From Escherichia phage Henu8: a stretch of 49,890 bases of DNA. The translations under genes were made by a program, and so were the position numbers. Shown here piece by piece: positions 1-49,890 of this stretch (within the stretch, counting starts at the first letter, position 1; every line of letters begins with the position of its first letter). The notes below the pieces were generated by a model. The model did no database searches. It was not told the origin of the DNA and was given only the letters and a program-made list of their open reading frames with translations. The stretch is taken from sequence record NC_049853.1, one strand, 5' to 3'.

Positions 1-180
1 CGCAATCATTGACAATCATGGTTGGATCTGCAAAGGCAGCGCCGCATTCATGATCCATATCCATTTCACCAAGCGCATCATCAAGCGTCCTGATCTTATA
101 TGCCACTTCAAGCGCGGCCTCTTTATTCAGTCCGGCATCTTCTGCTTTTTGCAGTCGCTCAAAAAAACCGTCTTGACTCA
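1..180 (-). CDS. hypothetical protein, partial (C-terminus beyond window start)
   Basis: Minus-strand ATG at 180 preceded by AAGGAG SD (revcomp of 184-189); open frame runs to window edge; N-term MSQDGFFERLQKAEDAGL... Confidence 0.45.
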
Positions 181-290
181 TCTAATAAACTCCTTAATAA
201 CAGCAATAATAATTACAAGCCCAGCAGTAAAAACAAGCAAACCCACAAGGCCAATCATAACACCAAATAAAATATCAAGCGTCTTAATCA
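177..290 (-). CDS. small hydrophobic peptide (37 aa, single predicted TM)
   Basis: Minus ATG at 290, translation MIKTLDILFGVMIGLVGLLVFTAGLVIIIAVIKEFIR; stop TGA overlaps ATG of downstream gene (ATGA coupling); below ORF-track size cutoff. Confidence 0.35.
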
Positions 291-303
291 TTTATTCACC
301 ATT

Positions 304-329
304 GATAAAACGGGAGGCGGCAACCTCCC
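304..329 (-). terminator. putative rho-independent terminator after gene 339..566
   Basis: GGGAGG-N6-CCTCCC hairpin followed on minus strand by GTTTTAT. Confidence 0.4.
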
Positions 330-338
330 ATTGATTAA

Positions 339-566
339 TCATACAGCCTTCCAGCTTTCAATAAACATGCTGTTTTCTTCCAGAAGTTTAATCAATTCTT
401 CGCGTGTATATTTGCGGATTTTACTACCAGGATGCGAGCCAACAACAAACACACCTTTACCACTCGTGATTGTTAACTGGTTGATTACGCAAGATTTATC
501 CATCTTAATGGCGACGCGGTGATGTGCATCAACAGTGTGCATTATGTTAGTGACTTTGGCTTTCAT
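339..566 (-). CDS. hypothetical protein (75 aa)
   Basis: ORF track; GAGGA SD 7 nt upstream of ATG; preceded by conserved promoter motif. Confidence 0.6.
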   Translation of the reverse strand: MKAKVTNIMHTVDAHHRVAIKMDKSCVINQLTITSGKGVFVVGSHPGSKIRKYTREELIKLLEENSMFIESWKAV

Positions 567-598
567 TATGCGATCCTCATTAGTTGTAGATGCGATTA

Positions 599-642
599 AT
601 ATACCAATCAGCAGCGCATCGTTTTTAACAAAAAGTGCTATT
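599..642 (-). promoter_or_regulatory. conserved phage promoter motif + -10 (TATATT)
   Basis: Minus-strand AATAGCACTTTTTGTTAAAAAC at 621-642 followed 16 nt downstream by TATATT; contains stop TAG of gene 638..928. Confidence 0.5.
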
Positions 643-928
643 CAACAACAGATCCAGTTAAAGAGATAAGCTGCCTTGTGATCTTGTGTCTGCGATACTG
701 GCGCGCAACAACCGGAAGATTTTCACCGCTTTGATGACCGAAGCAGATCGGCAACTCACCCTCAATAGAGCGGAATCCGCCAAATTCAAGATCCCGCACT
801 GGCTTTGAGCGCCACGCTTCAATAAATCCGCGTTCGTCACGCGTGATATAGCGGTATATGTTCGGGAGGGGCAATTGTATCCCCTCAAAATCCACGGTAT
901 CTGTATAGCTGTAAAACTTAGAACTCAT
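638..928 (-). CDS. hypothetical protein (96 aa)
   Basis: ORF 638..988 trimmed to internal ATG at 928 which has GGAG SD and overlaps stop of upstream small ORF. Confidence 0.5.
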   Translation of the reverse strand: MSSKFYSYTDTVDFEGIQLPLPNIYRYITRDERGFIEAWRSKPVRDLEFGGFRSIEGELPICFGHQSGENLPVVARQYRRHKITRQLISLTGSVVE

Positions 929-1070
929 AGTCAACAACTCCAAATTCGTTAACAATTTGCGCCTTATAGAAGCCGCCATTTTTCGCAAGGTTGTAGCAGG
1001 CCGCTACAGTTTCAAATTCGCGCACTTCAGGCTGGCTGTTTTCGTGTTCCCAGGTGATCAGAGTAACCAT
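918..1070 (-). CDS. hypothetical small protein (50 aa)
   Basis: Manual translation MVTLITWEHENSQPEVREFETVAACYNLAKNGGFYKAQIVNEFGVVDYEF; GAGGA SD 7 nt upstream; stop overlaps next start; not in ORF track (<60 aa). Confidence 0.45.
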   Translation of the reverse strand: MVTLITWEHENSQPEVREFETVAACYNLAKNGGFYKAQIVNEFGVVDYEF

Positions 1071-1103
1071 TTTCAAATCCTCGCATTCGTTGTCGATGTG
1101 TGT

Positions 1104-1150
1104 AATGTACAGGAATACGAGGATTGAGTTTTAACAAAAAGTGCTATTTA
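1104..1150 (-). promoter_or_regulatory. conserved phage promoter motif + -10 (TACATT)
   Basis: Minus-strand TAAATAGCACTTTTTGTTAAAAC (1128-1150) with stop TAA of gene 1148..1414 embedded; 18-nt spacer then TACATT. Confidence 0.45.
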
Positions 1151-1414
1151 GTCGATAAGTTCAATTTCTGGCAATCCGGTTGATGGATGCTTGACACAAA
1201 ATGCAAGCGGCTCATTGAACATGCCGCCATAGAATCCCAGCGCAGCCAGATCATCACCTTCAACGAATACCAGGTTTCCGCTACGGCTAACGTGCGACAC
1301 GTTGACGACAACCGGAAAATCACGGTTTTTAAATTCAGGGCGAAGGCCGTAACAACCACTATTTAGGAGCCTGGCCTTTCTTTTTACTGGAACAGGTGCA
1401 TTCATTTTAGCCAT
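1148..1414 (-). CDS. hypothetical protein (88 aa)
   Basis: ORF track; start overlaps stop of upstream gene (operon coupling). Confidence 0.6.
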   Translation of the reverse strand: MAKMNAPVPVKRKARLLNSGCYGLRPEFKNRDFPVVVNVSHVSRSGNLVFVEGDDLAALGFYGGMFNEPLAFCVKHPSTGLPEIELID

Positions 1415-1646
1415 GTTTAACCGCCTTCAAAACATCACATGATTCGTTAATAAATTTTGCCATGCGCTTATCATCACCAACAGGGATTAGCGCGTTAAAC
1501 TCGCGCTTGCTACTGAATACCGTCACTTTATGGAATGATGCGAACGGCATCGACGGGAACTCGACTGTTTGCGTCAAGATCCGCAATCCCATCTTTTTGG
1601 CCCTTACCTGGGCCTCGGCAAGTTCAAAATCCACTTCACTAATCAT
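1407..1646 (-). CDS. hypothetical protein (79 aa)
   Basis: ORF track; 4-nt overlap with upstream gene 1643..1915. Confidence 0.6.
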   Translation of the reverse strand: MISEVDFELAEAQVRAKKMGLRILTQTVEFPSMPFASFHKVTVFSSKREFNALIPVGDDKRMAKFINESCDVLKAVKHG

Positions 1647-1915
1647 TTCTTGATCTCCTCAGCAATAAACTTCAATACCTGGCGCAAGAAAACTTCGTTG
1701 TTGATAGTCGCTGGCAATTCTTCTTTCACTTCTTGCGGCAGGTAAACGTTGCCATGCCAGGTCAAGCAATCGTAGTTGATGCGATAAGAGCAAAGCCACT
1801 CGCAATCGTTATCCGCTTCCCAAATGCAGAGTTGCAGAACATCACCGAAATCCTCAACAGTCAGATCCAGACCGTGACGCTTTGCGAAGTTGAAAGTGGT
1901 TTTGCTGATGTTCAT
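1643..1915 (-). CDS. hypothetical protein (90 aa; Cys/Trp-rich)
   Basis: ORF 1643..1954 trimmed to ATG at 1915 (GGGGA SD 5 nt upstream); promoter motif immediately upstream. Confidence 0.5.
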   Translation of the reverse strand: MNISKTTFNFAKRHGLDLTVEDFGDVLQLCIWEADNDCEWLCSYRINYDCLTWHGNVYLPQEVKEELPATINNEVFLRQVLKFIAEEIKK

Positions 1916-1952
1916 TGCTGTCCCCTGAATGGTATCTCGTTTCGATGTGTGC

Positions 1953-1998
1953 ATTATGCCGAATCCAGTCAGGCACGTTTTAACAAAAAGTGCTATTT
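1953..1998 (-). promoter_or_regulatory. conserved phage promoter motif + -10 (CATAAT)
   Basis: Minus-strand AAATAGCACTTTTTGTTAAAAC at 1977-1998, 18-nt spacer, CATAAT (revcomp of 1953-1958). Confidence 0.5.
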
Positions 1999-2247
1999 CT
2001 CAACTGGCGATTATTCAAACTATTCCATTAATCAGGAATAACAGGAATAACTCATTCGCGATCACCTGGATTGTGAGACTTTGAGTTTGGTCAATTTTAA
2101 TCAGTTGATTAACTTTTTGTGTGGAGGGGATAGAGAAACGCGGCCCTCTTGCGTCCTTTCCGGCAATCCTGGCGCGCGCATCTGTTATTTCTGTTCCCTG
2201 CGTTATCGCAATCAAGCCTCCGCACTTTTAGATAACAGAATCGGCGT

Positions 2248-2470
2248 TCATCAACAAAAAGAACAAAATAAAATTTATATATATACCCATAAAATCAATA
2301 AGTTAGTTATATATGTATTTATATTTGTTATTTACTGTTGAGCTTGTTCTATGGGTATATGGTGGAGTGGTATTGTTTGTGGTGATATGTATGTGTGATT
2401 GTATATTTTTTAATCAATTGTGATGTGTGGTGATTTTTGTATGTATATATATAGGTATGGGGCAATCCTC
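2248..2470. repeat. TA/TG-rich element, copy A (homologous to 31921-32150)
   Basis: Shared blocks CAAAAAG.AACAA.AATA, ATATATATAC, AAATCAATAAGTTAG, GGTGATTTTT; many GTGAT/TGTGA units; sits in a ~590-bp region without a convincing ORF. Confidence 0.55.
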
Positions 2471-2585
2471 CGTCAACCAAGTCAACAAGGTCATTTTTAA
2501 CAGAAAAACCAATTACTTAACTGAAGCATTTTGTTATCTTTAAACGCGCCACATTCCAAAAATTGTTATTAAAACACAAAATATA

Positions 2586-2614
2586 TTGACATGTATGAAA
2601 GGCAAGGCAATAAT
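2586..2614 (+). promoter_or_regulatory. sigma70-like promoter (TTGACA-17-AATAAT)
   Basis: TTGACA at 2586-2591, 17-nt spacer, AATAAT at 2609-2614, upstream of first plus-strand gene. Confidence 0.5.
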
Positions 2615-2650
2615 GCATCCAGTTTAAACGCAACAAAAGGAGTAGACGCC

Positions 2651-3121
2651 ATGAGCGAAGAAAATATTAGCACCATGTCGCGTAGTGAGTTCTGCGATAT
2701 GCTTCGCAGCCTTGGCGCGGCAATTGGTAGCGGCGAGCGTAACAATGTATTCATGCCAGCACTTTTCTTGTGCGCTAACGTGGAGAACGGCGACGCAATT
2801 ACAGCATCGTACATGCGCCAGGTTGTCAACCGTGTGCCAGAAGTAAAGCAAAAAGGCGTGATCAGCATTAAGCGAAAGGTGACTGATGAGGGTGATGGCT
2901 TTGTGTTTACGCTCACTGAAGCCAAAAGCAAGCCTCGCGTGCTGACTGGAGACGATATAGCGAAACTTGAAATCAAGTGGCGAGCAAAGTTTATTGCTCA
3001 ACTTCTGAAAACTCAGCCGAGAATCAGCGATCTTGAAGGCGAGCGCCTGGAGGGTGCGGCAATCGCACTTGAGCGAATGAATGAAATGCTTAACGAGATG
3101 GTAAAGATGGGGGATGAATAA
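2651..3121 (+). CDS. hypothetical early protein (156 aa)
   Basis: ORF 2591..3121 trimmed to ATG 2651 with AAGGAG SD; the 2591 ATG lies inside the promoter -35. Confidence 0.6.
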   Translation: MSEENISTMSRSEFCDMLRSLGAAIGSGERNNVFMPALFLCANVENGDAITASYMRQVVNRVPEVKQKGVISIKRKVTDEGDGFVFTLTEAKSKPRVLTGDDIAKLEIKWRAKFIAQLLKTQPRISDLEGERLEGAAIALERMNEMLNEMVKMGDE

Positions 3122-3381
3122 TGAATAAGGCATTAATTGGAGTTTTGGTTGCAATCGCTACCCTGACCGGATGCGAAAAGGCATCTGAATCAACAGTTGT
3201 CGTAGGCGTGAGGTCGGATTTTAAAGTCGGTCGCCTGTTTACTGTTGATGGATGCACTGCGTACCGATTCTATGACAACGGTCGAGCAATCTATTACACC
3301 AATTGTAATGGCGCAACGGATAGCACATACCGGAGCGGCAAAAACGTAATGCACCAACAAGTCACAACAGATGTTAAATAG
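3121..3381 (+). CDS. putative lipoprotein (86 aa)
   Basis: N-terminus MNKALIGVLVAIATLTGC = signal peptide plus lipobox (LTGC); GGGGGA SD. Confidence 0.6.
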   Translation: MNKALIGVLVAIATLTGCEKASESTVVVGVRSDFKVGRLFTVDGCTAYRFYDNGRAIYYTNCNGATDSTYRSGKNVMHQQVTTDVK

Positions 3382-3421
3382 CACTTTTTGTTAAAACGCC
3401 AGGTGCAAATCCTGGCATAAT
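3376..3421 (+). promoter_or_regulatory. conserved phage promoter motif + -10 (CATAAT)
   Basis: AAATAGCACTTTTTGTTAAAAC (stop TAG embedded), 18-nt spacer holding inverted repeat GCCAGG..CCTGGC, then CATAAT at 3416-3421. Confidence 0.55.
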
Positions 3422-3453
3422 AGCCTCATCGAAACGAGATTGAGGAAAACAAA

Positions 3454-3639
3454 ATGGCACGTCGCATCACCAAAGACCTTAAAGTCCTGAACAAAGAAAA
3501 CGTAGTTAAAATCCTGGTCATCTGGGGATACAACGAAGAAACAGCAAAGCAGAAGGTAGAGGCAGGTTATGACCTGGCTGTAAAAGCAATGCCAAACGAC
3601 GACGCCAAAGGCATTGCAAACTATGTGGCTTTCTTTTAA
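3454..3639 (+). CDS. hypothetical protein (61 aa)
   Basis: ORF track; GAGGAAA SD. Confidence 0.55.
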   Translation: MARRITKDLKVLNKENVVKILVIWGYNEETAKQKVEAGYDLAVKAMPNDDAKGIANYVAFF

Positions 3640-3654
3640 TTAGCGGGTGAATAA

Positions 3655-3840
3655 ATGAAAACGAAATTAGTCCATAAATCAGAAATCAAGATCGGCGATA
3701 CTGTGATTCACAACGGCGAGCTTAGAACTGTTGGCAAAGAGTCAATAAGCCACGATGAATTTATGGGGATCTTGTTGTTCGGTGACTCTTATCGGTTGGG
3801 CTATAAAATGGTTGAGCTTGTGGAAGAGGTCAAATTCTAA
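3655..3840 (+). CDS. hypothetical protein (61 aa)
   Basis: ORF track; stop TAA directly abuts promoter motif. Confidence 0.55.
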   Translation: MKTKLVHKSEIKIGDTVIHNGELRTVGKESISHDEFMGILLFGDSYRLGYKMVELVEEVKF

Positions 3841-3884
3841 ATAGCACTTTTTGTTAAAACGCCAATCTAAAAACCTGGCATAAT
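3841..3884 (+). promoter_or_regulatory. conserved phage promoter motif + -10 (CATAAT)
   Basis: ATAGCACTTTTTGTTAAAAC at 3841-3860, 18-nt spacer, CATAAT 3879-3884; followed by conserved leader ACATAGGGCGGC. Confidence 0.55.
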
Positions 3885-3925
3885 GCATCACATAGGGCGG
3901 CACGGGCCGCAGTAACGAGGATAAT

Positions 3926-4111
3926 ATGATGAAATGCTTCACCACAAAAACAGAATGCGAAACCTATATCAAAGCCCAATATGGGGAATGTGCCTTTCAG
4001 GTTGGCGTAATATTCGCCTATCGCGTCAAGCCAATCGAAGCGAAGGCTTTTGGCGACCTGGTTGAAGGTTCATACATGGCCAGTAACGAGTTCGACGAGG
4101 TAACGCGTTGA
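3926..4111 (+). CDS. hypothetical protein (61 aa)
   Basis: ORF track; GAGGA SD. Confidence 0.55.
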   Translation: MMKCFTTKTECETYIKAQYGECAFQVGVIFAYRVKPIEAKAFGDLVEGSYMASNEFDEVTR

Positions 4112-4320
4112 TGAACTACATCCCAAAATGCCTCAGGGGGACACCTAAGGCAAAAACGAAGCCGCGCAGGCAGGCGATAAAGGAAGCCCAAGTGGCGGCG
4201 TTCAATCAGGCAATTAGCGTCGTGCTGGACAAGTGCCGAATTGAAAAATCTGAAAGGATGAAAGCGAACATGTACGCCGCAGTAAGCGAAATAGCGCGAC
4301 TGCGAGACAGTGTTAAATAG
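4108..4320 (+). CDS. hypothetical basic protein (70 aa)
   Basis: ORF track; ATGA overlap with upstream gene. Confidence 0.55.
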   Translation: MMNYIPKCLRGTPKAKTKPRRQAIKEAQVAAFNQAISVVLDKCRIEKSERMKANMYAAVSEIARLRDSVK

Positions 4321-4378
4321 CCAACCATGCCCCACTTCACGTTGGGCCAATAACTAATAACAGAGGTAAAATTCTGAA

Positions 4379-4422
4379 TAGCATTTTTTGTTAAAACTCA
4401 AAAACGATAACCAGGCATAATA
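4379..4422 (+). promoter_or_regulatory. conserved phage promoter motif + -10 (CATAAT)
   Basis: ATAGCATTTTTTGTTAAAAC at 4379-4398, 18-nt spacer, CATAAT 4417-4422; followed by leader ACATAGGGCGGC. Confidence 0.55.
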
Positions 4423-4474
4423 AATAACATAGGGCGGCGCGGCGTCGCCCACAAAACCAATCAGGAGAAACACC

Positions 4475-5362
4475 ATGTTAAAACTTGCTAACATTAAATT
4501 TCCGATCACCTTCGAATCTCGCGGCGTTGGTCACTTCATGTTTTCCGACGAAAATACATGCACTAAGTTTAACGAATACGGCAAGCCTGATGTTTCAACA
4601 ATGGAGATTGAGAACTTCATTGATGCGCATAACAAGCACTACAACTCACTCAAAGACTACGCCTACGCAATGCCAGGCTATACATGTTTCCACTACAAGC
4701 CATATAAAGGCCAGGTGCTTCCAGTTCGCTCACCAGAACGCGCAGAGATTCATACGGTCGAGATGAAAACCTGCGACTACAAGAAATTGTGGTGCTTAAA
4801 CGTGGATAATATCAAGTATCCGATTGTTTTTCATTGTGGCGGTTCAACAATCAGGTACACATCTCGCGACAATGGCGTTTATAGCGATGGTCAGAAATCC
4901 GAGTTGAAAGTTGATTTCTTTGTTAATGGTCATAACAAATTCAATCCACACAACGAAAAAGATAAGGTGTATTACGTGGAAGATATTACAAAACACTTGT
5001 TTGGAGAAACTCCATTCGGCGGCGGAAAGACGTCAATTCAACAAATCATTGGCGAGGAGATCCACAAGGCAGCCGTTAAAATGAAAGCGCCTGGAGGCTG
5101 GCGTATTGACAAGAGCGCCTTTGCCTATCAAGAAATCGTAACTCAGGGCGCAATTGAACATATGCCAGTTGCAGCCACGCTAAAAGGCGTCCAAATTGCT
5201 GATGGCGCATGGTTTGAATTAACGGCAAAACCAAAGACGATCGAGATTCATGATGACGTTGTTATTCTTCTTCTTCACTATGGCAGCGCGAAAAGCCGGA
5301 CGGTTGCAGGAGAGATCAGCATCAAGCGCGGAACGATGGTTAAGTGGAAGGTTAAAGTGTAA
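4475..5362 (+). CDS. hypothetical protein (295 aa)
   Basis: ORF track; AGGAGA SD; no motif recognised by eye. Confidence 0.65.
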   Translation: MLKLANIKFPITFESRGVGHFMFSDENTCTKFNEYGKPDVSTMEIENFIDAHNKHYNSLKDYAYAMPGYTCFHYKPYKGQVLPVRSPERAEIHTVEMKTCDYKKLWCLNVDNIKYPIVFHCGGSTIRYTSRDNGVYSDGQKSELKVDFFVNGHNKFNPHNEKDKVYYVEDITKHLFGETPFGGGKTSIQQIIGEEIHKAAVKMKAPGGWRIDKSAFAYQEIVTQGAIEHMPVAATLKGVQIADGAWFELTAKPKTIEIHDDVVILLLHYGSAKSRTVAGEISIKRGTMVKWKVKV

Positions 5363-5405
5363 ATAGCACGAATTGTTAAAACTCAAATGTGGGGCCAGGT
5401 ATAAT
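5363..5405 (+). promoter_or_regulatory. conserved phage promoter motif (variant) + -10 (TATAAT)
   Basis: ATAGCACGAATTGTTAAAAC following stop TAA; 17-nt spacer; TATAAT at 5400-5405. Confidence 0.5.
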
Positions 5406-5435
5406 GGCCTCACTTTCAACGAAGGGGATAAAGCG

Positions 5436-5681
5436 ATGATTATTGAACAGCATTTTCTTTGCGTTAAGAGCAATAGACCATTCTTCACGCCTGGAAAGAT
5501 GTACCAGGGCAAGAAGAATGGCAAGGACGGTCATTCTTATCACGTCCATTGCAATAACGGTAGCAAGTTCTACCTGAATGGATGCGGCGGCACTAAGATT
5601 ATGGCATTTGATCACGTAATTGCTGAATTTGAGCAAATCACCGACGCTGAATTTGAGGAAGTGAAAGATGGAAACAAATAA
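5436..5681 (+). CDS. hypothetical protein (81 aa)
   Basis: ORF 5373..5681 trimmed to ATG 5436 (AGGGGA SD; upstream ATG would sit inside promoter). Confidence 0.55.
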   Translation: MIIEQHFLCVKSNRPFFTPGKMYQGKKNGKDGHSYHVHCNNGSKFYLNGCGGTKIMAFDHVIAEFEQITDAEFEEVKDGNK

Positions 5682-5889
5682 GCGCGTTAAGCACAAGTTT
5701 ATTGATAATCATGGCGATGCACTTGAGGTATACAAGTTCGGCGATCGCGTGTTTATTGATGGCACGTTTCAAGGTGGAAGTATGCCGGATTTTAGGTCGA
5801 TACTCACCATTGACCAGGTGCGCAAGCTGGCGGATAAGTTAAATGATCTGGCAGATGAAATCGAATACAAGCAAATTCATTTTAATTGA
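5668..5889 (+). CDS. hypothetical protein (73 aa)
   Basis: ORF track; GAGGAAG SD; overlaps upstream gene. Confidence 0.55.
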   Translation: METNKRVKHKFIDNHGDALEVYKFGDRVFIDGTFQGGSMPDFRSILTIDQVRKLADKLNDLADEIEYKQIHFN

Positions 5890-5900
5890 TAGGTTTTATA

Positions 5901-6440
5901 ATGAAAAAATACGAATTTGAACTTTGGGGCAGTAAATACCATTTTTCCACGAGCAAGCCGATTGTTATCGTTGACCTGGACGGCACGTTATCAGACGGAA
6001 CGCATCGCTTGCACCTGCTTCCGAAAGAAGATTTGCACCTTACAGAAAGCTGGTCTGAGTTCAATAAGGCGGCTGTTGGCGATTCGCCGATTAAGAGCAC
6101 GGTTGCAGTGGTTAACGGTTTGTGGATGTCAGGATTTGCCATCGTTATCCTGACCGGACGCAGCGATGAAGTGATGGCTGACACCTGCGACTGGTTAAAT
6201 TATAACGGCATCAAGTACGATGCGTTAATCATGCGCCGCAAGGAAGACAACCGCAAAGACACAATCATCAAAGAAGAAGTATTGCGCGCTATCGGACTGG
6301 AAAACATTGTGTGCGCTTTTGATGATTCGCCGAACGTGGTTAAGCACTTCCGCAGCCTGGGAATCACAACCTATCAGGTCACGGAATACGACAAGCCACA
6401 TAATCATATCCAATCGCATGGCGTGGAGGAATTGAAATGA
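5901..6440 (+). CDS. HAD-superfamily phosphatase (polynucleotide 3'-phosphatase-like)
   Basis: N-terminal VIVDLDGTL (DxDGT HAD motif I), later GRS and terminal FDD motifs. Confidence 0.6.
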   Translation: MKKYEFELWGSKYHFSTSKPIVIVDLDGTLSDGTHRLHLLPKEDLHLTESWSEFNKAAVGDSPIKSTVAVVNGLWMSGFAIVILTGRSDEVMADTCDWLNYNGIKYDALIMRRKEDNRKDTIIKEEVLRAIGLENIVCAFDDSPNVVKHFRSLGITTYQVTEYDKPHNHIQSHGVEELK

Positions 6441-6622
6441 CCTGGTTACTTGTATTTTTAGTTGTTTTCTTTTATATTTCAGGATTATTCATCTTCCGCG
6501 CATTGGTTAAAGAGTGTGATTGCACTGATAAAGATCAGCCTCTTGTTCTGATGTTCTGGTTTGTGTGGTTTTGGGTGGCGCTTTACCAGATTGTACGGGA
6601 TGAAAGCGGCTTTAAGTGGTGA
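6437..6622 (+). CDS. small membrane protein (61 aa, two hydrophobic segments)
   Basis: ORF track; GGAGGA SD; LLVFLVVFFYISGLFIF and LVLMFWFVWFWVALY segments. Confidence 0.5.
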   Translation: MTWLLVFLVVFFYISGLFIFRALVKECDCTDKDQPLVLMFWFVWFWVALYQIVRDESGFKW

Positions 6623-6817
6623 TTCTTACTATAGCGCATTCATGCAGTGCGCTATGTTTGAGATAACAACATGAGATCATGAAGATGCGAAACTTCGAAA
6701 AAATCGTATCCAAAAAGAAGCGATACAGCTACCACGAGCACCAAGAGATGAATCAACGCTATCGCAATAAGCGCCAGCGCAAAGGTAAACATTACGGTAA
6801 ACATGGAGAAAATCAAT

Positions 6818-7408
6818 ATGAAACGCGACATTATCATTCTTAACGGACCGCCAGGAGTTGGCAAAGATACGCTTGCGGCATACTTAACGGGTCATCGTTA
6901 CGCAGCGGTTAAAGCGTCTTTTAAACAGCCTATGTTCGATATTGCATTCTCCATGCTTGGCGTTTACAGATATGACGAGTTCATTGATCTGTATAACGAC
7001 CGCGAGCAGAAAGAAAAGCCTCAAGCAATCTTGCAAGGCAAGTCTCCGCGACAATTCATGATCTGGATTAGTGAAGAAGTCATGAAGCCGGCTTTTGGCG
7101 AGCAATATTTTGGGAATCGCATGGTTGAGCAAGTACACGAGATGTACAGAGATTTGGCTGTTGTAATTAGCGATGGCGGATTCCCTGAAGAAATCAAGCC
7201 GCTCGTTAAGGCAGGCCATGAAGTTCACATTTGCCGACTGCATCGCGAAGGTTTCACGTTTGATGGCGATTCGCGAAACTATATTGACCTGAGCGGATAC
7301 CATCACCGCGTCAAGCATTACGACTTCACAATGACTGATGGCGAGCCAGAAAAGACTGTTGACGAGATCATCAAAACTGTCCAGTGGAAACACATTAAGA
7401 TCAAATAG
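6818..7408 (+). CDS. P-loop nucleotide kinase (dNMP kinase / polynucleotide kinase-like)
   Basis: Walker A GPPGVGKDT near N-terminus; GGAGA SD before ATG 6818 (trimmed from 6803). Confidence 0.6.
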   Translation: MKRDIIILNGPPGVGKDTLAAYLTGHRYAAVKASFKQPMFDIAFSMLGVYRYDEFIDLYNDREQKEKPQAILQGKSPRQFMIWISEEVMKPAFGEQYFGNRMVEQVHEMYRDLAVVISDGGFPEEIKPLVKAGHEVHICRLHREGFTFDGDSRNYIDLSGYHHRVKHYDFTMTDGEPEKTVDEIIKTVQWKHIKIK

Positions 7409-7448
7409 CACGAATTGCTAAAAGCGGGGCGCAATGCCTCGCTATAAT
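7405..7448 (+). promoter_or_regulatory. conserved phage promoter motif (variant) + -10 (TATAAT)
   Basis: AAATAGCACGAATTGCTAAAAG with embedded stop TAG; 18-nt spacer; TATAAT 7443-7448. Confidence 0.5.
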
Positions 7449-7479
7449 GCAAACACCAATCAACGAGAGGAATTGGAAC

Positions 7480-7881
7480 ATGTTAGAGCTTAACGACATT
7501 CGCGTTGGAACAAAATTTCGCGTAACCTGGGCAGATGAATATTGCGGCGTTAGCAGGGGGCAGGTTGTTACGGTGGATAGTATTTATCGCGGATGCAGCA
7601 AAGACTTTCGCCGCCCACGCATCAAGAATGGCTATATCATTACTCGCCGTTTTGGCTTTGATCATTATTGCGTAGTGGCGACTCAAGGAGTTTTGATTGA
7701 GCTTCAGCGAATCAGCGATCATCGCGGCTGTCATGTCAAAACAACGAAGATACCATCTCAGCGATCGCGATACGATGCGCGCAGGATGCGCAGGCTTGCA
7801 CGAAACGCGATCAAGTTCAAAAAGCATGGTGGTAACTTTTACCGAATGTACAAAGGGATTGCGCGAAATGCTGGAAAATAA
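7480..7881 (+). CDS. hypothetical basic protein (133 aa)
   Basis: ORF 7447..7881 trimmed to ATG 7480 (GAGAGGA SD); the upstream ATG overlaps the -10 box. Confidence 0.55.
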   Translation: MLELNDIRVGTKFRVTWADEYCGVSRGQVVTVDSIYRGCSKDFRRPRIKNGYIITRRFGFDHYCVVATQGVLIELQRISDHRGCHVKTTKIPSQRSRYDARRMRRLARNAIKFKKHGGNFYRMYKGIARNAGK

Positions 7882-7980
7882 CAACAACGCAACCAATCCA
7901 AAGCCGCCATTTGATTTTCATGAAATCATGATTGTGTTATTCTTGATTCTCTTAGTTGTTTATTCAGTGAGGGCCGCAAT

Positions 7981-8244
7981 ATGGTTTTTAATGCACTAAA
8001 ACGAATCTTTAAACCTGAATACCGGATCGTTGCTTGCACAGAATGTAAGATTTATTACCTGCAACGCCGCCGCGTTATTAGTGGGGATTGGGAATATCTT
8101 ACGGATGATGCTTTCGGCTTTTGGGCTATGGAGTTCAATAGCTACAGCGAAGCGCGTGAATACGCTAAAAAGTTGCACAAGTTCAGACCTTACAAGCTGC
8201 GTTTGCTGGTTGTCAAAAAATGCGATGTGTGGGATCACGAATGA
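7981..8244 (+). CDS. hypothetical protein (87 aa, Cys-x2-Cys pair)
   Basis: ORF track; GAGGG SD. Confidence 0.5.
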   Translation: MVFNALKRIFKPEYRIVACTECKIYYLQRRRVISGDWEYLTDDAFGFWAMEFNSYSEAREYAKKLHKFRPYKLRLLVVKKCDVWDHE

Positions 8245-8420
8245 AAAGAGTAATTATCATTTTTATTGCCCTTATCGCTGGTTGCTACCTGGCATATAAT
8301 TATAGCGGCATTGTTGAGTCAATCGGCGGGTTGATTATCTTCATGGCTGGCGGGTATGCTGGCTATTATGATGGATTCGAAAACGGAAAGCGTTACATGC
8401 TGACCGGAAAAAAGAAGTAA
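8241..8420 (+). CDS. small membrane protein or lipoprotein (59 aa)
   Basis: ATGA overlap with upstream stop; MKRVIIIFIALIAGCY (possible lipobox IAGC) and Gly-rich hydrophobic segment. Confidence 0.45.
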   Translation: MKRVIIIFIALIAGCYLAYNYSGIVESIGGLIIFMAGGYAGYYDGFENGKRYMLTGKKK

Positions 8421-8463
8421 TGTTAACCGCGCCGCTTCGGTGGCGCTAAAAGGAGGAAACAAA

Positions 8464-8751
8464 ATGGCTAAAAGCAATCGTAAAATGTTGATTAACGCAT
8501 TCGAAAAGGCGGCGTTTGAGCGTGGTTGGAATGACTCATTTCACACGGCAAACTGTATCCGCCGTTACGGATTCAAGAATTGCCGCTCATGGGCGCGTCA
8601 AATGGCTTCATGGTATGATCTTGATGCACATTACCTTGATATGGATTGCGCCCTGGTTGAAATGATTGAGCAGGCCGCACTAGAGGATCGACCATTAACG
8701 CAATCTGATTTTGACGATTTTGTGCGCGATGAAATCTATTACATGAGCTAA
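8464..8751 (+). CDS. hypothetical protein (95 aa)
   Basis: ORF 8440..8751 trimmed to ATG 8464 with AAAGGAGGAAA SD. Confidence 0.6.
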   Translation: MAKSNRKMLINAFEKAAFERGWNDSFHTANCIRRYGFKNCRSWARQMASWYDLDAHYLDMDCALVEMIEQAALEDRPLTQSDFDDFVRDEIYYMS

Positions 8752-8794
8752 TAGCACTTTTTGTTAAAACTTCCGCGAGGGCATTTGTTAAAGT
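8751..8794 (+). promoter_or_regulatory. conserved phage promoter motif + weak -10 (TAAAGT)
   Basis: TAATAGCACTTTTTGTTAAAAC with stop TAA embedded; 18-nt spacer; TAAAGT. Confidence 0.35.
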
Positions 8795-8826
8795 GTCCTC
8801 ATTGAAGCGAAGCAGAGGAAATCAAA

Positions 8827-9039
8827 ATGAAAATTCGAATCACCAGGGTTGACATTGACCGCAATGACGGAAGCATTACCCTTGAGCAATGCGGATTCAA
8901 AGTTGGTGACATTGTAGAGGTTGACGGATTCTTTCGCGATGGTTCTTACTGCGTGTTAGCAATCCGCAACACGGAAGAAATTCGAATCGGTGATAACATC
9001 GGCGTAAACCATGACGAATGCGAGGTAGTAGAGGAATGA
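8827..9039 (+). CDS. hypothetical protein (70 aa)
   Basis: ORF track; GAGGAAA SD. Confidence 0.55.
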   Translation: MKIRITRVDIDRNDGSITLEQCGFKVGDIVEVDGFFRDGSYCVLAIRNTEEIRIGDNIGVNHDECEVVEE

Positions 9040-9344
9040 TCACGATTAACCTTTCAGAAGAGCAAGCAAAGAAACTCCTGCATGCTGTAGGTTCTCGTGC
9101 ACTTTGCGGATCAACTGATGAAATGATGATTGATCATGAGGTTGCAAGGGAGCTTTTTACTCAGCTTGAGCAAAAATTCTCACCACGTCCGACTGACACG
9201 GCAGAAACTGCAAAATGGCTTGCTGAGAATGGATACACGGCTTTAAAAGTTCATAACTGGAAGCGAAAGAATGAAAGCATGGAGTCGGCATTTGCCAATT
9301 ACGCCAAATCAGTTGCAAAGCAGGTAACGGAGAAATATAAATGA
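9036..9344 (+). CDS. hypothetical protein (102 aa)
   Basis: ORF 9018..9344 trimmed to ATG 9036 (ATGA overlap with upstream stop). Confidence 0.5.
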   Translation: MITINLSEEQAKKLLHAVGSRALCGSTDEMMIDHEVARELFTQLEQKFSPRPTDTAETAKWLAENGYTALKVHNWKRKNESMESAFANYAKSVAKQVTEKYK

Positions 9345-9655
9345 TTTACATTCACTACTACCATATCGGGACAAACGAAAACAAGCAGGAGCGCAGAACA
9401 ATTTGTGACACGCTCGACGATGCGAAATCACAGCAACAGGTTTTAGGCGGTGTAATTCAGGCTTTTGAGCCAGTGGAAGACATAGAGTACCGAGAGCACT
9501 TGAAAGAGATTTTTGTTGATGAAATTTCATCACTAATCGACGACATGACAAATCACGGGCCTGGTTCTCCGTGGGAAGAAGCTGGATCGACGGAGTGGGA
9601 TTGTGCTAAGGTTGCAACGCTTAACAACTTTCGTGAGTTGCTCGACGATTTTTAA
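9341..9655 (+). CDS. hypothetical acidic protein (104 aa)
   Basis: ORF track; GGAGA SD; about 22 Asp/Glu versus 8 Lys/Arg by manual count. Confidence 0.55.
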   Translation: MIYIHYYHIGTNENKQERRTICDTLDDAKSQQQVLGGVIQAFEPVEDIEYREHLKEIFVDEISSLIDDMTNHGPGSPWEEAGSTEWDCAKVATLNNFRELLDDF

Positions 9656-9725
9656 TTAAAATTGAATGCCTCATACAGCGAACAGGACGCATTTTGACGA
9701 GGCATTTTTTAGGTAAGGTGATTCA

Positions 9726-9854
9726 ATGGATAACTACATAAAACCGTCGCAGTGGTGCGCACAGAAGCAAGAGGAAGCATTAGAGCGCGGAGATACTGAA
9801 ACAGCAATGCACTATTTCGAAATGTACAACTTGTGGAAGGGTAGAGGTCTGTAA
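9726..9854 (+). CDS. hypothetical small protein (42 aa)
   Basis: Manual: AAGGTG SD, ATG 9726, MDNYIKPSQWCAQKQEEALERGDTETAMHYFEMYNLWKGRGL; stop TAA overlaps ATG of next gene; below ORF-track cutoff. Confidence 0.45.
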   Translation: MDNYIKPSQWCAQKQEEALERGDTETAMHYFEMYNLWKGRGL

Positions 9855-10084
9855 TGTTTGGAATGAACGAAGCACAATTCAACGCTGCAAAACGCCAGGC
9901 TAAGAAGTGCGGCGAGGCAATGAAGGCGGATGTTGAAAAGCGCGGGAAGTATGTTGATGAAGTTATGAAGGGCATTATTGCCGAACATTACCAGCCAGTT
10001 GCGCCAATGCTGACAATTACCCAATTCATCTGGTTGTGTGGTTATCTTCGTGGTAGATGGGGAAACGCATTTGACCGCGAATGA
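9854..10084 (+). CDS. hypothetical protein (76 aa)
   Basis: ORF track; translationally coupled to upstream small ORF. Confidence 0.55.
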   Translation: MFGMNEAQFNAAKRQAKKCGEAMKADVEKRGKYVDEVMKGIIAEHYQPVAPMLTITQFIWLCGYLRGRWGNAFDRE

Positions 10085-10231
10085 TTGACAACGATTTCCT
10101 GATTGGTTAGCATATTCAGCGTTTACATAAGAGCGGCATTAGTGCCGAACGGGTGGCGCGGTTGCCACGCAACAACGGCGATATGCAGGTTTTTACCGTA
10201 AGACGTATCGCCTTTTTTTATAGGTGAATAT

Positions 10232-10465
10232 ATGGAAAAGTACAAATTAACTTTCATGTTTAATGGCATGGTGATGAATCCCTTAAATGGTTACGCTTGC
10301 AATAGCTTTTCTGTTACCGTTAATGAGGATGAAATTGATGATGATGGAAAATTCATTCGAATTGGTGAATACTTGTACCCAGTGCACAATATCAATTGCA
10401 TCAAACGCGAGATCGTAAAAGATGAAGTACAATGTAAGGTTGACGATCAGGCGAATGGGGCGTAA
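10232..10465 (+). CDS. hypothetical protein (77 aa)
   Basis: ORF track; AGGTGA SD; preceded by TTGACA-17-TAGCAT promoter-like sequence at 10087-10115. Confidence 0.55.
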   Translation: MEKYKLTFMFNGMVMNPLNGYACNSFSVTVNEDEIDDDGKFIRIGEYLYPVHNINCIKREIVKDEVQCKVDDQANGA

Positions 10466-10607
10466 TTGCTCGTCATGTAGACAGAGTTTTGAATGTGAGG
10501 TTGAGGCGCGCGGAGAGCTTGAGGCAGCAGCAAGAGCAAAAGAGTTGTCCGGCGCTAATCAAGACACTCACCAGTTTTCAATAGATCTTGTAAGGAAAAT
10601 ATCATGA
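10422..10607 (+). CDS. hypothetical Cys-rich small protein (uncertain start)
   Basis: ORF track; overlaps upstream gene by 44 nt, no clear SD; end coupled to next gene. Confidence 0.35.
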   Translation: MKYNVRLTIRRMGRNCSSCRQSFECEVEARGELEAAARAKELSGANQDTHQFSIDLVRKIS

Positions 10608-10843
10608 GTTCTGTAATTATTGGTTTGGTTGCTTTAATCATTGGTGTTCTAATCGGCTTTGTCGCTGTATCTTTCGTGGTGGCTGTTGGTGTTCGCTATA
10701 AGTCAAAAAAAGGTGAATTTGCTTTAGCGTTTTGGGATGAAGAGCAGAAAGTTTGGCAGGTTCGCGGTCACTATTTATCAATCGGTGGCAGGATTCACAG
10801 CACTATGAAAACAAATCCAGAAAAAGTAAAATACAAGTATTGA
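10604..10843 (+). CDS. membrane protein (79 aa, N-terminal TM)
   Basis: ORF track; AAGGA SD; MSSVIIGLVALIIGVLIGFVAVSFVVAVGV hydrophobic N-terminus. Confidence 0.55.
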   Translation: MSSVIIGLVALIIGVLIGFVAVSFVVAVGVRYKSKKGEFALAFWDEEQKVWQVRGHYLSIGGRIHSTMKTNPEKVKYKY

Positions 10844-10850
10844 CCAACTA

Positions 10851-10875
10851 CCCGCCAAATGGCGGGTTTTTTATT
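10851..10875 (+). terminator. rho-independent terminator
   Basis: CCCGCC-AAAT-GGCGGG hairpin followed by TTTTTTATT. Confidence 0.6.
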
Positions 10876-10923
10876 GCCTGCAATTTGTCTATAATGAGGC
10901 TTTGTTATAAAGGAGGGCGCATT

Positions 10924-11445
10924 ATGGCTAAAAACGTTGAGCCAGCAGTAAAGGCTTGCAATTTTAAAAAACTATATAATAAGCAATATGGCGATATAGC
11001 AAAAATGACAAAGGCGCACAAGTACACGCCGGAGCAGGTATTTGATCTGGCTGTCCGTTACTTTACTTGGGCTGAGGAAAACCATATACAGGCTGCGGAA
11101 ACGGCATCCTTTCAGGGTGACGTATACGAAAGCAAGATTCACAAGCCGCGCGTGTTCACCTTAAACGGATTCCGCTTATTCGCTGGCCTTTCTGCTTCCG
11201 TGCTTGAAAAATGGCGACGCGAGCCAGGATTCAGCGATGTTATGGACTTTATCGACGGAGTTGTTTACGAGCAAAAATTCCAGCTTGCCGCAAACAATAT
11301 TGTTAACGCAGGATTCATTGGTAAAGAGATCGGCATTGAAAAGCCAGCTACCGTTACCATTGAGAATAACACAAGCGCCAGCGTTGACGCTGTAACGGCG
11401 GAGGAAGTCAAAGAGGCGGTAATTGACATTCTGGAGAAGATATAA
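10924..11445 (+). CDS. terminase small subunit (by position)
   Basis: ORF 10753..11445 trimmed to ATG 10924 with AAGGAGG SD; immediately upstream of and overlapping the large terminase ATG. Confidence 0.5.
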   Translation: MAKNVEPAVKACNFKKLYNKQYGDIAKMTKAHKYTPEQVFDLAVRYFTWAEENHIQAAETASFQGDVYESKIHKPRVFTLNGFRLFAGLSASVLEKWRREPGFSDVMDFIDGVVYEQKFQLAANNIVNAGFIGKEIGIEKPATVTIENNTSASVDAVTAEEVKEAVIDILEKI

Positions 11446-13013
11446 TGCTAATTTGGGAAGACTTAACAGCGGCGCAAAAACGCGCCGTTAAGGAAATGAG
11501 CGAATATTCATTCGAAAAGATGATCCGCATTTGGTTTCAACTTCTCCAGGGGCAAAGGTTCTTAGGAAACTGGCATTTCAGTTACCTATGCAGCGAAGTT
11601 GAAAAAATCATCAAAGGCGAGTCACAGAATGTAATTTTCAACATAACGCCAGGCAGTGGTAAAACAGAGATATTCTCGATCCACATGTCACCTTATGCGT
11701 CATTGAAAAGTAAGAAGGTGAGAAATCTTAATTTGTCGTTTAGTGATGGCCTTGTCCAGCAGAACAGCAACCGCATCAAAGAGATTATTGGTTCTCCAGA
11801 ATGGCAGGAGCTATGGCCTGGAAAGCTGGCAAAGGCGAGCGCAAAGGATTTGATTGTAACCGATGGCGGCAAGGTTAAATTGCAAGTTAACTCGCGTTCT
11901 ATCGGTGGTCAGGTTACTGGTCTGCGTGGCGGCTACATGGACGGTGGATTTACTGGTATGCTGGTTCTTGATGATCCAGACAAGCCGGATGATATGCTTT
12001 CTAAGGTGAAGAGAGAAGCCGGACACATGCGCCTAAAGAACACGGTGCGATCGCGTCGAATGAAGGACACCACGCCAATTGTGATGGTTCAGCAACGTCT
12101 ACACGTCAATGATTCAACATGGTTCATGACAAACTGCGGCATGGGCGGCATCCAGTTTAAGGTGGTCAGTATTCCGGCGCTCGTTACTAAGGAATATCGC
12201 GAAACGCTTCCTGATTGGTTAAAGCCTGAGTTTGATCGCGATGTTTTGTCCAGTAAGCCAGTGATGATTGATGGCGTTGCTCATTATTCATTCTGGCCTG
12301 CTAAAGAGAGCGCTGAGGAATTACTTGCACTTCGCAATGCTGATCCTTACACGTTCGCTAGTCAGTATCAGCAACAGCCTGTTGCGCTTGGCGGTAACGT
12401 GTTTAAAACAGAGTGGTTTCAGTATTACGGCAGCAGCGAGAAATGCACGCTACCAAAACCGGATCGCTTTGAATATACATTTATCACGGTTGATACCGCA
12501 CAGAAAACAGGGGAGCTTAACGACTACTCCGTGATCTGTTATTGGGGGATGTATAAAGATCGCGTTTACTTCATTGATGGTGTTCGCGGAAAATGGGAAG
12601 CACCAGACCTTGAGACTAATTTTGTTGCGTTCGTTAATCAGTGCTGGAAGCGCAATAAAGAATGCGGAACGTTGCGAAGGATTCATGTTGAAGATAAGTC
12701 ATCTGGCACTGGCTTGATTCAGAGCGCAGCGAAAAAAATCATGATCAAGATCAATCCCGTTCAGCGAGATAAAGATAAGGTTACGCGAGCAATGGACGCA
12801 GCGCCAGTAATGCGCGCCGGACGCGTGGCACTTCCAGAATCGCATCCTATGCTGGCTGAAATACTTGCTGAGGTTGCGGCGTTCACATTCGATGATTCGC
12901 ATCCTAATGATGATATTGTTGATAACATCATTGATGCGGTTAACATTGAAATGAACATGGCAGATGATCCGGTTGGAAGAATGAAAAAATTGGCAGGCTT
13001 GCGGAACAAATAG
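11445..13013 (+). CDS. terminase large subunit
   Basis: 522 aa; N-terminal ATPase with Walker A-like PGSGKT and Walker B-like VLDDPD, then nuclease-sized C-terminal half. Confidence 0.75.
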   Translation: MLIWEDLTAAQKRAVKEMSEYSFEKMIRIWFQLLQGQRFLGNWHFSYLCSEVEKIIKGESQNVIFNITPGSGKTEIFSIHMSPYASLKSKKVRNLNLSFSDGLVQQNSNRIKEIIGSPEWQELWPGKLAKASAKDLIVTDGGKVKLQVNSRSIGGQVTGLRGGYMDGGFTGMLVLDDPDKPDDMLSKVKREAGHMRLKNTVRSRRMKDTTPIVMVQQRLHVNDSTWFMTNCGMGGIQFKVVSIPALVTKEYRETLPDWLKPEFDRDVLSSKPVMIDGVAHYSFWPAKESAEELLALRNADPYTFASQYQQQPVALGGNVFKTEWFQYYGSSEKCTLPKPDRFEYTFITVDTAQKTGELNDYSVICYWGMYKDRVYFIDGVRGKWEAPDLETNFVAFVNQCWKRNKECGTLRRIHVEDKSSGTGLIQSAAKKIMIKINPVQRDKDKVTRAMDAAPVMRAGRVALPESHPMLAEILAEVAAFTFDDSHPNDDIVDNIIDAVNIEMNMADDPVGRMKKLAGLRNK

Positions 13014-13043
13014 CACGAATCGACAAACCAATATATAATCAAA

Positions 13044-13069
13044 GGCTGGTAAATCCAGCCTTTTTTATT
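13044..13069 (+). terminator. hairpin plus T-run (terminator or attenuator) between terminase and portal
   Basis: GGCTGG-TAAAT-CCAGCC followed by TTTTTTATT; preceded by TATAAT at 13034-13039 and a degenerate copy of the promoter motif. Confidence 0.45.
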
Positions 13070-13081
13070 GGAGGAAAGATA

Positions 13082-14362
13082 ATGAGTAAATCACGAATCG
13101 TTAAGGCTGATGGCTATAACGAGATCTTTAAAGGCGAGAATTGCAAATCGCGAGTAGAGCAACCATTCTACATGCAATCAATGCCATACAAGACACTTGC
13201 TGACTTTTACGAAAAAGACGGCCTGGCAAAAAGGGTTATTGACGTAGTACCAGAGGAAATGGTTTCCCCTGGCTTCACGGTTGACGGCGTGGCAGACGAG
13301 GCAGCATTTCGTTCTTTGTGGGATGAGAAGCGATTGAATGCAAAAATTATTGATGCGCTTTGCTGGTCGCGTTTGTTTGGTGGATCTGCAATCATTGCTC
13401 TTGTTCAGGATGGGCGAGCGCTCAAATCACCTGTAAAGCCTGGTGCCATGTTGGAGGATGTGCGAGTTTACGATCGCTATCAGATTCGCGTTGAAGCGCG
13501 CGAAACTAATCCCCGCAAGGTTCGCTATGGTGAGCCAGTGCTTTACACTGTAACGCCAGGCGGAGACTTGCCGGAATACCAGGTACACTACACGCGAGTT
13601 TGCATTATCGACGGTGAGCGGATACCTAACGCAAAGCGACGCAGCAATGACGGCTGGGGTGAGTCAGTTCTTAACAAGCGGCTTGTTGAGGCTATTGTTG
13701 ATTATAACTATTGTGAAACATTAGCGACGCAATTATTGCGGCGGAAGCAGCAGGCAGTATGGAAGGCTAAAGGACTTGCTGACTTGTGCGATGATGAAGA
13801 AGGTGTTAGCGCGGCACGCTTGAGACTTGCGCAGGTTGACGATGAGGGCGGAGTAGGCAAGGCCATTGGTATTGATGCGGAGGATGAGGAATATGATGTT
13901 CTTAACTCTGACATTAGCGGCGTTGATTCTTTTCTGGAAAAGAAAATGGATCGCGTAGTTTCCCTTTCAGGTATTCATGAAATCATCCTGAAAAATAAAA
14001 ACGTTGGCGGCGTTAGCGCAAGCCAAAACACGGCGCTTGAAACATTCTATAAACTTATTGAGCGAAAACGCGTCGAGGATTACAAGCCTATCCTTGAATT
14101 TCTATTGCCGTTCATCATTAGTGAGCAGGAGTGGAGCATTGAGTTTTCACCATTGAGCGTGCCTAGCGATAAAGATCAGGCTGAAATTCTTAATAAGAAT
14201 ATCGACTCAATCAGCAAGGCTATTGATGGTCAGTTCCTTGATGTTGAAGAAGCGCGCGACACGTTGCGAGCAATCGCCCCAAGCGTTAAACTAAAGGACA
14301 CTAATAAAATCAAGCTGCCGGAGCCAACGGAGCCGGAGCCAGGCACACAGGGGAATGAGTAA
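13082..14362 (+). CDS. portal protein
   Basis: 426 aa directly after the large terminase; GGAGGAAAG SD; acidic C-terminus. Confidence 0.65.
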   Translation: MSKSRIVKADGYNEIFKGENCKSRVEQPFYMQSMPYKTLADFYEKDGLAKRVIDVVPEEMVSPGFTVDGVADEAAFRSLWDEKRLNAKIIDALCWSRLFGGSAIIALVQDGRALKSPVKPGAMLEDVRVYDRYQIRVEARETNPRKVRYGEPVLYTVTPGGDLPEYQVHYTRVCIIDGERIPNAKRRSNDGWGESVLNKRLVEAIVDYNYCETLATQLLRRKQQAVWKAKGLADLCDDEEGVSAARLRLAQVDDEGGVGKAIGIDAEDEEYDVLNSDISGVDSFLEKKMDRVVSLSGIHEIILKNKNVGGVSASQNTALETFYKLIERKRVEDYKPILEFLLPFIISEQEWSIEFSPLSVPSDKDQAEILNKNIDSISKAIDGQFLDVEEARDTLRAIAPSVKLKDTNKIKLPEPTEPEPGTQGNE

Positions 14363-15126
14363 TGAAAGTGAAGGGCGTCGTTAAACAATGGCGCTTTCCT
14401 GAAGCAAGCGAGCGGCAATTTAGCCGCTCAATTCAGGAGGCAATTAGAGATCTTGTGGTTCTCATGCGCAAGCGAACAAAAGCGATGAAGTTTGACGCAA
14501 CAGATAATGAGATCAACAGCGCAGAAGATGAAATTAACAGCCTGGCAACTGACCTTATAGCTGGCATTATTTCAACTCTTCCGGCAATCGCGTTGACCAT
14601 CTATAAATTCAATGCGAAGCAGTTTATCAATGTTGCCAAGTCAACTGGCGGAAAGGATAATACGGCGGTAATTGTTTTGATCGCGGTTGGCGCTAACGCT
14701 AACGAGGATTGGTATCAGACGCTCTACGGTCAATGGCACGGGCTTACAGAATCATCGCTAAGGAAGTTATTCACAAACATTGTTTCTGATTGGTCAACAA
14801 ACATTCGCAATGCAAACTTTCGCGGAAGCAATGATAAACAGGTTAATGATCTTGCAGAAAAGAGATTTGCTGTTTATAGCTCTTGGGGCAAAACAAGATC
14901 AGAAAACATTATCGGCGCGTGGAATAGTCGCCTGATGCGCCAGCGCCTTTATGATGCTAAGGTGACTCATTATTTCTGGCATGGAATGTTAGATGATAGA
15001 GAGCGCTTGCAGCATGTGTTATGGGAAGGTAAAAGAATAGCGCTTGATGCAATTCATGATTTCCCTGGTGAGCCGTGGGGTTGCCGTTGCTGGGCGATTC
15101 CAGATTGGAATAATAAAGGAGAGTAA
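14362..15126 (+). CDS. head morphogenesis / minor capsid protein
   Basis: 254 aa; start overlaps portal stop; position portal to scaffold. Confidence 0.45.
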   Translation: MKVKGVVKQWRFPEASERQFSRSIQEAIRDLVVLMRKRTKAMKFDATDNEINSAEDEINSLATDLIAGIISTLPAIALTIYKFNAKQFINVAKSTGGKDNTAVIVLIAVGANANEDWYQTLYGQWHGLTESSLRKLFTNIVSDWSTNIRNANFRGSNDKQVNDLAEKRFAVYSSWGKTRSENIIGAWNSRLMRQRLYDAKVTHYFWHGMLDDRERLQHVLWEGKRIALDAIHDFPGEPWGCRCWAIPDWNNKGE

Positions 15127-15130
15127 ATTA

Positions 15131-16243
15131 ATGAAGGCAAAACAAAGATTTGATAGCGTCCAGGTTAAGGCGCATTTTGATGATAATGGCTTTTTAGTGG
15201 ATCGCCCAATTGTGGCGCGAATTGGCTTGCAGGAGTACCGCACACCGTATGGAATCAGACGAGAGTTCCGTCCAGCGTCCGAGGTGTTCAAGGCTGATTC
15301 CCTTGCTACGTTCGCAGGCAAGCCGATCACTATCGGTCACGTCACAGTGACGCCAGATAATGCGGATCAGGTTGTTGTTGGTTCATGCGCTGGTGCTGGT
15401 GTTCCAAATGGTGTTGGCGTTGAAGTTCCGTTAAGCATTTACTCAAAGCGAGCAATTGAGAGCGCAAAAAAGAAAGACACGGCGGAAATTTCAGTTGGTT
15501 ACACATCGGTTGATATTGACAAGCCAGGCTGGGGTAATAATAAAACCGGTGATTACTTGTTTGAGGAAGATCTAAAGGAAGACTGGGAGCCTGATTCTCC
15601 TGATTGGGTTAAATTTGACGCCATTCAGACGAATATCCGTGTTAATCACATTGCACTTGTCTTTCGCGGTCGTGCTGGCATTGCCAAATTAAATCTTGAT
15701 AGTGAACAGGATTTTCCGTATAGTGACGAGGTTCTAAATGACAAAGGAGATGAGGAAATGACAGTAAAAATTAAACTTGATGGCGCGGTAGAATTTGATG
15801 TTCCAAAGGCCGTTGCTGATCATATTGAGGCGTTAAAGGCAGATGCAAAAGCTGCAACCGAAAAAGCTGATGGCCTTGAGGCCGAGCGCGACGCCCTGAA
15901 AACTAAAGTCGATGGCATTCCGGCGCAGATTGCAGAAGCTGTTAAGAAGGCAAAGACTGACGCAGAAGAACACGCCAAGCTGGTTGCAGATGCAACTGAA
16001 ATTGGCATCAAGTGTGACGGCTTGGACGCTAAAGCGATCAAGGTTGCTTACGTCAAAGAAGTCACTGGCGCTGATATTTCAGAAAAAGCCGATGCATATA
16101 TTGAAACAGCTTTTGACCTTGCGAAGCAGTCTGATAAAATGGCGGCGCAGCGTAAATCTGTTAAGGGCGATTCTTTCGAATCTGGCAAGGGTGAAAAAAC
16201 CGACTCCCTTGATCCGACTGCGCGTTTGAAAAAACTTAAATAA
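15131..16243 (+). CDS. capsid scaffolding protein (possibly protease-scaffold)
   Basis: Trimmed to ATG 15131 (AAAGGAGAG SD); C-terminal Ala/Lys/Glu-rich coiled-coil-like region typical of scaffolds. Confidence 0.5.
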   Translation: MKAKQRFDSVQVKAHFDDNGFLVDRPIVARIGLQEYRTPYGIRREFRPASEVFKADSLATFAGKPITIGHVTVTPDNADQVVVGSCAGAGVPNGVGVEVPLSIYSKRAIESAKKKDTAEISVGYTSVDIDKPGWGNNKTGDYLFEEDLKEDWEPDSPDWVKFDAIQTNIRVNHIALVFRGRAGIAKLNLDSEQDFPYSDEVLNDKGDEEMTVKIKLDGAVEFDVPKAVADHIEALKADAKAATEKADGLEAERDALKTKVDGIPAQIAEAVKKAKTDAEEHAKLVADATEIGIKCDGLDAKAIKVAYVKEVTGADISEKADAYIETAFDLAKQSDKMAAQRKSVKGDSFESGKGEKTDSLDPTARLKKLK

Positions 16244-16255
16244 GGAGAAATAAAC

Positions 16256-16768
16256 ATGGCTACAATTGGAGCAAGTTATTTTGCTGTAATGTCTCGTGCG
16301 TTACCTGGTCAGGTTTCTGACACTTCAGCTTATAATATTGATGGCGCTTGTGTTCTTGAGAATGCGGCAGGCAATCAGAATCAGTCTGTTTTTGTTGGTG
16401 TGGCGGTCCAGCATGGCGGCGTTGATGCGATGGGTAATAAACTGATCAAGCCTATGGCGGCAAGCGGCAAGGCTTACGGCGTTGCAATTCGATCTCACTT
16501 TCAGACAACTTCGGCTGAAGGTCGAATGATTTATGAATCTGGCGGCGGAATCAACGTAATGACTGAAGGGCGTGTTTGGATGTTGGCTAAAGACGCATCC
16601 GCGCCAGCGTTCGGCACTACAATCAAGCTGTCTGATGATGGTCAGGTTGATACAGGGTCTGGCACTATCGAAACAAACTGGATCGCAACTGGTGACTTTA
16701 CCGAGTTTCAAGGCTTGAAGCTGGTAGAGGTTCAGGTGCAAAAAGTTCCGGCAGTTTCAGCAGGTTAA
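16256..16768 (+). CDS. head structural protein (candidate decoration protein), paralogue 1
   Basis: 170 aa; AAGGAGA SD; shares GVAV...G.VWML...AP.FG...DG motifs with the next gene. Confidence 0.5.
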   Translation: MATIGASYFAVMSRALPGQVSDTSAYNIDGACVLENAAGNQNQSVFVGVAVQHGGVDAMGNKLIKPMAASGKAYGVAIRSHFQTTSAEGRMIYESGGGINVMTEGRVWMLAKDASAPAFGTTIKLSDDGQVDTGSGTIETNWIATGDFTEFQGLKLVEVQVQKVPAVSAG

Positions 16769-16775
16769 TAAATAT

Positions 16776-16800
16776 GGCGCTCACTGAGCGCCTTTTTTAT
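16776..16800 (+). terminator. rho-independent terminator
   Basis: GGCGCTC-ACT-GAGCGCC hairpin followed by TTTTTTAT. Confidence 0.55.
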
Positions 16801-16813
16801 ATTTGGGGTTATC

Positions 16814-17248
16814 ATGAGTGATTATTCAGTCATTGTTGGCGCTGAGTCGCCAGGGTGCATGGTCGATTCTTCAATAATGGTGATTAACGGATCTTTCGTG
16901 TGCGGAGATGAATTTATTGCGCCAGGTAAGATTGTGCGACTATCACATATAACAAATGGATACAAAATAGCAAGTGTTAATGGTGATCTCGTTATTGGCG
17001 TGGCAGTAAGACCGCCGGACTCGTGCATATATGAGGAGGGTGATCCAGTTAATGTGGTTAGTAGAGGTAGTGTGTGGTGCTTAACTTCTGAGAGCGAAGC
17101 GCCAGAATATGGAGATAAAGTATTTGTAACGCAAGATGGAGATGCGGCATACAGTGAAGGCGACTTGCTGAATGGTTGGATCTTTACTGGCGAACATGTA
17201 AAGGTTGATCGTGATTCATATATTGTCGGGGTAAGCATTAGCGCATAA
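16814..17248 (+). CDS. head structural protein, paralogue 2
   Basis: 144 aa; compare GVAVRPPD...GSVWCLTSESEAPEYGDKVFVTQDGD with GVAVQHGG...GRVWMLAKDASAPAFGTTIKLSDDGQ in 16256..16768. Confidence 0.5.
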   Translation: MSDYSVIVGAESPGCMVDSSIMVINGSFVCGDEFIAPGKIVRLSHITNGYKIASVNGDLVIGVAVRPPDSCIYEEGDPVNVVSRGSVWCLTSESEAPEYGDKVFVTQDGDAAYSEGDLLNGWIFTGEHVKVDRDSYIVGVSISA

Positions 17249-17331
17249 CACAAAATTATGTTGCACGTTTAACAAAAAATGCTATCATTGGGGCGTTACA
17301 TACTAACAGCCTTTATATATGGAGGAAGAAA

Positions 17332-18306
17332 ATGGAAAAAGAAAAATTTGATCAGCTAGATGCGGATATTGTTTCTAGCCATCTGGCTACTCGCGGCGTT
17401 AAGGGTGATGCTTCTGATATGGGTATCTGGACGGCGCAAGAGCTTCACAAGATCCGCTCAACTGCTTACGAGAAAGAGTATCCGGCTGGTTCAGCGCTTC
17501 GTGTGTTCCCTGTAACTAATGAGCTTTCTGATACTGATAAGACTTTTGAATATCAGATGTTTGACAGGGTTGGTTACGCAAAAATTATCGCTGATTACAC
17601 CGACGATCTGCCAACTGTTGACGCTTTAATGTCAAGCGAGTTTGGCAAGGTGTTCCGCCTGGGTAATGCGTTCTTGATCTCCATTGACGAAATCAAGGCT
17701 GGTCAGCGCACTGGTAAGAGCCTTTCCACTCGCAAGGCAAACGCAGCGCAAAACGCTCATGATCAGGAAGTTAACCGCCTGGTGTTTAAGGGTTCAAAGC
17801 CGCATAAGATTCTTTCGGTGTTTGAACACCCTAACCTGACAAAGATCGTGTCAACTGGATGGTTGAGCAACGATGAGAACACCAAGTTCCCCGAGACGGC
17901 TTCGGACGATCTTGAAAAGGCGATCGAAACCATCGAGAAGATCACCAATGGTCAGCACCGCGCAACCAATATCCTGATCCCGCCGTCTATGCGCAAGGTT
18001 CTTTCCGTTCGAATGGAAAACACCACTGAAAGTTATCTGGAATACTTCCAGAAACAAAACAGCGGAATCACCATTGACTCAATCGCAGAGCTTGAGGATA
18101 TTGATGGCACAGGAACTAAAGGTTGCCTGGTATATGAGAAAGACCCGATGAACATGTCGATCGAAATTCCAGAAGCATTTAACATGCTTCCGGCGCAACC
18201 AAAAGATCTGCATTTCAAAGTTCCGTGCACTTCAAAATGTACTGGCCTGACGATTTACCGTCCGTTTACGCTAGTGCTTATTACTGGCTTGAAAAAATCA
18301 GGTTAA
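17332..18306 (+). CDS. major capsid protein
   Basis: 324 aa; strong SD TGGAGGAAG; own promoter region and terminators on both sides; position and size fit an HK97-fold MCP. Confidence 0.65.
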   Translation: MEKEKFDQLDADIVSSHLATRGVKGDASDMGIWTAQELHKIRSTAYEKEYPAGSALRVFPVTNELSDTDKTFEYQMFDRVGYAKIIADYTDDLPTVDALMSSEFGKVFRLGNAFLISIDEIKAGQRTGKSLSTRKANAAQNAHDQEVNRLVFKGSKPHKILSVFEHPNLTKIVSTGWLSNDENTKFPETASDDLEKAIETIEKITNGQHRATNILIPPSMRKVLSVRMENTTESYLEYFQKQNSGITIDSIAELEDIDGTGTKGCLVYEKDPMNMSIEIPEAFNMLPAQPKDLHFKVPCTSKCTGLTIYRPFTLVLITGLKKSG

Positions 18307-18318
18307 TCGTATAACATT

Positions 18319-18350
18319 GGGGAATCCTTAACTGGATTCCCTTTTTTATT
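18319..18350 (+). terminator. rho-independent terminator after capsid gene
   Basis: GGGGAATCC-TTAACT-GGATTCCC hairpin followed by TTTTTTATT. Confidence 0.65.
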
Positions 18351-18362
18351 GGAGGTTATGAA

Positions 18363-18635
18363 ATGGCTAAAGAAAAAACTGTAACGCTAAAGGTTTCCGG
18401 CGTGTGCCTTATCATTGTTGATGGGGAGCATTATCATCCAGGCAAAGAGTTTGACGTAGAAGAATCAAAATTGAAAACAAGCGCGTTTGAATATCTAATT
18501 GCAAAAGGCGATCTGGAGGTTAAAGACAACTCAGCATTGAACGAAGAAATCAAACAGAGCGCAGCAAGCAAACGTAAAAAAGACCCACGAGAGGGCAAGA
18601 GCAAAGCCGAACTTGAAGACGGCGGCATCTATTAA
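18363..18635 (+). CDS. hypothetical structural-module protein (90 aa)
   Basis: ORF track; GGAGG SD; Lys/Glu-rich C-terminus. Confidence 0.5.
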
Positions 18636-18682
18636 TAAAGAGGGCGCTTATAGCGCCCTTTGTCATATCTGGAGGAAACAAA

Positions 18683-19099
18683 ATGGTTGATGAATTTTTC
18701 ACTGACGCAGAAATCACGCAGCAAATCGTAAAATTAGCGCCACCGATGAAGCAGATTGATCCAGATTTAATGGTGGCATGGATTGAGCTTGCAAAGGAGT
18801 TTGTTTGCAAGAAGCGGTTTAAAGAGTCATATCCTAAAGCGGTTGCCCTTTATACTTTGCACCTTATGACGCTTGACGGAGCTATGAAGCAAGAAGGGGA
18901 AAGCGTAGAGAGTTACTCGCGGCGCGTGGCGTCATTTTCCCTGACTGGTGAATTTAGCCAGACATTTGATCGCGTGTCCGGCGATTCAAGCGGAAAAGAG
19001 ATTAGACAAACTCCGTGGGGCAAAATGTATGAGACGTTAAATAGAAAAAAAGGCGGTGGATTTGGCCTTGTTACTGGATTTCGGAGGCGCTGCAAATGA
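18683..19099 (+). CDS. head-tail connector / adaptor protein
   Basis: 138 aa; GGAGGAAAC SD; position between capsid and tail genes. Confidence 0.45.
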
Positions 19100-19467
19100 A
19101 CTATAACGAGATCGCAAGAATGGCAACCGAAGGAATTAACTTCTTTAGTGATAGCAACGGTGAGTTTAAGTGCATAACGCAGCGTGGAAGCGTTGAAATC
19201 ATCGGAGGCGAAGAAGTACAAAAGCCAGAGATTAGTGTAATGATTAAAGGTTTAATTCGCTCCCCAAAAGTACGCGAGGTTGACGGCGAGACAATACGAG
19301 TAACCGATAAGCTGGGAGTTTTTAACAATAAGGTTGAAATTAAGAACGGGTATCATATTGATGTTGATGGTGAATTATATGTTGTAGTTGAAGCAAGACC
19401 AATCAGACAAACCAATGTCACAGTTGCTTATCGGCCTATTTTGAGAAGGATTTCCGTGCATGGCTAA
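19096..19467 (+). CDS. head-tail joining protein
   Basis: 123 aa; overlapping start/stop with neighbours. Confidence 0.4.
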
Positions 19468-19903
19468 AAACTACACGATAAGGGAATTTCACGGCAACAT
19501 TGATGCGTGGATAAACGCCGTTGATAATGGACTAAAAGATTGCGTGGAATTGTTCGCCGAAAAAGTACACACAGATTTGGTTAAGCGTTCTCCGGTAGAT
19601 ACTGGTCGTTACCGTGCAAACTGGCAGGTAACAGCAAACAAGCCGCCATTGTATGCGCTTAACCAGTACGATAAGCACGGCGACAAAACGATCGCGGAAG
19701 GCAAGCGCGCCATATACGCAATATTACGAGGTGGCGGAGCAGTAAGAGCCATTTATTTTTCCAACATGCTTATTTATGCTAACGCGCTTGAGTACGGTCA
19801 TTCAAAACAAGCGCCAGCGGGTGTGCTTGGGATTGTAGCTGTTAAGTTGAGATCTTATATGGCTGAAGCAATAAAAGAGTCGAGGGCTAAAAATGCACTA
19901 TGA
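19460..19903 (+). CDS. neck / tail completion protein
   Basis: 147 aa; overlaps neighbours; by position. Confidence 0.4.
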   Translation: MAKNYTIREFHGNIDAWINAVDNGLKDCVELFAEKVHTDLVKRSPVDTGRYRANWQVTANKPPLYALNQYDKHGDKTIAEGKRAIYAILRGGGAVRAIYFSNMLIYANALEYGHSKQAPAGVLGIVAVKLRSYMAEAIKESRAKNAL

Positions 19904-20291
19904 ATTAATGCTATCGGCGCGTAAGGCGCTGGCGACTGAATACGAAAGCAGATTCATGATCGCTTATGAAAACGTAGAGTTTACGCCACCTGGTGACGGT
20001 TCGCCGTGGTTGAAGTTTGACTATACCGAAGTTGACACAGAATACTTGTCATTGGATCGCAAATGCGTTTCTTATATCGGAATGATTCAGGTTGGTATTG
20101 TGTTTCCACCAGGTTACGGAACTGACAGGCCGCGTGTTCTAGCTAAAGAGATTGCGCAATTCTTTTACGATGGTAAAATGTTGGAGCACGGTTATATATA
20201 TGAGGGTGCAAGAGTTCACAAACCGCTCAAGAGTGAAAGCGGATGGCTTCTCCCTATAAGGTTTTATGTTCGAATTGAAAAAAAGGAGTAA
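19893..20291 (+). CDS. tail terminator / completion protein
   Basis: 132 aa; immediately upstream of the major tail gene. Confidence 0.4.
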   Translation: MHYELMLSARKALATEYESRFMIAYENVEFTPPGDGSPWLKFDYTEVDTEYLSLDRKCVSYIGMIQVGIVFPPGYGTDRPRVLAKEIAQFFYDGKMLEHGYIYEGARVHKPLKSESGWLLPIRFYVRIEKKE

Positions 20292-20296
20292 AAATT

Positions 20297-20959
20297 ATGC
20301 ATTTACCAAATGGATCGCAAATTTTCGTTGAGAGCAATCGCGGAAGCGAAATCCAAGCAACAGCAGTGTCAAACGCTAAAGATCCTGTATTCACCGTTGC
20401 ATCTGGCGGCACTGCGTACAAGAAAGGTGATTATGTTATCATCACTGCGTCTTCTTGGGGTAAGCTAATTGATCGCGTTATGCGTGTAAAGAATAACGGT
20501 GAAGAAACGAGCGTGACTCTTGAAGGTGTAGATACTACTGATCAGAACGTTTTCCCGTCTGGCGGTACTGCATCTTTTGCCAAAATTGATGCATGGACTG
20601 AGATCCCTTGCGTTCAGGACTTGTCGCAGGACGGCGGCGAACAGCAATACTACACTTATCAGTGTTTGGCAGACGATCAGGAACAGCAGTTACCTACCTA
20701 TAAGAGCGCCGTTTCTCTTACCTACACTTTTGCGCACGAATACGATAACGCGATCTATCCGTTACTTCGTGCAGCAGATGAATCCGGCGCTGTGACGGCG
20801 CTTCGTATGTATGTACCAAAAGCAAAAGAGATGCGTTGCTGGGCTGGTGTACTTTCGTTTAACGAAATCCCGCAGACCACAGTTAACGAAATGGAAACTG
20901 TTTCCCTGTCTGTATCCCTGAAAGGTCGATTCACCTTCCTACCTTCTCAAGTAGCATAA
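20297..20959 (+). CDS. major tail protein
   Basis: 220 aa; AAGGAG SD; followed by a strong terminator and then the chaperone and tape-measure genes. Confidence 0.6.
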   Translation: MHLPNGSQIFVESNRGSEIQATAVSNAKDPVFTVASGGTAYKKGDYVIITASSWGKLIDRVMRVKNNGEETSVTLEGVDTTDQNVFPSGGTASFAKIDAWTEIPCVQDLSQDGGEQQYYTYQCLADDQEQQLPTYKSAVSLTYTFAHEYDNAIYPLLRAADESGAVTALRMYVPKAKEMRCWAGVLSFNEIPQTTVNEMETVSLSVSLKGRFTFLPSQVA

Positions 20960-20965
20960 TCACAA

Positions 20966-20990
20966 GGGGCGTTGCGCCCCTTTTTTTGTT
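20966..20990 (+). terminator. rho-independent terminator after major tail gene
   Basis: GGGGCG-TTG-CGCCCC hairpin followed by T7. Confidence 0.65.
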
Positions 20991-21058
20991 ACTGTACAAT
21001 CAAGCTACACGATTCATAATCAATTCTTTTAACAAAAAGTGCTATCAAGGGGAAAGAA

Positions 21059-21376
21059 ATGTCAAAAATGAAATTGACGATTGGGCCGCTTCCTGACTTT
21101 AAATTACCAGTGAAATTTGCAATGCCTAACGGAGAAGATCAAACAATTATCTTCACAGTTCGCCACCGCAAAACAAGTGAGATTCACGAGCGCTACACGT
21201 CAGATACTCCAATGAGCGATGTTGAAATGATCACCTTCCTTGCTTCCGGTTGGAATCTTGATGATGAATTTAACGAAGAAAATATTAAACAGCTTCTTGA
21301 TTACTACCCAGCGACAGCAATCGGATTAACTAGCGCATACATGAAAGCGCTTGCGGGGCAGCGAGTAAAAAACTAA
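21059..21376 (+). CDS. tail assembly chaperone (G-like)
   Basis: 105 aa, immediately upstream of the tape-measure gene; ends in slippery heptamer A AAA AAC. Confidence 0.65.
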   Translation: MSKMKLTIGPLPDFKLPVKFAMPNGEDQTIIFTVRHRKTSEIHERYTSDTPMSDVEMITFLASGWNLDDEFNEENIKQLLDYYPATAIGLTSAYMKALAGQRVKN

Positions 21377-21687
21377 AAAGGGCGGTTTACCTGTTTTATC
21401 AGAAACCGCCGACAGATGCAGAGCTTGAGGCCGTTGGCCTTACAAGGGCAGACTATGAAGGGGAAGATCCGCCAGAGGTTATATTTGATGAAAGCATGAT
21501 GCAATCATGGGATATATTTTGCGCAATGCAAACGCAATGGAGATGTTCTGGCGGTGGCGCTTACGGGTTTGATTATAATGTCTTGCCTATGCTTTTTGAG
21601 ATTTACAAGGTTGAGGATCGCGAGATGGCGCTAAACGACTTGCGAATCATGGAGCAAAAAGCACTTGAAATGATGCATTCAAAATAA
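21059..21687 (+). CDS. tail assembly chaperone frameshift product (GT-like), -1 slip at 21367-21373
   Basis: A_AAA_AAC in zero-frame register just before stop; the -1 frame stays open from 21373 to 21687 with no independent start signal. Confidence 0.55.
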
Positions 21688-21710
21688 GCGCCTACGGGCG
21701 CTTTTTTATT
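21686..21710 (+). terminator. rho-independent terminator-like hairpin
   Basis: AAGCGCC-TACG-GGCGCTT followed by TTTTTATT. Confidence 0.5.
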
Positions 21711-21726
21711 ACCTGGAGGATTAATA

Positions 21727-24399
21727 ATGTCAGAACAATACGCAGGCTTGACGCTTGGGGTTGATGTTTCTCAACTCAACAATGCTGTAAAGTCTTTGCA
21801 GCAATTCAAGAAGGCAAACGACGACGCAAAGGGAAGCGTTGAGAGTTTTGTTGATTCAGAGGTTGTTGCAAGACAAAGAGCCAAACAACTGGCTGAGGAA
21901 TTGGCAAAGCAGAAGCAAGAATTTAAAGCAATTCAGTCGGCAATAGATCCGACAGCAAGCAAAATGGATAAGTTGCGCCAGGCAGCAACACAGCTTGATG
22001 CGCTTTGGAAAAAAGGAATTGTGCCGGATGATACATTCTTTGAGTTAGGATCAATTCTTGAGACGCAGCAAAACAAACTGATCGCAACTAAAAAGGCGCT
22101 AACTGAAGAAGGCCGCGCGGCGCTTGAGGAAGCAAAAAACAAGGCAAGGGCAGAGGCTGAGGCAAGAAAGTTTATTGCGGCATTGCAGGCGCAAGCTGAC
22201 GCAGCGGAAAAAACAAAATCAGAGCTTGTCGAAATGAGAGCCGCACAACTTGGAGTTAGTGCAGAGGCAGCGCCATTTATTGCAAAAATGAAGGAGCAGG
22301 AAAAACAAGCCTCAAAACTTGGCGTTTCTATGGGGCAGTACAAGCAAGCAATGGCGCAATTGCCAATGCAGATCACTGACGTTGTTACTTCTCTTGCTTC
22401 AGGTATGCCAGTATGGATGATCGCAATCCAGCAGGGTGGGCAAATCAAGGACTCATTCGGCGGTGTTGCTAATACGTTTAAAGCGCTAATGACATTTGTC
22501 ACGCCTTTAAGTGTAGGAATGACGGCGCTGACTGGTGCTCTTGGTTATGCTGCATATAATGCATACAAAGCAAATGCACAATTGAAGGAGATCACAAAAA
22601 CCGTTCAGGAGGCAACTGGTCTTTCCGGTGATTTTGCGGAGCGGATTGCAACTGGAATCCAGGCGCTATCTGACAAGACATGTGAGAGCGCCGACAATCT
22701 GGCAAAGGCATACATAAGCACTAAGGATGGAGCAACCGAGGCAATACAAAAACTCGTCGATGTTGGATTTACCTATGACGAAGCAAAGGCAAAAGTAAAC
22801 GAATACAAAAACGCATCAAGTTTTGTAAGTCTTAACAATGAAATTGCTGATCACAAAAACAAGGTTCTTGAGCTTGGCGATTCATGGTATGCGGTCTTAA
22901 AAGCAAAACGTGATTATGCTTCACCGTCCGGTGGTCTGTTGGGGAAAGAGCTTGGTTATGTGAATCCAATGCTGCAATTTGCGAAGAACACCTATGAGGA
23001 TATAGGAAAGATCGTAAAAGATGCGAATAAGGATATGGCGGAACGAGCAGCACGCATCGACAGAGAAAACCTTTCCTTAAACAGAGTTCGAGCGGCGCAA
23101 GAGGCTTTAAATAAAGCCATAGAGGATCAGAAGAACGTAGCAAGGACAGCAGACGAAGAATTGAAAAAGCGCGCGGCTGAGAACGTGGAGTTCAGGCGAA
23201 AAGAGCTTGAGGAGGCGAAGAAGGCGCAGCAGCAAAAGGAGAAAGTTGGTGGAGTTGTAAAAGCACCAACAGAGCATCTTGATAAGGAGCTATATGTTCT
23301 CAAGGCGCAACTTGAAACGCTGAAAGAGCACCGAACTGTAAATGATGTTATTTCACGCCAGAGGCAATCTTTGTGGAGCATTGAAAAGCAGATCCAGATC
23401 CTTGAGGAAGCGCAAAGTAAACGCAAGCTGACAAAAGCGGAACAGGCGTTACTAAACGAGCAAAAAGCAGTTATTGCTATGGCAAAAGAAAAGGCAGAGA
23501 TAGGCGATCAGATTGTTTTGCAACAGAGAAAGAACAAGCAATACCAGGAAGGGCTTAAATTCATTCAGCAAACATCAGATGCTATTGACGCTATGAACTT
23601 GCGACAGTCTGGAGCTACAGATCTGCAAATCCAGCGAGAGCTTGAGTTGAAGAAGTTGCGAACTGATTATGTTGCTGGCGGCGGTAGTATCGACGATGAA
23701 ATTTATCAGCAGATGGAAGCAAAGCTGAAGGAGTATTACGCCACTGAGGATCAGCTTAGAAATAACTGGATTGCAGGAGCAAAAAACGCATGGGAGGTTT
23801 ACGGACAAGATGCAATGGATATGTACGGCAACGTGCAAGATATTGCAAGCGAGGCGCTCAACGGTCTAACCAACCAAATGGCTACATTCCTTGCAACAGG
23901 AAAGGCAAACTTTAAGAGCTTCGCAACGTCAATCATCCAAATGATTATCCAGATGATCACGAAGATGGTTATCTTTAATGCCATATCTGGTGCGATTGGA
24001 GGTGACACTTGGACGATTGGAAGCCTTCTTAAAAATGTTGGATTTGCAACTGGTGGATACACTGGCGACGGCGGGAAGTATGAGCCAGCAGGTGTTGTCC
24101 ATAAAGGCGAGTTTGTCATGACAAAGGAGGCCACGAAGCGGATCGGAGTTGGAAATCTTTACAAAATGATGCGCGGTTATGCAAATGGCGGCGTTGTTGG
24201 CGGCACTTCATACACTGGCGGCGGAGTTTCATCTGGAGCAACAAATCTTAATATTGGCGGGATCAGCGTTGATATTAACAACGGAAGCGATCCGAAAGGG
24301 TTGGAGACTGGCGTAAAAATGATTTTCACTGATATGATTAAGCGTTCCTGTACGCAGGGTGGGGAAGTTTACGAATTTGTTATGTCTAAGCGGGGGTGA
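21727..24399 (+). CDS. tail tape measure protein
   Basis: 890 aa, Ala/Gln/Lys/Glu-rich coiled-coil sequence, hydrophobic segment, Gly-rich C-terminus; follows G/GT. Confidence 0.85.
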
Positions 24400-24752
24400 T
24401 AGTGAAACTTGAGCAATTCAAATGGTGCACGCAAACGCAAGGAGGCGGCGGCACTATGACCACATCAAATAACGACAGGGAAATCTCATTTGGTAATGGT
24501 TACACTCAGGTTGCGTCAGGAGGGTTTAACACGGTACGCAGGGAGTTTTCCATTGTCTATGTTGGCAAGGATTACAGAGACGTTGTTGACTTCCTGAATG
24601 GACACAGGCTGAAGCCGTTTTTATGGTTTATGCCTGACGGTCAACCTGGTCTATTCAGGGTAAAATCTGGTAGCGTTGGATTAACTCCAATATCAGCAAC
24701 CGTTCAGGAAGTGAAAGCAACATTTACTGAGCAATTTACATCAATGCAATAA
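24396..24752 (+). CDS. minor tail protein (lambda M-like)
   Basis: 118 aa; GTG start overlapping tape-measure stop; first of an M-L-K-I-J-like series. Confidence 0.5.
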
Positions 24753-24756
24753 TTCA

Positions 24757-24782
24757 AGCCGCCTTTGTGCGGCTTTTTTATT
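24757..24782 (+). terminator. rho-independent terminator-like hairpin
   Basis: AGCCGC-CTTTGT-GCGGCT followed by TTTTTTATT. Confidence 0.5.
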
Positions 24783-24813
24783 GATGATACAATGCAAGAA
24801 AGGAGGTGCAATC

Positions 24814-25575
24814 ATGGCTAATGAAACAACAGGTCGCGCGGATCTTGAAAATTGTCTGCAAAGCCTTTACCCTGGCGAGATTATCACGCTAATTGAGATT
24901 GACGGCACAAAGTTTGGCGCAAACATTTACCGCATACACAATGAGAACATCTCATACACTGCGGAAGAATTATTGCAGGCGCGAGAAACTGGAGTTCTTC
25001 CGCCGAAAGAGATTACATTCCGTGGCGAGGTTTACGGCGCGCGCCCGTTTGGAATATCTGGAATCAACTTCACAAGCAACGGAAAGGCTGATAAGCCACA
25101 ATTGATACTATCAAACCTTGATAGCCAGGTGAGCGCGATGATTCGCAACTTTAACGGCATGATGCAAGCTAAGGTCACAATCTGGATCACGCCAGCGGAA
25201 TTAATGGGGAAAGATGGCAGCATTAAAGATGGAGCCTCAAGAAAGCTGGTTTACTACATTGAGCGCCCAAGCCATTACAATAGAATGATGGCGAAATTTG
25301 ACCTGACATCGCCTTATGATATGGATGGAATAATGATTCCTCCGCGAATAACTCAAAGCGTTTGTTATTGGGCGCAGCGTGGATGGTATCGAAGCGGAAA
25401 AGGTTGCGGATACAATGGATCGCGAATGTTTGACAAAGACAACAATCCTATAACCGATCCATCTCAAGACTTTTGCGCAGGAACTGTAACAGCGTGCAAA
25501 CTTCGTTTTGGTGCAGATAAGCAGCTTGATTTTGGCGGCGCACCAGTAGCAAGCCTGTTAAGGAGAAATCAGTGA
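24814..25575 (+). CDS. minor tail protein (lambda L-like)
   Basis: Trimmed to ATG 24814 (AAGGAGG SD); C-terminal Cys cluster (C-x...C-x...C-x5-C) as in Fe-S-binding L-type tail tip proteins. Confidence 0.6.
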   Translation: MANETTGRADLENCLQSLYPGEIITLIEIDGTKFGANIYRIHNENISYTAEELLQARETGVLPPKEITFRGEVYGARPFGISGINFTSNGKADKPQLILSNLDSQVSAMIRNFNGMMQAKVTIWITPAELMGKDGSIKDGASRKLVYYIERPSHYNRMMAKFDLTSPYDMDGIMIPPRITQSVCYWAQRGWYRSGKGCGYNGSRMFDKDNNPITDPSQDFCAGTVTACKLRFGADKQLDFGGAPVASLLRRNQ

Positions 25576-26306
25576 TGATTAGTGCAAAAATAAAACTTGA
25601 AATAATGCAGCACGTAAAAGATGAATACCCGCGCGAGGCGTGCGGGGTTATCACTCAAAAATCACGCGTGCAAAAATACCACCGCGTAACCAACGTGCAT
25701 GATGATCCTGAAAATCATTTTGAGATGAACGCAATTGAATACGTTGAGGCGTGTGAAAGTGGCGAGCTTATTGCTGTTGTGCATAGCCACACTGGAGACG
25801 GGGCAAGTACAATTCCAAGCGCCCATGATACATGCATGTGTGATGAGATGGGTGTTTCATGGGTTATTGTGTCATGGCCAGAAGGTGATATGAGAATAAT
25901 TGAGCCTGAATCTCGTCCTCTGATTGGTCGCCCGTGGTCGCTTGGGGCGTATGATTGCTGGGGGCTTATTATGGCATGGCACAAGCAACATGGCGTTATC
26001 CTGAATGATTTCAGGAAACCATATGAATGGTGGAAGCCTGAGCACGGCGAAAATCTTTACCAGGAAAATTATCTGAAAGAGGGTTTTGTTGAAACAGGAG
26101 AGCCGCCAAAACCTGGTGATATGGTTATCTTTCAGCTTTCCGCGCCAGTGTGGAATCATGCAGGCATTTATCTTGGCAACAATCAATTGCTTCATCATGC
26201 CTTTGGCAAGTTGTCAAGGGTTGATTTGTATTCTGGATGGTATCAGGAACATGCAAAAATGGTTTGTAGACATAAGGATCTGAAATATGACTTTGAAGGT
26301 AATTAA
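25575..26306 (+). CDS. tail assembly protein (lambda K-like; JAB/MPN + NlpC/P60)
   Basis: EACG...HSHTGDGAS (MPN/JAMM-like) followed by DCWG...H (NlpC/P60-like Cys-His); AAGGAG SD. Confidence 0.75.
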   Translation: MISAKIKLEIMQHVKDEYPREACGVITQKSRVQKYHRVTNVHDDPENHFEMNAIEYVEACESGELIAVVHSHTGDGASTIPSAHDTCMCDEMGVSWVIVSWPEGDMRIIEPESRPLIGRPWSLGAYDCWGLIMAWHKQHGVILNDFRKPYEWWKPEHGENLYQENYLKEGFVETGEPPKPGDMVIFQLSAPVWNHAGIYLGNNQLLHHAFGKLSRVDLYSGWYQEHAKMVCRHKDLKYDFEGN

Positions 26307-26883
26307 ATTATCTGGATCTTTAGGCCGAAGATTTGGAGTATTTCATAAGCTGGCTGTTGATTCATACCCCGAAGCAATACGCGCACTATCTTCGCAGGTG
26401 GAAGGATTCAAGGACTACATGCAAAGCGAAGTAGGATCGCGAATGCGTTACGCTGTATTTGTTGACGGTAAGAATGTAGGACAGCACGATGAAAAAGCGT
26501 GGCAATGCGCAAAGGAAGTGAGGATTATTCCAATCCCAACAGGTTCAAAGTCTGGCGGGTTGTTTCAGGTTGTTCTTGGCGCGGTTATTATGGCGACTGC
26601 ATTTTTCACTGGCGGCGCTTCACTTGCGTTAATGGGTGCTTTTGCATCGTCTGCCTTTATGATGGGTGGAGCAATGGTACTTGGCGGAGTAATGCAAATG
26701 ATCTCACCGCAGCAAGGAGGATCAAGATTGTCATCCCAATCAGCAGAAAACAAGCCGTCTTATGCTTTCGGTGGCGCTGTTAACACAACGGCAGCAGGAT
26801 ACCCAATACCATTGCCATATGGTCAAAGGACCGTCGGCGGAGCTATCTGGTCGGCTGGCAGCTATGCAGAGGACAAGGCTTAA
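26287..26883 (+). CDS. tail assembly protein (lambda I-like)
   Basis: 198 aa; overlaps the K-like gene; Gly/Ala-rich hydrophobic C-terminal half. Confidence 0.55.
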   Translation: MTLKVIKLSGSLGRRFGVFHKLAVDSYPEAIRALSSQVEGFKDYMQSEVGSRMRYAVFVDGKNVGQHDEKAWQCAKEVRIIPIPTGSKSGGLFQVVLGAVIMATAFFTGGASLALMGAFASSAFMMGGAMVLGGVMQMISPQQGGSRLSSQSAENKPSYAFGGAVNTTAAGYPIPLPYGQRTVGGAIWSAGSYAEDKA

Positions 26884-26892
26884 TATAAAAGA

Positions 26893-26918
26893 GTCGCGCG
26901 TTGCGCGGCTTTTTTTTT
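26893..26918 (+). terminator. rho-independent terminator-like hairpin
   Basis: GC-rich hairpin GCGCG-TTG-CGCGG followed by T8. Confidence 0.5.
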
Positions 26919-26963
26919 GCCCGTATAATTCAACAAATCAAATAGCACAAAAGGTGAAAAAGA

Positions 26964-29900
26964 ATGGCTGAAAATATGATAACGGGAAGTAAGGGTGGAT
27001 CATCAAAACCTTATGTTCCGAAAGAGATGGAAGATAACCTGATCTCAATCAACAAAATCAAAATCCTTCTTGCCGTTTCCGATGGCGAGTGCGATCCAGA
27101 TTTTACACTTCGCGATCTGTATCTTGATGATGTTCCGGTAATTGCAGACGACGGAACTGTTAACTACCAGGGTGTGAAAGCTGAATTTCGACCTGGAACG
27201 CAGACGCAAGATTACATCCAGGGGTTTACTGACACATCAAGCGAAGTGACGCTGGCGCGTGACATTACGACGACAAATCCTTATGTAATTTCTGTAACCA
27301 ACAAAACATTATCGGCTATCAGAATAAAAATGCTAATGCCAACAGGCATTAAGCAAGAGGATAACGGCGATCTTGTGGGTGTTAAGGTCACTTATGCTGT
27401 TGATATGGCTGTTGACGGAGACTCTTACAAAGAAGTATTGCGAGACACCATCGAAGGTAAAACACGTTCAGGTTACGACAGAAGCCGAAGGATTGACCTT
27501 CCGGCATTTAATGATCGCGTATTGCTTAGGGTTAGAAGGGTTACGGCAGACAGCGCATCATCTCGCGTTACTGATTTGATTAAGCTACAAAGTTACGCTG
27601 AGGTTATTGATGCAAAATTCCGTTATCCTCTGACTGGTCTTGTTTACGTTGAATTTGACAGCGAATTGTTCCCAAACCAGATCCCTAACATTTCAATAAA
27701 GAAGAAATGGAAGCTGATTAATGTACCAAGCAACTATGACCCTGTATCTAGAGAGTATAGAGGTTCATGGGATGGAACGTTCAAGAAAGCGTGGTCGAAT
27801 AATCCGGCGTGGGTGCTTTATGACATTATCACAAACCAGCGATATGGATTAGATCAGCGAGAACTTGGTGTACAGGTTGATAAATGGAGTCTTTACGAGG
27901 CGGCGCAATACTGCGATCAGAAAGTTCCTGACGGGAAAGGCGGTACAGAGCCGCGTTATCTATGCGACGTTGTGATTCAAAGCCAGATTGAGGCTTATCA
28001 GCTTATTCGTGATATTTGCTCAATCTTCAGAGGCATGAGCTTTTGGAATGGAGAGAGCTTGTCAATCGTCATTGATAAGCCGCGCGATCCGTCGTACATC
28101 TTCACAAATGACAATGTTGTTGATGGTGATTTTCAGTACACAACAGCAAGTGAAAAGAGCATGTACACGCAGTGCAACGTGACGTTCGATGACGAACAAA
28201 ACATGTATCAGCAGGACGTAGAGGGCGTATTCGACACAGAGGCCGCATTGCGATTTGGATACAATCCTACAAGCATAACCGCGATCGGATGCACACGCAG
28301 GAGTGAGGCTAATCGGCGCGGTCGATGGATACTAAAAACCAACTTGCGCAGCACTACGGTAAACTTTGCTACTGGACTGGAAGGCATGATCCCATCAATA
28401 GGTGATGTGATTGCTATTGCTGACAATTTTCACAGCAGCAACCTTAAATTAAACCTATCAGGGCGCGTGATGGAAGTTTCCGGCTTGCAGGTGTTCGTTC
28501 CATTTAAGATTGACGCGCGACCAGGTGATTTCATTATCATCAACAAGCCGGACGGAAAGCCAGTTAAGCGCACAATCTCAAAAGTAAGCGGCGACGGAAA
28601 AACCATTGAACTAAACATTGGGTTTGGGTTTGAAGTTAAACCGGATACAGTTTTTGCAATCGACCGCACTGATATTGCATTGCAGCAATACGTTGTAACG
28701 AGTATCGGCAAAGGTGATGATGATGATGAATTTACATACTCCATCACGGCTGTTGAATATGACCAGAACAAATACGACGAGATTGATTACGGAGTAAACA
28801 TTGACGACAGGCCAACTTCAGTTGTCCAGCCTGACACAATGGCAGCACCGGAAAACGTGCAAATATCCTCATACTCGCGAATTGTCCAGGGTGCAAGCGT
28901 TGAAACAATGGTTGTGTCGTGGGATAAAGTACCTTACGCATCGCTGTATGAAATGCAATGGCGAAAAGGTGATGGCAACTGGCTGAATACACCACAGACC
29001 GCAAACAAAGAAATTGAGGTTGAAGGTATTTATTCAGGAAACTACCAGGTAAGGGTTAGATCTGTTTCCGCTTCAGGTTCTACTTCTCCGTGGTCCAGAA
29101 TTGTGACAGCATCACTGACTGGTAAGGTAGGAGAGCCAGGCGCGCCAGTTAACTTAACAGCATCCGACAATGAAGTGTTTGGCATTCGTGTTAAGTGGGG
29201 GATGCCAGAGGGGAGCGGGGACACGGCATACATTGAGCTTCATCAGTCGCCGGATGGAACGGCTGAAAACTCAAGCCTGCTAACGCTGATCCCGTATCCA
29301 CAATATGAATACTGGCACGGTACGCTTCCGGCTGGTCATGTTGTCTGGTATAGAATCCGCAGCGTTGACAGAATAGGCAACGTTTCCGGCTGGACTGATT
29401 TTGTTAGAGGCATGGCTTCAGATGATGTTGAGGCTGTTTTAGGAGATATTCTTGATAAGATTTTTGATACTGAAGCAGGTCAGGATCTTAAAGAGAACGC
29501 CATTGACAGTGCAAACAAGATAAAGGACCAGGCTCAAGCAATCATCCAGAATGCTCTTGCTAATGATGCTGATATTAAGTGGACGCGAGTACAAAATGGA
29601 AAGAGAAAGGCTGAATATGGTCACGCTCTTGAACTTATAGCCACAGAGACTGAGGCACGAGTTACGCAGATTGAAGAGTTGAGGGCGTCAATCGACGAGG
29701 ATATTGTTTCAAGCATAAAGACAGTGCAGGAGGCTATAGCCACAGAATCTGAAACGCGATCAACTCAAATAAATGCTTTGGATTCAAAATTCACAACTGA
29801 AATTGACGGTGTAAAACGCGATACAGCCGCAAGCATTAATCAGGTGAATCAAACCATTGCCAATGAGTCAGAATCGCGCGCGCAGGCCGTTAACGCGCTT

Positions 29901-30542
29901 GATGCGAAGTTCACAAAGGAGATCGAAGATTTAAACGGAGTCATTAAGACTGAGGTTGAGGCTAACATCTCTGAAGTGAAACAGGCTATCGCTAACGAGA
30001 CAGAAGCAAGGGTGCAGGCTGACCAGGCGTTAACAGCTAAATTTGGAGACGTTGAATCTGCATTATCTCAAAAACTTGATTCGTGGGCTGGCGTGTCGTC
30101 TGTTGGTGCTAAATACTCAATGAAATTGGGGTTAACATACAACGGTCAACAGTACAGCGCGGGGATGGTGATGCAGCTTTCGCAGAGTTCATCCGGCCTT
30201 ATTTCGCAAATTTTGTTTGATGCGAACAGGTTCGCCATCATGACAAGTTCGACTGGCGGGGTGTATACGCTGCCTTTCGTGGTGGAAAATAACCAGGTAT
30301 TCATTAACAGCCTGTTAGTTAAAAACGGTTCAATTACAAATGCTATGATCGGTAATTATATTCAGTCGAATAACTTTGTTGCCAATCAGCAGGGTTGGAG
30401 GCTGGATAAAAACGGCAGATTTGAGAACTACGGTTCTACATCTGGAGAAGGGGCCATGAAGTTGACAAACGAAACGATAAGTGTACGAGACGCAAACGGG
30501 CGCTTGCGTGTTCAGATTGGTAGGCTTACTGGTACTTGGTAA
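26964..30542 (+). CDS. tail tip / host specificity protein (lambda J-like)
   Basis: 1192 aa, last and largest tail gene; fibronectin-III-like middle region; C-terminal ~35-aa coiled-coil repeats (...TE.R.TQI..L...I... IA.ESE.R...). Confidence 0.8.
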   Translation: MAENMITGSKGGSSKPYVPKEMEDNLISINKIKILLAVSDGECDPDFTLRDLYLDDVPVIADDGTVNYQGVKAEFRPGTQTQDYIQGFTDTSSEVTLARDITTTNPYVISVTNKTLSAIRIKMLMPTGIKQEDNGDLVGVKVTYAVDMAVDGDSYKEVLRDTIEGKTRSGYDRSRRIDLPAFNDRVLLRVRRVTADSASSRVTDLIKLQSYAEVIDAKFRYPLTGLVYVEFDSELFPNQIPNISIKKKWKLINVPSNYDPVSREYRGSWDGTFKKAWSNNPAWVLYDIITNQRYGLDQRELGVQVDKWSLYEAAQYCDQKVPDGKGGTEPRYLCDVVIQSQIEAYQLIRDICSIFRGMSFWNGESLSIVIDKPRDPSYIFTNDNVVDGDFQYTTASEKSMYTQCNVTFDDEQNMYQQDVEGVFDTEAALRFGYNPTSITAIGCTRRSEANRRGRWILKTNLRSTTVNFATGLEGMIPSIGDVIAIADNFHSSNLKLNLSGRVMEVSGLQVFVPFKIDARPGDFIIINKPDGKPVKRTISKVSGDGKTIELNIGFGFEVKPDTVFAIDRTDIALQQYVVTSIGKGDDDDEFTYSITAVEYDQNKYDEIDYGVNIDDRPTSVVQPDTMAAPENVQISSYSRIVQGASVETMVVSWDKVPYASLYEMQWRKGDGNWLNTPQTANKEIEVEGIYSGNYQVRVRSVSASGSTSPWSRIVTASLTGKVGEPGAPVNLTASDNEVFGIRVKWGMPEGSGDTAYIELHQSPDGTAENSSLLTLIPYPQYEYWHGTLPAGHVVWYRIRSVDRIGNVSGWTDFVRGMASDDVEAVLGDILDKIFDTEAGQDLKENAIDSANKIKDQAQAIIQNALANDADIKWTRVQNGKRKAEYGHALELIATETEARVTQIEELRASIDEDIVSSIKTVQEAIATESETRSTQINALDSKFTTEIDGVKRDTAASINQVNQTIANESESRAQAVNALDAKFTKEIEDLNGVIKTEVEANISEVKQAIANETEARVQADQALTAKFGDVESALSQKLDSWAGVSSVGAKYSMKLGLTYNGQQYSAGMVMQLSQSSSGLISQILFDANRFAIMTSSTGGVYTLPFVVENNQVFINSLLVKNGSITNAMIGNYIQSNNFVANQQGWRLDKNGRFENYGSTSGEGAMKLTNETISVRDANGRLRVQIGRLTGTW

Positions 30543-30585
30543 AATCAAAGCGGGGCATTTGCCCCGCATTTATGGAGGTTTAATA

Positions 30586-30891
30586 ATGGCTGAATATGGT
30601 GTTTCAACGTGGGATGCTAACGGGAAGTATAACAACTACGGAATCAAGCCAGTTTCCGTTGTTGGTGTCATTAGCCTTGCCGCTGGTCAGACAAGCGGAT
30701 CGTGGAGCTTTAGCATTCCAAGTGGTTTTAAGGTTGGGTATGTTGTTTCACTTGATGAAGGTGCCAGGGGAGTTGGAAGGGAAATAGTAGCATCTGGAAA
30801 TACAATAAGAATTAATCCTACATCGTCAATTGGTGCAAATAGGTATTCTTCTTCAAAGTGCGAGTTAGTTGTTTTTCTTGAGAGGGTTTAA
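30586..30891 (+). CDS. hypothetical tail-associated protein, MAEYG paralogue 1 (101 aa)
   Basis: Trimmed to ATG 30586 (GGAGG SD); N-terminus MAEYGVSTWDANGK. Confidence 0.5.
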   Translation: MAEYGVSTWDANGKYNNYGIKPVSVVGVISLAAGQTSGSWSFSIPSGFKVGYVVSLDEGARGVGREIVASGNTIRINPTSSIGANRYSSSKCELVVFLERV

Positions 30892-30892
30892 A

Positions 30893-31534
30893 ATGGCTGA
30901 GTATGGAGCAATGTTATCTTTATCAAATGGGAATCCATTTGTCACACCAAAATCAACGCCATTTTGCTTATATGGCAAGTACACTTATTCATCTTCAGGT
31001 ACTTCTGCCTATCATAGTGCAAGCGCAAATATACCAGTAAACCAATCTTATCCATGCATGGCATTTATAAAAACAACAAACACACAGCAGCCAACTGCAT
31101 TAATAGCTTACAGGAATGGTGGCAACATTTATGTAAACGGAGGCAATCCATACGGGCAATCATTTACAATGACTGTTTATATATTTGCCATATTCCCTCA
31201 AACTCTACCCAAATATGGTATGGCTATATGGGATGCAAGCGGAAAGTTGGTTTTAACTAATGAAAGCAGGGTGCTAACAGATCTTGTTACAATTGGTACT
31301 CCTGGTTCTTCAGGTGGAACGAATATAGATCAAACGTTATCTGGTTCTTATGCCGTTTGCCCTTCAAGGCTTGGTGCGGTTATAGGTATGGGCGCTTCTG
31401 ACATATATACATCATGCAGGTATAATGGTTCAAGCACAAGGATCGGTGCAGCAAGGACAACGCCAGGAACAGGTTCTATAACAAATAACGGAAATTCAAT
31501 AATTGCAATAAAGACTGATATTTACGACCAATGA
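30893..31534 (+). CDS. hypothetical tail-associated protein, MAEYG paralogue 2 (213 aa)
   Basis: Trimmed to ATG 30893; N-terminus MAEYGAML and internal KYGMAIWDASGK repeat matching paralogue 1; Ser/Gly/Thr/Asn-rich. Confidence 0.5.
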   Translation: MAEYGAMLSLSNGNPFVTPKSTPFCLYGKYTYSSSGTSAYHSASANIPVNQSYPCMAFIKTTNTQQPTALIAYRNGGNIYVNGGNPYGQSFTMTVYIFAIFPQTLPKYGMAIWDASGKLVLTNESRVLTDLVTIGTPGSSGGTNIDQTLSGSYAVCPSRLGAVIGMGASDIYTSCRYNGSSTRIGAARTTPGTGSITNNGNSIIAIKTDIYDQ

Positions 31535-31566
31535 AAAAAGGGGCTTTCGCCCCTTTGTTTTTATTT
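31534..31566. terminator. bidirectional rho-independent terminator between convergent genes
   Basis: A-run, GGGGC-TTTC-GCCCC hairpin, T-run. Confidence 0.65.
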
Positions 31567-31792
31567 ACAGACTGCAATCAGCGTTTTTAAAGTTATCAAT
31601 ACTTACCCACTGAAAATTAAACGGATAGCCAGCCTTAACAAGAGTGCGTTCGCCAACTCGCTTTACTCCAAAAATAGCAACTGAATACTGCATACCGCTA
31701 TTTTCATAAATAGCCGTGCATTCACGCTTAGGCATATTTGCACATCCAGTCAGGGCAATGGCTGCAATCAAAACGGCGATTAACTTTTTCAT
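31565..31792 (-). CDS. cor: Cor-like superinfection-exclusion lipoprotein
   Basis: 75 aa; MKKLIAVLIAAIALTGC signal peptide plus lipobox; GAAGGAG SD; convergent with tail genes and driven by its own promoter. Confidence 0.55.
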   Translation of the reverse strand: MKKLIAVLIAAIALTGCANMPKRECTAIYENSGMQYSVAIFGVKRVGERTLVKAGYPFNFQWVSIDNFKNADCSL

Positions 31793-31823
31793 CTTGGTAT
31801 CTCCTTCGTTGTTGTTGGTTGCA

Positions 31824-31867
31824 ACTATACACGATCTTGCGATTGGCGTTTAGCAAAAAGTGCTATT
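31824..31867 (-). promoter_or_regulatory. conserved phage promoter motif (variant) + -10 (TATAGT) for the cor-like gene
   Basis: Minus-strand AATAGCACTTTTTGCTAAAC, 18-nt spacer, TATAGT. Confidence 0.5.
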
Positions 31868-31920
31868 CTTGTTCTTTTTGTTATCCTGTGTTCTCAAATC
31901 TGCGGAGTCTTAAATTTAGC

Positions 31921-32150
31921 TCAAAAAGTGAACAACAATAGAGCGCAATGCATACAGATAAATATATATACATACATATAAATCAATAAGTTAGTAGTAT
32001 ATATATTCATGTTTGTTCTTTATTGTTATCTATGTTTTGTGTGATTTTGTGTGTCTGGTGATTTTTCTGTGATTATGCATGTGTCAGTGGTTATGTGTGT
32101 CTATATATCTATATCCGGCGCAAATGGAGGAACAAGAGAACAAAAATACA
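31921..32150. repeat. TA/TG-rich element, copy B (homologous to 2248-2470)
   Basis: Same shared blocks as copy A (AAATCAATAAGTTAG, ATATATATAC, GGTGATTTTT, GTGAT units); in a ~500-bp region without an ORF. Confidence 0.55.
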
Positions 32151-32237
32151 ACAAAGGTATTTATCAATCACTTACATGTGAATTTTGTTATCCAATTCTC
32201 CTAGAACGTTGTTAGAACAGAAAAAACAAAATAACCA

Positions 32238-32265
32238 TTGACTAAACGCATTAAATAGCTAAAAT
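32238..32265 (+). promoter_or_regulatory. sigma70-like promoter (TTGACT-16-TAAAAT)
   Basis: TTGACT 32238-32243, TAAAAT 32260-32265, upstream of the exonuclease gene. Confidence 0.5.
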
Positions 32266-32294
32266 GCAGGCATACCAACCAACGAGGGAAAATC

Positions 32295-33356
32295 ATGAAT
32301 AAGTTTATGGCGTACACCAGCGAAGAAATGAGTAACGAGCTTTATCACGATCCAGAAGCGTGGACGGCTGATTATGTTAGCGGTTCAAGCCTGGCAGAGA
32401 TTTACAGCACATGCCCGGCAGCGTGGAAGTTCAAGCCGCGTGATGACAAGAGCAAGGCGCTAGTTTTCGGTACGCAGTCGCATACCAACTTTGAAAGCAA
32501 GGAGCTTTTCGAAAAAACCTATCGCCGTGCGCCAGCGCCAGAAGACTTTAAGGATCTGATAACCAGCCAAACGGCGCTTGCTGCAAAGCTAAAGTCATTT
32601 GGCCTGAAAGGTACAACAGGAAAGACTTACCCTGAACTTATAAAAATGATGGTTGACTGCGGAGAAGACCTTAACGTCATGTGGTTAATCGACATGATCG
32701 CAGAAAGTCAGGCCAGGGCCGATGGGGTTCAGTTAATCGAAGCTAAAGATTACGATTCGTGCGTGGCAATGCGCCAGGTTCTGGAATCAATACCGGAACA
32801 TAACGCATGTATGAATAGCAAGACGGCACAACGTGAATTATCGTTGTTCGGTGAAATTAACGGCGTAAAAGTCAAAGTGCGATGCGATCACGTTGACGTA
32901 ACAAAGAACGTCACCGCAACGCTGATTGATGGTTACGATGAAAAAGGTCAGCCGATTTGCCGCGATATTATTTATCCAGAAGCTATTGTGATCACTGACT
33001 ACAAAACAACAATGAGCGCTAATCCTGTTGAGTTTATGCGCCTGGCTTACAATCACGGCTATTATTTGAAAATGGCGTTGCAATGTGATTTATTCAGAAA
33101 GGCGTATCCAGAAGAAAATCGACCTATAGTTGTGCGACTGTTAGCGCAAGAGAAGAAAGAGCCTTATTTGCCGTTGGCTTTCCGCATGAACAGTGAGCAA
33201 TTGAAGATAGGGCGCATTCAGTACATGAGCGTAATTAACCAGTTTGCCATGTGCCAGCAACATGACGTTTGGCCTTCGTATTCAAACGGCGAGCCGGAGG
33301 TTTGCCTTGATACTCCTGATTGGGTGCGACGCCAGTTTAAGCAATATCTTATTTAA
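32295..33356 (+). CDS. recombination exonuclease (PD-(D/E)XK family)
   Basis: 353 aa; ...VITDYKT... (D-x-K core) after acidic residues; first gene of an exonuclease, Erf, SSB series. Confidence 0.6.
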   Translation: MNKFMAYTSEEMSNELYHDPEAWTADYVSGSSLAEIYSTCPAAWKFKPRDDKSKALVFGTQSHTNFESKELFEKTYRRAPAPEDFKDLITSQTALAAKLKSFGLKGTTGKTYPELIKMMVDCGEDLNVMWLIDMIAESQARADGVQLIEAKDYDSCVAMRQVLESIPEHNACMNSKTAQRELSLFGEINGVKVKVRCDHVDVTKNVTATLIDGYDEKGQPICRDIIYPEAIVITDYKTTMSANPVEFMRLAYNHGYYLKMALQCDLFRKAYPEENRPIVVRLLAQEKKEPYLPLAFRMNSEQLKIGRIQYMSVINQFAMCQQHDVWPSYSNGEPEVCLDTPDWVRRQFKQYLI

Positions 33357-33437
33357 ACAGCACAAATAGCTAAACAAATGAAAAATGCGGTGTTATAATT
33401 CACCGCATAAGTTAACAACAAGCGTAAGGAAATAAAC

Positions 33438-33716
33438 ATGGAAAACAAACAAGTGTCAGAGGTAGCAGTTCATATCAATAATTTTGCAACTGGGATGGCT
33501 ATGTTGCTTCGTGACTTTGTGGCGCCGCTTGATCCAACGGCAGGCGCAGAAGAAATGGAGTACATCAGAAAAGTAATGGATGCAGTCGATAACGTCGTAC
33601 TTGTTGCAACAATGAGCGAAGACAACGAGGAAGCAATCAAGGCGGTAAAAGAAAGTTCTGATCGCATGATGGAAAATATGATTAAATTACATACCAAAGA
33701 AGAAACAAAACATTAA
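33438..33716 (+). CDS. hypothetical acidic protein (92 aa)
   Basis: ORF track; AAGGAAA SD; TATAAT at 33394-33399 upstream. Confidence 0.5.
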   Translation: MENKQVSEVAVHINNFATGMAMLLRDFVAPLDPTAGAEEMEYIRKVMDAVDNVVLVATMSEDNEEAIKAVKESSDRMMENMIKLHTKEETKH

Positions 33717-33761
33717 CAGCAATAAGGCGGCGAAAGCCGCCATTAATTACGGGAATTAATC

Positions 33762-34418
33762 ATGAAACTATCAGAGCAATTCGACAAGGTTTTACCAGCA
33801 CTGCATAAGGCGCGTAGTTTGTTTGTAAAGGTGAAGAAGGATAAGCAAAACACGCACCTCAAAAACCGTTACGCAACGCTTGATTCCGTACTTGATGCAA
33901 TCACTCCAGCATTGAATGATAACGAGCTAATGTTGATGCAGGACATGATTGAAAGCGAACAACCAAACAGAATCAAGGTTGAGACAACAGTTCTTCATGT
34001 TTCCGGTCAGTGGGTGAAATTTTACGCAGAGCTACCAATCGTTAAAAACGATCCTCAAGGTGTCGGATCTGCATTCACATACGCACGTCGTTATGCAGCA
34101 GCAGCTGCATTTGGCTTAAGCCAGGCAGACGATGATGCGCAGATTGCCGTTAAATCTGCAAACGACTGGAAGCGTGACATTGAGAAATGCGAAAGCGTAA
34201 ACGAATTACAAGAAGTGCTCAAATCAGCATGGAAGGCAAGCGATCCGGCAAGCAAGCAGGTAATTAAAGAGCATTACGAAAAACGCAAAGCAGAGCTTGA
34301 GATCGGAAAAGCACGAGGATTTAATCCAGCGCAACCAAAACAAAATCTTGCCGCTCAAGACGTTGACACAAAAAACGACGAGCAAGTAAAATCACAAAGT
34401 ATCACTGATTTTGAATAA
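33762..34418 (+). CDS. erf: ssDNA-annealing protein (Erf-like)
   Basis: 218 aa; sits between exonuclease and SSB; N-terminal region resembles Erf-type annealing proteins as recalled from memory. Confidence 0.55.
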
Positions 34419-34425
34419 TTGACAT

Positions 34426-34447
34426 GGGGCGCTTGCGCCCCTTTCTT
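34426..34447 (+). terminator. terminator-like hairpin
   Basis: GGGGCGC-TT-GCGCCCC followed by TTTCTT. Confidence 0.45.
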
Positions 34448-34462
34448 ACAGGAGTATAAAAC

Positions 34463-34915
34463 ATGCATATTATTACTGGTGAGATCCGAAAAGAGCCGCG
34501 AGTAAAGCAAATGCCTAACGGCAGCACACTTTATGTGGTTGAACTTTCAGAGCGATACAAAGATAAAGATGGAAACTGGCAATATACAAACTACAGTTTC
34601 TTTTTTAATGCCAAAACAGAAGGTCTTAATGGTTGGTATGCTGAGGCGTTCCAGGTTGGCAAGGTTATTTCTGTATCTTGCGACACGCTGCGCATTGAGA
34701 CGCGTGAATATAACGGAAAGATGTATTCAAGTTTAATGCCAGGAGGATTTGCAAATCTTATCTTCAGTCAGCGCGGGGAAAGCCAGCAACAATATCAGCA
34801 GCGAACGCAAGGAGGATGGGGCCAACCACAACAACAGAATCAACCGCAACAACCGCAACAGCCAAGACAAAGCAATCAGCCTCCTATGGACTTTGACGAC
34901 GACATTCCTTTCTGA
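34463..34915 (+). CDS. ssb: single-stranded DNA-binding protein
   Basis: 150 aa; Gln/Pro/Gly-rich linker and acidic C-terminal tail DFDDDIPF typical of bacterial and phage SSB. Confidence 0.85.
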   Translation: MHIITGEIRKEPRVKQMPNGSTLYVVELSERYKDKDGNWQYTNYSFFFNAKTEGLNGWYAEAFQVGKVISVSCDTLRIETREYNGKMYSSLMPGGFANLIFSQRGESQQQYQQRTQGGWGQPQQQNQPQQPQQPRQSNQPPMDFDDDIPF

Positions 34916-34945
34916 TCAACAAAGGGGCATTACGCCCCTTTTTCA
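34915..34945. terminator. bidirectional terminator between convergent ssb and minus-strand cassette
   Basis: A-rich, AGGGGC-ATTAC-GCCCCT hairpin, T5. Confidence 0.6.
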
Positions 34946-35187
34946 CTTTCAGCCATCCCAAGCACGGCAATAACCTTAACAGCAATTCGCTTTGCAAGTT
35001 CAGTTTGATGAGCGTTAAGTTTCCCAGTGGTCATTATTGACAACATTCCGCTCATACTTCCAAGCCCGTTAAAATCTGACATTGCCGATTTCATGATTGA
35101 TATTGGTGAGTGACCTTCATCAGCTATTGTGTGCGCTCTCTCTGACAGGTCTTTAACTACCTGATCAATTCCTTCACTTTTCGTCAT
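34930..35187 (-). CDS. hypothetical protein (85 aa), second gene of cassette
   Basis: ORF track; AAGGA SD; hydrophobic/Gly-Met-rich middle (GLGSMSGMLSIMTTG). Confidence 0.5.
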   Translation of the reverse strand: MTKSEGIDQVVKDLSERAHTIADEGHSPISIMKSAMSDFNGLGSMSGMLSIMTTGKLNAHQTELAKRIAVKVIAVLGMAESEKGA

Positions 35188-35223
35188 TTGCTTTTCCTTC
35201 AGGAGTTGATTGCTGTTATGGCA

Positions 35224-35313
35224 TTACAGGCCACCAACAGCACCGCCAAGACCAGCCGCGCCAGCTTCGCCACCAAAACCACCACCAGTAGGGAGTAAAG
35301 TCATATCTGACAT
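35224..35313 (-). CDS. Gly/Ala-rich small peptide (29 aa)
   Basis: Manual: minus ATG at 35313 with AGAGGAA SD 7 nt upstream; MSDMTLLPTGGGFGGEAGAAGLGGAVGGL; below ORF-track cutoff. Confidence 0.45.
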   Translation of the reverse strand: MSDMTLLPTGGGFGGEAGAAGLGGAVGGL

Positions 35314-35452
35314 AGTAAATTCCTCTTTGACGTTAAAAAAAATTAAAATTAAAAAAAGTTTGCAACATTTATGTTACGACAAAGAGTATGCGCCTAACTG
35401 TCAGGAATAGATATAAAACATTTGTAAGCGATATGTCAGCAAATGGCATAAA

Positions 35453-35484
35453 GACGAAAAAAGGCGCAGCCTAAACCGCGCCTT
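35453..35484 (-). terminator. rho-independent terminator after tail fibre gene
   Basis: Minus strand: AAGGCGC-N10-GCGCCTT hairpin followed by T-run. Confidence 0.65.
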
Positions 35485-35498
35485 GTGGTTATTTTTTG

Positions 35499-37799
35499 TT
35501 AACTCTCAAGAGTTGTTGGCTTGTTGATCAATGCAGAAACAACCGCTTTCAGTTCTGCAACCTCCTTTTCAAGTTTGCTTATGCGATCATCGCTTTCACG
35601 GCACACTTTCACCAGCAATCCAGTAACAGCGCCATAATCAACAGATAAGAATCTTTCCTCGCCAACTAACTGATTTCCATCCTTAGTTGGACCAGCAAGA
35701 TCCGTGTACTGAGTGAATCCGCCAACCGCTTCCGGTATTGCCTCCATTACTTCTTGAGCAATTACCCCAGCATAAGGTAAACCATTCTCCTTAAGCGTGT
35801 AAGTGTATCCGCTCATTTTGCGCAATGATTCAGTTGCGTTCTCAATCTCCTCAATGTTGTCCTTAAGATCTCTGTCAGATGCTTGATTGAATGCTGTCGC
35901 ATTTACATGGCCGTTAACTTGAAGATACTTTGAGTTATCTTTATTTAACTGACAGTAAAAACCCCACCCAGGGCCGTTATCGAAAGACCACTCAATAACT
36001 GACGGTCGATCGTTACCGTTCCCCCACAATGAGAAGGTTGCAGGATTTGATGAGTTACCATCATTAAGCATTTTGAAATACTTGCCACTCGGTCGGTCGA
36101 TCTCCAAGCTAGACGCCTGGATATATGCTTTTCCCGCAAAGTTCTTAGTCCCCAGCACAACCCCGTCGGTGTGCAATTCAACCTTAGAGGACGTAATATC
36201 GTTCAGGAACAGTGCGCTAGTACCGGTGTCCTTCCCTAAAAACCAAAGACGTGTTCCTGCTGAGTTGTACCCTGTTACGTGCAGTGGTTGGTTGTTTGTT
36301 GACGCTGTTCCGTCGATCCGGAAGCCACCATTAGCGGTTGTAACTTTAATGCTGGGTACGGTCATAGCAAATGTGCCACTGGCTGCAAGACCGTTATACG
36401 CGATCAGCTTGTTGTCATATGCAATCTCACCATTGTCCCTTAATTGCAAGAATTTATTAGATACTGAGTTGGAAACAGATACATCATTAGGCCATGTGCG
36501 AAGAACTGCGCGCTTTCCGTTCCCTCTAGCCTCCACCGAAGAGCCAGCAACAACATTGTTACCAATAATTTCACCACCAAAAGAAACGTCTCCGCCTGGA
36601 GTGAGTAACATGCATCTTTTGATCAGCGCTGAATTGTTTCTATAAGAATAGATCGCGTAATTCGGGCCATAAAAGCCAGCCCTAAAACCAGGTTGACCGT
36701 CAGCGGATAGGTAAACAGTCCAGCAACCACTACTAGATTCATCCGACGAACGTTGAATTTTTACCGCGTCTTGACTTCCTTTGAATAATTGAGAGCCAAC
36801 AAAAGTGTTTGAAACATTTAGACCAGGAGCATCAAGATTCTTTCTTGCTCCAGGAGCATTTTTCGCACCTGTTCCACCTTTATTTATTGGCAAAGCTACA
36901 TCAGATTTCGATGTAGAATCCCACATCCCCCAATCGCCATTATTTTTTACGAAAATCCGCTTTGTTCCATCAGCACTTGAAACAACAGTTTCACCATTTA
37001 CATCATTGCCTTGCAATAATCTGTCTACGCTTAGGTTTTTTCTTGCTTCACCTTTATCTTCGACATCGCTAAGGTTGTTGTTTTTGTTAAGAATATTTGC
37101 AGGATTTATGCTATCTGCATATTCTTTCGCCTTATCTTCAGAAGCCTTAGCGGCATTTTTTGAATCCAGAGCATCAGAAGCAGATCTTGCAGCTTCGCTC
37201 TTGCTTGCATTGGCTGAATTCTCTGAATTTTTGGCATTTGTCTCCGACGTCTTTGCTGCATTCTGAGAAGCGAGCGCAGCATCCTGAGAATTTTTAGCGG
37301 CATTCTTGCTTGCATTGGCTGCATTTTCAGATGCTTTAGCGTTAGTCTCCGATGCTTTAGAGTTTGTCTCCGAAGTCTTTGCGGCGGCAGCGCTTTGTTT
37401 TGCTGATTCAGCGCCTTGCTTGACTTGATTTACAAGATCTTTCAATCCTTCAAGATCAAAGTCTCTAAAAAATTCAATTGCATCCGCGATCTCTGTTTCT
37501 TTGCTTTGATAGTAACGCAATGTTTCAGCTACATCTTGAGCAAGACCATCAACAGTTATTGAGTCATGAAGTAAGATCGCGTAATTTGAACGGGTAACTA
37601 CCGCGCCACCAGTTGTAATTGCACGAATGCTTGTATCGTTAATAACTTCAGTTATCACGGCAATCTGCAACGGCTGAGTTAAAAATACAATAGTTGCACC
37701 AGGGCGAATGAGCGTTAGTTGCTCTCGCCATTTTGTGTCGTATCCAGTGATATAACCTTGCGCGTCCATTGACGCTTGTCCTGTTCTGTAAATTGCCAT
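35499..37799 (-). CDS. tail fibre protein with C-terminal intramolecular chaperone (S74-like) domain
   Basis: Trimmed to ATG 37799 (GGAGA SD); Ala/Ser/Asn-rich tandem repeats ([22 protein letters not shown]...); C-terminal [15 protein letters not shown]...[17 protein letters not shown]. Confidence 0.75.
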
Positions 37800-37860
37800 G
37801 CGCTTTCTCCAATGTTGCATGTTAATGTCAATGAAGATAATAGCATTTGCTAAGGCCAAA

Positions 37861-37883
37861 AAAAACCCCGCAATGCGGGGTAA
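37861..37883 (-). terminator. rho-independent terminator after primase gene
   Basis: Minus strand: CCCCGC-ATT-GCGGGG hairpin followed by T8. Confidence 0.65.
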
Positions 37884-37897
37884 AGTAGCAGTGACAT

Positions 37898-38830
37898 TTA
37901 GAGAATTGATTCAGGTTTGAAAACCTTCCTCTCTATCCCTTGCCTGTAATTATCATTAATCGGCATCATAATTTCAAGACCTCTTTCCTCTGCGGCAATG
38001 ATAGCGTCACGATCTGTGCTCTTACAGACAACTCGCATTCTTCTGTTGCCTTTATACCTGTAAGCCACAATCTCAATGTTAGTCGCATCAAAGCAGGCCC
38101 AAACCTCTTGACCAGTTGCAAGGTGAATATGTTGCGCATCAATCCAGTCAACGCAAAGATAGATAGTCTTATCTGTGCTTCCTGTTCTCACAACCGACCC
38201 GCGCGTGTAATCCTTAGCGAGAAAAGATTTATTTCCTTCTTCATCAATGAAAAGCACATTGCACATTTCATCATCAATCTCATCTGAGTGTACCAGGTAA
38301 CATGGCAACGCGTGAATGTATCGACCATCTTTAACGCCGCATTCATAATAACCATCTTCAGGCGGATATATCCCTTCATATGTACTTAACGGCGTGCGAT
38401 CAAATTTTAGTGTTTTTGACATAACGCGCTCGCAGCATTCATGGCTTGCCTGTTTCCCAAACGAATAACCAGAATCACGAGATACTCGCTTATTTGCCTT
38501 GATCCTATAGTCCTGAGGAACTTTTCCAAGAAAGCGGCCCAAAATATTGATCACTTCGCCGTAAGGTTCTCCGGTTAGCTTCATGATCCAACCAATTCCA
38601 GTATCGTTTCCGCACACATTGCAGATAGCGCCGCCGTCGCCTTTTTTATCTCCAAGTTTATCAGTCCATCTAAAGCGATCCTTTCCGCCGCAGTGTGGGC
38701 AAGATTGATGCTTGCCGTTAAAAACTTCATTTGGAAGACCGCAAATACTTTGTAGCGCCTCACGCCATAATCCCTGCATATATGGGAGAACATCTTCCTT
38801 TTGATAAACCATAAAGTTTTCGTTGTTCAT
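37898..38830 (-). CDS. putative DNA primase (zinc-ribbon)
   Basis: Trimmed to ATG 38830; CPHCGG...CNVCG zinc ribbon near N-terminus; position adjacent to the helicase. Confidence 0.5.
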
Positions 38831-38885
38831 ATGCACCTCAAACAAAAAAGCCTGACAGATGATAACATCATGCCAGGCATTGTTT

Positions 38886-39359
38886 TTAGCAATTAGTGCT
38901 TTCAGGTTTATACAGGAATCCGCCAGGCTCATAATCTGACATTCTTACCACTCGCAACATTTCACGCTTATCACATCTCTTTGTGAGCGGTTTGCCATTG
39001 GAATCAAATCGCAGATCTGGACGGCAGAATGACGCGCGATAGCCTTGACAGCCATACTTTTTGTAATCGTTATGCACCTTTTGAGCGCCAGCGGCTGAAA
39101 TCATACCGCGAACTCGCCACTGATTTACAGTTTGCTGGCTAACGTTAAGACGTTTTGCCATTGCTGACACACTTCCGTAATACTCAATAAGGATGTCAAG
39201 TCTCGCTTTTAGTCCGGCGCGCACTTCATCTTTTAAAACATAGTATCCAGTAGGGCGCTTGCGCTTCTTCTTATCTTTACCCCGTCGAGTTCCGTTATTG
39301 CCATTAATTGTGCGCTTGTCAATCTTGCCAGTTGATACTGCGATTCGCTGTTCTTTCAT
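38886..39359 (-). CDS. HTH DNA-binding protein
   Basis: 157 aa; GGAGA SD; helix-turn-helix-like AKRLNVSQQTVNQW; basic Lys/Arg-rich N-terminus. Confidence 0.55.
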   Translation of the reverse strand: MKEQRIAVSTGKIDKRTINGNNGTRRGKDKKKRKRPTGYYVLKDEVRAGLKARLDILIEYYGSVSAMAKRLNVSQQTVNQWRVRGMISAAGAQKVHNDYKKYGCQGYRASFCRPDLRFDSNGKPLTKRCDKREMLRVVRMSDYEPGGFLYKPESTNC

Positions 39360-39372
39360 TACTCATTCTCCA

Positions 39373-39415
39373 ATAGCATTTTTTGTTAAACGATGATTTA
39401 ATGATTGTGTATTAT
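39373..39415 (+). promoter_or_regulatory. conserved phage promoter motif + -10 (TATTAT), divergent region
   Basis: ATAGCATTTTTTGTTAAAC, 18-nt spacer, TATTAT 39410-39415. Confidence 0.5.
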
Positions 39416-39448
39416 ACACGCCAAATGGCATTACTCAAAGGTTTTAGA

Positions 39449-41488
39449 ATGATTCCAAACATTGAAAAGCAAATATCAGCACTTGGTGAAGCGGTAATTA
39501 AATCCATTCAGGAGCGATTCACTGTTGGCGATATTGTGCCTTACCCTTACCAGTGCGTTGCATACGCTGAGATCGCAAGGCGTATGAAAAATTATGAGCA
39601 TCCATTCTTTGTTAAAGCGTCCGTATCGGCTGGCAAAACATTGATGTTTGCAATGGTTGCTCACCAGTGCCGGAAAATGGGATTGAAAATGATGGTCCTT
39701 GCTCGCCAGGCTGAGATTGTGGATCAGGATTCTGAAGAGATAACAAATCTTGGAGTGCCGAACTCCATCTATTGTGCAGGACTGAAGACAAAAAGCGCAT
39801 ACTTTCCGATCGTTGTTGGTTCTGAGGGAACTGTAGTTAATGGGCTGTTTAAAGCGCTTGGCGACTATGTTCCGCACGTTATCGGTATTGACGAGTGTCA
39901 CCAGGTGGATTGGGAAGATCTTGCCGACGCAATAGAGAAAGACGAATCATTTTTACAAATGACGACGAAGAAAGGCGAAAAAGTACCAAATCCAGATTAT
40001 GACATAACGAGCGATAACGAATGCAAAGAGTTCCTGATTGGTGAGGATGGCTTGCCAATGGAGGGAACAGGCCGCACACAATACACTGTCATTATCATGG
40101 AAATGATGCGCCGCTGCCGGAAAACATATGGTCATGAACTGCGCATATTTGGAATGACTGGATCGGAGTTTCGCGGCTTAGTCCCGATCTTGGTGGAAGA
40201 CAAAAAACAGAAAGGATTCTGGCGTGAACAGGTTACTAATATTGACACCAACTACCTGATCAAATTCGGTTCTGTTGTGCCAACAAATTTTGGCGACGTT
40301 GGCGATCTAGGGTATGACCTTTCAGAGTTTGAGGCATCCAGTGAGGATGGAGTTGCAGACTTTGACGCTAAAACGCTTCGCAGGATGGAACAAAAAATTC
40401 ATGAAGAAGCTACCATGACAAAGCGCATCATGGCGAAAGTTCACGAGATCTGTAAAAAACGCAACGGCGTACTTGTGACATGTGCAGGAGAAAGGCATTG
40501 CAAAGAGGCAGCGGCATCATTGCCACCTGGAACGACTTACAGGATCATTACTGGTAAGACTGGCGACAACCAGCGCAAGGAGTGGTTGAAAGAAGCATAC
40601 GAGGGAAAGGTAAAATACATCTTCCAGGTTCAGGCGCTAACTACTGGCGTTAACGTGCCGTTTTGGGATACGTCTGTTATTCTGCGTAAGATTGGATCGC
40701 TAACTTTGCTGATTCAGCTTTTAGGACGCGGAATGCGACTTCTTAAGAAATGGCATAAGGAACAAGGATTCAAGAAAGATGATCACCTTGTTATGGATTT
40801 TTCAGGAACGATGGACGAGTTAGGTGAGCTTTATTTTGACCCGATACTGGAACAGGCGCAACATCAGAAGCGATTCAGGAACGGTAAAGATCCGAAGCCT
40901 TGTCCTGTTTGTGGAACTCTTAACAGCTATTATGCTCGTCGTTGTATGCACGTAGACGAAAACGGCAACAGATGCGAGTGGTTCTTTAAATTCAGGACAT
41001 GTGATGATCAGATTGACCCGCGCACTAAAAAGATTATTCATCGAGGCTGTGGAACTAAAAATGATATTGCGGCCAGGGTGTGCAGACATTGCGACATGTC
41101 ATTGATTGACCCTAACGAGAAGTTAAGCGGAAAGCACTACACAAAAAACGACTGGTTCCAGGTGCAATCTTTCTCGGTTGACATGACGAAAAACCAGAAA
41201 GGGATAATATTTAATTATGAGCTTTCCGATGGCATAGACACTTTCAGGGCGAGAGAGATATTTTTCCCTGAATCTGAGAGCCAAATTTGCCGCGCAAAAT
41301 GGCGAAGCGTTGCTCTTAAGCACATACCAGATCGCCGTGTTGCTGGCATGGTGGCGAGCTATCGTAATGCACGTAAAATCATGCAATATGTGAATCACAT
41401 CATGCCACCATCGCGTGTAACTCACCGCAAGACTAGCAAGGGTGAAGATAATTTGTACAAGAAGGACTTTAATTATGGCAATGACTGA
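39449..41488 (+). CDS. ATP-dependent helicase (SF2, DECH box) with C-terminal zinc-ribbon region
   Basis: Trimmed to ATG 39449; Walker A-like SVSAGKT, DECH motif, C-terminal CPVCG...C...CEW...C...C..C..CRHC cysteine cluster. Confidence 0.7.
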   Translation: MIPNIEKQISALGEAVIKSIQERFTVGDIVPYPYQCVAYAEIARRMKNYEHPFFVKASVSAGKTLMFAMVAHQCRKMGLKMMVLARQAEIVDQDSEEITNLGVPNSIYCAGLKTKSAYFPIVVGSEGTVVNGLFKALGDYVPHVIGIDECHQVDWEDLADAIEKDESFLQMTTKKGEKVPNPDYDITSDNECKEFLIGEDGLPMEGTGRTQYTVIIMEMMRRCRKTYGHELRIFGMTGSEFRGLVPILVEDKKQKGFWREQVTNIDTNYLIKFGSVVPTNFGDVGDLGYDLSEFEASSEDGVADFDAKTLRRMEQKIHEEATMTKRIMAKVHEICKKRNGVLVTCAGERHCKEAAASLPPGTTYRIITGKTGDNQRKEWLKEAYEGKVKYIFQVQALTTGVNVPFWDTSVILRKIGSLTLLIQLLGRGMRLLKKWHKEQGFKKDDHLVMDFSGTMDELGELYFDPILEQAQHQKRFRNGKDPKPCPVCGTLNSYYARRCMHVDENGNRCEWFFKFRTCDDQIDPRTKKIIHRGCGTKNDIAARVCRHCDMSLIDPNEKLSGKHYTKNDWFQVQSFSVDMTKNQKGIIFNYELSDGIDTFRAREIFFPESESQICRAKWRSVALKHIPDRRVAGMVASYRNARKIMQYVNHIMPPSRVTHRKTSKGEDNLYKKDFNYGND

Positions 41489-41894
41489 TAAAGGCGATTA
41501 TCTGGAGTTTTACGAAAGAGATCCGACGGATACGCTAAAGGAGGAATCACACCAGATCGGGGCGTTTCAATGGTTAACTTATGCTCATCATGAATTGCTG
41601 GCATGGCATACGAAAAACGAGGGTGACAAGGGGATCGCCACCGCAATGATGGATCAGCAAGCCGGACTCGTTAAGGGCGTAAGTGATTTTATCATCCTGA
41701 TTGGATTAAAAGGCCGTTACCCTTTCGCGGCTATTGAGATGAAACGCGTCAATAAGTCTGGCAAGGGAAAGGCTTCACCAGTCAGCAAGGATCAAAAAGC
41801 CTTCTTGCGCCGCGTGCGTGAGCTTGGCGGATTCGCTGCCGTAACATACGGATACAAGCAATTTATGATCGCGGTCGAATACATGATGAAATAG
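41475..41894 (+). CDS. VRR-NUC-type nuclease (PD-(D/E)XK)
   Basis: Trimmed to ATG 41475; ...VSDFIILIG...AAIEMKR... (D...E-x-K) core. Confidence 0.55.
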   Translation: MAMTDKGDYLEFYERDPTDTLKEESHQIGAFQWLTYAHHELLAWHTKNEGDKGIATAMMDQQAGLVKGVSDFIILIGLKGRYPFAAIEMKRVNKSGKGKASPVSKDQKAFLRRVRELGGFAAVTYGYKQFMIAVEYMMK

Positions 41895-41934
41895 CACTTT
41901 TTGTTAAAACAGGCGCGAAGGATTGCGCCATAAT
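41891..41934 (+). promoter_or_regulatory. conserved phage promoter motif + -10 (CATAAT)
   Basis: AAATAGCACTTTTTGTTAAAAC with stop TAG embedded; 18-nt spacer with inverted repeat GGCGC..GCGCC; CATAAT 41929-41934. Confidence 0.55.
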
Positions 41935-41968
41935 AACACCAGTTCAACAGGCAACAGGTAATTAAGAA

Positions 41969-42670
41969 ATGAGTAAAGAAACTGAAGTGACATTTGAACA
42001 AATAGAACGAGAAACATTCATTGGCAATGCTCTTGCTACTGGAGGCCATTACCAGGCCGTTAAACCAAATCAATATTATAAAGTCACTGGCAACCGCTAT
42101 AACGGCAGCAATACGCCGGACGTTGTGCGAGATTTGTGGTCTACGCCGTCTGAGCTTGTCGCATGGATGGAAATCGAATACGGTGATTATGACATCGACG
42201 CGGCGGCAAGCAAAGAAAATGCTGTATGTGAAAAATTCTACAGCAAGGAAACAAATTGCTTAAAGCGTTGGTGGGGTAGTAATAAGCATATATGGCTTAA
42301 TCCACCGTACAGCAATATTACGCCATTTGTTAAGAAGGCGATTGAGCAAATGGAGCACAACAACCAGATCGACATTCTGTTACCTTGCGACACATCGACA
42401 GGATGGTTTTATGAGGCACAACAGAAAGCAGCGGAAATAATCTGGATCACTGGCGAAGTTTACCAGGAGGACGGAACAGAATATTCCCGCACCGGACGCC
42501 TGGCGTTCACTTCAGCGCTTACAGGTAAACCAGTGCAGGGTAACAATAAAGGAAGCGTTATTTTCATCATGCGCGAACTTAAAGAAGGTGAGCAGCAGAA
42601 AACGCGATACGTTAAAATCAGCGACATTTGCCCTTCAGTGGCAGATCGTCGCGCACGGAAACGGAGCTAA
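41969..42670 (+). CDS. dam: DNA N6-adenine methyltransferase (phage Dam-type)
   Basis: 233 aa; NPPY catalytic motif (WLNPPYSN). Confidence 0.75.
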   Translation: MSKETEVTFEQIERETFIGNALATGGHYQAVKPNQYYKVTGNRYNGSNTPDVVRDLWSTPSELVAWMEIEYGDYDIDAAASKENAVCEKFYSKETNCLKRWWGSNKHIWLNPPYSNITPFVKKAIEQMEHNNQIDILLPCDTSTGWFYEAQQKAAEIIWITGEVYQEDGTEYSRTGRLAFTSALTGKPVQGNNKGSVIFIMRELKEGEQQKTRYVKISDICPSVADRRARKRS

Positions 42671-42674
42671 AACC

Positions 42675-42932
42675 ATGCAGAAAGAAAGAAGAGTTTTACT
42701 TAATGAATATGGCGAATTTCTTTTGTATCGCGCTATGGTATGCGATGCGCTTGATAAAAACCCCAACGTGAAAAAGATGATTGATTGCGATCCGTGGGAA
42801 TTTTCAAGCGCATTAGATATGAGCTTTGAGGAGACAAAAAAACTCCCGCTTGAAAAATGGAACGAGCAAATCAGAAATGACATGCAAGAATTTGTCGATT
42901 CGTGGAATTTTCAGCACGGAATGATCCACTAA
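42675..42932 (+). CDS. hypothetical protein (85 aa)
   Basis: ORF 42588..42932 trimmed to ATG 42675 just after the dam stop. Confidence 0.45.
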   Translation: MQKERRVLLNEYGEFLLYRAMVCDALDKNPNVKKMIDCDPWEFSSALDMSFEETKKLPLEKWNEQIRNDMQEFVDSWNFQHGMIH

Positions 42933-42975
42933 TAGCACTTTTTGTTAAAACGCCCGGCCTTGTGTCGGGCATAAT
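42932..42975 (+). promoter_or_regulatory. conserved phage promoter motif + -10 (CATAAT)
   Basis: TAATAGCACTTTTTGTTAAAAC with stop TAA embedded; 18-nt spacer; CATAAT 42970-42975. Confidence 0.55.
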
Positions 42976-43007
42976 TATTTCATCAAAACGAACAAGAGGA
43001 AAATAAA

Positions 43008-43187
43008 ATGGTTGTTTACGATCCACGCGCTTTTAAAATTGCTCAAGAAGTTTCACGCGAATCTGTTGCTGGCGGTTCGGTTAACGGCTATCAGTTTGAT
43101 TGGTCGGCAGCAATGACCTTGCTTAAGGTTGCATATGGTCACGCGCCAATTGAAACAGCGGAGGAATATTATAAGCATGAAGGTTGA
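43008..43187 (+). CDS. hypothetical protein (59 aa)
   Basis: Manual: AGAGGAAAA SD, ATG 43008, MVVYDPRAFKIAQEVSRESVAGGSVNGYQFDWSAAMTLLKVAYGHAPIETAEEYYKHEG; below ORF-track cutoff. Confidence 0.5.
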   Translation: MVVYDPRAFKIAQEVSRESVAGGSVNGYQFDWSAAMTLLKVAYGHAPIETAEEYYKHEG

Positions 43188-43419
43188 ACAAGGTAGGCAG
43201 GCCGTATGGGATCACGCAAAGGAGTGCGGGATCTCCGAAGACATAGCCAGGATAGCGAAATATTTTGATATTGCTGACATAAGCATTATCAGCGGAGACA
43301 AAATGACATTTCTCAATGAGCGACCGCGCAAGATGCATCGCGTACCTGCAATACCAACAAAGATTGATTTCAAAGAGGCTATGGCGAAAATTCGCGATCC
43401 GCGCAAATACTACAAATGA
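43177..43419 (+). CDS. hypothetical protein (80 aa)
   Basis: ORF 43129..43419 trimmed to ATG 43177 (GGAGGA SD); overlaps upstream stop. Confidence 0.5.
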   Translation: MKVEQGRQAVWDHAKECGISEDIARIAKYFDIADISIISGDKMTFLNERPRKMHRVPAIPTKIDFKEAMAKIRDPRKYYK

Positions 43420-43509
43420 GGATTATTATCATGTGGCGTTTGTTACTTTTGCCCTTACCTGTTATGATGGCGATCTCTATTGTATACGTTGTAATAATGA
43501 GAGCGTGAC

Positions 43510-43983
43510 ATGTGGAGTAAGATATTAAAATACGAAAATGGAATTTTAATCTGGAAGATTAAAACAAGAAAAGTGAATCCTGGAGATGTTGCTGGATGTA
43601 AAAATAGCAGGGGATATATAGTTTTTAACTATAAAGGGAAACAATATAGGGCGCACCGTGTTATTTGGCAAATTCACAACGGGGATATTCCGTCAAACAT
43701 GGAGATTGATCACATAAACCATGATAAAACTGACAACAGGATCGAAAATCTTAGGCTTGTTGATAGAACAGAAAACGGACGCAATCAGTCAAGGAGAAAT
43801 GACAATTCCAGTGGTTTTTGTGGTGTTCATTGGCACAAACCATTATCAAAATGGTGTGCAAGAATTAGGGTGAATGGTAAACTTGTGCATCTTGGATATT
43901 TTGATAAACTTGATGATGCAAAAATAGCAAGGATTGAAGCCAATAAAAAGTTTAACTTTCACGAAAATCACGGGGGAGAATAA
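43510..43983 (+). CDS. HNH homing endonuclease with AP2-like DNA-binding domain
   Basis: 157 aa; AHRVIWQIHNGDIPSNMEIDHINHDKTDNRIENLRLV (HNH core) then GVHWHKPLSKWCARIRVNGKLVHLGYFD (AP2-like); AT-rich coding sequence. Confidence 0.8.
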   Translation: MWSKILKYENGILIWKIKTRKVNPGDVAGCKNSRGYIVFNYKGKQYRAHRVIWQIHNGDIPSNMEIDHINHDKTDNRIENLRLVDRTENGRNQSRRNDNSSGFCGVHWHKPLSKWCARIRVNGKLVHLGYFDKLDDAKIARIEANKKFNFHENHGGE

Positions 43984-43988
43984 TTGCA

Positions 43989-45101
43989 ATGAAAATTAAA
44001 ATAAGCGATGAACAATTTATCAATGAGCGCAAGCAGGGAAAGACATATAAGCAGATCGCTAATGAGTATGGCATGAACGTTCGCAGCATTGAGCGACGAG
44101 CGGCACGATTAGCAAAGCAAGGTAAAGTTACAACCATCGGATCGCCTGGTTTTGGTGTTACTGGAGAATCAAAGCTAATTGATAAAGATGGCAATGTGGT
44201 TATGACATGGATTAAGACAAGTAAGGACCGCGAACAGTTAGAAGCATTAATGCAGGCCGCTATGGATGCATTTAGCGAAGAAGTTCCTAGACTTGATCCG
44301 CAACCAGAATCAAAAAAGGATTATAGCGAGACGTTATCACTGTATCCGATCTTTGATATGCACTTGGGCGCAATGGCGCATAAGCATGAATGCGGCGAGA
44401 ATTGGGATACAGCAACAGCAGAGCGCGTAATGAATAATTTCATTGATTATTCCATCCAGTGCGCGCCGGATAGTGAAAAGGCTGTTTTGCTGATTGGTGG
44501 TGACATGCTGCATAGTGACGGCTTGGAAGCAGTGACACCTGCAAGCGGTCACGTATTGGATCAAGATAGTCGATACGCAAAACTTGTTTATGTTGCCATA
44601 CGGTCAGTGCGTAGAGCAATTACAAAGCTGTTATCAAAACACAAAAACGTCGAGATTCAGATCATTGAAGGCAACCACGACCAAAGCGGCATGATCTGGT
44701 TGCGCGCAGCAATGGCGGCAGCATATGAGAATGAGCCGCGAGTGCATGTTGATGTTTCTCCGCGAGTAGTTCATCACACACAATATGGCAAAACATTCCT
44801 GGCATACCATCATGGGCATACTATCCGCAAGCCTGAAACATTACTAATGATGTGCGCGGCAGACTGGCGCGAAGACTTCGGAAATTCAAAAATGATGTAT
44901 GCTCACGTAGGGCACTGGCATCATCAGACAGTAACTGAAACAAGCCTTGGTATTGTTGAAGTGCATAGCACTATGGCGGCAAAAGATGCATATGCGGCGC
45001 GCGGTGGATGGCGTTCTCGTCGCCGTGCGGCTGTTATTGTTTATGATAAAGAATACGGAGAAGTAGGGCGATTTATGCATTATCCAGAAATGGCTGGTTG
45101 A
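43989..45101 (+). CDS. calcineurin-like metallophosphoesterase with N-terminal HTH
   Basis: 370 aa; GGDMLH ... GNHD ... GHWHH metallophosphatase motifs; N-terminal KTYKQIANEYGMNVRSIERR HTH-like. Confidence 0.65.
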   Translation: MKIKISDEQFINERKQGKTYKQIANEYGMNVRSIERRAARLAKQGKVTTIGSPGFGVTGESKLIDKDGNVVMTWIKTSKDREQLEALMQAAMDAFSEEVPRLDPQPESKKDYSETLSLYPIFDMHLGAMAHKHECGENWDTATAERVMNNFIDYSIQCAPDSEKAVLLIGGDMLHSDGLEAVTPASGHVLDQDSRYAKLVYVAIRSVRRAITKLLSKHKNVEIQIIEGNHDQSGMIWLRAAMAAAYENEPRVHVDVSPRVVHHTQYGKTFLAYHHGHTIRKPETLLMMCAADWREDFGNSKMMYAHVGHWHHQTVTETSLGIVEVHSTMAAKDAYAARGGWRSRRRAAVIVYDKEYGEVGRFMHYPEMAG

Positions 45102-45144
45102 ACTTTTAATCATTAAAATATAAATATAAATCATCAATTTAATT

Positions 45145-45176
45145 GGGCGTGGCATTTTGCTTCGCCCTTTTTTTAT
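45145..45176 (+). terminator. rho-independent terminator before lysis cassette
   Basis: GGGCG-N13-CGCCC hairpin followed by T7. Confidence 0.55.
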
Positions 45177-45247
45177 TCCTTTTTGTGCGTTCAATGGTTA
45201 GGATACAATCAATTAATTGTTGACTTTTATATACAGGAGATCTAATC

Positions 45248-45463
45248 ATGAAAGATTTTTTAAACGCTGCAACTTCCGGCACTGGCGGCGCGTCAATCAC
45301 TGGCGCGGTAACTGGTCAAACAACCATTGCAATAGCCAGCTTCGTTTTGATGGCTGCATTTGGTATGTGGGGCGCTTATCTTCGCTGGCGTGATAGTAAG
45401 GCGCTACGTGACGCGCTTGAATGCGGTGATATTAAGAAAGCTATTGAGATCAGAGGTAAATAA
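45248..45463 (+). CDS. holin
   Basis: 71 aa; AGGAG SD; hydrophobic core with charged C-terminus; directly upstream of the endolysin. Confidence 0.65.
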
Positions 45464-45951
45464 TGAGTATAAAACAAAGAGTGACCGCTGCGGCTTTTGG
45501 CGTTGCTCTTGCCCTTACTTCTCCGCTACTGGAGGAAATAGAAGGAGTAAAACATAAGCCTTACAAAGATATTGCTGGGATATGGACGGTTTGCGCCGGA
45601 ATAACTGGACCTGACGTAATACCAGGCAAAACGTACACACAAAGAGAGTGCGATGCGCTACTGGCAAAGCATATCAAGATCGCAAAGGATGAAGTTGATA
45701 AACGTGTGAAGGTTGACATTCCTGATACAATGCGCGCGGCGATGTATTCATTCACATACAATGCTGGCACTGGTGCTTTTAGAAATTCAACTATGCTTAA
45801 GCTGATTAATAACGGTCGTTATATGGAAGCGTGCAATCAGTTATGGCGATGGACAAAATACACCAATCCAAAAACAGGAAAGAAAGAAACGTCTAAAGGA
45901 CTGCGCAACCGCCGCGCGGTGGAATTTAAATATTGCATTAAGGATCTGTAA
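45463..45951 (+). CDS. endolysin (lysozyme-like muramidase), possible SAR N-terminus
   Basis: 162 aa; E-x8-D-x5-T catalytic triad spacing ([19 protein letters not shown]); N-terminal Gly/Ala-rich weakly hydrophobic segment [17 protein letters not shown]. Confidence 0.8.
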
Positions 45952-45953
45952 TC

Positions 45954-46340
45954 ATGAGAAAGTTATCAGCAATCGCGATCGCTGTTATTTTGTCTGGATG
46001 TTCAAGCGTTACGCCACTGACCGGATTGATAGGAAGCAAGCCTGAGATAACAGCACAGGCAGGAGCAGAGAACGTAAAGCAGACCGTTGGCGTTACCGCA
46101 AAGCAGGACACCAGTACAAAACAGGAAACTACAATAAAGGAATCTGCGGTTGATAAGGTGGACACGTCCAGCAAGAAGGATTTCACTACATCAACCATTC
46201 AGGCTAACACCATCAAGGCTGATAAAATCCAGGTCGTGCAAGGTAATAACGGCAGATGGTACGACCCCATAATCATATGCGTGGTTGTGCTCATTGTGCT
46301 GATTTGGCTTTACTGGAGGGAAAAGAAAAAGGAGGCTTAA
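45954..46340 (+). CDS. unimolecular spanin (lipoprotein with C-terminal TMD)
   Basis: 128 aa; lipobox ILSGC at N-terminus; C-terminal TMD PIIICVVVLIVLIWLYW plus basic tail; last gene of the lysis cassette. Confidence 0.7.
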   Translation: MRKLSAIAIAVILSGCSSVTPLTGLIGSKPEITAQAGAENVKQTVGVTAKQDTSTKQETTIKESAVDKVDTSSKKDFTTSTIQANTIKADKIQVVQGNNGRWYDPIIICVVVLIVLIWLYWREKKKEA

Positions 46341-46356
46341 CGCCTCCTTTGTTATT
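46321..46356. terminator. bidirectional terminator between lysis cassette and convergent minus-strand operon
   Basis: A-run, AGGAGGC-TTAAC-GCCTCCT hairpin, T-rich. Confidence 0.55.
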
Positions 46357-46546
46357 CAATACGCTTTACAGTAACCAACAAAACGCCGTCCTCATCACAC
46401 AAATTATGCTCTGATATATCAAACGCTCGCATGTCAGAATGAATGAGCGTTAACATTGCGTGCATGAAATCGTCATGTGAGATTGAACTTACGGCGCAGA
46501 ACTTCAATATTTTGTCTATTAGCATTTGACGTAAACAATTCTTCAT
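46352..46546 (-). CDS. hypothetical protein (start uncertain)
   Basis: ORF track; overlaps 3' end of upstream gene by 74 nt, internal ATGs possible. Confidence 0.3.
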   Translation of the reverse strand: MKNCLRQMLIDKILKFCAVSSISHDDFMHAMLTLIHSDMRAFDISEHNLCDEDGVLLVTVKRIE

Positions 46547-46865
46547 CGCTCATTTCTCCGATCCGTAAAACATCCCTTACCCATTCGTTTTGCATACCTT
46601 CAAGGCTGTAAAGTTCAAACGAGAAAGGGCGATTTGCCGATCCTTTCTTACACCAGAACTTTCCACCAACTCCATCAAGATAACCAGCGGTCATCATTCT
46701 TGCGCAAAACTCTTTTGAAACAGCAGTCGCAAACATTCTCGGCGTAAACCCTGCGGCCCTTGCGAGCCGCTCACATTCTCTATGCTGAAATATAAATTTT
46801 GCTATATGTTGACGTGTAAACCATTCGAATGACTCACACCAGCGATACAGATCCAGAAGAAACAT
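46473..46865 (-). CDS. hypothetical protein (130 aa)
   Basis: ORF 46473..46871 (GTG) trimmed to first ATG 46865; GGGGTGA SD; overlaps stop of upstream gene. Confidence 0.5.
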   Translation of the reverse strand: MFLLDLYRWCESFEWFTRQHIAKFIFQHRECERLARAAGFTPRMFATAVSKEFCARMMTAGYLDGVGGKFWCKKGSANRPFSFELYSLEGMQNEWVRDVLRIGEMSDEELFTSNANRQNIEVLRRKFNLT

Positions 46866-46867
46866 AA

Positions 46868-48451
46868 TCACCCCAACAATGTTGGATTTACGAAAACAAC
46901 GCCATTAATCACACAAATATAATTTCTTTCTTCAAGCATCGGCAGCAGTTGCGTTTCCATGCGCTTCATTACGCCAGCCTGACCAACAAACGGCTTAACT
47001 TTTCGTGCTGCCTCATATATGGCGCGCACATTCAAGATTCCCTTATTAGCCTTGCCGTGTCGAGTGATGATCTCGATTAGTTTACCCATTTCAGCATCAT
47101 CACCAGCGTAGCCAGAAGCGTTGGCGGCGCTAATGTATGTTTTGCTCAACTCGCTAAACATCAGTAATGCTTCCTGAACGGTTTCAACTTCAATCTCTTT
47201 CGACTTCTGAGGGTATCCGCCAGGATTAAACCAGTTGCGGATAGTGTGCAAAACTGAAGCAATCCTGATCACCTGCTTATCCATTTTGCCAAGCGCGCCG
47301 CGCAGCATTGTATGCGAATACTTTCCTCCATCGGCAAGGTGCGGCTCCATCTCCTGACGAGCCATGTTAAGCACTCGCATTGCTGATTTGCTGATCTTAA
47401 GCTGGATGTTTGATTCGCTCATGATGTTATGGATCAGCTTAAAATATTGACTTTTCAGTTCTCCATCAACAGGCTCATAAGTCGAATCACCGTTATCATC
47501 AACAAACTTTCTACGGCCTAAAAATGATTCCTCACGTACAAGCAAATAACGCTCACTTACACCGATACCGCGCGATCCTGCATCCATGATGGCATTGATT
47601 GTTTCATCCTGGGCAATTACGGCCATACAGCCAAGAGCTTTAAAACTCATATTGTTGTCAGCGTTTGCACGAGCTATAGAAACATGACCATGATCCCATG
47701 CTTTTAGCACAAGTTCGCTGTTGGTTTTACGTTCGCTATTGGCATATGTCAGACCTAAAAGGCTGTTAATACTCGTTGCCTCGTCTGAAATTACAGCAAA
47801 GTTTCCCTGGCGGTTGTTGATTCTTGCAAGTCCTTCCGGCGTTGTGTCTGAGACAGGGAAAACAATGTCACACATCTTTTCCAGCTTTTCTTCCAGATCT
47901 TCTTTCTCCTGGTACAGAGATTCCATATCAGCTCCGGAACGCTCGCTTTTCATTTCCTTTGCAAGACCTGCCAACTTTGCCTGAATCTTTTTTCGTTCCT
48001 TCTTTCGCTGATCATTAATTCTTTCCACCTCAGCAACCATAGGAGCAAGTGCCAGGCTGTTAACGGCAGATTTACCAGTTGAAGGAGGCTGACTTGTAAC
48101 AACATAAAGAGCGGTCGGCTGATCCGTTCCGTGATACTCAACAGTGAAGCGTCCAAGCATTGCAGCAGACACGCAGCCGATAAAATGCATATATGCCGAT
48201 GATTCAGGGAACTGAACTGATCGAGCAATGTTGCGCGCCAACTTTCCAACAACATCAACATCATTGCCAAGAGAAATTACAGGGTAGCGATCGTTTCCGT
48301 TATTAACATCATTAACCTCACCCCAAAAGCTGGACGATTGACGGTATCCGTTTGCCTGAATGGACACGCGCACCGGAGACAATCCTTGTGCATCAGCTAA
48401 TTCGATAATTTGTTTTGGTGTTAGTTTATTGGTTTCAAACGAAAAATTCAT
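46868..48451 (-). CDS. large early P-loop protein (527 aa, function unknown)
   Basis: Trimmed to ATG 48451 (AAGGAG SD, 9-nt spacer); Walker A-like TSQPPSTGKS; Lys/Glu-rich coiled-coil segment. Confidence 0.6.
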   Translation of the reverse strand: MNFSFETNKLTPKQIIELADAQGLSPVRVSIQANGYRQSSSFWGEVNDVNNGNDRYPVISLGNDVDVVGKLARNIARSVQFPESSAYMHFIGCVSAAMLGRFTVEYHGTDQPTALYVVTSQPPSTGKSAVNSLALAPMVAEVERINDQRKKERKKIQAKLAGLAKEMKSERSGADMESLYQEKEDLEEKLEKMCDIVFPVSDTTPEGLARINNRQGNFAVISDEATSINSLLGLTYANSERKTNSELVLKAWDHGHVSIARANADNNMSFKALGCMAVIAQDETINAIMDAGSRGIGVSERYLLVREESFLGRRKFVDDNGDSTYEPVDGELKSQYFKLIHNIMSESNIQLKISKSAMRVLNMARQEMEPHLADGGKYSHTMLRGALGKMDKQVIRIASVLHTIRNWFNPGGYPQKSKEIEVETVQEALLMFSELSKTYISAANASGYAGDDAEMGKLIEIITRHGKANKGILNVRAIYEAARKVKPFVGQAGVMKRMETQLLPMLEERNYICVINGVVFVNPTLLG

Positions 48452-48480
48452 TGATGATAACTCCTTTTTTTGATGCGGCA

Positions 48481-48525
48481 ATAATACCGCACCAATGCTA
48501 CCCGCATTTAACAAAAAATGCTATT
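48481..48525 (-). promoter_or_regulatory. conserved phage promoter motif + -10 (TATTAT)
   Basis: Minus-strand AAATAGCATTTTTTGTTAAA with stop TAG of gene 48521..48742 embedded; TATTAT about 20 nt downstream. Confidence 0.45.
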
Positions 48526-48742
48526 TGATCCGCTCTATGCTAACTAAGATTTTTTCTGGTTCCCTTGCGCTATTGCAATGCGCGGTTACAGAATCAGCAA
48601 AATCAAAGTAAAGTGATTTGTGATATGATAATCCAATCAGCCACCCAACCATTGTTTTCTTTATTGGCCTGACTATATCGCCAGGCTTGAAGGTTTTTGT
48701 TGCCGAATGAGTCACCTTATAGCGATATTCAGCCTTGATCAC
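48521..48742 (-). CDS. hypothetical protein (73 aa, GTG start)
   Basis: ORF track; GTG overlapping TGA of upstream gene; GAGG 10 nt upstream. Confidence 0.45.
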   Translation of the reverse strand: MIKAEYRYKVTHSATKTFKPGDIVRPIKKTMVGWLIGLSYHKSLYFDFADSVTAHCNSAREPEKILVSIERIK

Positions 48743-49125
48743 TTATACATAGCCTCAAACAAATGACAGCCACCAGCGGAAAATCCAACTTCTTCGCGGT
48801 ATAGCGTCCAGCGGTCGCCAGCTTCATCAAACACATAACCAGCAACAGCGCCAAGCGCGCGGCCTTGCTCAATCTGGTAGCGCTTTCCTTCTTTGAAATG
48901 CTTTTTACACGGGATCTTGTGATCTACAAAGGTGCATTTAATTGTTTTTGTCTTGATATGACGATAGTCAGATTCAACAGCGTTTTGCCACTTGCTACCC
49001 TTTGTAATGCTCTTTACCTGGAATTGTTCCAACTCGATCACATCATCGCTACCAGCAATTTTTTCGTATACAGCTTTATAACGACAGTTCATCAAAACGT
49101 TGGTTTTATTGCAGATAACTTTCAT
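48739..49125 (-). CDS. hypothetical protein (128 aa)
   Basis: ORF track; AAGGAG SD; preceded by promoter motif. Confidence 0.55.
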   Translation of the reverse strand: MKVICNKTNVLMNCRYKAVYEKIAGSDDVIELEQFQVKSITKGSKWQNAVESDYRHIKTKTIKCTFVDHKIPCKKHFKEGKRYQIEQGRALGAVAGYVFDEAGDRWTLYREEVGFSAGGCHLFEAMYK

Positions 49126-49156
49126 CGTTTATTTCTCCTTTCGTTTCGGTGAAGTG

Positions 49157-49200
49157 ATTATGCCAGGCTTTTACACCTGGCTTTTAACAAAAAGTGCTAT
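49157..49200 (-). promoter_or_regulatory. conserved phage promoter motif + -10 (CATAAT)
   Basis: Minus-strand AAATAGCACTTTTTGTTAAAAG with stop TAG embedded; 18-nt spacer with GCCAGG..CCTGGC inverted repeat; CATAAT. Confidence 0.55.
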
Positions 49201-49890
49201 TTTGCGTTTGCTTCAAAGACGGCGCGAGCAAAACCGCGCGGTGTGAGGGAGCGGATCATCTTTGTGCGAGATGATTTTCCGCCAGTTTTGACCCAACCAG
49301 GATTATCCTTGTTGTCCTCTTTCGGAAGGATTGTTGCGCGCGGAGGAATAACAAATCCGTTTCCAGTCCAAAGGCATGTTTTCTTAAAGTACCGATCCCG
49401 CGCCGGAATAATATCAGGAAAGTCGGGATGTTTATCATCTTCCGACAGATAGCCAGCATAATCGCACGGATGGAACGTATAATCAGGCTTGCGCCATAGC
49501 GTTGACAGCTTGCCTACAGGATTCTCTATCATGTACGGAACACCGAAATAATCAGCAATTTGCGCAGCAATTTTGCAAGTGTCGGCGGCCTCATCCTGGA
49601 ACGCTGGATTCTCAAGGCGTTTTTTGGTCCAATGGCGAGATCCGCTATTTGCAAGGTCAGTGCACGGCGGAAATGCCATAATGAAATCAGGCTTGCCCCA
49701 ATTTTCAAGTTTTGCGGTATATTTGAATAGCTCATCAATCCACACATTAACGTAAAAAATATTATCATGGATTATGCGCACTGACTGGTAATCACCGTGA
49801 TCGCCACCGTCAGAATTAAAGCAAATGCATTTATATCCAGCATCAGCCCAATCTTTAACGGCTTTACCAGATCCATCAAACAAAGAGAAT
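49197..49890 (-). CDS. DNA methyltransferase-like protein (C5-cytosine MTase-like PC and ENV-like motifs), partial, N-terminus beyond window end
   Basis: Open to window edge; FPPCTDLANSG (PC motif-like) and MIENPVG (ENV-like) about 45 aa apart. Confidence 0.4.
   Translation of the reverse strand, partial: FSLFDGSGKAVKDWADAGYKCICFNSDGGDHGDYQSVRIIHDNIFYVNVWIDELFKYTAKLENWGKPDFIMAFPPCTDLANSGSRHWTKKRLENPAFQDEAADTCKIAAQIADYFGVPYMIENPVGKLSTLWRKPDYTFHPCDYAGYLSEDDKHPDFPDIIPARDRYFKKTCLWTGNGFVIPPRATILPKEDNKDNPGWVKTGGKSSRTKMIRSLTPRGFARAVFEANAK

Follow-up and report, generated by a model that had tools for sequence, protein, structure and literature searches.

In pSC101, R6K gamma and lambda ori, an easily melted AT-rich segment is combined with an IHF bend site inside or next to it and replicon-specific short repeats, and transcription from nearby activates both lambda ori and oriC (gidA). 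T1, which the phage described below resembles, belongs to the original set of seven T phages. Papers on T1-like genomes state that no replication origin was found (PMC11447400; PMC7718038). Bacillus phage SPP1 has two origins, built of short direct repeats together with an AT-rich unwinding element and served by a single initiator, gp38, and its oriR has been proposed to trigger the switch to concatemer synthesis, a switch that uses an exonuclease, an annealing protein and an SSB (PMC6316719). Also, replication of the satellite phage P4 needs two cis regions, ori and crr, located several kb apart and sharing a short type-1 repeat, TGTTCACC, in both orientations (6 in ori and 10 in crr), according to the annotation of the P4 record.

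The window, that is, the whole stretch of 49,890 nucleotides from Escherichia phage Henu8 (NC_049853.1), belongs to a Hanrivervirus-like T1-like phage of the Drexlerviridae and contains two copies, A and B, of a non-coding element, in direct orientation and 29.7 kb apart (Table 1). Smith-Waterman alignment of copy A (2248-2470) with copy B (31921-32150) gives a score of 93 over about 131 columns, of which 101 are identical (77% identity), against 22.9±2.6 for dinucleotide shuffles (z about 27) and 26.8±4.8 for shuffles that keep the local 40-bp composition (z 13.9). The similarity proposed in the initial annotation is thus far above shuffled controls, and every string it listed for both copies is at its place: AAATCAATAAGTTAG occurs exactly twice in the window (2292 and 31980), and ATATATATAC, GGTGATTTTT and the left edge CAAAAAG..AACAA are common to A and B. 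However, the proposed length of about 230 bp is too short, the colinear unit running in the same block order from about 2250 to at least 2538 in A and from about 31920 to at least 32192 in B; it probably extends up to the promoters. The ATTTTGTTATC box and the strong sigma70-like promoter announced downstream of each copy were both recovered, the boxes at 2528 and 32182 and the promoters by scan. A scan of both strands of the whole window detects no third copy.

The same annotation had placed both copies in ORF-free regions of about 500 bp. Mechanical ORFs do exist there (2015..2215 on the minus strand, 2081..2341 and 31738..31941 on the plus strand), but the annotated ORFs over the element are judged spurious, and a coding role was rejected for them since relatives that are nearly identical disagree on where they start and end; no codon-periodic variation is obvious by eye in the alignment of those relatives. 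The non-coding span around A is about 1916-2650, since the left gene starts at 1915 and not at 1954. No plasmid or E. coli chromosomal homologue of the element was found, and a structured non-coding RNA was rejected, as no Rfam model matches anywhere in the window at gathering thresholds; a sigma70 consensus scan also found no promoter-like site reading into A or B. The combination of an IHF site and inverted arms could recall an attP-like site or a transposon end. This was rejected as well, the copies being direct repeats 29.7 kb apart; the feature annotation of the T1-like records consulted shows no integrase or transposase, a statement on annotation only.

Table 1. Features in and around copies A and B of the duplicated element and the candidate binding protein (window coordinates).
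Feature	Position	Strand	Description
21-nt T1-like intergenic repeat, region A	1977..1997	-	AATAGCACTTTTTGTTAAAAC read leftwards; -10-like CATAAT 1953-1958; leftward promoter of region A
Conserved block, beside A only, not duplicated	2027..2140	.	AGGAATAAC twice; palindrome TTAATCAGTTGATTAA 2097-2112; GATTG/TGAG-rich
Copy A core	2248..2470	+	TA-rich core and T/G-rich stretch; aligns to 31921-32150, score 93, z 14-27
A left arm	2252..2270	+	CAACAAAAAGAACAAAATA, AACAA/GAACAA motifs; makes, with 2308-2333, an imperfect inverted repeat enclosing the IHF site
A candidate DNA-unwinding element	2265..2324	.	Least stable 60-bp duplex of the window (nearest-neighbour dG, rank 1)
A distal IHF-consensus site	2293..2305	+	AATCAATAAGTTA (consensus WATCAANNNNTTR), perfect; A/T-rich 5' flank
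A TGTT motifs	2325..2348	+	TTGTT 2325, CTGTT 2335, TTGTT 2344; about 10 bp spacing
A T/G-rich stretch	2350..2440	+	Almost C-free: T 49%, G 31%, C 1%
A right flank	2464..2486	+	AATCCTCCG, then two GTCAAC 9 bp apart; invariant in 10/10 relatives
A proximal IHF-like site	2507..2519	+	AACCAATTACTTA, one mismatch to consensus; centre about 105 bp upstream of predicted transcription start
A box common to B	2528..2538	+	ATTTTGTTATC; core TTTGTTATC kept in 10/10 relatives
Sigma70 promoter P_A	2586..2614	+	TTGACA-17-AATAAT; for DUF7174 gene starting at 2651; scan
21-nt repeat, region B	31848..31867	-	Drives cor leftwards; -10-like TATAGT 31824-31829
Copy B core	31920..32156	+	Left arm CTCAAAAAGTGAACAACAATAG, TA-rich core, T/G-rich stretch, GAACA repeats
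B candidate unwinding element	31952..32011	.	Second least stable 60-bp duplex of the window (rank 2)
B distal IHF-consensus site	31981..31993	+	AATCAATAAGTTA, perfect
B TGTT motifs	32009..32036	+	Pattern starts 32009, 32023, 32032; roughly 10 bp spacing
B T/G-rich, C-poor stretch	32035..32102	+	T 53%, G 29%; GTGAT/GTGTC units
B right flank	32115..32156	+	CCGGCGCAAAT, then GGAACAAGA-GAACAAAAA-TACAACAAAG, 9-bp tandem AACA repeats
B proximal IHF-consensus site	32162..32174	+	TATCAATCACTTA; centre about 104 bp upstream of predicted start
B box common to A	32182..32192	+	ATTTTGTTATC
UP-like A-rich tract and sigma70 promoter P_B	32215..32265	+	GAACAGAAAAAACAAAATA; hexamers TTGACT-16-TAAAAT at 32238-32265; for recE-erf-ssb; scan
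Candidate binder of short repeats	38886..39359	-	Cro/YdaS-type helix-turn-helix protein next to primase; Pfam, PHROG and PDB matches

Nearest-neighbour calculations place the two cores at the extreme of duplex stability. The 60-bp minimum of A has a dG of -0.959 kcal/mol per step and that of B of -0.986, against a window mean of -1.362±0.08 and a third-ranked segment of -1.09. Moreover, when all segments of a genome are ranked from the least stable upwards, the A and B cores take ranks 1 and 2 in all six genomes compared (the window, TLS, T1, tonnikala, Rtp and RAD2), some 5 SD from the genome mean and clearly apart from rank 3. An AT-rich segment of markedly low stability, as expected of an origin, is therefore present in both cores, and a predicted IHF site in or next to the AT-rich region, frequent though not universal in origins, is present at both copies. 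Perfect matches to the IHF consensus start at 2293, 31981 and 32162, with chance probabilities in local shuffles of 0.075 for the site in A and 0.003 for two or more sites in B. The distal site of A is invariant in 10 Hanrivervirus sequences, and at that of B the consensus positions are kept in other Tempevirinae while the N positions vary (TAAG, TGAG, TAGT, TGGT). As for the proximal position, copy A of tonnikala has a perfect consensus there (AATCAACAACTTG), and most genera carry an IHF consensus with variable N positions 133-141 bp upstream of recE, inverted in T1-type phages. Imperfect inverted repeats surround the distal site in both copies. Nonetheless, the DNA fold energy has a z of -2.1 in A, which is marginal, and of -1.05 in B, which is not significant, so a cruciform or dyad symmetry was not used as evidence.

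The A/B pair is present in six out of six Drexlerviridae genera examined, with a z value for within-genome similarity of 13.9 in the window and of 12.5, 9.9, 12.0, 36.6 and 45.7 in the other five genomes. Furthermore, the within-genome A/B scores of T1, Rtp and RAD2 (66, 141 and 162) exceed the best cross-genus orthologue scores among the six genomes (58, 58 and 68). Since this holds against every cross-genus orthologue, each copy being closer to its partner than to its counterpart in other subfamilies, the comparison indicates that A and B evolve in concert in these three phages, as expected of two sites read by one co-evolving protein. Element A has a mean pairwise identity of 0.952 among 8 close Hanriverviruses, against 0.88-0.90 at the third codon positions of the flanking genes, and of 0.867 to the BEK7/A134 lineage, for which the flanking coding sequence gives 0.55-0.62. 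A retained function, as suggested initially, is strongly supported by the presence of the pair in six genera and by a conservation of A above that of flanking third codon positions. For these comparisons, GenBank records were used in place of IMG/VR, where an exact 15-mer scan returned mostly unrelated chance matches and a 37-nt pattern only 8 stretches. Retrieval of copy A anchored on the DUF7174 protein gave only 2 loci. Relatives of T1 are abundant, the recE linked to B being carried by more than 1,200 phage records.

Smaller blocks inside the element are conserved too. The TGTT arrangement of A recurs in B and is kept across Tempevirinae, and the GAACA...AACA pattern of B is found in 18 of 19 aligned Tempevirinae sequences, the exception (L048) having an insertion there. 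Phylogenetic footprinting confirms both promoters, with hexamers kept and spacers diverged: in BEK7/A134, P_A retains TTGACA and ATAAT around a diverged spacer, and P_B with its A-rich tract is kept across 18 Tempevirinae, the TLS equivalents being P01 and P51, respectively. In all genera, the position of B is immediately upstream of recE-erf-ssb, and in Webervirus, where the recE module is inverted, B travels with the module and ends beside the primase gene.

The repeated GTGAT/TGTGA units of the initial annotation are poor iteron candidates because the T/G-rich segment holding them is the most variable part of both A and B between genera; in A this stretch also contains a 28-nt direct repeat (2378/2426). 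Better candidates flank the core, namely GAACAA, GTCAAC and TGTTATC in the window and GTAAGAT, TGTAACA and others in relatives. Within A/B are located 12 of the 16 genomic copies of GTAAGAT in RAD2, all six of TGTAACA in T1 and, for TLS, 4 of 8 copies of GTGAACA/TGTTCAC, these at both A and B. TCCGCGGA of Rtp occurs in A/B only, about 10 GTAAGAT are present at B in 22 of 22 Webervirus loci, and TLS and tonnikala have GTGAACA/GTTAACA repeats at the position of the A right flank. In the window, AGAACAA and GATAACA are enriched at A/B with p about 1e-6 (1e-6 to 1e-7 for AACA-type motifs), these flanking repeats (GAACAA, two GTCAAC and TGTTATC) being short, degenerate and A-rich and, as iterons, weak. 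Judged from its sequence matches, the Cro/YdaS-type protein encoded next to the primase is a candidate to bind such repeats. The class of its recognition helix shifts with the repeat motif across lineages, a correspondence confounded by phylogeny.

Of the described systems, oriL/oriR of SPP1 shares several features. Both cases correspond to a pac-type siphovirus of about 44-50 kb with two distant, similarly organised but non-identical copies, one of those of SPP1 lying in a long intergenic region; with regard to the SPP1 concatemer switch, recE-erf-ssb lies immediately downstream of B in Henu8. However, SPP1 shows no sequence similarity to the Henu8 element, which has IHF-type sites, and oriL is contained in the gene of its initiator, in contrast to the two T1-type copies, each of which is intergenic and located upstream of early promoters. 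Also, Pfam and PHROGs detect no gp38-, gp39- or DnaB-type family among five replication-associated proteins of the window (a P4-alpha-type primase, an SF2 helicase, a DUF3987 helicase, the Cro-like helix-turn-helix protein and DUF7174), and SPP1 is consequently an analogue, Henu8 not being a member of that system. In the case of P4, alpha and the window primase are homologous in the primase domain (residues 26-262 of alpha, E 1e-11), but the T1-type primase is without the helicase and origin-binding domains of alpha, and the DUF3987 helicase has no detectable similarity to alpha or to any solved structure. The crr of P4 consists of two 120-bp tandem repeats with no promoter attached. P4-type iterons were rejected for the window, which has one TGTTCACC (11153) and four TGTTCAC, one of these in B, without any cluster. 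Unlike the plasmid iteron origins, the window lacks long (17-22 bp) regularly spaced iterons, neither core contains a DnaA box, and no plasmid matches the element in sequence. As in the IHF-dependent upstream activating regions that show supercoiling-induced duplex destabilisation (ilvPG UAS, lambda pL and Mu Pe), a predicted IHF site of Henu8 falls within a destabilised AT-rich stretch that lies upstream of a sigma70 promoter, another being placed some 100 bp from the start, also upstream. Nevertheless, the Henu8 core is 257-293 bp from the -35 rather than about 90 bp, and the region is much larger, duplicated and provided with lineage-specific repeats.

The reading we favour, tentatively and with confidence a little short of even, is that A and B are paired origin-type cis modules, each with an unwinding element, IHF sites and iterons, analogous to oriL/oriR. 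The TA-rich, easily melted core would be the DNA-unwinding element, bent by IHF bound inside it, and the flanking short repeats together with the C-poor T/G-rich strand would load a sequence-specific phage protein and then the phage primase and helicases. Given that each module lies between divergent promoters, early transcription leaving both sides could underwind the core. The role of early origin would fall to copy A, the one beside pac, and copy B, upstream of recE-erf-ssb, would be a second or late origin or an auxiliary initiator-binding site, comparable to oriR of SPP1 or crr of P4, which could help to switch replication to recombination-dependent concatemer synthesis. An oriC-like, DnaA-dependent origin was rejected, as there is no DnaA box within one mismatch inside either core and no GATC cluster, each non-coding region having a single GATC outside the core (genome average 5.5 per kb). 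No recognisable initiator was found either, the search for homologues of the origin-binding or helicase domains of P4 alpha being negative. The cumulative GC skew has its minimum at A, which coincides with a flip in gene orientation and was discarded as uninformative.

A broader proposal, which we regard as rather unlikely, is that all Drexlerviridae share an undescribed two-site replication control, in which homologous unwinding element/IHF/iteron modules co-evolve with a phage specificity protein, for which the Cro-like protein encoded beside the primase is one possibility. The pac-side module would be the early origin and the recE-side module a late origin or fork barrier, coupling firing, immediate-early transcription and the concatemer switch. 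We found no prior description of the A/B pair in the literature, where an earlier mention is possible in the genome papers of T1 (Roberts 2004) and Rtp (Wietzorrek 2006) and in a P4 review.

The same modules could instead be the upstream control of two promoters, the principal rightward ones of the immediate-early class, with P_A driving the early small-gene cluster and P_B driving recE-erf-ssb, a reading that we consider possible although on the unlikely side. IHF bound near -105 and in the easily melted core would bend the DNA and transmit to the promoter a destabilisation that depends on supercoiling, in the manner of the ilvPG UAS or IHF-stimulated lambda pL, and the lineage-specific repeats would be operators for a phage regulator, e.g. 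the Cro-like protein, that later shuts the promoters off. Against an origin, each module ends in one of very few conserved consensus sigma70 promoters, the TLS authors having found only three, two of them at A and B. Nonetheless, TLS has a third consensus early promoter (P57, serving the regulator and the primase) that lacks such a module. Between the -35 and the proximal IHF-like site the spacing hardly changes, being 79 bp in A and 76 bp in B, but for the distal IHF site and TA core it is not conserved (293 bp in A against 257 bp in B), and other lineages show 30-bp insertions or deletions. The A/B similarity of tonnikala runs up to the promoter, reaching the UP-like tract, and the TGTAACA motifs of T1, in our reading, overlap with promoter elements in region A, an operator-like placement that fits a transcriptional role at least as well; in region B of both RAD2 and T1, on the contrary, the repeats flank the AT core and not the promoter. 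The sole DNA-binding candidate identified is a Cro/YdaS-type regulator. However, about 250 bp of additional conserved DNA, with both global stability minima in six genera, exceeds what known upstream activating regions need. Computation leaves a replication origin and an early-promoter platform both viable and does not separate them; A and B are the best candidates so far for the unmapped replication origins of T1-like phages or else for early-promoter control regions. Two precise sites of about 300 bp are thereby available for origin testing, with the lineage-specific repeat variants as a natural set for specificity swaps, and even a transcriptional role would make the pair the control regions of the immediate-early promoters. 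The pair is also of use for annotating and engineering T1-like phages, including the removal of spurious ORFs across the element.

Two further explanations have little probability. That the pair is a recombination or packaging signal, i.e. entry sites of RecE/Erf or RecA for concatemers or a terminase-binding second pac, is improbable. The constant position of B upstream of recE-erf-ssb and its movement with that module would suit it, as would a T/G-rich, almost C-free top strand and the sequence exchange between copies that concerted evolution reveals, yet the T/G-rich part is the least conserved between genera, no Chi or Chi-like sites are present and no requirement for specific sites is known for recombination of the Erf and RecE types. 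Copy A is about 170-200 bp from the position matching the T1/TLS pac end. However, the initial suggestion of a packaging signal is not supported for the duplicated part, because the pac ends of T1 and TLS map to the block at about 2027-2140, which is absent from B. This block corresponds, by eye alignment, to the start of the T1 and TLS genome maps: the T1 record has a terminal repeat at 1-2800, AGATTT, assigned as pac in TLS, opens the TLS record, and both starts match about 2060-2125, left of element A. The identity of the block is 0.963 among close relatives and 0.945 to BEK7/A134, and restriction mapping of TLS gave a single pac fragment. Less plausible still is a similarity without function, in which occasional gene conversion maintains the likeness of two AT-rich spacers upstream of promoters. 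Intergenic DNA of high AT content is indeed common ahead of promoters, and an active phage-encoded recombination system could homogenise repeats, but six genera retain both copies even though the genes around them are highly mosaic, their conservation is above that of synonymous sites, and they consist of discrete blocks in a conserved order, in which IHF consensus positions persist while N positions change.

Finally, one copy of the 21-nt intergenic direct repeat of T1-like phages (aaATAGCACnnnTTGnTAAAA in the TLS paper) is located at the left edge of each region. This is a different element that is not part of the duplicated unit, with about 17 copies per genome, upstream of genes and oriented with transcription. 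At B, the leftward cor promoter together with P_B makes a divergent-promoter region. Three distinct signals share one large non-coding region: the duplicated element, the pac block and the 21-nt promoter repeats.

The window comprises an essentially complete T1-like phage genome, and the regions around elements A and B, the two TA/TG-rich non-coding elements considered here, share 93-97% identity with the Escherichia phages JLBYU41, JLBYU09, grams and other Hanrivervirus (Drexlerviridae, Tempevirinae). Element A occupies a large divergent non-coding region between a leftward small-gene cluster and a rightward cluster, whereas element B lies between cor (leftward) and recE-erf-ssb (rightward). 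All the shared strings listed in the initial annotation, which had proposed a duplication of about 230 bp with copies some 29.7 kb apart, are found in the window. The best local alignment of A and B reaches a score of 93, with 101 of 131 columns identical, compared with 22.9 ± 2.6 for dinucleotide shuffles and 26.8 ± 4.8 when local 40-bp composition is kept. A and B repeat in the same direction at a distance of 29,688 bp, and searching both strands of the full window gave no third copy. The duplication therefore stands, but its extent had been drawn too short: colinearity goes on rightward, first through another IHF-like site, then through the ATTTTGTTATC box, and heads for the promoters. The sigma70-like promoters proposed after each copy are supported by footprinting, the hexamers being kept and the spacers diverged, and their counterparts in TLS, whose authors accept only three sigma70 promoters, are P01 and P51.

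Features of the two regions, the numbered ones in left-to-right order, and other sites in the window
Feature	Region A	Region B	Elsewhere
Non-coding region	1955-2650	31793-32294	
Element	2248-2470	31921-32150	
Least stable 60 bp (core)	2265-2324	31952-32011	
1, AACAA/GAACAA-rich left arm	present	present	
2, alternating TA run	present	present	
3, perfect IHF core consensus	AATCAATAAGTTA	AATCAATAAGTTA	
4, second TA run	present	present	
5, TGTT motifs, spacing about 10 bp	three	three	
6, T/G-rich, nearly C-free stretch, 70-90 bp, in both copies	C = 1%		
7, further TA run	present	present	
8, GC-containing boundary	AATCCTCCG (2464-2472)	CCGGCGCAAAT	
9, tandem short repeats	GTCAAC, twice	GGAACAAGA-GAACAAAAA-TACAACAAA	
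10, second IHF-type site, centre about 105 bp upstream of predicted start	present	present	
11, box	ATTTTGTTATC	ATTTTGTTATC	
12, A-rich tract	present	present	
13, near-consensus sigma70 promoter	present	present	
Leftward neighbour	start 1915	cor, 31565-31792	
Rightward neighbour	DUF7174, 2651	recE-erf-ssb, from 32295	
Pac-like block	2027-2140 (approximate)		
Tandem AGGAATAAC pair	2034-2051		
16-bp palindrome TTAATCAGTTGATTAA	2097-2112		
21-nt repeat AATAGCACTTTTTGTTAAAAC	1984	31854	629, 1135, 3377, 3840, 4377, 8750, 17273, 21033, 39372, 41890, 42931, 48512, 49188
Cro-like regulator			38886-39359 (-)

By nearest-neighbour energies, the A and B cores are the two least stable 60-bp segments of the window and also the least stable at a segment size of 150 bp, lying about 5 SD off the mean with a clear gap to rank 3. 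They are likewise the two stability minima in TLS, T1, tonnikala, Rtp and RAD2, and in 52 further IMG/VR loci that extend into the region upstream of recE, the distance between the least stable 60-mer and the regulator gene is constant within a lineage. The window has ten perfect WATCAANNNNTTR matches, four of them in the two non-coding regions; in shuffles that keep local composition, at least one IHF match arises in A with probability 0.075 and at least two arise in B with probability 0.003. Both predicted IHF sites retain their consensus positions in other genera but vary at the N positions (TAAG, TGAG, TAGT and TGGT in the distal site); the proximal site is inverted in T1-type phages, and the distal one is imperfect or absent in some lineages (TLS, T1).

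Equivalent region pairs were taken from TLS (Tlsvirus), tonnikala (Warwickvirus), T1 (Tunavirus), Rtp (Rtpvirus) and Klebsiella phage RAD2 (Webervirus), and A-B similarity is significant in each (z = 12.5, 12.0, 9.9, 36.6 and 45.7, respectively), the A/B pair being a family trait. Moreover, T1, Rtp and RAD2 score higher between their own two copies (66, 141 and 162) than against the corresponding region of any other genome in the set of six (58, 58 and 68 at most), so that the two copies evolve in concert. Among eight close Hanriverviruses, element A shows a mean pairwise identity of 0.952, compared with 0.88-0.90 at third codon positions of flanking genes; against the BEK7/A134 lineage the values are 0.867 for element A and 0.55-0.62 for flanking genes. 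Across 19 Tempevirinae sequences, discrete blocks of copy B are conserved, but the intervening T/G-rich segment is not. A purely neutral origin of the A/B similarity is unlikely, and no similar sequence was found in plasmid or E. coli genome collections. In RAD2, where the recE module is inverted, B travelled along with its orientation relative to recE unchanged, and for this reason it adjoins the primase gene, which element B and its promoter directly follow. The Webervirus inversion relative to T1-type genomes covers the tail fibre-ssb-erf-recE block (RAD2 4063-10594), and the RAD2 recE promoter is of the 21-nt-repeat type (gATAGCACTTTTTGACT...TATACT).

Enriched words in the window (AGAACAA, GAACAA and GATAACA/TGTTATC; p about 1e-6 to 1e-7) are short and degenerate, whereas lineage-specific repeat sets are far clearer in relatives. 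Twelve of the 16 genomic copies of the Webervirus GTAAGAT in RAD2 lie within A/B, and every one of 22 Webervirus loci carries about 10 at B; all six T1 copies of TGTAACA lie within A/B, and Rtp has TCCGCGGA and GTTAC(G/A)C, spaced 10-11 bp apart. The sequence AATCCTCCG is present in 7-8 copies round the B core of one metagenomic lineage (IMGVR_UViG_3300045988_054655) and once in the window, at the right boundary of A, while the other three boundaries have CCTCCG-like variants nearby; given this copy number and these positions, it may be another binding motif. The repeat-motif class shifts in step with the recognition helix of a Cro/YdaS-type helix-turn-helix regulator whose gene lies beside that of the primase. 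This covariation points to the regulator as a putative repeat reader but is a lead and not evidence, since any lineage-specific protein would give the same pattern. In this 'transcriptional regulator' and its homologues from five other phage sequences, RAD2 among them, the basic N-terminus (IDKRTINGNNGTRRGKDKK) and a Cys-containing C-terminal region are conserved, whereas the recognition helix of the Cro/YdaS-like helix-turn-helix differs between lineages.

Initiator-dependent origins typically combine a strongly destabilised AT-rich core, an internal IHF bend site, replicon-specific short repeats to either side, a strand-asymmetric flank and a position between divergent promoters. The make-up of A and B corresponds to this, with predicted IHF sites and, in the window, short and degenerate repeats; transcription from the promoters on both sides would underwind the core. 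Based on this composition, on the resemblance to SPP1 and P4, and on the replication origin not being found in T1-like genome papers (PMC11447400; PMC7718038), we tentatively favor A and B as paired origin-type modules, a functional reading that we hold at slightly less than even confidence. The similar, co-evolving copies recall oriL/oriR of SPP1, where direct repeats accompany an AT-rich unwinding element, gp38 binds both origins, and oriR is the proposed trigger of the switch to recombination-dependent replication (PMC6316719). They likewise recall the two-region ori/crr system of P4, whose alpha protein has a primase domain in common with the window primase; a P4-type iteron cluster is absent from the element. 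Origins of this kind would be a further case of a known type and not a new one. No prior description of the pair was found in a literature search that did not extend to the original T1 and Rtp genome papers. DnaA boxes, GATC clusters and Chi sites are absent from the A/B element, which has no Rfam match. The window contains 272 GATC sites (5.5 per kb versus 3.9 expected for a random tetramer), with none in either element and one per non-coding region, outside the core.

The main rival, held at lower confidence than the origin reading, would see A and B as operator-bearing control regions of the two immediate-early promoters, dependent on IHF and supercoiling. It agrees with the tight linkage of modules to promoters, with the constant spacing of the proximal IHF-like site and with TGTAACA being placed like an operator in T1 region A; however, the core-to-promoter distance varies, a third early promoter carries no module, and the conserved region is very large. 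Since iterons frequently serve as operators too, origin and promoter-control roles are not mutually exclusive. Recombination or packaging, also put forward in the initial annotation, is an unlikely role, and as the pac site the element was rejected: the T1 and TLS maps start in a separate, very conserved block, present beside A only. From this match, the block probably contains pac; the T1 record has a terminal repeat at 1-2800, and the TLS record starts with the assigned pac AGATTT. Block identity is 0.945-0.963, above that of neighboring genes, and the center of its palindrome is variable among relatives.

A coding sequence was rejected, the element having no consistent ORF. GenBank records of relatives place hypothetical proteins at 175-501, 175-501 and 175-390 (about 1964-2290 in the window), running across the pac-like block into the left part of A, with lengths that differ among close relatives; these ORFs are probably spurious because their boundaries are inconsistent between near-identical genomes. 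The 21-nt T1-like intergenic repeat was also rejected as the identity of the element, one copy being at the left edge of each region as part of leftward promoters. A -10-like hexamer (mostly CATAAT) follows nearly every copy, beginning in those checked 22 nt past the end of TTGTTA, a gap too long for TTGTTA to be a normal -35, and a GC-rich inverted repeat, e.g. GCCAGGtgcaaatCCTGGC, is often present in the spacer. This sequence arrangement suggests phage-factor-dependent promoters; in the TLS paper, the role of the repeat stands as an open question. Beside A (1913-1958), the mechanical ORF start at 1954 falls within the -10-like CATAATG of the leftward promoter, and the true start of the leftward gene is the downstream ATG at 1915, with AGGGGA just before it. 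Finally, the C. jejuni host given for about 20 'UNVERIFIED Campylobacter phage' records (MG0656xx) looks doubtful; in both regions, these sequences match E. coli Hanriverviruses at 90-96% identity.

Follow-up and report, generated by a model that had tools for sequence, protein, structure and literature searches.

What is the role of the motif of about 20 nt that recurs at gene boundaries throughout the DNA of Escherichia phage Henu8 (NC_049853.1), a Hanrivervirus-like member of the Drexlerviridae? A search of both strands of the window, i.e. the whole analysed stretch of 49,890 nt, with the string ATAGCACnnWTTGYTAAAAC returned 16 matches at ≤3 mismatches, where shuffles give an expectation of 0.03. 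The copies at 7405 and 38883 surface only when 5 mismatches are allowed, and those at 33357 and 13010 were located by consensus scan or by eye. All 19 positions listed in a preliminary description of this DNA were recovered within a few bases (33365 becomes 33357, and 13009 becomes 13010), and the total with degenerate copies included, among them a further one at 26942, is 21 (Table 1). The repeat itself is already published, of which the preliminary description was unaware: the 2024 re-annotation of phage TLS reports 18 "21-nt direct repeats" (DR1-DR18), present also in T1, Rtp and Rogue1, and poses their function as an open question, suggesting a stoperator, an enhancer site or a UP element. 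The TLS repeat (consensus aaATAGCACnnnTTGnTAAAA) is the same element as the motif described here, with T, G and A subtypes in TLS and TTT and GAA types in the window; the TLS account mentions neither a -10 hexamer and start site at fixed positions nor spacer hairpins or a match to the marbox.

Architecture of the repeat-containing cassettes

It is well supported that the window contains about 17 near-identical early promoters, with the 20-base motif as their upstream half. Seventeen copies sit in a fixed cassette of ~76 nt, consisting in order of the upstream stop codon, the motif (-50 to -31), a spacer of 17-18 nt that often contains a hairpin, a G at -14, the -10 hexamer (C/T)ATAAT (-12 to -7), a C-rich discriminator of 6 nt, a conserved CA, the A of which is the predicted start, an A-rich leader of ~25 nt, a ribosome-binding site and ATG. 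A usable -35 hexamer is absent from these promoters. As described earlier, 17 copies are oriented toward the downstream gene, each followed by an ORF with a ribosome-binding site, the distance from motif start to ORF start being 72-97 nt. The reported link to a -10 hexamer is likewise real, although the count of 14 was too low: a good hexamer follows all 17, 13 of them at a distance of 18 nt and the other four at 17 nt. Twelve copies contain or abut the stop codon of the upstream gene (ORFs of at least 50 codons), the number previously given, with TAG within ATAG in six and TAA at -3 or -2 in the other six.

The same box and geometry were found in T1, in a Klebsiella Webervirus (portal protein 55% identical) and in others. 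T1-like contigs supplied 312 distinct copies; in these, the -10 hexamer occupies offsets 38-43 (A 86%, T 86%) and CA offsets 49-50, and G is present at -14 in 76%. When sites were chosen solely by -10 hexamer and leader, the box appeared at the exact offset with ~90% conservation per position.

Table 1. Motif copies and associated promoter elements in the window (start sites are predictions from the conserved CA; minus-strand hexamers are numbered in the direction of reading).
Feature	Span	Strand	Motif	-10 hexamer	Predicted start	ATG	Remarks
Promoter cassette	567..641	-	622-641 (ATAGCACTTTTTGTTAAAAA)	TATATT 603-598	591	566	TAG in motif ends the upstream 121-codon ORF
Promoter cassette	1071..1147	-	1128-1147	TACATT 1109-1104	1097	1070	TAA abuts motif
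Promoter cassette	1916..1996	-	1977-1996	CATAAT 1958-1953	1946	1915	First leftward promoter beside AT-rich non-coding region
Promoter cassette	3378..3453	+	3378-3397	TGG + CATAAT 3416-3421	3428	3454	Spacer hairpin GCCAGG..CCTGGC; motif TAG terminates ORF 3121-3381
Promoter cassette	3841..3925	+	3841-3860	CATAAT 3879-3884		3926	Leader hairpin
Promoter cassette	4378..4474	+	4378-4397 (ATAGCATTTTTTGTTAAAAC)	CATAAT 4416-4421		4475	
Promoter cassette	5363..5435	+	5363-5382 (GAA variant)	TATAAT 5400-5405	5412	5436	17-nt spacer
Promoter cassette	7405..7479	+	7405-7424 (ATAGCACGAATTGCTAAAAG)	TATAAT 7443-7448	7455	7480	Spacer hairpin
Promoter cassette	8751..8826	+	8751-8770	TGT + TAAAGT 8789-8794		8827	
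Degenerate copy	13010..13029	+	ATAGCACGAATCGACAAACC				TAG is the large terminase gene stop; terminator after, 13041-13063
Capsid-gene sigma70-like promoter	TTGCAC 17261-17266	+		TATCAT 17283-17288			Spacer 16 nt
Reversed copy	17266..17285	-	17266-17285				Fills 16-nt spacer of + strand sigma70-like promoter, 5' of major capsid gene (17332)
Reversed copy	21026..21045	-	21026-21045				Just 3' of + strand TGTACA-16-CATAAT (20993-21020)
Degenerate copy	26942..26961	+	ATAGCACAAAAGGTGAAAAA				Overlaps ribosome-binding site and start of large tail gene (26964), 3' of TATAAT
Promoter cassette	31793..31866	-	31847-31866 (ATAGCACTTTTTGCTAAACG)	TATAGT 31829-31824		31792	cor-like gene
Promoter cassette	33357..33437	+	ACAGCACAAATAGCTAAACA (divergent)	TGT + TATAAT 33394-33399		33438	
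Promoter cassette	38831..38902	-	38883-38902 (AAAGCACTAATTGCTAAAAA)	TGT + TATCAT 38864-38859		38830	Primase
Promoter cassette	39373..39448	+	39373-39392	TATTAT 39410-39415		39449	Helicase
Promoter cassette	41891..41968	+	41891-41910	CATAAT 41929-41934	41941	41969	Spacer hairpin GGCGCG..GCGCC; Dam methylase
Promoter cassette	42932..43007	+	42932-42951	CATAAT 42970-42975	42982	43008	Spacer hairpin GCCCGGC..GTCGGGC
Promoter cassette	48452..48524	-	48505-48524 (ATAGCATTTTTTGTTAAATG)	TATTAT 48486-48481		48451	Helicase
Promoter cassette	49126..49200	-	49181-49200	TGG + CATAAT 49162-49157	49150	49125	Spacer hairpin CCAGG..CCTGG

Resemblance of the motif to class II marboxes

In forward orientation, the motif agrees with two published consensus strings, AYNGCACNNWNNRYYAAAYN and gcannwwntgnnaaa, for the marbox, the DNA site recognised by the host stress regulators MarA, SoxS and Rob. 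The latter has 20 exact matches in the window against 1.7 expected, and AYNGCACNNWNNRYYAAA has 14 against 0.10. Seventeen of the 19 main copies show no more than one mismatch to the marbox 20-mer, usually at position 19 only, where micF deviates likewise, and the copies 31847-31866 (ATAGCACTTTTTGCTAAACG) and 33357 (ACAGCACAAATAGCTAAACA) show none. Where the phage box varies (n at 8, W at 9-10, Y at 14), the published consensus is degenerate too, while several consensus-free positions are near-invariant in the phage boxes, which counts against a marbox. Depending on the motif variant, identity to the E. coli MG1655 boxes is 14-15/20 for micF (ACAGCACTGAATGTCAAAAC) and 15-16/20 for mar (ATGCCACGTTTTGCTAAATC).

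The phage box lies forward, overlaps -35 and is centred at -40.5; in the literature, class II box centres fall between -36 and -55, with RamA on micF at about -41. The distance from box to -10 hexamer is exactly 18 nt in micF, 18 nt in nfo, and 18 or 17 nt in the phage. With its forward orientation, its centre at -40.5 and a micF-like distance of 18 nt to the -10 hexamer, the phage box thus has the class II geometry of MarA/SoxS/Rob promoters. Class II promoters in Enterobacteriaceae that depend on MarA, SoxS, Rob or RamA (micF, fumC, nfo, lpxC P2) likewise have an asymmetric 20-bp forward box that overlaps -35 and is centred near -41, and no good -35 hexamer; however, the host boxes are single and degenerate, whereas those of the phage occur as ~17 near-identical copies combined with extended -10 character and a common leader.

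With moderate confidence, we read the forward box as a putative class II marbox of the sigma70 promoter for the next gene, which would be bound by a MarA/SoxS/Rob-type activator, and the reversed copy at the capsid gene as putatively repressive. The interpretation in the preliminary description is partly supported: among its options, the sequence evidence favours a site bound by a phage or host factor, here made specific as a marbox in class II geometry, and this offers a testable answer to a question left open in the phage literature. A monomeric two-HTH activator (MarA/SoxS/Rob/RamA type) would set its two HTHs on GCAC (-47 to -44) and TAAA (-36 to -33), respectively, and may then recruit RNA polymerase by way of the alpha C-terminal domain and sigma70 region 4, the arrangement solved for RamA bound to micF. 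In a phmmer search for an AraC-type phage protein, the queries MarA, SoxS and Rob reached no E-value better than 0.3 with any ORF of 30 aa or longer, and HTH_18/AraC had no Pfam match among 60 phage proteins. Rob is the sole constantly present member of the MarA/SoxS/Rob family. Against the marbox reading, unstressed cells produce neither MarA nor SoxS, and Rob stays largely sequestered unless an inducer is present, yet T1-like phages grow well in plain medium.

Alternative readings of the cassettes

The box might instead be the operator of a phage activator expressed from an immediate-early canonical promoter, with class II activation of 'middle' promoters at about -42, acting like lambda cI at PRM and with a logic resembling that of T4 MotA; we hold this to be unlikely, though far from negligible. 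The main candidates are two conserved HTH proteins: a Cro-like regulator belonging to the T1 gp23 family (38889-39359, minus strand) and a winged-helix-like DUF7174 protein (2651-3121). Canonical sigma70 promoters precede exactly these two genes (TTGACA-17-AATAAT at 2586-2614; TTGAGT-16-TATAAT at 39438-39411, minus strand), and TLS P01 and P57 seem to be their equivalents, judged by position only. The promoter of the Cro-like gene faces cassette 39373..39448, with overlapping -10 hexamers. Neither protein, however, has the two-HTH AraC fold, and an unrelated protein would need the marbox sequence, orientation and 18-nt spacing by chance, with a match expected about once per million positions. 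Within the box, TAGCA-N5-TGCTA does form a partial palindrome, whose centre at -42 coincides with that of lambda cI at PRM, but it is poorly symmetric: opposite the invariant G (position 4), 43% of copies have C and 53% have T, and neither the conserved C7/T11 pair nor the AAA flanks show symmetry. At lambda PRM/OR2 (centre -42), a Cro/cI-type HTH protein activates via sigma region 4, and the phage has a Cro-fold protein, but lambda operators are symmetric and the phage box largely is not. The T4 middle promoters (MotA box plus AsiA) also carry a conserved box in place of -35, followed by a sigma70 -10 hexamer; theirs lies at -30 and that of the phage at -41, the sequences are unrelated, and no MotA/AsiA family member is among the Pfam hits shown. 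In favour of a phage-encoded protein, the same boxes are retained in records labelled as Pseudomonas, Vibrio and Campylobacter phages; should these host labels be correct, a factor confined to enterobacteria becomes less probable.

We consider it improbable that sigma70 holoenzyme alone reads the cassettes as extended -10 promoters, with the box as a mere upstream contact (UP-like or displaced -35). Extended -10 promoters can function without a -35 hexamer, and the extended -10 character proposed earlier is borne out in related phages, whose 230-312 distinct copies have a G at -14 in 76-85% of cases and a T at -15 in 43-48%, with -10 hexamers near consensus; furthermore, the phage must begin expression in unstressed cells. 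Against this stand ~30 bits of asymmetric, G/C-containing sequence at -50 to -31, far beyond alpha-CTD and sigma region 4 contacts, and the reversed copies inside late promoters, which are not accounted for. The -10 hexamer is 22 nt away from TTGYTA, as was noted for TTGTTA; the motif is tied to this hexamer at a fixed distance and is not a displaced -35 hexamer. Nor is the earlier suggestion of a UP-like element supported, since the UP consensus is A/T-only, the most conserved motif positions include G and C (GCAC, TTG), and the motif covers -50 to -31, whereas a UP element would cover -59 to -38.

A main function as a recombination linker, resembling the PeSLs (promoter-early stem-loops) of T4-type phages and swapping small accessory genes between co-infecting relatives, appears very improbable. 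T4-type PeSLs are promoter-plus-stem-loop cassettes repeated around small variable early genes, and in this phage too small variable ORFs are flanked by cassettes; RecE/Erf-type recombination proteins are encoded. Homology to close relatives breaks at 573/608, 3376, 3905, 4359-4362 and 8821, in or beside cassettes, amounting to 4-5 of ~19 breakpoints with ~1 expected, but the majority of breakpoints fall elsewhere and an IMG/VR fragment test gave no significance. Recombination needs neither the fixed -10 spacing, the start site nor the consensus match. The linker role raised earlier is therefore secondary at most, and the breakpoints at cassettes are likely a by-product of repeated promoters.

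Copies outside the cassettes

For motif copy 13010, a -10 hexamer was not found at 17-18 nt, so it is not a promoter of the cassette type. Copies 17266 and 21026 are reversed, inside the + strand structural block, and the former, 5' of the capsid gene, has TLS DR7 as its counterpart. The capsid promoter of the window reads TTGCAC-gtttaaCAAAAAATGC-TATCAT, and its T1 equivalent, TTGACG-16-TATTAT, contains the same reversed box. In the E. coli rob promoter (...CAAAAAATGCTATTAT), a reversed box is joined directly to the -10 hexamer, with identical register; both promoters carry it (ATAGCATTTTTTG...) in the -35/-10 spacer, with 13 consecutive bases identical, although the rob box has a poor RE2 half and the phage box is complete. 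The rob gene is a listed MarA target with boxes overlapping the core promoter. By analogy, the reversed box may repress the capsid promoter. The mechanism of MarA/SoxS/Rob repression at rob was reportedly addressed by Schneiders and Levy in 2006.

That the copies in general are repressor sites or roadblocks ('stoperators'), as the TLS paper suggests, seems remote: they are intergenic and oriented with transcription, and copies 17266, 21026 and 26942 cover core promoters or start regions, positions at which a bound protein would repress, but each of 17 copies is accompanied at a fixed distance by a -10 hexamer, a start site and a leader of its own, an activation geometry, and a lysogeny repressor is not evident in this virulent phage family. 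Degenerate copy 26942, preceding the tail gene, is conserved as TLS DR8 and at T1 25021, and reversed copy 21026 is conserved in T1 at 18850. The latter lies between the major tail gene terminator and the gene at 21059, and its own -10 hexamer is poor (TAGCTT).

Anatomy of the repeated promoter cassette

The window, 49.9 kb long, is essentially the complete genome of a T1-like siphovirus and shares 92-95% identity across long stretches with the Hanrivervirus phages pSf-1, egaa, grams and SFP17 (Drexlerviridae, Tempevirinae). A search with ATAGCACTTTTTGTTAAAAC at up to three mismatches returned 16 matches against 0.03 expected, which confirmed the recurrent gene-boundary element of about 20 nt (hereafter the box) reported in the preliminary description; looser matching and consensus scans added further copies (see table). 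The counts of that description proved accurate or conservative. Seventeen of the 19 main copies face a downstream open reading frame (ORF) with a ribosome-binding site, as had been claimed, and their start codons follow 72-97 nt after the start of the motif, mostly 73-81 nt. In twelve copies a sizeable upstream ORF terminates at the motif, its stop codon being either the TAG within ATAG or a TAA that abuts or overlaps the motif start, and the -10-like hexamer, previously noted for 14 copies, lies 18 nt away in 13 copies and 17 nt away in 4. Both reversed copies are located within the plus-strand structural block. ATAG provides TAG in one frame, while TAA ahead of ATAG serves the other frames; the stop codon is locked in the motif because of compaction, the intergenic space being exactly one promoter cassette.

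A 2024 re-annotation of phage TLS described 18 intergenic "21-nt direct repeats" (DR; consensus aaATAGCACnnnTTGnTAAAA), which run with transcription and precede start codons by about 76 nt. The same paper stated that these repeats occur in T1, Rtp and Rogue1, suggested that they are stoperators, enhancer-binding sites or UP elements, and placed their function among its unanswered questions. The window motif agrees with the TLS consensus and its copies with the TLS placement (intergenic, along transcription, about 76 nt before the start codon in 17/19); the repeat is therefore not new. The promoter anatomy, marbox identity, rob-like capsid promoter and promoter-embedded hairpins described below were not found in the searchable literature, which mostly excluded subscription papers, and literature searches for a T1-like transcriptome or a link between marboxes and phages returned nothing relevant.

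The anatomy was derived from 312 distinct copies with flanks, taken from T1-like IMG/VR contigs and the window. In these copies, the motif at offsets 0-19 is followed by T at offset 35 (48%), G at offset 36 (76%) and the hexamer TATAAT at offsets 38-43, with A and T at its key positions both at 86%. Downstream of the hexamer lie a C-rich stretch, CA at offsets 49-50, an A-rich leader (consensus ATCGAAACGA) and a ribosome-binding site. With the putative start site (+1) set at the A of the conserved CA, the motif spans -50 to -31, the G falls at -14 and the hexamer at -12 to -7. Predicted starts in the window are accordingly 591, 1097, 1946, 3428, 5412, 7455, 8801, 41941, 42982, 48474 and 49150. 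Across the family, G at -14 reaches 76-85% and T at -15 43-48%; among the window promoters, 14/17 have the G and 8/17 the full TG. The G at -14 may give these promoters extended -10 character. Where sites were selected by the -10 hexamer and leader alone, the motif stood exactly in place and each of its specified positions was about 90% conserved, in a sample that was drawn from loci fetched via the motif and is thus not fully independent. The same geometry was recovered in T1 (about 20 promoters), in "Pseudomonas phage Motto" (about 20) and in a Klebsiella Webervirus (14), the portal protein of which is 55% identical. In kind, the set would be an activator-dependent sigma70 promoter family.

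All cassettes share a conserved leader, A(U/C)CGAAACGA, which occupies +1 to +14, ahead of the ribosome-binding site, and recurs across genera. It may act in translation or in stability, or may simply travel with the cassette when this is copied.

Coordinates of promoter elements, regulator genes and other features in the window
Feature	Position	Strand	Remarks
Additional box copies	7405, 38883, 33357		from looser matching and consensus scans
Degenerate copy	13010		without a -10 hexamer at the proper distance
Degenerate copy	26942	forward	overlaps the ribosome-binding site of a large tail gene; conserved in T1
Reversed copy, capsid promoter	17266-17285	reversed	40 nt upstream of the major capsid gene
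Reversed copy	21026-21045	-	-10 hexamer poor in the window, TAAGAT in T1
Bidirectional terminator	20964-20982		ends the major tail gene
Leader (example)	3428-3441
Embedded hairpins (examples)	3398-3415, 42952-42970, 5390-5411, 8777-8800		at -30 to -1
DUF7174 protein gene	2651-3121	+	first rightward gene
Cro-like regulator gene	38889-39359	-	T1 gp23 family
Face-to-face promoter region	39359-39449
Canonical promoter TTGAGT-16-TATAAT	39438-39411	-	to the genes for the Cro-like regulator and the primase
Box promoter	motif 39373; -10 hexamer 39410-39415	+	to the helicase
AT-rich non-coding region	2000-2586		about 500 bp
Canonical sigma70 promoter	2586-2614		to the DUF7174 gene
AT-rich non-coding region	31866-32290		about 500 bp
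Canonical sigma70 promoter TTGACT-16-TAAAAT	32238-32265		to a recE-like gene
Terminator gaps in late genes (examples)	16776-16792, 18319-18342, 21686-21703, 24756-24775		late genes at 10.7-31.5 kb
Homology breaks	573/608, 3376, 3905, 4359-4362, 8821		in or adjoining cassettes

Marbox likeness and candidate binding proteins

Comparison with the published definitions of the marbox, the binding site of the host regulators MarA, SoxS and Rob (AYNGCACNNWNNRYYAAAYN and the ChIP-seq form gcannwwntgnnaaa), revealed that the asymmetric 20-bp box fits both (AYnGCACnnWnnRYYAAAYn / gcannwwntgnnaaa). The window contains 20 exact matches to gcannwwntgnnaaa against 1.7 expected, and 14 matches to AYNGCACNNWNNRYYAAA against 0.10 expected. 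Mismatches to the marbox 20-mer number 0-2 in each of the 19 main copies (0-1 in 17/19); the commonest mismatch is at position 19, where micF deviates too, and the positions variable in the phage (8 n, 9-10 W, 14 Y) are all degenerate in the marbox consensus. Depending on the motif variant, the box is identical at 14-15/20 positions to that of micF (ACAGCACTGAATGTCAAAAC) and at 15-16/20 to the mar box (ATGCCACGTTTTGCTAAATC), both read from E. coli MG1655. Class II marbox promoters carry a forward box overlapping -35 and centred between -36 and -55, and a cryo-EM complex places RamA at about -41 on micF. The phage box likewise lies forward over the -35 region, with its centre at -40.5 relative to the inferred start. 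Its spacing to the hexamer resembles that of the class II host promoters micF (exactly 18 nt, TAGAAT), nfo (18 nt, TATCAT) and fumC (17-19 nt). Judged from sequence, the chances are slightly better than even that the box is a marbox, a putative target of these host regulators.

Three points count against a host factor. Unstressed cells lack MarA and SoxS and keep most of their Rob sequestered; T1-like phages nonetheless grow well in ordinary medium; and the same boxes occur in some records labelled as Pseudomonas, Vibrio or Campylobacter phages. For Motto at least, the GC content of 44.5% makes the host label doubtful. T1-like genomes deposited under non-enterobacterial hosts include ON843697 ("Pseudomonas phage Motto"), MG0656xx ("Campylobacter phage A16a") and others, and NC_054898 ("Vibrio phage Vc1"); they have about 44% GC and promoters and ribosome-binding sites of E. 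coli type, and in some of them the portal protein is 98-99% identical to that of the window. These host labels look doubtful.

The main alternative, considered unlikely, is that the box is bound by a phage-encoded protein, either the Cro-like regulator or the DUF7174 protein. No AraC/MarA-type protein was found among the phage proteins, and the genes of the two phage helix-turn-helix (HTH) proteins each follow a canonical sigma70 promoter, a type of which there are few. Bound at -42, a dimer of Cro type could be an activator in the manner of lambda cI at PRM, and TAGCA-N5-TGCTA is present in the box. However, this symmetry is weak: TAGCA-N5-TG(C/T)TA is partly symmetric, but position 14 is C in just 43% of copies, and C7/T11 and the flanks are asymmetric; an unrelated protein would also have to match marbox sequence, polarity and spacing by coincidence. 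Each of the remaining models is highly improbable.

Within the family, the Cro-like regulator is highly conserved (50-99% identity). Its basic N-terminal arm is invariant (DKRxxNGNNGTRRGxD), its HTH has the Cro fold, and its C-terminal domain (CRPDLxFxxNG) is conserved as well. The DUF7174 protein occurs only in T1-like phages; its AlphaFold model (pLDDT 78) has a winged-helix-like N-terminal domain and two long C-terminal helices, and it is a possible candidate for an immediate-early regulator. Upstream of the Cro-like gene, a canonical promoter and a box promoter overlap face to face and share -10 base pairs, so that RNA polymerase can occupy just one of them at a time; TLS carries an equivalent pair (P57/DR11).

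Other readings of the box were rejected. The UP-element-like sequence suggested in the preliminary description fails in composition and position: an UP element consists of A and T only, extends from -59 to -38 and is touched by the alpha C-terminal domain, whereas here GCAC and TTG are invariant and the element lies at -50 to -31. The 22-nt distance of TTGYTA from the -10 hexamer was upheld, and no -35 hexamer fits; as displaced -35 elements, TTGTTA (22 nt), TTAAAA (19 nt) and TAAAAC (18 nt) are all unconvincing. The sigma54 promoter consensus is TGGCAC-N5-TTGC, whereas in the box GCAC and TTGC are 3 nt apart, 2 nt fewer than required, and the -10 hexamer at fixed distance is of sigma70 type. 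The consensus sequences of IHF, Fis, Lrp, sigma28 and sigma32, compared by eye, do not fit, and a spacer hairpin acting as a cruciform to shorten the 22-nt spacer would take out too much DNA.

Reversed copies and regulatory implications

The reversed copy at the capsid gene fills the 16-nt spacer of a plus-strand sigma70-like promoter (TTGCAC...TATCAT, 17261-17288). Its T1 counterpart is TTGACG-16-TATTAT with a reversed box at the same place, and its TLS counterpart is DR7. In E. coli, MarA represses rob via a box that lies in the interval from -35 to -10. The rob promoter (...CAAAAAATGCTATTAT) resembles the capsid promoter: 13 bases are identical, and in both a reversed box adjoins the -10 hexamer directly and in equal register. 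Listings of MarA targets include rob, the core promoter of which is overlain by predicted boxes. The second reversed copy stands just downstream of a plus-strand TGTACA-16-CATAAT and is conserved in T1. The positions of this copy and of the degenerate copy at the large tail gene suit repression better than activation. If it fired, the second reversed copy would give rise to a short antisense transcript, which would enter the bidirectional terminator of the major tail gene.

A broader and more tentative proposal, given somewhat less than an even chance, is that virulent T1-like phages tie nearly their whole early programme and the repression of the capsid promoter to MarA/SoxS/Rob/RamA, the host's best marbox having been copied into some 17 promoters of class II and a single repressed promoter of rob type. 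Infections would then vary in timing and yield with bile salts, salicylate, oxidants and antibiotic-resistance (mar) mutations. As it replicates, the phage DNA, each genome of which carries about 20 boxes, could titrate the regulator and so drive an early-to-late switch. Reading the box as a class II marbox makes the function of the repeat answerable by a few bench experiments. If true, this reading would show clearly that a virulent phage can adopt the host stress and antibiotic-resistance regulon as its transcriptional switch. How susceptible E. coli, Shigella, Salmonella and Klebsiella are to phage would then be tied to their mar/sox/rob status and to contact with bile and drugs, a link that bears on phage therapy. 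The reading would also supply compact, strong, activator-dependent promoters. Should the Cro-like protein be the binder, the promoter class and its regulator candidates would still be defined.

Hairpins, probable exchange points and regions outside the cassettes

Promoter spacers fold better than shuffled sequences (mean -4.6 vs -2.3 kcal/mol; -4 or lower in 40% vs 13%), and better on the sense than on the antisense strand (-4.6 vs -3.6, p = 1e-16), which points to G-U pairs in sense RNA. Hairpins of class A lie within the spacer only (e.g. CCCGGC-gaaa-GCCGGG), end at -13 and are followed by the U-rich -10 hexamer; three such hairpins were annotated by the T1 authors as rho-independent terminators. 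In class B, -24 to -19 pairs with the discriminator at -6 to -1 and the -10 hexamer lies in the loop; at least 5/6 pairs were present in this exact register in 24% of 230 promoters, vs 3-10% in shifted registers, and the thirty different stems in use indicate covariation. The 3' arm of class B ends at -1, so that the structure can exist only in read-through RNA or single-stranded DNA. The hairpins may act as leaky terminators, stabilise the 3' end of the upstream message or shield the promoter against read-through. Both classes, exemplified in the table, covary and are biased towards the sense strand.

The preliminary description also suggested a linker for modular recombination. About 19 breakpoints were counted in the first BLAST table and in comparisons with grams and SFP17, and 4-5 of them fell at cassettes against about one expected, a modest excess; on IMG/VR fragments, where matches were few, the breakpoint test was not significant (p = 0.13). 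The repeated cassettes are probably occasional exchange points, as are T4-type PeSL cassettes, which are repeated early promoters with a stem-loop at mosaic junctions; this role looks secondary at most. Hairpins are enriched in the phage cassettes.

The two AT-rich non-coding regions share odd repeats (aatcaataagttagt, gtgtgatt and tatata runs), and each ends at a canonical sigma70 promoter; the T1 equivalent of the left one comprises the genome ends and the terminal-repeat area. These regions could have pac or origin functions or contain upstream promoter elements. Within the late genes, gaps consist of a strong terminator hairpin, immediately after which come the ribosome-binding site and start codon of the next gene, and this presence of terminators without promoters implies read-through or antitermination of late transcription.

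Follow-up and report, generated by a model that had tools for sequence, protein, structure and literature searches.

The window, the whole 49,890-nt stretch of Escherichia phage Henu8 DNA that was analyzed (NC_049853.1), is from a T1-like coliphage (Drexlerviridae, Hanrivervirus) and is 94-96% identical in nucleotide sequence to KarlJaspers, pSf-1 and egaa. Its early genes each follow a conserved cassette, ATAGCAC-TTTTT-GTTAAAAC-N18-(C/T)ATAAT, in which the N18 spacer is variable and the -10 hexamer is followed by the leader CATCGAAACGA and then by a Shine-Dalgarno sequence. Nineteen copies of this cassette were found in the window. As originally predicted, a CCWGG site lies flush against the -10 hexamer in five of them, and all of the predicted positions were verified (Table 1). 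CCWGG does end an 18-nt spacer in these promoters, as had been proposed; this spacer runs from GTTAAAAC to the -10 hexamer, and not from a canonical -35 hexamer to the -10. The window also carries genes for a Dcm-like and a Dam-type DNA methyltransferase (MTase).

Table 1. Promoter cassettes with CCWGG against the -10 hexamer, and DNA methyltransferase genes, in the 49,890-nt window
Feature	Position	Strand	Details
Promoter cassette 1	3378..3421	+	ATAGCAC..GTTAAAAC; dyad GCCAGG (3398-3403)-TGCAAAT-CCTGGC (3411-3416); -10 CATAAT 3416-3421
Promoter cassette 2	3841..3884	+	CCTGG 3874-3878 against -10 CATAAT 3879-3884
Promoter cassette 3	4378..4421	+	CCAGG 4411-4415 against -10 CATAAT 4416-4421
Promoter cassette 4	5363..5405	+	CCAGG 5395-5399 against -10 TATAAT 5400-5405
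Promoter cassette 5	49157..49200	-	CCAGG (49180-49176)-TGTAAAAG-CCTGG (49167-49163); -10 CATAAT 49162-49157
Dam-type N6-adenine DNA methyltransferase gene	41969..42670	+	NPPY motif (WLNPPYS); Pfam PF05869, E 6.7e-61
Dcm-like C5-cytosine DNA methyltransferase gene	49197..>49890	-	Stop codon 49197-49199; assigned from motifs, homology and fold

The promoter family was sampled as 497 unique cores in 205 clusters. Across these cores, A-11 of the -10 hexamer was invariant (1.00) and T-7 nearly so (0.99), with G-14 at a frequency of 0.88, G-13 at 0.59 and C-16 at 0.40; T was the commonest base at position -15 (0.41, versus 0.05 for A). The cassettes resemble extended -10 (TGn) sigma-70 promoters in A-11, T-7 and the TG at -15/-14, and also in a -35 element that is weak or misplaced, with TTGTTA at a distance of 22 nt from the -10 and TTAAAA at 18-19 nt. 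They differ from such promoters in the modest frequency of T-15 and in favoring G-13 as well, and conservation of their 22-nt upstream block, ATAGCAC-TTTTT-GTTAAAAC, far exceeds the need of a -35 or UP element. Among the five window sites, the three with CCTGG place TGG before the -10. A standard sigma-70 scan called only cassette 4 among the four plus-strand cassettes. A literature search found no relevant published description of the T1-family promoter motif and no transcription start site maps or data for Drexlerviridae, and no Rfam family matched anywhere in the window.

The region around the -10 hexamer is predicted to fold. Segments of the promoter family from -30 to +8 had an average minimum free energy (MFE) of -9.95 versus -4.58 for shuffled sequences (mean z -2.56), and positions -18 to -14, paired in 69-76% of clusters, were the most often paired part of the dyad. 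Double changes were compensatory, preserving rather than breaking pairing in a ratio of 110:25, versus 17:49 to 45:38 in shifted controls. The dyad sequences vary from cassette to cassette (GGCGC/GCGCC, GCCCG/CGGGC, GGGGCC/GGCCTC and ATGCGGTG/CACCGCAT). Of the five CCWGG promoters in the window, three had significant hairpins with the site as an arm. The hairpin of cassette 1, which has two CCWGG sites (3399-3403 and 3411-3415), had an MFE of -11.5 kcal/mol (z -3.2); in cassette 4, the GGGGCC/GGCCTC dyad straddles the -10 hexamer (MFE -16.4, z -4.8); and cassette 5, which directly follows the dcm stop codon, had an MFE of -9.2 (z -2.4). Cassette 2 has only a weak 4-bp GCCA..TGGC dyad (z -0.5), and cassette 3 has no dyad (MFE 0).

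Three spacer hairpins of phage T1 (38973-39001, 39998-40024 and 41980-42007) are annotated as terminators in the RefSeq record NC_005833, and the window hairpins resemble them in combining a GC-rich stem in the spacer of a motif promoter with a following T-rich -10 region. Unlike these annotated rho-independent terminators, which come nearer to the definition of an intrinsic terminator, the five CCWGG cassettes lack a U-tract behind the stem and do not qualify as such. No terminator-like site was called on the plus strand between 3300 and 5500, and only one cassette, at 38892 on the minus strand, overlaps a canonical terminator. The dyad may act as a leaky terminator or as a 3'-end stabilizer for upstream transcripts. 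The hairpin over -18 to -13 and the -10 is a structurally conserved element of T1-family cassettes that genome annotations variously label as a terminator.

CCWGG was found to be enriched in the window promoters, as the original prediction required. Five of the 19 cassettes carry the site exactly at -17 to -13 and the other 14 do not. The probability of at least five such cassettes was 1e-9 given the genome density of the site (123 sites per 49,890 nt); the corresponding values were 8e-6 under an independent-column position weight matrix (PWM) of the promoter family and 0.002-0.01 given the rate observed in the family (4.8-7.3%). In total, the 19 cassettes contain 8 CCWGG sites versus about 1.2 expected. 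Across the family, CCWGG occupied -17 to -13 in 24 of 497 cores and 15 of 205 clusters, with CCTGG outnumbering CCAGG by 13:2 at the cluster level, and TCGGG was commoner at this position (21 clusters). The 15 clusters represent an excess of approximately 3.6-fold over the independent-column expectation (about 4.2), which probably stems from two sets of paralogous spacers, the GCCAGG/CCTGGC and the CTAAAAACCTGG family. Kinship is also evident within the window: cassettes 1 and 5 (promoters 3388 and 49190) have the spacer GCCAGGTG.AAA..CCTGG in common, and a paralogous leader, ACATAGGGCGGC, is found in both cassettes 2 and 3 (promoters 3851 and 4388). The five sites are therefore not independent. 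The enrichment of CCWGG in promoters has a simpler cause than methylation control.

The presence of CCWGG at this position is a trait confined to close (Hanrivervirus) relatives. The window has five such promoters and the close relatives L126 and L140 have four and five, respectively, while none of the 17 promoters of TLS, which carries dcm, has CCWGG at -17 to -13, and none was found in T1 or Rtp, which lack the gene. In the other dcm-positive loci, the site was present in 2 of 105 promoters, equal to the PWM expectation of 2%, versus 0 of 71 in dcm-negative loci, the latter representing two lineages only (T1 and Rtp-like). The site was not kept in orthologous promoters, with replacements such as AACCTGG to AACGCGG; orthologous clusters had TATTGC, TTTGG, CTTGC or AACGCGG at this position, and in one leader cluster CCWGG occurred in 1 of 11 members. 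No switching between CCAGG and CCTGG was seen inside orthologous promoter clusters, and selection for a Dcm site thus gains no support of this kind.

The original prediction had assigned C5-MTase-like motifs to a gene at 49197..49890. The motifs were confirmed; the gene runs on the minus strand, and its 5' end is cut off by the end of the window, which holds 230 of its 236 codons. Motif I (FxGxG, AdoMet binding) is SLFDGSG, in which F4, G6, S7 and G8 do not vary among 40 homologues. Motif IV is FPPCTD, with a catalytic C76 that is invariant in 66 relatives (34-54% identity) and corresponds to C82 of K42 Dcm, and in motif VI (ENV-type glutamate; IENP), P124 never varies and E122 and N123 hardly vary. 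Sequence-profile searches covered Pfam, NCBIfam and the PDB, the last by phmmer and with a profile of the 66 sequences. Pfam PF00145 scored 11.1 bits (cut-off 22; E 0.27) and matched only 2 of the 66 relatives at E<0.01, NCBIfam gave no match, and the PDB profile match to DNMT2 had an E of 0.7. Since all of these searches fell below significance, the fold was compared. An AF2 model (pLDDT 90.7, pTM 0.89) was searched against the PDB with Foldseek, and the top 45 matches were all catalytic domains of DNMT3A, DNMT3B or DNMT3C (best E 1.7e-6; TM 0.41-0.53). The protein is thus structurally nearer to DNMT3 catalytic domains than to E. coli Dcm or M.EcoRII. It resembles the latter two enzymes in its motifs I, IV and VI, in C5 methylation and probably in its target, but is half their size, lacks the large target-recognition domain and has no significant PF00145 or NCBIfam match.

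An orthologue of this gene has been studied in phage K42, a relative of KarlJaspers. The 711-bp K42 dcm gene, equal in length to that of the window, makes 5-methylcytosine (5mC) and triggers the retron Ec86 (bioRxiv 10.1101/2023.08.16.553469). The 5mC content of Ec86 msDNA rose when K42 Dcm was expressed but not with a C82A/E128A/K175A/K176A mutant, and mutation of CCTGG in the msDNA abolished defense against K42; the dcm-positive host MG1655 alone had low 5mC on msDNA, and the CCWGG target was taken over from E. coli Dcm, not measured (bioRxiv 10.1101/2023.08.16.553469). The window protein is 95.7% identical in amino acid sequence to KarlJaspers (Bas06) bas06_0055 over 230 residues, its PPC catalytic cysteine and ENP motif match residues mutated in K42 (C82 and E128), and its gene occupies the same place as in K42 and KarlJaspers, upstream of two small ORFs and a DUF3987 helicase. 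Nothing substantive distinguishes it from these orthologues, as the missing 6 codons reflect only the end of the window. Collectively, the motifs, the modeled fold and the published activity of the K42 gene indicate that the window gene encodes a genuine C5-cytosine MTase, one already characterized as a trigger of retron Ec86.

Genome-wide counts of CCWGG and GATC, the check proposed with the original prediction, revealed no excess under a maximal-order Markov model (123 CCWGG sites versus 120 expected; 272 GATC sites versus 262). Genome-wide selection on the CCWGG 5-mer was rejected on this basis, since the 2.5-fold excess over dinucleotide shuffles (48.5 expected) vanished under the Markov model and results from the sub-words CTGG/CCAG (467 versus 335) rather than from the 5-mer itself. 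Comparison among phages showed a link to MTase carriage. The observed-to-Markov ratio of CCWGG was about 1.09 in dcm-positive sets versus 0.84 in dcm-negative T1-like sets, depletion being seen only in T1-like phages without the gene, and CCWGG density was 1.85-4.6/kb in dcm-positive versus 1.0-1.8/kb in dcm-negative loci. CCWGG ranked 4th of 2552 words in this contrast, and GATC ranked 1st in the corresponding contrast for Dam, with 72 GATC sites in Rtp, which has no annotated dam, versus 235-281 in phages with the gene. A Dam with an NPPY motif was indeed found to be encoded in the window, downstream of a motif promoter at 41891-41934. Transitions among relatives at the inner cytosine of CCWGG, as a signature of 5mC deamination, were not significantly more frequent than in C[C]W controls (8.3% versus 6.0%) in an underpowered sample of 25 kb at about 2x depth. 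The site-density contrasts, of CCWGG with dcm and of GATC with dam, offer inexpensive in silico support for the targets of these enzymes, and CCWGG specificity of the phage MTase is plausible.

The original prediction held that methylation of the promoter sites could modulate early transcription. On such a reading, transcription would depend on methylation by host Dcm or the phage enzyme, with 5mC at the inner cytosines (-16 of the top strand and, on the bottom strand, opposite G-14) changing RNA polymerase binding. Methylation could, on physical grounds, alter promoter strength, since a methylated template-strand C across from G-14 would fall at the place read by sigma region 3.0 in extended -10 promoters. 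The excess of CCWGG in the 19 cassettes, its overlap with the extended -10 position, the activity of the phage MTase during infection in a close relative and the position of dcm directly upstream of one such promoter are all consistent with this possibility. They are opposed by the failure of orthologous promoters in other genera to keep the site, by its absence from TLS and most other dcm-positive lineages, by the many cassettes of the same genome that lack it, and by the 13:2 preference for CCTGG, which points to selection for T-15/G-14 and not for W. Because the GG of the site belongs to the consensus and its CC to the variable dyad arms, methylation-tuned early promoters are very unlikely. 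Methylation-sensitive promoters include the Dam-controlled IS10 pIN, phage P1 cre, Mu mom and pap, in which the site is conserved and the effect demonstrated; we know of no Dcm-controlled phage promoter. The window cassettes resemble these systems in that an MTase target overlaps a core promoter element, but differ in that the site is not conserved in orthologues, is present in a minority of cassettes and can be explained by consensus and dyad. By analogy with the control of IS10 or P1 cre by Dam, 5mC at the five Hanrivervirus early promoters might alter sigma-70 region 3.0 contacts and give methylated incoming DNA a promoter strength unlike that of newly replicated DNA still awaiting methylation, in a Dcm-based temporal switch, a proposal that we regard as more improbable still. 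If true, promoter methylation would be the first instance of a virulent phage with a Dcm-dependent promoter switch, and the widespread small phage C5-MTases would have a role additional to anti-restriction. The evidence points away from a methylation switch, and the sites follow from promoter architecture.

Two further explanations were weighed. If the phage MTase had a specificity other or looser than CCWGG, the co-occurrence with promoters would be meaningless even as a protection target. The small size of the protein (236 aa) with its very short motif VIII-X stretch, the lack of detectable similarity to E. coli-type Dcm models, the CpG specificity of the DNMT3 enzymes nearest in fold and the low msDNA 5mC in MG1655, which suggests that the phage enzyme behaves unlike host Dcm, all favor such a difference. 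Nevertheless, the effect of the retron CCTGG mutation on defense against K42, the density contrast between dcm-positive and dcm-negative loci, and the placement of CCWGG and its sub-word CCAG in the top 4 of 2552 words depleted in T1-like phages without the gene make a different specificity unlikely. The CCWGG dyads could also be operators for a phage or host protein that recognizes GCCAGG..CCTGGC, given that promoters 3388 and 49190 have nearly the same dyad and that a putative HTH regulator equivalent to T1 gp23 is among the phage's gene products. Dyads that differ between cassettes and covary between orthologues imply selection on pairing rather than on a common recognition sequence; operators are accordingly the least probable reading, and this hypothesis was rejected.

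Promoter CCWGG is therefore best regarded as a probable by-product of the promoter consensus, the dyad and paralogous copying, with MTases that would methylate the genome as a whole for protection. The near-invariant G-14, the common G-13 and the preferred T-15 of an extended -10-like element would fix the WGG half of the site, and the preference for T-15 favors CCTGG over CCAGG. A GC-rich inverted repeat in the spacer or -10 flanks, variable in sequence but maintained in pairing, would place a dyad arm at -18 to -13, where arms such as GCCAGG/CCTGGC would account for the CC and would create a second, upstream CCWGG in two promoters. Copying of paralogous cassettes in the Hanrivervirus lineage would have raised the count to five. 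The cluster-level excess over the independent-column expectation counts against this by-product reading, as does the CCAGG of cassette 3, which has neither a dyad nor T-15 and is explained only by G-14/G-13 and descent. The co-occurrence of Dcm sites and promoters is thus largely ordinary. The small, divergent C5-MTase and Dam very probably protect the genome against restriction by methylating every CCWGG and GATC site, and the promoter sites would be methylated in the same way as the approximately 115 others, serving no regulatory function of their own. An anti-restriction purpose, offered in the original prediction as the plain alternative to promoter control, fits the family-wide link of dcm and dam carriage to CCWGG and GATC density.

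Megablast searches with window positions 3000-9000 and 48400-49890 matched 227 and 142 phage records, respectively. The best matches were Hanrivervirus (Drexlerviridae, Tempevirinae) genomes, including KarlJaspers (Bas06), pSf-1, egaa, PGN590 and others, with identities of 94-97%; the window is therefore essentially a T1-like coliphage genome. Reading of 3300-5500 combined with a motif scan revealed one promoter cassette in 19 copies across the window, comprising ATAGCAC-(T/G)(T/A)(T/A)TT-G(T/C)TAAAAC, about 18 variable nt, (C/T)ATAAT, a leader resembling CATCGAAACGA and a Shine-Dalgarno sequence. The original prediction had placed CCWGG, the Dcm target, directly against the -10 of at least five promoters, and all of its coordinates proved correct on sequence reading and motif scan: in 5 of the 19 cassettes CCWGG occupied -17 to -13, flush with the -10 hexamer. 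In two of these five, at 3388 and 49190, the spacer also began with a further CCAGG. Relative to the genomic density of 123 sites per 49,890 nt, sites were enriched in promoters (P ~1e-9), in keeping with the original prediction. The promoter CCWGG observation is real and non-random.

Positions of the promoter CCWGG sites and the methyltransferase gene in the window
Feature	Position	Strand	Basis or remark
CCWGG adjoining -10	3411-3415	+	motif scan
CCWGG adjoining -10	3874-3878	+	motif scan
CCWGG adjoining -10	4411-4415	+	motif scan
CCWGG adjoining -10	5395-5399	+	motif scan
CCWGG adjoining -10	49167-49163	-	motif scan
Dcm-like C5 cytosine methyltransferase ORF	49197-49890 (stop 49197-49199; runs past window end)	-	corresponds to residues 7-236 of bas06_0055

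In all 19 cassettes, as at 3388-3397, the conserved block GTTAAAAC ended 18 nt from the -10; TTGTTA therefore lies 22 nt and TTAAAA 18-19 nt from it. Of the four promoters within 3300-5500, a standard sigma-70 scan called only one. Conservation of the 22-nt upstream block ATAGCAC-TTTTT-GTTAAAAC exceeded the need of a -35 or UP element, and an additional factor may bind there. The transcribed leader from the -10 to the Shine-Dalgarno sequence was also conserved across cassettes and genera (CATCGAAACGAG / CACCGAAACGAA), as in most window cassettes, including 3422-3445 and 49156-49135 (-).

To define the promoter family, about 1.4 Mb of T1-like sequence was gathered from an IMG/VR exact-match scan with the 20-mer ATAGCACTTTTTGTTAAAAC, the complete genomes of T1, Rtp and TLS, and 17 helicase-centred loci, yielding 497 unique cores in 205 clusters. 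Alignment of these cores on the -10 gave A-11 at 1.00 and T-7 at 0.99, preceded by G-14 at 0.88, G-13 at 0.59, T-15 at 0.41 (A-15, 0.05), C-16 at 0.40 and T-17 at 0.64. Since G-14 and G-13 are this frequent, the GG of the promoter CCWGG is simply promoter consensus, and the preferred W is T, giving the TG of an extended -10. CCWGG occupied -17 to -13 in 24 of the 497 cores and 15 of the 205 clusters (CCTGG in 13, CCAGG in 2); TCGGG was commoner, with 21 clusters, and TTTGG, TCCGG and TGCGC occurred at comparable frequencies. With independent columns, CCWGG is expected in 2.0%, or about 4 clusters, leaving a residual excess of about 3.6-fold. Two spacer types that recur, GCCAGG-loop-CCTGG and CTAAAAACCTGG, made up much of this residue and look like paralogous copies.

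GC-rich inverted repeats were frequent in T1-like promoter spacers. When -30 to +8 was folded for one representative of each of the 205 clusters, the mean MFE was -9.95 kcal/mol versus -4.58 for shuffled sequence (mean z -2.56), and 62% of clusters had z below -1.64. The positions most often paired were -18 to -14 (69-76%), the same place as CCWGG. Within orthologous clusters, double changes at predicted pairs left 110 still paired and 25 broken, versus paired:broken ratios of 17:49, 45:38, 19:35 and 30:22 in controls that displaced the pairing partner by 1-2 nt. The conserved feature of the dyad is its pairing, not its sequence. CCWGG formed a stem arm in the window promoters at 3378..3421 (GCCAGG/CCTGGC, z -3.2), 5363..5405 (GGGGCC/GGCCTC, straddling the -10; z -4.8) and 49157..49200 (CCAGG/CCTGG, z -2.4); it paired weakly at 3841..3884 and was unpaired at 4378..4421.

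In T1-family cassettes the dyad lay either within the spacer or straddling the -10, with examples in the window (3378-3440, 5363-5425, 33357-33400, 41891-41940, 42932-42980 and, on the minus strand, 48524-48470 and 49200-49140) and in T1 (38963-39010, 39986-40030, 41966-42015). The T1 RefSeq record labels three of these spacer hairpins, followed by the T-rich -10 region, as rho-independent terminators. A simple scan called no terminator on the plus strand of 3300-5500, and a true U-tract was found in the window only in the minus-strand cassette at 38892. This cassette, in 38902-38850 (-), overlaps a canonical intrinsic terminator, GCCTGGCATGATGTTATCATCTGTCAGGC then TTTTTT (MFE -18.1, z -5.9), which contains CCTGG at 38873-38877; its T1 equivalent is 35930-35971. 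The dyad may act as a leaky terminator or insulator, or as a 3'-end stabiliser of read-through transcripts from upstream cassettes.

Promoters with CCWGG at -17 to -13 were concentrated in one group of phages. The window had five, and its close relatives L126 and L140 had four and five, respectively, compared with 0 of 17 promoters in TLS, which carries a dcm-like gene (dcm+), 2 of 105 in other dcm+ lineages, and 0 of 71 in phages without the gene (dcm-), namely T1, Rtp and Rtp-like loci. The CCWGG rate equalled the PWM expectation once the Hanrivervirus-like loci (L125, L126, L140) were set aside. Among orthologous promoters with the same leader, one phage had AACCTGG where others had TATTGC, TTTGT, TTTGG, CTTGA, CTTGC or AACGCGG, and no cluster showed alternation of CCAGG and CCTGG. 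Phages that have the enzyme would be expected to conserve a site for methylation control; the promoter CCWGG is not conserved. The suggestion that methylation could modulate these promoters was not supported. It is physically conceivable, though very improbable, that 5mC at -16/-14 directly affects promoter strength. The promoter CCWGG is best accounted for by the -10-proximal consensus, an arm of the conserved GC-rich dyad and paralogous spread within one genus.

The KarlJaspers homologue of the window methyltransferase, bas06_0055, is annotated "Dcm-like C5 cytosine methyltransferase", and the TLS copy is already named dcm. Profile and sequence searches with the window protein gave no significant match: Pfam PF00145 scored 11 bits (E 0.27), NCBIfam models did not match, and PDB searches gave DNMT3B at E ~1 (phmmer) and DNMT2 at E 0.7 (profile). 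PF00145 matched just 2 of 66 relatives; the motif IV Cys was invariant across 66 relatives of 34-54% identity, and the window motifs are FDGSG (I), PPC (IV) and ENP (VI). An AlphaFold2 model (pLDDT 90.7, pTM 0.89) had DNMT3A/3B/3C catalytic domains as all of its top 45 Foldseek PDB matches (best E 1.7e-6, TM 0.41-0.53). Homologues are abundant: tblastn matched 1501 phage records, and clusters at 50% identity numbered 1201 by their representatives. Together they form a widespread family of small (~230 aa) phage C5-methyltransferases, with members that include Drexlerviridae, Dhillonvirus, rV5-like and Klebsiella phages, essentially invisible to the PF00145 and NCBIfam models.

A preprint has examined the 711-bp dcm gene of K42, a phage with 95.4% genome identity to KarlJaspers: escapers of retron Ec86 carry mutations in it, and its expression increases 5mC in retron msDNA, whereas a C82A/E128A/K175A/K176A mutant does not (10.1101/2023.08.16.553469). 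These results bear out the assignment of the 49197 protein as a cytosine methyltransferase; the methyltransferases are genuine and had been described before. The CCWGG specificity of K42 Dcm was assumed from E. coli Dcm, its sole support being the loss of defence on mutation of the msDNA CCTGG, and is tentative, since msDNA methylation was low with the dcm+ host by itself (10.1101/2023.08.16.553469).

Genome-wide, the window contained 123 CCWGG sites, an excess over dinucleotide shuffles (48.5) and not over the maximal-order Markov expectation (120); GATC numbered 272 versus 262 expected. The excess resided in CTGG/CCAG (467 versus 335), as is usual for E. coli-like coding sequence, and not in the CCWGG 5-mer. 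CCWGG occurred at 1.85-4.6 per kb (observed/Markov ~1.06) in dcm+ genomes and loci versus 1.0-1.8 per kb (0.63-0.94) in dcm- ones. When observed/Markov ratios of 2552 sufficiently frequent 4-6-mers were contrasted between the pooled sets, CCAG ranked second and CCWGG fourth (613/561 versus 274/328, z 3.7). GATC ranked first because the Rtp-like phages lack dam; in Rtp, for which no dam is annotated, GATC occurs 72 times in 46 kb, versus 235 in T1, 281 in TLS and 272 in the window. These counts fit CCWGG being protected by the enzyme and avoided where the gene is absent, the dcm- set comprising only two lineages. The simplest role of the methyltransferases is genome-wide protection, the alternative that the original prediction had offered, with promoter sites incidental.

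CCWGG density and observed/Markov ratio tracked the dcm-like gene across the window and loci L122-L141, as GATC density tracked dam (Rtp and Rtp-like loci L134-L139 versus the window, T1 and TLS). A genome-wide test for transition hypermutability at the inner cytosine of CCWGG was negative and underpowered. In a single case, the L076 orthologue of 49180-49176 has CTAGG for the upstream CCAGG of the window, a C-to-T change at the inner, methylatable cytosine that loses the Dcm site while the dyad can still form an RNA G-U pair; the genome-wide bias was not significant. Neither CCWGG nor GATC was avoided in the window relative to Markov expectation. Several 6-bp palindromes were nearly absent (observed/Markov: AAGCTT 0/17.8, GGCGCC 1/19.2, GGATCC 0/11.3, GAATTC 1/13.8), and other restriction-type palindromes were also strongly avoided (GATATC 0/9.7, AGGCCT 0/9.3, CCGCGG 0/9.1, GGCC 70/135).

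Follow-up and report, generated by a model that had tools for sequence, protein, structure and literature searches.

We examined two adjacent open reading frames within the head module of Escherichia phage Henu8, using the whole 49,890-nucleotide stretch of sequence record NC_049853.1 (hereafter, the window). The two genes, designated A and B, are listed in Table 1 with their neighbours, a terminator-like hairpin and a promoter-like element; both reading frames exist exactly, in position and length, as the original prediction had given them.

Table 1. Positions within the window of genes A and B, the flanking head genes and the putative transcription signals.
Feature	Position	Strand	Basis
Prohead protease gene, upstream of gene A	15131..16243	+	Pfam DUF2213, phrog_530
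Gene A, cement ORF, 170 aa	16256..16768	+	ORF list; PF22758, PDB match
Intrinsic-terminator-like hairpin and T-run between A and B	16776..16800	+	terminator scan, folding
Gene B, cement paralog ORF, 144 aa	16814..17248	+	ORF list; PF23982, PF22758
Sigma-70-like promoter element before the MCP gene	17261..17288	+	read from sequence, conserved in relatives
Major capsid protein (MCP) gene, HK97 fold	17332..18306	+	PF09950, phrog_264

The head module is ordered portal, Mu-F-like protein, protease, A, B and MCP, with the cement genes adjoining the MCP gene. The pair had been placed between scaffold and major capsid genes. The capsid end of this placement is right, as the gene directly after B matched PF09950 (E = 1.8e-54) and phrog_264 (E = 6.6e-101); the scaffold end is not, as the gene upstream of A encodes a protease (DUF2213 in Pfam, E = 3e-27; phrog_530, “head maturation protease”, E = 1e-112) whose C-terminal half is coiled-coil and scaffold-like. 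The protease reading frame likely starts at ATG 15131, rather than at TTG 15044, because the protein is annotated with 370 aa in the relatives KarlJaspers and phiE31-2.

The DNA from 15000 to 18700 was 96–97% identical to that of many coliphages assigned to Drexlerviridae/Tempevirinae/Hanrivervirus (Fulano1, grams, KarlJaspers [= Bas06; 96.5%] and pSf-1), and by its sequence the phage of the window is identified as a Hanrivervirus-like member of the Drexlerviridae, i.e., a T1-like coliphage. The records of relatives name A variously as “capsid decoration protein”, “putative zonula occludens toxin” or “major capsid protein”, and B is mostly labelled “hypothetical protein” in Hanrivervirus and related records. 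Scans of the whole window for Rfam families and tRNAs gave no match.

Paralogy and assignment of A and B

A and B are paralogs. BLASTP aligned the C-terminal halves of the two proteins (76 residues, 32% identity, E = 2e-12); both proteins passed the gathering thresholds (27 bits) for PF22758 (Phage_cement) and PF23982 (XM1_gp53_minor_capsid), and both matched phrog_1989. A scored better on PF22758 (90.5 bits, E = 1.5e-25, against 66.8 bits on PF23982), and B on PF23982 (91.5 bits, E = 6.4e-26, against 55.8 bits, E = 7.3e-15, on PF22758). A profile built from homologs and compared with the six-frame translation of the window found these two copies and no third; NCBIfam had no model for either protein. 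The proposal of a duplicated decoration or cement protein is upheld: both proteins belong to the two cement families, and both are predicted with high confidence to fold like the cement proteins solved for T1 and FCWL1. Two of the four ordered motifs offered in the original prediction as common to the pair did not survive alignment: the GVAV of B (62–65) pairs with GVAI in A (75–78), the GVAV of A (48–51) pairs with GKIV in B, and DG.VD is found in A only (DGQVD, 128–132), the corresponding residues of B being DGDAA. One might take the loss of these motifs to mean that the genes are unrelated and their similarity one of chance or composition; the probability of this is negligible, as it is refuted by the BLASTP, Pfam and PHROG matches and disagrees with the common predicted fold.

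In comparisons with PDB sequences, A matched over its residues 1–162 the 158-aa “cement protein II / decoration protein” of T1 (9KZJ) and FCWL1 (9KMG, 9KMH) at E = 2.6e-45, and the 255-aa “BIG2 domain-containing protein / decoration protein gp29” of the same entries at about 1e-17. A and T1 gp49 share the same Pfam families and are about 52–54% identical (54% in the full-length alignment) with the N-terminal arm kept, MATIGASYFAVMSRALPG in A and MAQINASYQRDMAIALPG in gp49; A differs from gp49 in having a 6-residue insertion and a longer C-terminus. The AF2 model of A, made from a 28-sequence alignment (pLDDT 88.9), found 9kmg_b as its best Foldseek match (TMq 0.80, rmsd 1.5 Å, 52% identity), and fitted the gp49-type chains (TMq 0.80–0.81) better than the gp48-type chains (0.72). 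Gene A occupies the first slot after the protease gene, as gp49 does in T1, and is preceded by a strong Shine-Dalgarno sequence, AAGGAG, at 16243–16248. A is accordingly orthologous to T1 gp49, which is the major cement (decoration) protein.

B was about equally distant in sequence from the two T1 proteins (E = 6e-11 for gp49 and 5e-9 for gp48 in the PDB comparison). Its AF2 model, from the 28-sequence alignment, was compact and of high confidence (pLDDT 91.9). The structure predictions give A and B the same cement fold; across both models, TMq to the T1 and FCWL1 chains ranged from 0.72 to 0.81. The best TM and rmsd values for B were obtained with gp48-type chains (9kzj_H and 9kmh_ak, TMq 0.80, rmsd 2.4–2.5 Å) versus 0.76–0.77 and 3.4–3.6 Å with gp49-type chains; the best Foldseek E-value was to a gp49-type chain. 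B shares with the 255-aa gp48 the fold of the N-domain and a short N-terminus, which is 4 residues shorter, whereas A shares the longer arm of gp49; B is also shortened by a deletion within the loop that follows the GVA(I/V)R strand. It holds the second slot, behind the terminator and before the MCP gene, which is the position of gp48 in T1. What B lacks is the C-terminal Big2 (Ig-like) domain of gp48, of about 100 residues: no Big_2 match was found in B at E<=1 in Pfam, the protein ends at the cement domain, and the 83-nt spacer between B and the MCP gene leaves no room for a Big2 remnant.

The neighbor-joining (NJ) tree grouped all A proteins together and gave a Tempevirinae B clade with bootstrap values of 76–91%. 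This clade was not joined to the gp48 of Tunavirus, and the deep nodes had bootstrap values of 7–17%; the tree thus gave no support for or against monophyly of all second-slot paralogs. With deep nodes below 20%, the orthology of B and gp48 is argued from synteny, N-terminal architecture, the structural fit and a link through P0023, a 239-aa protein 50% identical to B whose Big_2 tail aligns with that of gp48, which ties the B lineage to gp48. From these results B is the minor cement paralog, the positional and structural counterpart of the gp48 N-domain without the Big2 tail.

Among Hanrivervirus-type sequences, dN/dS was 0.12–0.34 for B, versus 0.07–0.26 for A and 0.04–0.08 for the MCP, values that indicate purifying selection on B. 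We rejected the possibility that B is a truncated pseudogene of a Big2-bearing gene: its reading frame is unbroken and conserved, its dN/dS lies far below 1, and the spacer after it has a normal length. B has a weak Shine-Dalgarno sequence (GGGG), where some relatives have a strong ribosome binding site, and its GC3 of 0.35 is the lowest among the head genes.

Predicted transcription signals on either side of gene B

The terminator hairpin that had been noted between the two genes is real. The sequence GGCGCTC-ACT-GAGCGCC (16776–16792), followed by TTTTTTAT, forms a 7-bp stem with six G-C pairs and a 3-nt loop; it folds at -13.3 kcal/mol (z = -3.4), and only one of 200 shuffled sequences folded as well. 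By the criterion of a hairpin plus U-tract, the full 16776–16800 segment is a predicted rho-independent terminator, and the T1 record annotates its counterpart as one. A hairpin with a T-run was present at the same place in T1, SH6, phi2457T, PeterMerian, TLS, Klebsiella phage K50 and Cronobacter phage SG01, with stems that differ. This conservation of place with different stems, in all six cement-pair genera, argues for functional conservation of the hairpin. Many terminators lie between late genes in T1-like genomes as a whole, and having one is therefore no peculiarity of the A/B pair. The end of the terminator is 13 nt from the ATG of B, a gap with no room for a promoter, so that B would be transcribed only by read-through.

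The promoter-like element ahead of the MCP gene reads TTGCAC-N16-TGCTATCAT, with (TGC)TATCAT as its -10-like block. The same block was seen, with small variations, in T1 (TTGACG..TATTAT), TLS, PeterMerian and K50. A consensus promoter scan did not flag the element at 17261–17288, as its -35 hexamer matches at only 3 of 6 positions, and promoter-like matches in the region were no commoner than in shuffled sequences; we regard the element as a candidate promoter for the MCP gene. A second hairpin, which is strong in the spacer between B and the MCP gene of other genera, was not stable in the window (z = 0.16).

Proposed cement roles and dosage by comparison with known capsids

In a T=7 shell each hexon borders six sites: two next to a penton, three quasi-three-fold sites among hexons only and a single strict three-fold site. 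The T=7 head of T1, determined by cryo-EM in 2025, has 415 copies of the MCP gp47 and is cemented by 80 gp49 homotrimers and 60 heterotrimers, each of one gp48 and two gp49 (PMC11945409), which by arithmetic amounts to 360 gp49 and 60 gp48 per capsid. The gp49 protein and the N-domain of gp48 (residues 2–153) have a common beta-tulip fold; the N-terminus of gp49 is embedded in the inner capsid surface, where it touches two MCP A-domains, and gp48 is on the outer surface only, with its C-terminal domain protruding flexibly (PMC11945409). According to the legend of Figure 2A in that paper, the six trimers around a hexon are four homotrimers and two heterotrimers (PMC11945409). From two heterotrimers per hexon, 60 per capsid and the T=7 geometry, we infer that the heterotrimers are the class of trimer next to the pentons; the portal-vertex entry of FCWL1 (9KMH), with five chains of the gp48 homolog, is consistent with a vertex-adjacent position. 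The suggestion of two different capsid-surface proteins, or of sub-functionalisation, agrees with these homotrimers and 1:2 heterotrimers seen in T1 (PMC11945409).

The gene order of T1 is the same as that of the window, i.e., protease (ST50), ST49, terminator, ST48 and MCP (ST47), and the pair in FCWL1 (9KMG, 9KMH; “decoration protein” and “decoration protein gp29”) is near-identical to that of T1. The A/B pair represents, in a different genus of the family, the gp49/gp48 system of T1 and is, in this sense, of an already known kind; its sole departure from the T1 pair is a minor paralog without Big2, a state common to TLS and others. In T1 and FCWL1 the cement is seen on the capsid; in this phage the presence of A and B in the virion is expected from their homology with the T1 proteins.

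We consider it likely that A and B, derived from one ancestral cement gene, make up the capsid cement of a T1-like siphophage, with A supplying the bulk of it and B serving as the rare subunit of A2B trimers, its dosage set by read-through. By homology with gp49, A would be the abundant subunit, forming trimers at the three-fold and quasi-three-fold sites of a T=7 HK97-fold shell, and its N-terminal arm would thread to the inner surface and clamp neighbouring capsomers. B, by homology with the gp48 N-domain, would replace one A in each of about 60 trimers, probably the five around every vertex, to give A2B heterotrimers, and would lie on the outer surface only. The MCP would be the partner to which A and B bind. 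Without a Big2 or Ig-like tail B would display no adhesion domain, and its role would be architectural, not adhesive. Control may be exerted at the level of the transcript, with read-through of the terminator limiting the dose of B and the downstream MCP gene served by its own promoter-like element; the layout gene, terminator, gene, promoter is in keeping with a requirement for large amounts of A and MCP and a small amount of B. Found across the family, this layout is a candidate for a simple means by which capsid stoichiometry is set.

B could instead occupy one class of site (the 20 strict three-fold axes, or the vertex-adjacent sites) as a B3 homotrimer. In favour of this, B has diverged far from A (32% identity over half of its length) and has no Big2 tail, a part that might limit packing in T1. 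We think this unlikely, as 1:2 heterotrimers are seen in T1 and FCWL1, the only relatives with solved structures, the portal-vertex entry holds five minor-paralog chains, and a terminator with no promoter after it predicts less B than A. It is more improbable still that B is not a virion component at all and acts in assembly only, or is the decaying relic of a gene that lost its Big2 display domain. The annotation of B as hypothetical in most records, the lowest GC3 of the head genes and the weak ribosome binding site would be in keeping with that, and in the TLS paper only one decoration-protein band was assigned by SDS-PAGE, that of Gp34, the A ortholog, although TLS also has a short B. A 15-kDa protein present in 60 copies would, however, be easily missed on a Coomassie-stained gel, and the reading frame of B is intact across the Hanrivervirus relatives with dN/dS of the low values given above, orthologs of its length are retained, and its compact, high-confidence model superposes on capsid-bound gp48. 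The A2B arrangement with a rare B is accordingly the reading that we prefer.

Outside the T1-like phages, the closest counterparts of A and B are Pam3 gp6 (8HDT), E217 gp24 (8FRS) and XM1 gp53 (7KMX), the founders of PF22758/PF23982, which belong to the same families and have the same fold. The models of A and B matched these proteins with a Foldseek probability of 1.00 and E of about 1e-5; the Pam3, E217 and XM1 proteins are trimeric and capsid-stabilising according to their PDB entries. They differ in being only 15–20% identical to A and B and in coming from myophages. The further Foldseek matches of A and B comprised, along with Pam3, XM1 and E217, the cement proteins of BB1 and HFTV1, the base of the phi29 head fibre and TW1.

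The beta-tulip proteins gpD of lambda and gp56 of TW1 resemble the A/B family as trimeric cement of T=7 shells with the HK97 fold, on which they occupy three-fold and quasi-three-fold positions, and their fold is considered analogous by the T1 authors (PMC11945409). Both bind the outer surface only, whereas the N-arm of gp49 reaches the inner surface (PMC11945409). Each is encoded by a single gene and forms homotrimers only; TW1 (5wk1_K) was a weak Foldseek match of A and B, and no sequence similarity of gpD or gp56 to A or B was found. In the herpesvirus triplex, a 1:2 heterotrimer of related subunits (one Tri1 and two Tri2) cements the three-fold sites of an HK97-fold capsid. The triplex differs from the A/B system in belonging to a eukaryotic virus, in having much larger proteins and in being indispensable to assembly, not an addition to a shell already formed; it is cited as a fold analogue in the T1 paper (PMC11945409). 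The Ig-like display by T4 Hoc and T5 pb10 resembles the Big2-bearing second paralog of T1, Warwickvirus and Webervirus, for which the T1 authors suggest that the protruding Big2/Ig-like domain may aid adsorption (PMC11945409). Such a display function cannot apply to B, which is without any Ig-like domain.

Distribution of the pair among Drexlerviridae

A tblastn search with B found 581 places in 371 phage records, with both paralogs matched in many of these records. A word-indexed homolog search with B reached close relatives only, and the distant ones were reached by an exhaustive search of representatives, whose matches fell into two length classes of about 140–170 aa and 240–280 aa. All six sampled genera with a cement pair have the order cement I, hairpin plus T-run, cement II and MCP gene. 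The lengths of A and B, respectively, are 170 and 144 aa in Hanrivervirus (the window and KarlJaspers), 159 and 146 aa in Tlsvirus (TLS), 163 and 171 aa in Kyungwonvirus (SG01), 158 and 255 aa in Tunavirus (T1, SH6 and phi2457T), 169 and 260 aa in Warwickvirus (PeterMerian), and 158 and 268 aa in Klebsiella phage K50, which we assigned to Webervirus. The Big_2 domain was detected in 5 of the 28 aligned members, and orthologs of B with 143–146 aa showed 38–54% identity. Short and long forms were interleaved within the Tempevirinae B clade of the NJ tree, and the Big2 tail has thus been lost or exchanged more than once.

Our literature searches for virion proteomics or structures of Hanrivervirus or Drexlerviridae found none on the A and B proteins, and none were found for structural or proteomic work on a minor paralog without Big2. 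Most of the practical value of the assignment lies in annotation, as A can now be called the major cement protein, and B the minor cement paralog. The short B also shows that the second paralog can keep its cement core independently of the display domain. A wider reading, which we put forward tentatively and hold with less than even confidence, starts from a B that has lost its display tail but stays under purifying selection, always behind a terminator: it is that the second paralog of the Drexlerviridae is mainly a geometric adaptor, dedicated to the five trimers around each vertex, where A would fit poorly, that Big2 is an optional addition repeatedly gained and lost, and that an A:B ratio of about 6:1 is reached through read-through. 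Relatives tolerate a fusion of about 100 residues at the position of the B C-terminus, which would therefore offer phage engineers a natural site for low-copy display, with about 60 positions per capsid.

The second slot may also hold a different type of protein. In Rogue1 (Rogunavirus) it is occupied by a 481-aa collagen-repeat protein, which was detected in virions by mass spectrometry (PMC3496638); with a collagen-like protein at this place, the second slot appears to behave as a variable “decoration” position.

Content of the position between cement gene A and the capsid gene

In Rogue1 (Rogunavirus), gene 21 (1565-3010 of locus L010) encodes a 481-aa collagen-triple-helix-repeat protein that replaces the cement paralog, gene B, between cement gene A and the major capsid protein (MCP) gene. 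Since this collagen-repeat protein was found in Rogue1 virions by mass spectrometry (PMC3496638), the second slot seems to be a decoration position with interchangeable content. The phage tonn (locus L012), classified as a Warwickvirus, has the short Hanrivervirus-type B, 94% identical to that of the window, and its gene A product and MCP are similar as well; whereas, Warwickvirus PeterMerian (L004) has a 260-aa B with a Big2 domain and an identity of only 44%. The comparison of tonn with PeterMerian suggests that the head module is mosaic, or that the taxonomy is mismatched.

In pSf-1 (locus L013, 1530-1919) the B frame does not open until about residue 14, and its annotated start is the internal Met16, giving 129 aa. 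In phiE31-2 (locus L002, 3359-3748) the B ORF is full-length, yet it was annotated in the short form of pSf-1. The short B of pSf-1 could represent a sequencing error, or it could be real and arise from a genuine alternative start at Met16. Another B homolog, P0001 from Shigella phage 2019SD1 (176 aa), carries an internal duplication of its C-terminal half; its source record is flagged UNVERIFIED_ASMBLY, and the duplication is probably an assembly artefact.

Signals flanking the MCP gene, and probable MCP processing

The features located on either side of the MCP gene are collected in the table.

Features flanking the MCP gene in the window
Feature	Coordinates	Location	Details
Sigma-70-like promoter element	17261-17288	just 5' of MCP gene	TTGCAC-N16-(TGC)TATCAT
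Strong hairpin + T-run	18319-18342	directly 3' of MCP gene	z=-2.55
Conserved 90-aa gene	18363-18635	between two terminators, right after MCP	DUF7444, phrog_2716
Strong hairpin + T-run	18641-18659	3' of 90-aa DUF7444 gene	

The promoter-like element includes a TG resembling an extended -10, and it is also present in the B-MCP spacers of T1 (L003), PeterMerian, K50 (L006) and a further relative's locus, L005, being kept across Drexlerviridae genera. A consensus promoter scan did not flag the element in the window, because its -35 hexamer there has 3/6 matches. In PeterMerian, T1 and K50 a strong hairpin with a T-run lies directly 3' of the element, an example from these other genera being GGCTGTTA-CTTG-TTAACAGCC TTTTTT. 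The hairpin at 17292-17320 of the window is degenerate, with a stability no greater than that of shuffles (z=0.16). The spacer hairpin of the other genera could be the gene B terminator, placed 3' of the MCP promoter, or it could be a stem-loop within the 5'-UTR.

The two hairpins downstream of the MCP gene have counterparts in T1, where terminators are annotated behind ST47 and ST46; terminators break up the late head operon behind the genes of abundant proteins. The DUF7444 gene is the positional counterpart of T1 ST46, whose protein is absent from those modelled in the T1 virion.

Residues 27-33 of the window MCP (N-terminus encoded within 17332-17430) read ASDMGIW, identical to the determined N-terminal sequence of the mature TLS capsid protein, and residue 27 is also the first residue modelled in T1 gp47. 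From these sequence correspondences, a 26-residue propeptide is probably cut off the MCP by the prohead protease.

Annotation and host labels in public records

We compared annotations among public records matching window 15000-18700. Among the names given to gene A were "putative zonula occludens toxin" and "major capsid protein", the latter label also being given to the 90-aa DUF7444 gene, and B of phiE31-2 was labelled "BIG2 domain-containing protein" although it is without a Big2 domain. Public annotations of these head genes are inconsistent or wrong. The head region of 19 "Campylobacter phage" records (MG065657 and 18 others) matched that of the window, with B proteins 78-95% identical. 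These records probably carry wrong host labels, or represent contaminants; MG065657, the one record of the 19 that was examined, is marked UNVERIFIED and is placed in Hanrivervirus.

What the first reader, a model, noticed from the sequence alone, without database searches (positions are those of the whole stretch)
21361..21687. Programmed -1 frameshift in the tail assembly chaperone (G/GT-like)
The chaperone ORF ends ...GTA AAA AAC TAA with the slippery heptamer A_AAA_AAC (21367-21373) in the X_XXY_YYZ register. The -1 frame is open from there to 21687 (about 105 extra codons) and has no independent start signal. A GT-like fusion upstream of the tape-measure gene is a conserved feature of long-tailed phages.
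Basis: partly seen in the sequence, partly recalled or inferred. Interest (0 to 1): 0.4.

Follow-up and report, generated by a model that had tools for sequence, protein, structure and literature searches.

The report
Tail chaperone G/GT -1 frameshift site
This is the ordinary programmed -1 ribosomal frameshift that lets a T1-like phage make a short and a long form of its tail assembly chaperone; it is real and strongly conserved, but already recognised in sister phages, so it is a gap in annotation and not a discovery.

Summary
The window is a T1-like siphovirus (Drexlerviridae, Hanrivervirus; 99.8% identical to Shigella phage pSf-1 here). The ORF 21059-21376 (Pfam Phage_TAC_4) ends GTA AAA AAC TAA, with A_AAA_AAC in the X_XXY_YYZ register at 21367-21373. 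The -1 frame stays open to 21687 and encodes a DUF1799 domain. It has no ATG/GTG/TTG before 21496.

Comparative evidence is decisive:
- All 61 non-Webervirus loci among 80 viral-contig relatives (down to 42% T identity) keep AAAAAAC followed directly by a stop.
- Pseudomonas and Ralstonia phage relatives have G_GGA_AAC plus a stop at the same place.
- The 41 codons before the first ATG evolve as coding sequence in the -1 frame (for example 14 synonymous against 1 non-synonymous change).

A hairpin 7 nt downstream (-15.1 kcal/mol) is a plausible stimulator, but covariation does not support it.

The same frameshift is already annotated as a joined CDS in phages TLS and Sushi and mentioned in papers on T1-like phages. 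It is not annotated in pSf-1, T1 RefSeq and other Hanrivervirus records.

One correction: tandem slippage predicts the junction ...QRVKN-LKRAV, not ...VKK-LKRAV.

The finding is already known and of low interest.

The parts
21059..21376 (+). G-like tail assembly (tape measure) chaperone ORF, 105 aa, zero frame
   Evidence: ORF list. Pfam Phage_TAC_4 at E 1.8e-31, 109.3 bits against a cut-off of 21.1. Matches positions 1-107 of phrog_17368.
21367..21373 (+). Slippery heptamer A_AAA_AAC in the X_XXY_YYZ register
   Evidence: Read directly from the sequence. It is the only canonical heptamer in the overlap. It is conserved in all 61 non-Webervirus loci of 80 relatives. It is replaced by G_GGA_AAC in Pseudomonas and Ralstonia phage relatives.
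21374..21376 (+). Zero-frame stop codon TAA directly 3' of the heptamer (possible 'shifty stop')
   Evidence: A stop (TAA or TGA) abuts the heptamer in every relative that carries a canonical X_XXA_AAC heptamer, except Serratia phage ZDD2, where it lies 9 nt later. In the Webervirus clade, which has no canonical heptamer, one codon separates the A_AAA run from the TAA.
21373..21687 (+). T segment, -1 frame: 104 codons plus stop. The GT product is join(21059..21373, 21373..21684), 209 aa
   Evidence: Translation. Pfam DUF1799 at E 6.8e-13, starting at residue 22 of the segment, well upstream of the first ATG. Matches positions 109-211 of phrog_17368. Substitutions are biased to third codon positions.
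21381..21410 (+). Predicted RNA hairpin 7 nt after the heptamer: GGCGGUUU pairs with AAACCGCC, plus an inner CUG/CAG. Putative frameshift stimulator
   Evidence: MFE -15.1 kcal/mol, z = -3.74 against dinucleotide shuffles. z = -2.84 against synonymous-codon resampling. It persists in a 121-nt fold. There is no covariation, 0 double-sided changes. It is absent in some clades.
20964..20990 (+). Terminator-like hairpin plus T-run between the tube protein gene and G (context)
   Evidence: The homologous site is annotated as a terminator in T1, G29-2 and Sushi.
21686..21711 (+). Terminator-like hairpin plus T-run between T and the tape measure gene (context)
   Evidence: The homologous site is annotated as a terminator in T1, G29-2 and Sushi.
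20297..20959 (+). Major tail (tube) protein gene, upstream neighbour
   Evidence: Pfam Phage_tail_3 at E 3.4e-64.
21727..24399 (+). Tape measure protein gene, downstream neighbour
   Evidence: Pfam TMP_2 and Tape_meas_lam_C.

Best explanation
A programmed -1 ribosomal frameshift gives two forms of the tail assembly (tape measure) chaperone of a T1-like siphovirus.

Most ribosomes translate 21059-21376 and stop at TAA, making the 105-aa G-like protein. A small fraction slip back one base on A_AAA_AAC (21367-21373) and continue in the -1 frame to 21687. This makes a 209-aa GT-like fusion whose C-terminal 104 residues form a DUF1799 domain.

Steps shown here:
- the architecture;
- the slippery site in register;
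- the absence of any start codon for the T part;
- family-wide conservation of the site;
- protein-coding selection on the -1 frame from the first codon after the heptamer.

Steps inferred:
- The shift is ribosomal tandem slippage.
- It is inefficient, because this heptamer is weak in E. coli.
- The adjacent stop codon and the hairpin 7 nt downstream raise or tune its rate.
- By analogy with lambda gpG/gpGT, G and the G part of GT coat the tape measure protein, while the T domain recruits the tube protein, and neither ends up in the virion.
For: Architecture and domains:
- Gene order is tube protein, G, T, tape measure.
- G is Phage_TAC_4 and T is DUF1799.
- One PHROG profile (phrog_17368, 213 positions) spans both halves, so fused products exist among annotated phage proteins.

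No independent start:
- No ATG/GTG/TTG occurs in the -1 frame between 21334 and 21496, yet the DUF1799 match starts at T residue 22.
- The first possible start codon in the T frame sits at different places in different relatives: codons 4, 7, 17, 19, 22, 35, 41 or 42 after the shift site, and upstream of it in the Webervirus clade and one other locus. No start position is conserved.

Conservation of the site:
- AAAAAAC plus a stop is present in all 61 non-Webervirus loci of 80 relatives, down to 42% T identity.
- It is also present in the G-based relatives down to 41% identity, in T1 itself (L042), in TLS and in a Dhillonvirus.
- Pseudomonas phage YMC11/02/R656 and Ralstonia phage YO104_1 have G_GGA_AAC plus TGA at the same position. 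The three X bases change together, so slipperiness is preserved.

Coding signature:
- In the first 41 T-frame codons, differences from relatives fall by codon position as [3,1,15] for L018, which is 14 synonymous and 1 non-synonymous codon change. All relatives at 83-92% T identity show the same pattern.
- Arg108 switches among AGG, CGG and CGC.

Protein library:
- Nearly all of the 150 best representatives of 1.84 billion proteins are G-only or T-only.

Prior recognition:
- Joined CDSs are annotated in TLS (tfmS) and Sushi.
- The Stevie paper (PMC4319613) and the U136B paper (PMC8104045) mention the frameshift.

Literature on the mechanism:
- Lambda makes G and GT at 30:1 and the roles of the two products are described (PMC5009743).
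Against: - There is no direct protein evidence for this phage or, as far as I found, for any T1-like phage. Nothing here measures the frameshift rate.
- A_AAA_AAC is a poor shifter in E. coli.
- The hairpin has no covariation support and is missing in some clades.
- The Webervirus clade lacks a canonical heptamer and reads GCA AAA GTY TAA, so the exact signal is not universal.
- Several relatives have a start codon 4-7 codons into the T frame, and phage G29-2 has an ATG 3 nt after the G stop. Some independent T synthesis in those phages cannot be excluded.
- The public records closest to the window annotate two separate ORFs.
Confidence: 0.9

Rival explanations
1. T is a separate small gene translated on its own. 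It would be either the 63-aa ORF from ATG 21496, as annotated in pSf-1, JLBYU09 and T1, or a product that starts at a non-canonical codon just after the G stop by termination-reinitiation.
For: Public records annotate it this way. G29-2 has an ATG 3 nt after the G stop, which its annotators used. Many T-only representatives begin about 8 codons into the T frame. An AAGGG stretch lies upstream of CTG 21391.
Against: The window has no ATG/GTG/TTG before 21496. The DUF1799 domain begins at T residue 22, so it would be truncated. The 41 codons upstream of 21496 are under purifying selection in the -1 frame from the very first codon, LKRAVYL. The position of the first possible start is not conserved among relatives. 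No Shine-Dalgarno sequence precedes ATG 21496. The slippery heptamer would have no reason to be conserved, or to change to G_GGA_AAC.
Confidence: 0.04
2. The frame change happens at the RNA level. RNA polymerase stutters on the A6 run and inserts one extra A, and normal translation of the edited mRNA gives the fusion with junction ...VKK-LKRAV.
For: A homopolymeric A6 run is present. Transcriptional slippage is used by some bacterial and IS genes (PMC5009743, title and text).
Against: Known bacterial cases use longer runs, roughly 9 or more (my own knowledge of that literature). Homologous sites in relatives have only A3 (G_GGA_AAC) or A4 (GCAAAAG) yet keep the ORF arrangement. The C at heptamer position 7 is invariant and the stop abuts nearly every canonical heptamer, which only a ribosomal mechanism explains.
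Confidence: 0.04
3. It is an artefact or a decaying gene. A single G-T gene would have been split by a sequencing error or by a real mutation in the homopolymer.
For: Homopolymer runs are error-prone. One record, Shigella phage 2019SD1, does differ by one A here. One 206-aa single-ORF G-T fusion, P0018, exists in the protein library.
Against: The same split, with the same heptamer and stop, is present in more than 80 independent genomes and metagenomic contigs from several genera and hosts.
Confidence: 0.01

Closest known systems
Phage TLS tfmA/tfmS tape measure chaperones (AY308796), and the equivalent joined CDSs in Klebsiella phage Sushi, Citrobacter phage Stevie and E. coli phage U136B
   Same: Same virus family (Drexlerviridae). 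The G and T parts are homologous (62% identity over the 209-aa GT query for TLS). TLS has the identical GTA AAA AAC TAA site with the same downstream GGGCGGTTT. The frameshift product is already annotated as a two-piece CDS and is mentioned in print.
   Different: The window's own genus (pSf-1, JLBYU09, damhaus, G29-2) and T1 RefSeq do not annotate the join. Sushi and its Webervirus clade use GCA AAA GTY TAA, not the heptamer.
Bacteriophage lambda gpG/gpGT (Levin, Hendrix & Casjens 1993; Xu, Hendrix & Duda 2004, 2013, 2014)
   Same: Same genomic position between the tube and tape measure genes. It also has a -1 shift near the end of G and a T part with no start of its own. A low GT:G ratio (1:30 in lambda) is needed for tail assembly (PMC5009743).
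   Different: There is no detectable sequence relation. The Pfam scan finds Phage_TAC_4 and DUF1799, and not lambda's own G and T families. Lambda's heptamer is G_GGA_AAG, which is efficient in E. coli. From my memory of the lambda sequence, lambda's G stop lies about 20 nt after its slip site, whereas here the stop abuts the heptamer.
IS1 insA/insAB' frameshift at A_AAA_AAC
   Same: Same heptamer, used in E. coli for a low-level -1 shift that makes a fusion protein. It is a proven case with no established stimulator (PMC4066793).
   Different: The proteins and their biology are unrelated (a transposase against a virion assembly chaperone).
E. coli dnaX -1 frameshift (A_AAA_AAG with upstream SD and downstream hairpin)
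   Same: A -1 shift on an A-rich heptamer, with a stem-loop a few nucleotides downstream.
   Different: The last base is C, not G, so the site is much less shifty. The upstream GGGG is not conserved among relatives (GCTGGT, GCAGGT, GCCGGA), so there is no evidence for an SD-like stimulator. The shifted product here is longer than the zero-frame product, not shorter.

Membership tests
G/GT-type tail assembly chaperone frameshift of long-tailed phages (Xu, Hendrix & Duda 2004) | Two overlapping ORFs lie between the major tail (tube) gene and the tape measure gene | tested here: met
   Tube gene 20297-20959, G 21059-21376, T frame to 21687, tape measure 21727-24399.
G/GT-type tail assembly chaperone frameshift of long-tailed phages (Xu, Hendrix & Duda 2004) | A slippery sequence in the correct register lies inside the overlap of the two frames | tested here: met
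   A_AAA_AAC at 21367-21373 is the only X_XXY_YYZ heptamer in the 13-codon overlap.
G/GT-type tail assembly chaperone frameshift of long-tailed phages (Xu, Hendrix & Duda 2004) | The downstream ORF lacks its own translation start | tested here: met
   The first ATG/GTG/TTG is at codon 42 (21496). No SD precedes it. The domain starts at residue 22.
G/GT-type tail assembly chaperone frameshift of long-tailed phages (Xu, Hendrix & Duda 2004) | The arrangement is conserved in related phages, and the second frame is under coding selection | tested here: met
   for the site. for the third-position bias (14 synonymous against 1 non-synonymous change in the first 41 codons, compared with L018).
G/GT-type tail assembly chaperone frameshift of long-tailed phages (Xu, Hendrix & Duda 2004) | A fusion protein is made at a low, fixed ratio, is required for tail assembly and is absent from virions | not testable with these tools
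   This needs expression, mass spectrometry and genetics. Only the lambda data are in the literature I read.
Pfam Phage_TAC_4 (PF08748) and DUF1799 (PF08809) | Score above the curated gathering threshold | tested here: met
   109.3 bits against 21.1 for G, and 49.1 bits against 26 for T.
Lambda gpG and gpT sequence families | Detectable sequence homology to lambda G and T | tested here: not met
   The Pfam scan at E <= 0.1 lists no other tail chaperone or lambda T family. No PDB relative was found. The resemblance is functional and syntenic only.
Stimulated -1 PRF of the dnaX / IS911 type | A conserved downstream RNA structure 5-9 nt from the heptamer, supported by covariation | tested here: inconclusive
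   The hairpin lies 7 nt downstream, at -15.1 kcal/mol, z -3.74 and -2.84. 89% of cells are paired in the clade, but there are 0 compensatory changes. It is absent in L018, L039, L051, L072 and L073.
Stimulated -1 PRF of the dnaX / IS911 type | A conserved upstream Shine-Dalgarno-like element | tested here: not met
   The upstream GCGGGG varies among relatives as GCTGGT, GCAGGT and GCCGGA.
Transcriptional slippage (programmed polymerase stuttering) | A long homopolymer run conserved as a run | tested here: not met
   The run is only A6 here, and A3 or A4 at the homologous site in Pseudomonas and Ralstonia phages and in Webervirus.

The most novel reading that the evidence does not exclude
The signal may be more than the heptamer. 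It may be the composite X_XXA_AAC plus an abutting stop codon, conserved from coliphages to Pseudomonas and Ralstonia phages. This points to a 'shifty stop' mechanism. The ribosome would pause with the stop codon in the A site, and the E/P-site tRNAs (Lys or Gly, and Asn) would slip back one base, so that termination efficiency sets the G:GT ratio. The clade-specific hairpin would be an add-on. This would be a distinct and so far undescribed subtype of tail-chaperone recoding signal. It would also explain why a heptamer that is weak in bacteria is so strictly kept.
Probability: 0.3. Interest if true: 0.3.

Novelty: already known. Interest (0 to 1): 0.12.

Why it matters
The practical value is in curation. 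The closest public records (pSf-1, T1 RefSeq, JLBYU09, damhaus and others) annotate a truncated 55- or 63-aa 'gene', or no T gene at all. RefSeq and PHROG label both chaperone parts 'tail length tape measure protein'. A joined CDS, join(21059..21373, 21373..21687), would give the correct 209-aa product. This matters for structural modelling of tail assembly, and for studies in which tail assembly chaperones trigger bacterial immune sensors that recognise the part shared by both isoforms (bioRxiv 10.64898/2026.01.04.697583). Biologically, this is one more instance of a textbook recoding event.

Tried and rejected
- **Structure prediction.** AlphaFold2 of the 209-aa GT with a 4-sequence alignment gave mean pLDDT 46.8. 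That is too poor for a fold search, so none was run.
- **Word-indexed homologue search.** It returned only 3 proteins, all T-frame ORFs. They were of no use for a deeper alignment.
- **PDB sequence search.** No relative was found.
- **Rfam scan of 20900-21800.** It gave only sub-threshold hits on the two terminator hairpins and nothing at the frameshift site.
- **Covariation test of the hairpin.** There were no compensatory pairs. In every pair I checked by hand, one partner sits at a first or second codon position of a conserved residue, so this test cannot decide the matter.
- **Upstream SD-like stimulator.** Rejected, because the sequence is not conserved.
- **Heptamer enrichment.** AAAAAAC is not over-represented in the window.
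- **Second candidate frameshift.** The in-phase A_AAA_AAG at 20279-20285 was rejected as functional because relatives lack it.

Full report
**What the window is.** The region 20900-21800 is 99.8% identical to Shigella phage pSf-1 and 96-99% identical to about 35 other Hanrivervirus records (Drexlerviridae, Tempevirinae). Some 600 further T1-like phages match at 60-80%. The local gene order is:
- major tail/tube protein, 20297-20959, Pfam Phage_tail_3;
- a 105-aa ORF, 21059-21376;
- an open -1 frame running to 21687;
- the tape measure protein, 21727-24399, Pfam TMP_2 and Tape_meas_lam_C;
- lambda-like M, L, K, I and J homologues.

**Checking the observation.** The sequence reads ...CAG CGA GTA AAA AAC TAA....
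- The heptamer A_AAA_AAC occupies 21367-21373 in the X_XXY_YYZ register, and the stop occupies 21374-21376.
- The -1 frame is open from 21334 to the stop at 21685-21687. The overlap is therefore 13 codons and the extension is 104 codons.
- A_AAA_AAC is the only canonical heptamer in the overlap.
- The first ATG, GTG or TTG in the -1 frame is at 21496, codon 42. No Shine-Dalgarno sequence precedes it.

The heptamer alone is not remarkable. AAAAAAC occurs 20 times in the window against 22.4 expected. In-phase X_XXY_YYZ heptamers occur about once per 330 codons (41 in 13,725).

**What the two parts are.** The zero-frame ORF is a Phage_TAC_4 tail assembly chaperone (E 1.8e-31). The -1 segment is a DUF1799 domain (E 6.8e-13) whose match starts at residue 22 of the segment. 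That is 20 codons upstream of the first ATG, so the 63-aa ORF annotated in several records would be a truncated domain. A single PHROG profile (phrog_17368, 213 positions) matches the G part at positions 1-107 and the T part at 109-211. Fused products are therefore already present among annotated phage proteins.

**Comparative test of the site.**
- Relatives found with the G protein keep AAAAAAC directly followed by a stop down to 41% G identity. The single exception is the 2019SD1 contig (L006) discussed under "Things seen in passing".
- An alignment of T segments retrieved 80 viral contigs. All 61 non-Webervirus loci, down to 42% T identity, have AAAAAAC followed directly by TAA or TGA. This set includes phage T1 itself (L042, a 48,836-bp contig).
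- The 19 Webervirus-like contigs instead have GCA AAA GTY/GCC TAA.
- A Dhillonvirus has A_AAA_AAC TAA.
- Pseudomonas phage YMC11/02/R656 and Ralstonia phage YO104_1 have G_GGA_AAC TGA at the homologous place.
- Serratia phage ZDD2 has A_AAA_AAC 9 nt before its stop.

The change from AAA to GGG in the first three positions keeps the X_XX rule. This is the kind of co-ordinated change expected only if slipperiness itself is under selection.

**Comparative test of the frame.** I looked at the 41 T-frame codons that would be non-coding if T began at ATG 21496.
- Differences from relatives at 83-92% T identity fall overwhelmingly on third codon positions. For L018 they are [3,1,15] by codon position, which is 14 synonymous and 1 non-synonymous codon change. 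For L034 the counts are 20 and 4.
- The first residues after the shift, LKRAVYL, are conserved, while the Arg codon switches among AGG, CGG and CGC.
- The first possible start codon in the T frame lies at codon 4, 7, 17, 19, 22, 35, 41 or 42 in different relatives. In the Webervirus clade and one other locus it lies upstream of the shift site. No initiation site is conserved.
- In a search of 1.84 billion representative proteins, nearly all of the best 150 hits are G-only (about 105 aa) or T-only (65-140 aa). A single 206-aa one-ORF fusion, P0018, also appears.

**Likely mechanism.** The best-supported reading is ribosomal -1 slippage on A_AAA_AAC.
- With tandem slippage, the A-site tRNA is Asn, so the junction is ...QRVKN-LKRAVYLF.
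[quoted passage not shown] IS1-family elements use them where a low level of fusion protein is wanted (PMC4066793; PMC5009743).
- That fits a chaperone system in which the long form must be rare. In lambda the G:GT ratio is 30:1.

**Two candidate modulators.**
- The first is the zero-frame stop that abuts the heptamer in nearly all relatives carrying a canonical heptamer. From general knowledge of 'shifty stops' (Weiss et al. 1987; Horsfield et al. 1995, cited from memory), a stop in the A site can promote slippage of the tRNAs behind it. This is inference.
- The second is a hairpin at 21381-21410, 7 nt after the heptamer.
  - Its MFE is -15.1 kcal/mol, with z = -3.74 against dinucleotide shuffles and z = -2.84 against synonymous-codon resampling that keeps the T protein. 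It persists in a 121-nt fold.
  - Comparable or stronger excess stability is seen in most Tempevirinae and T1 representatives (z -2.5 to -5.6).
  - Other clades form different stems that start at the same distance, for example GGGCTG/CAGCCT in Webervirus.
  - Several clades have nothing (L018, L039, L051, L072, L073).
  - Within the clade where it aligns, there are no compensatory changes.
  - I therefore call the hairpin plausible, not shown.
- An upstream SD-like stimulator is not supported, because the upstream GCGGGG is not conserved.

**Rivals.**
- Independent translation of T is contradicted by the missing start codon, the truncated domain, coding selection from the first codon, and the conserved heptamer.
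- Transcriptional slippage is unlikely as the main route. The run is only A6, and homologous sites have A3 or A4.
- A sequencing artefact is excluded by more than 80 independent genomes.

**What is already known.**
- The homologous frameshift is annotated as a two-piece CDS in phage TLS (tfmS, with the identical GTA AAA AAC TAA site).
- It is also annotated as a joined CDS in Klebsiella phage Sushi.
- The genome paper on phage U136B describes a manually annotated slippery sequence (PMC8104045).
- The general phenomenon is that of Xu, Hendrix & Duda 2004, as cited.
- It is not annotated in pSf-1, JLBYU09, damhaus or T1 RefSeq. These list a 55- or 63-aa ORF or nothing. In G29-2 an AGG-to-ATG change 3 nt after the G stop led the annotators to call a 102-aa ORF.

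**Dead ends.** These were a low-confidence AlphaFold model (pLDDT 46.8), no PDB relative, no Rfam family at the site, and a word-indexed protein search that returned only three T-frame ORFs.

**Things seen in passing.**
- An in-phase A_AAA_AAG lies at 20279-20285, at the end of the tail-terminator-like ORF 19893-20291. Its -1 frame runs straight into the tube protein gene. Relatives lack it and it overlaps the tube gene's AAGGAG ribosome-binding site, so it looks incidental.
- Terminator-like hairpins bracket the G/T pair.
- The record of Shigella phage 2019SD1 has A5 where the window has A6, T4 where it has T5, and a deletion of about 110 nt joining T to the tape measure start. These are probably assembly errors.

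**Verdict.** Interest is low. Its main value is to correct the annotation.

Noticed in passing
window 20279-20285 (ORF 19893-20291, next gene 20297-20959): An in-phase A_AAA_AAG, the most shift-prone E. coli heptamer, sits two codons before the stop of the tail-terminator-like ORF. Its -1 frame opens exactly there and runs via G-V-K-I into the ATG of the major tail protein, so a slip would fuse the two proteins. The run overlaps the tube gene's AAGGAG ribosome-binding site. Relatives outside the genus lack it, so it is probably incidental.
   Followed up: partly
window 20964-20990 and 21686-21711: Terminator-like GC hairpins with T-runs bracket the G/T pair, one after the tube gene and one before the tape measure gene. 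The homologous sites are annotated as rho-independent terminators in T1, G29-2 and Sushi. This suggests stepwise attenuation of transcription from the abundant tube protein to the chaperones and the tape measure protein.
   Followed up: partly
L098 / L006 (Shigella phage 2019SD1, NC_049820) against window 21340-21730: This record has A5 where the window has A6 at the slippery site, T4 where it has T5 further on, and a deletion of about 110 nt that joins the T frame to the start of the tape measure gene. The homopolymer differences suggest sequencing or assembly errors. If real, the phage would lack a normal GT.
   Followed up: partly
L002 1980-1982 (phage vB_EcoS_G29-2), equivalent to window 21379-21381: A single AGG-to-ATG substitution creates an ATG 3 nt after the G stop in the T frame (Arg to Met). 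The annotators used it to call a 102-aa stand-alone ORF. The slippery site is unchanged.
   Followed up: yes
L053-L071, L015 (Webervirus / Klebsiella phages): This clade has no canonical heptamer. The site reads GCA AAA GTY (or GCC) TAA, so only an A_AAA tetramer is available for a -1 slip, yet the G/T arrangement and a downstream GGGCTG/CAGCCT stem are kept. Sushi's annotators still joined the CDS.
   Followed up: partly
RefSeq records NC_021331, NC_005833, NC_0498xx; phrog_569, phrog_680, phrog_17368: The chaperone ORFs G and T are labelled 'tail length tape measure protein' in RefSeq and in the PHROG descriptions. This mislabel appears to propagate from the PHROG annotation.
   Followed up: no
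P0018 (206 aa, metagenomic representative): This is a single-ORF protein that covers both the G and T parts (31% identity, query 5-206). It lacks the last 10 or so residues of G, including the slip-site codons. It could be a natural in-frame fusion or an indel artefact. Its contig could not be fetched with the tools allowed.
   Followed up: partly
window against OK272487 (Escherichia phage JLBYU09): The G, T and tape measure genes have exactly the same coordinates in JLBYU09 as in the window (21059-21376, 21496-21687, 21727-24399) at 99.0% identity. The window therefore seems to be a near-complete genome that starts at the same point as that record.
   Followed up: no
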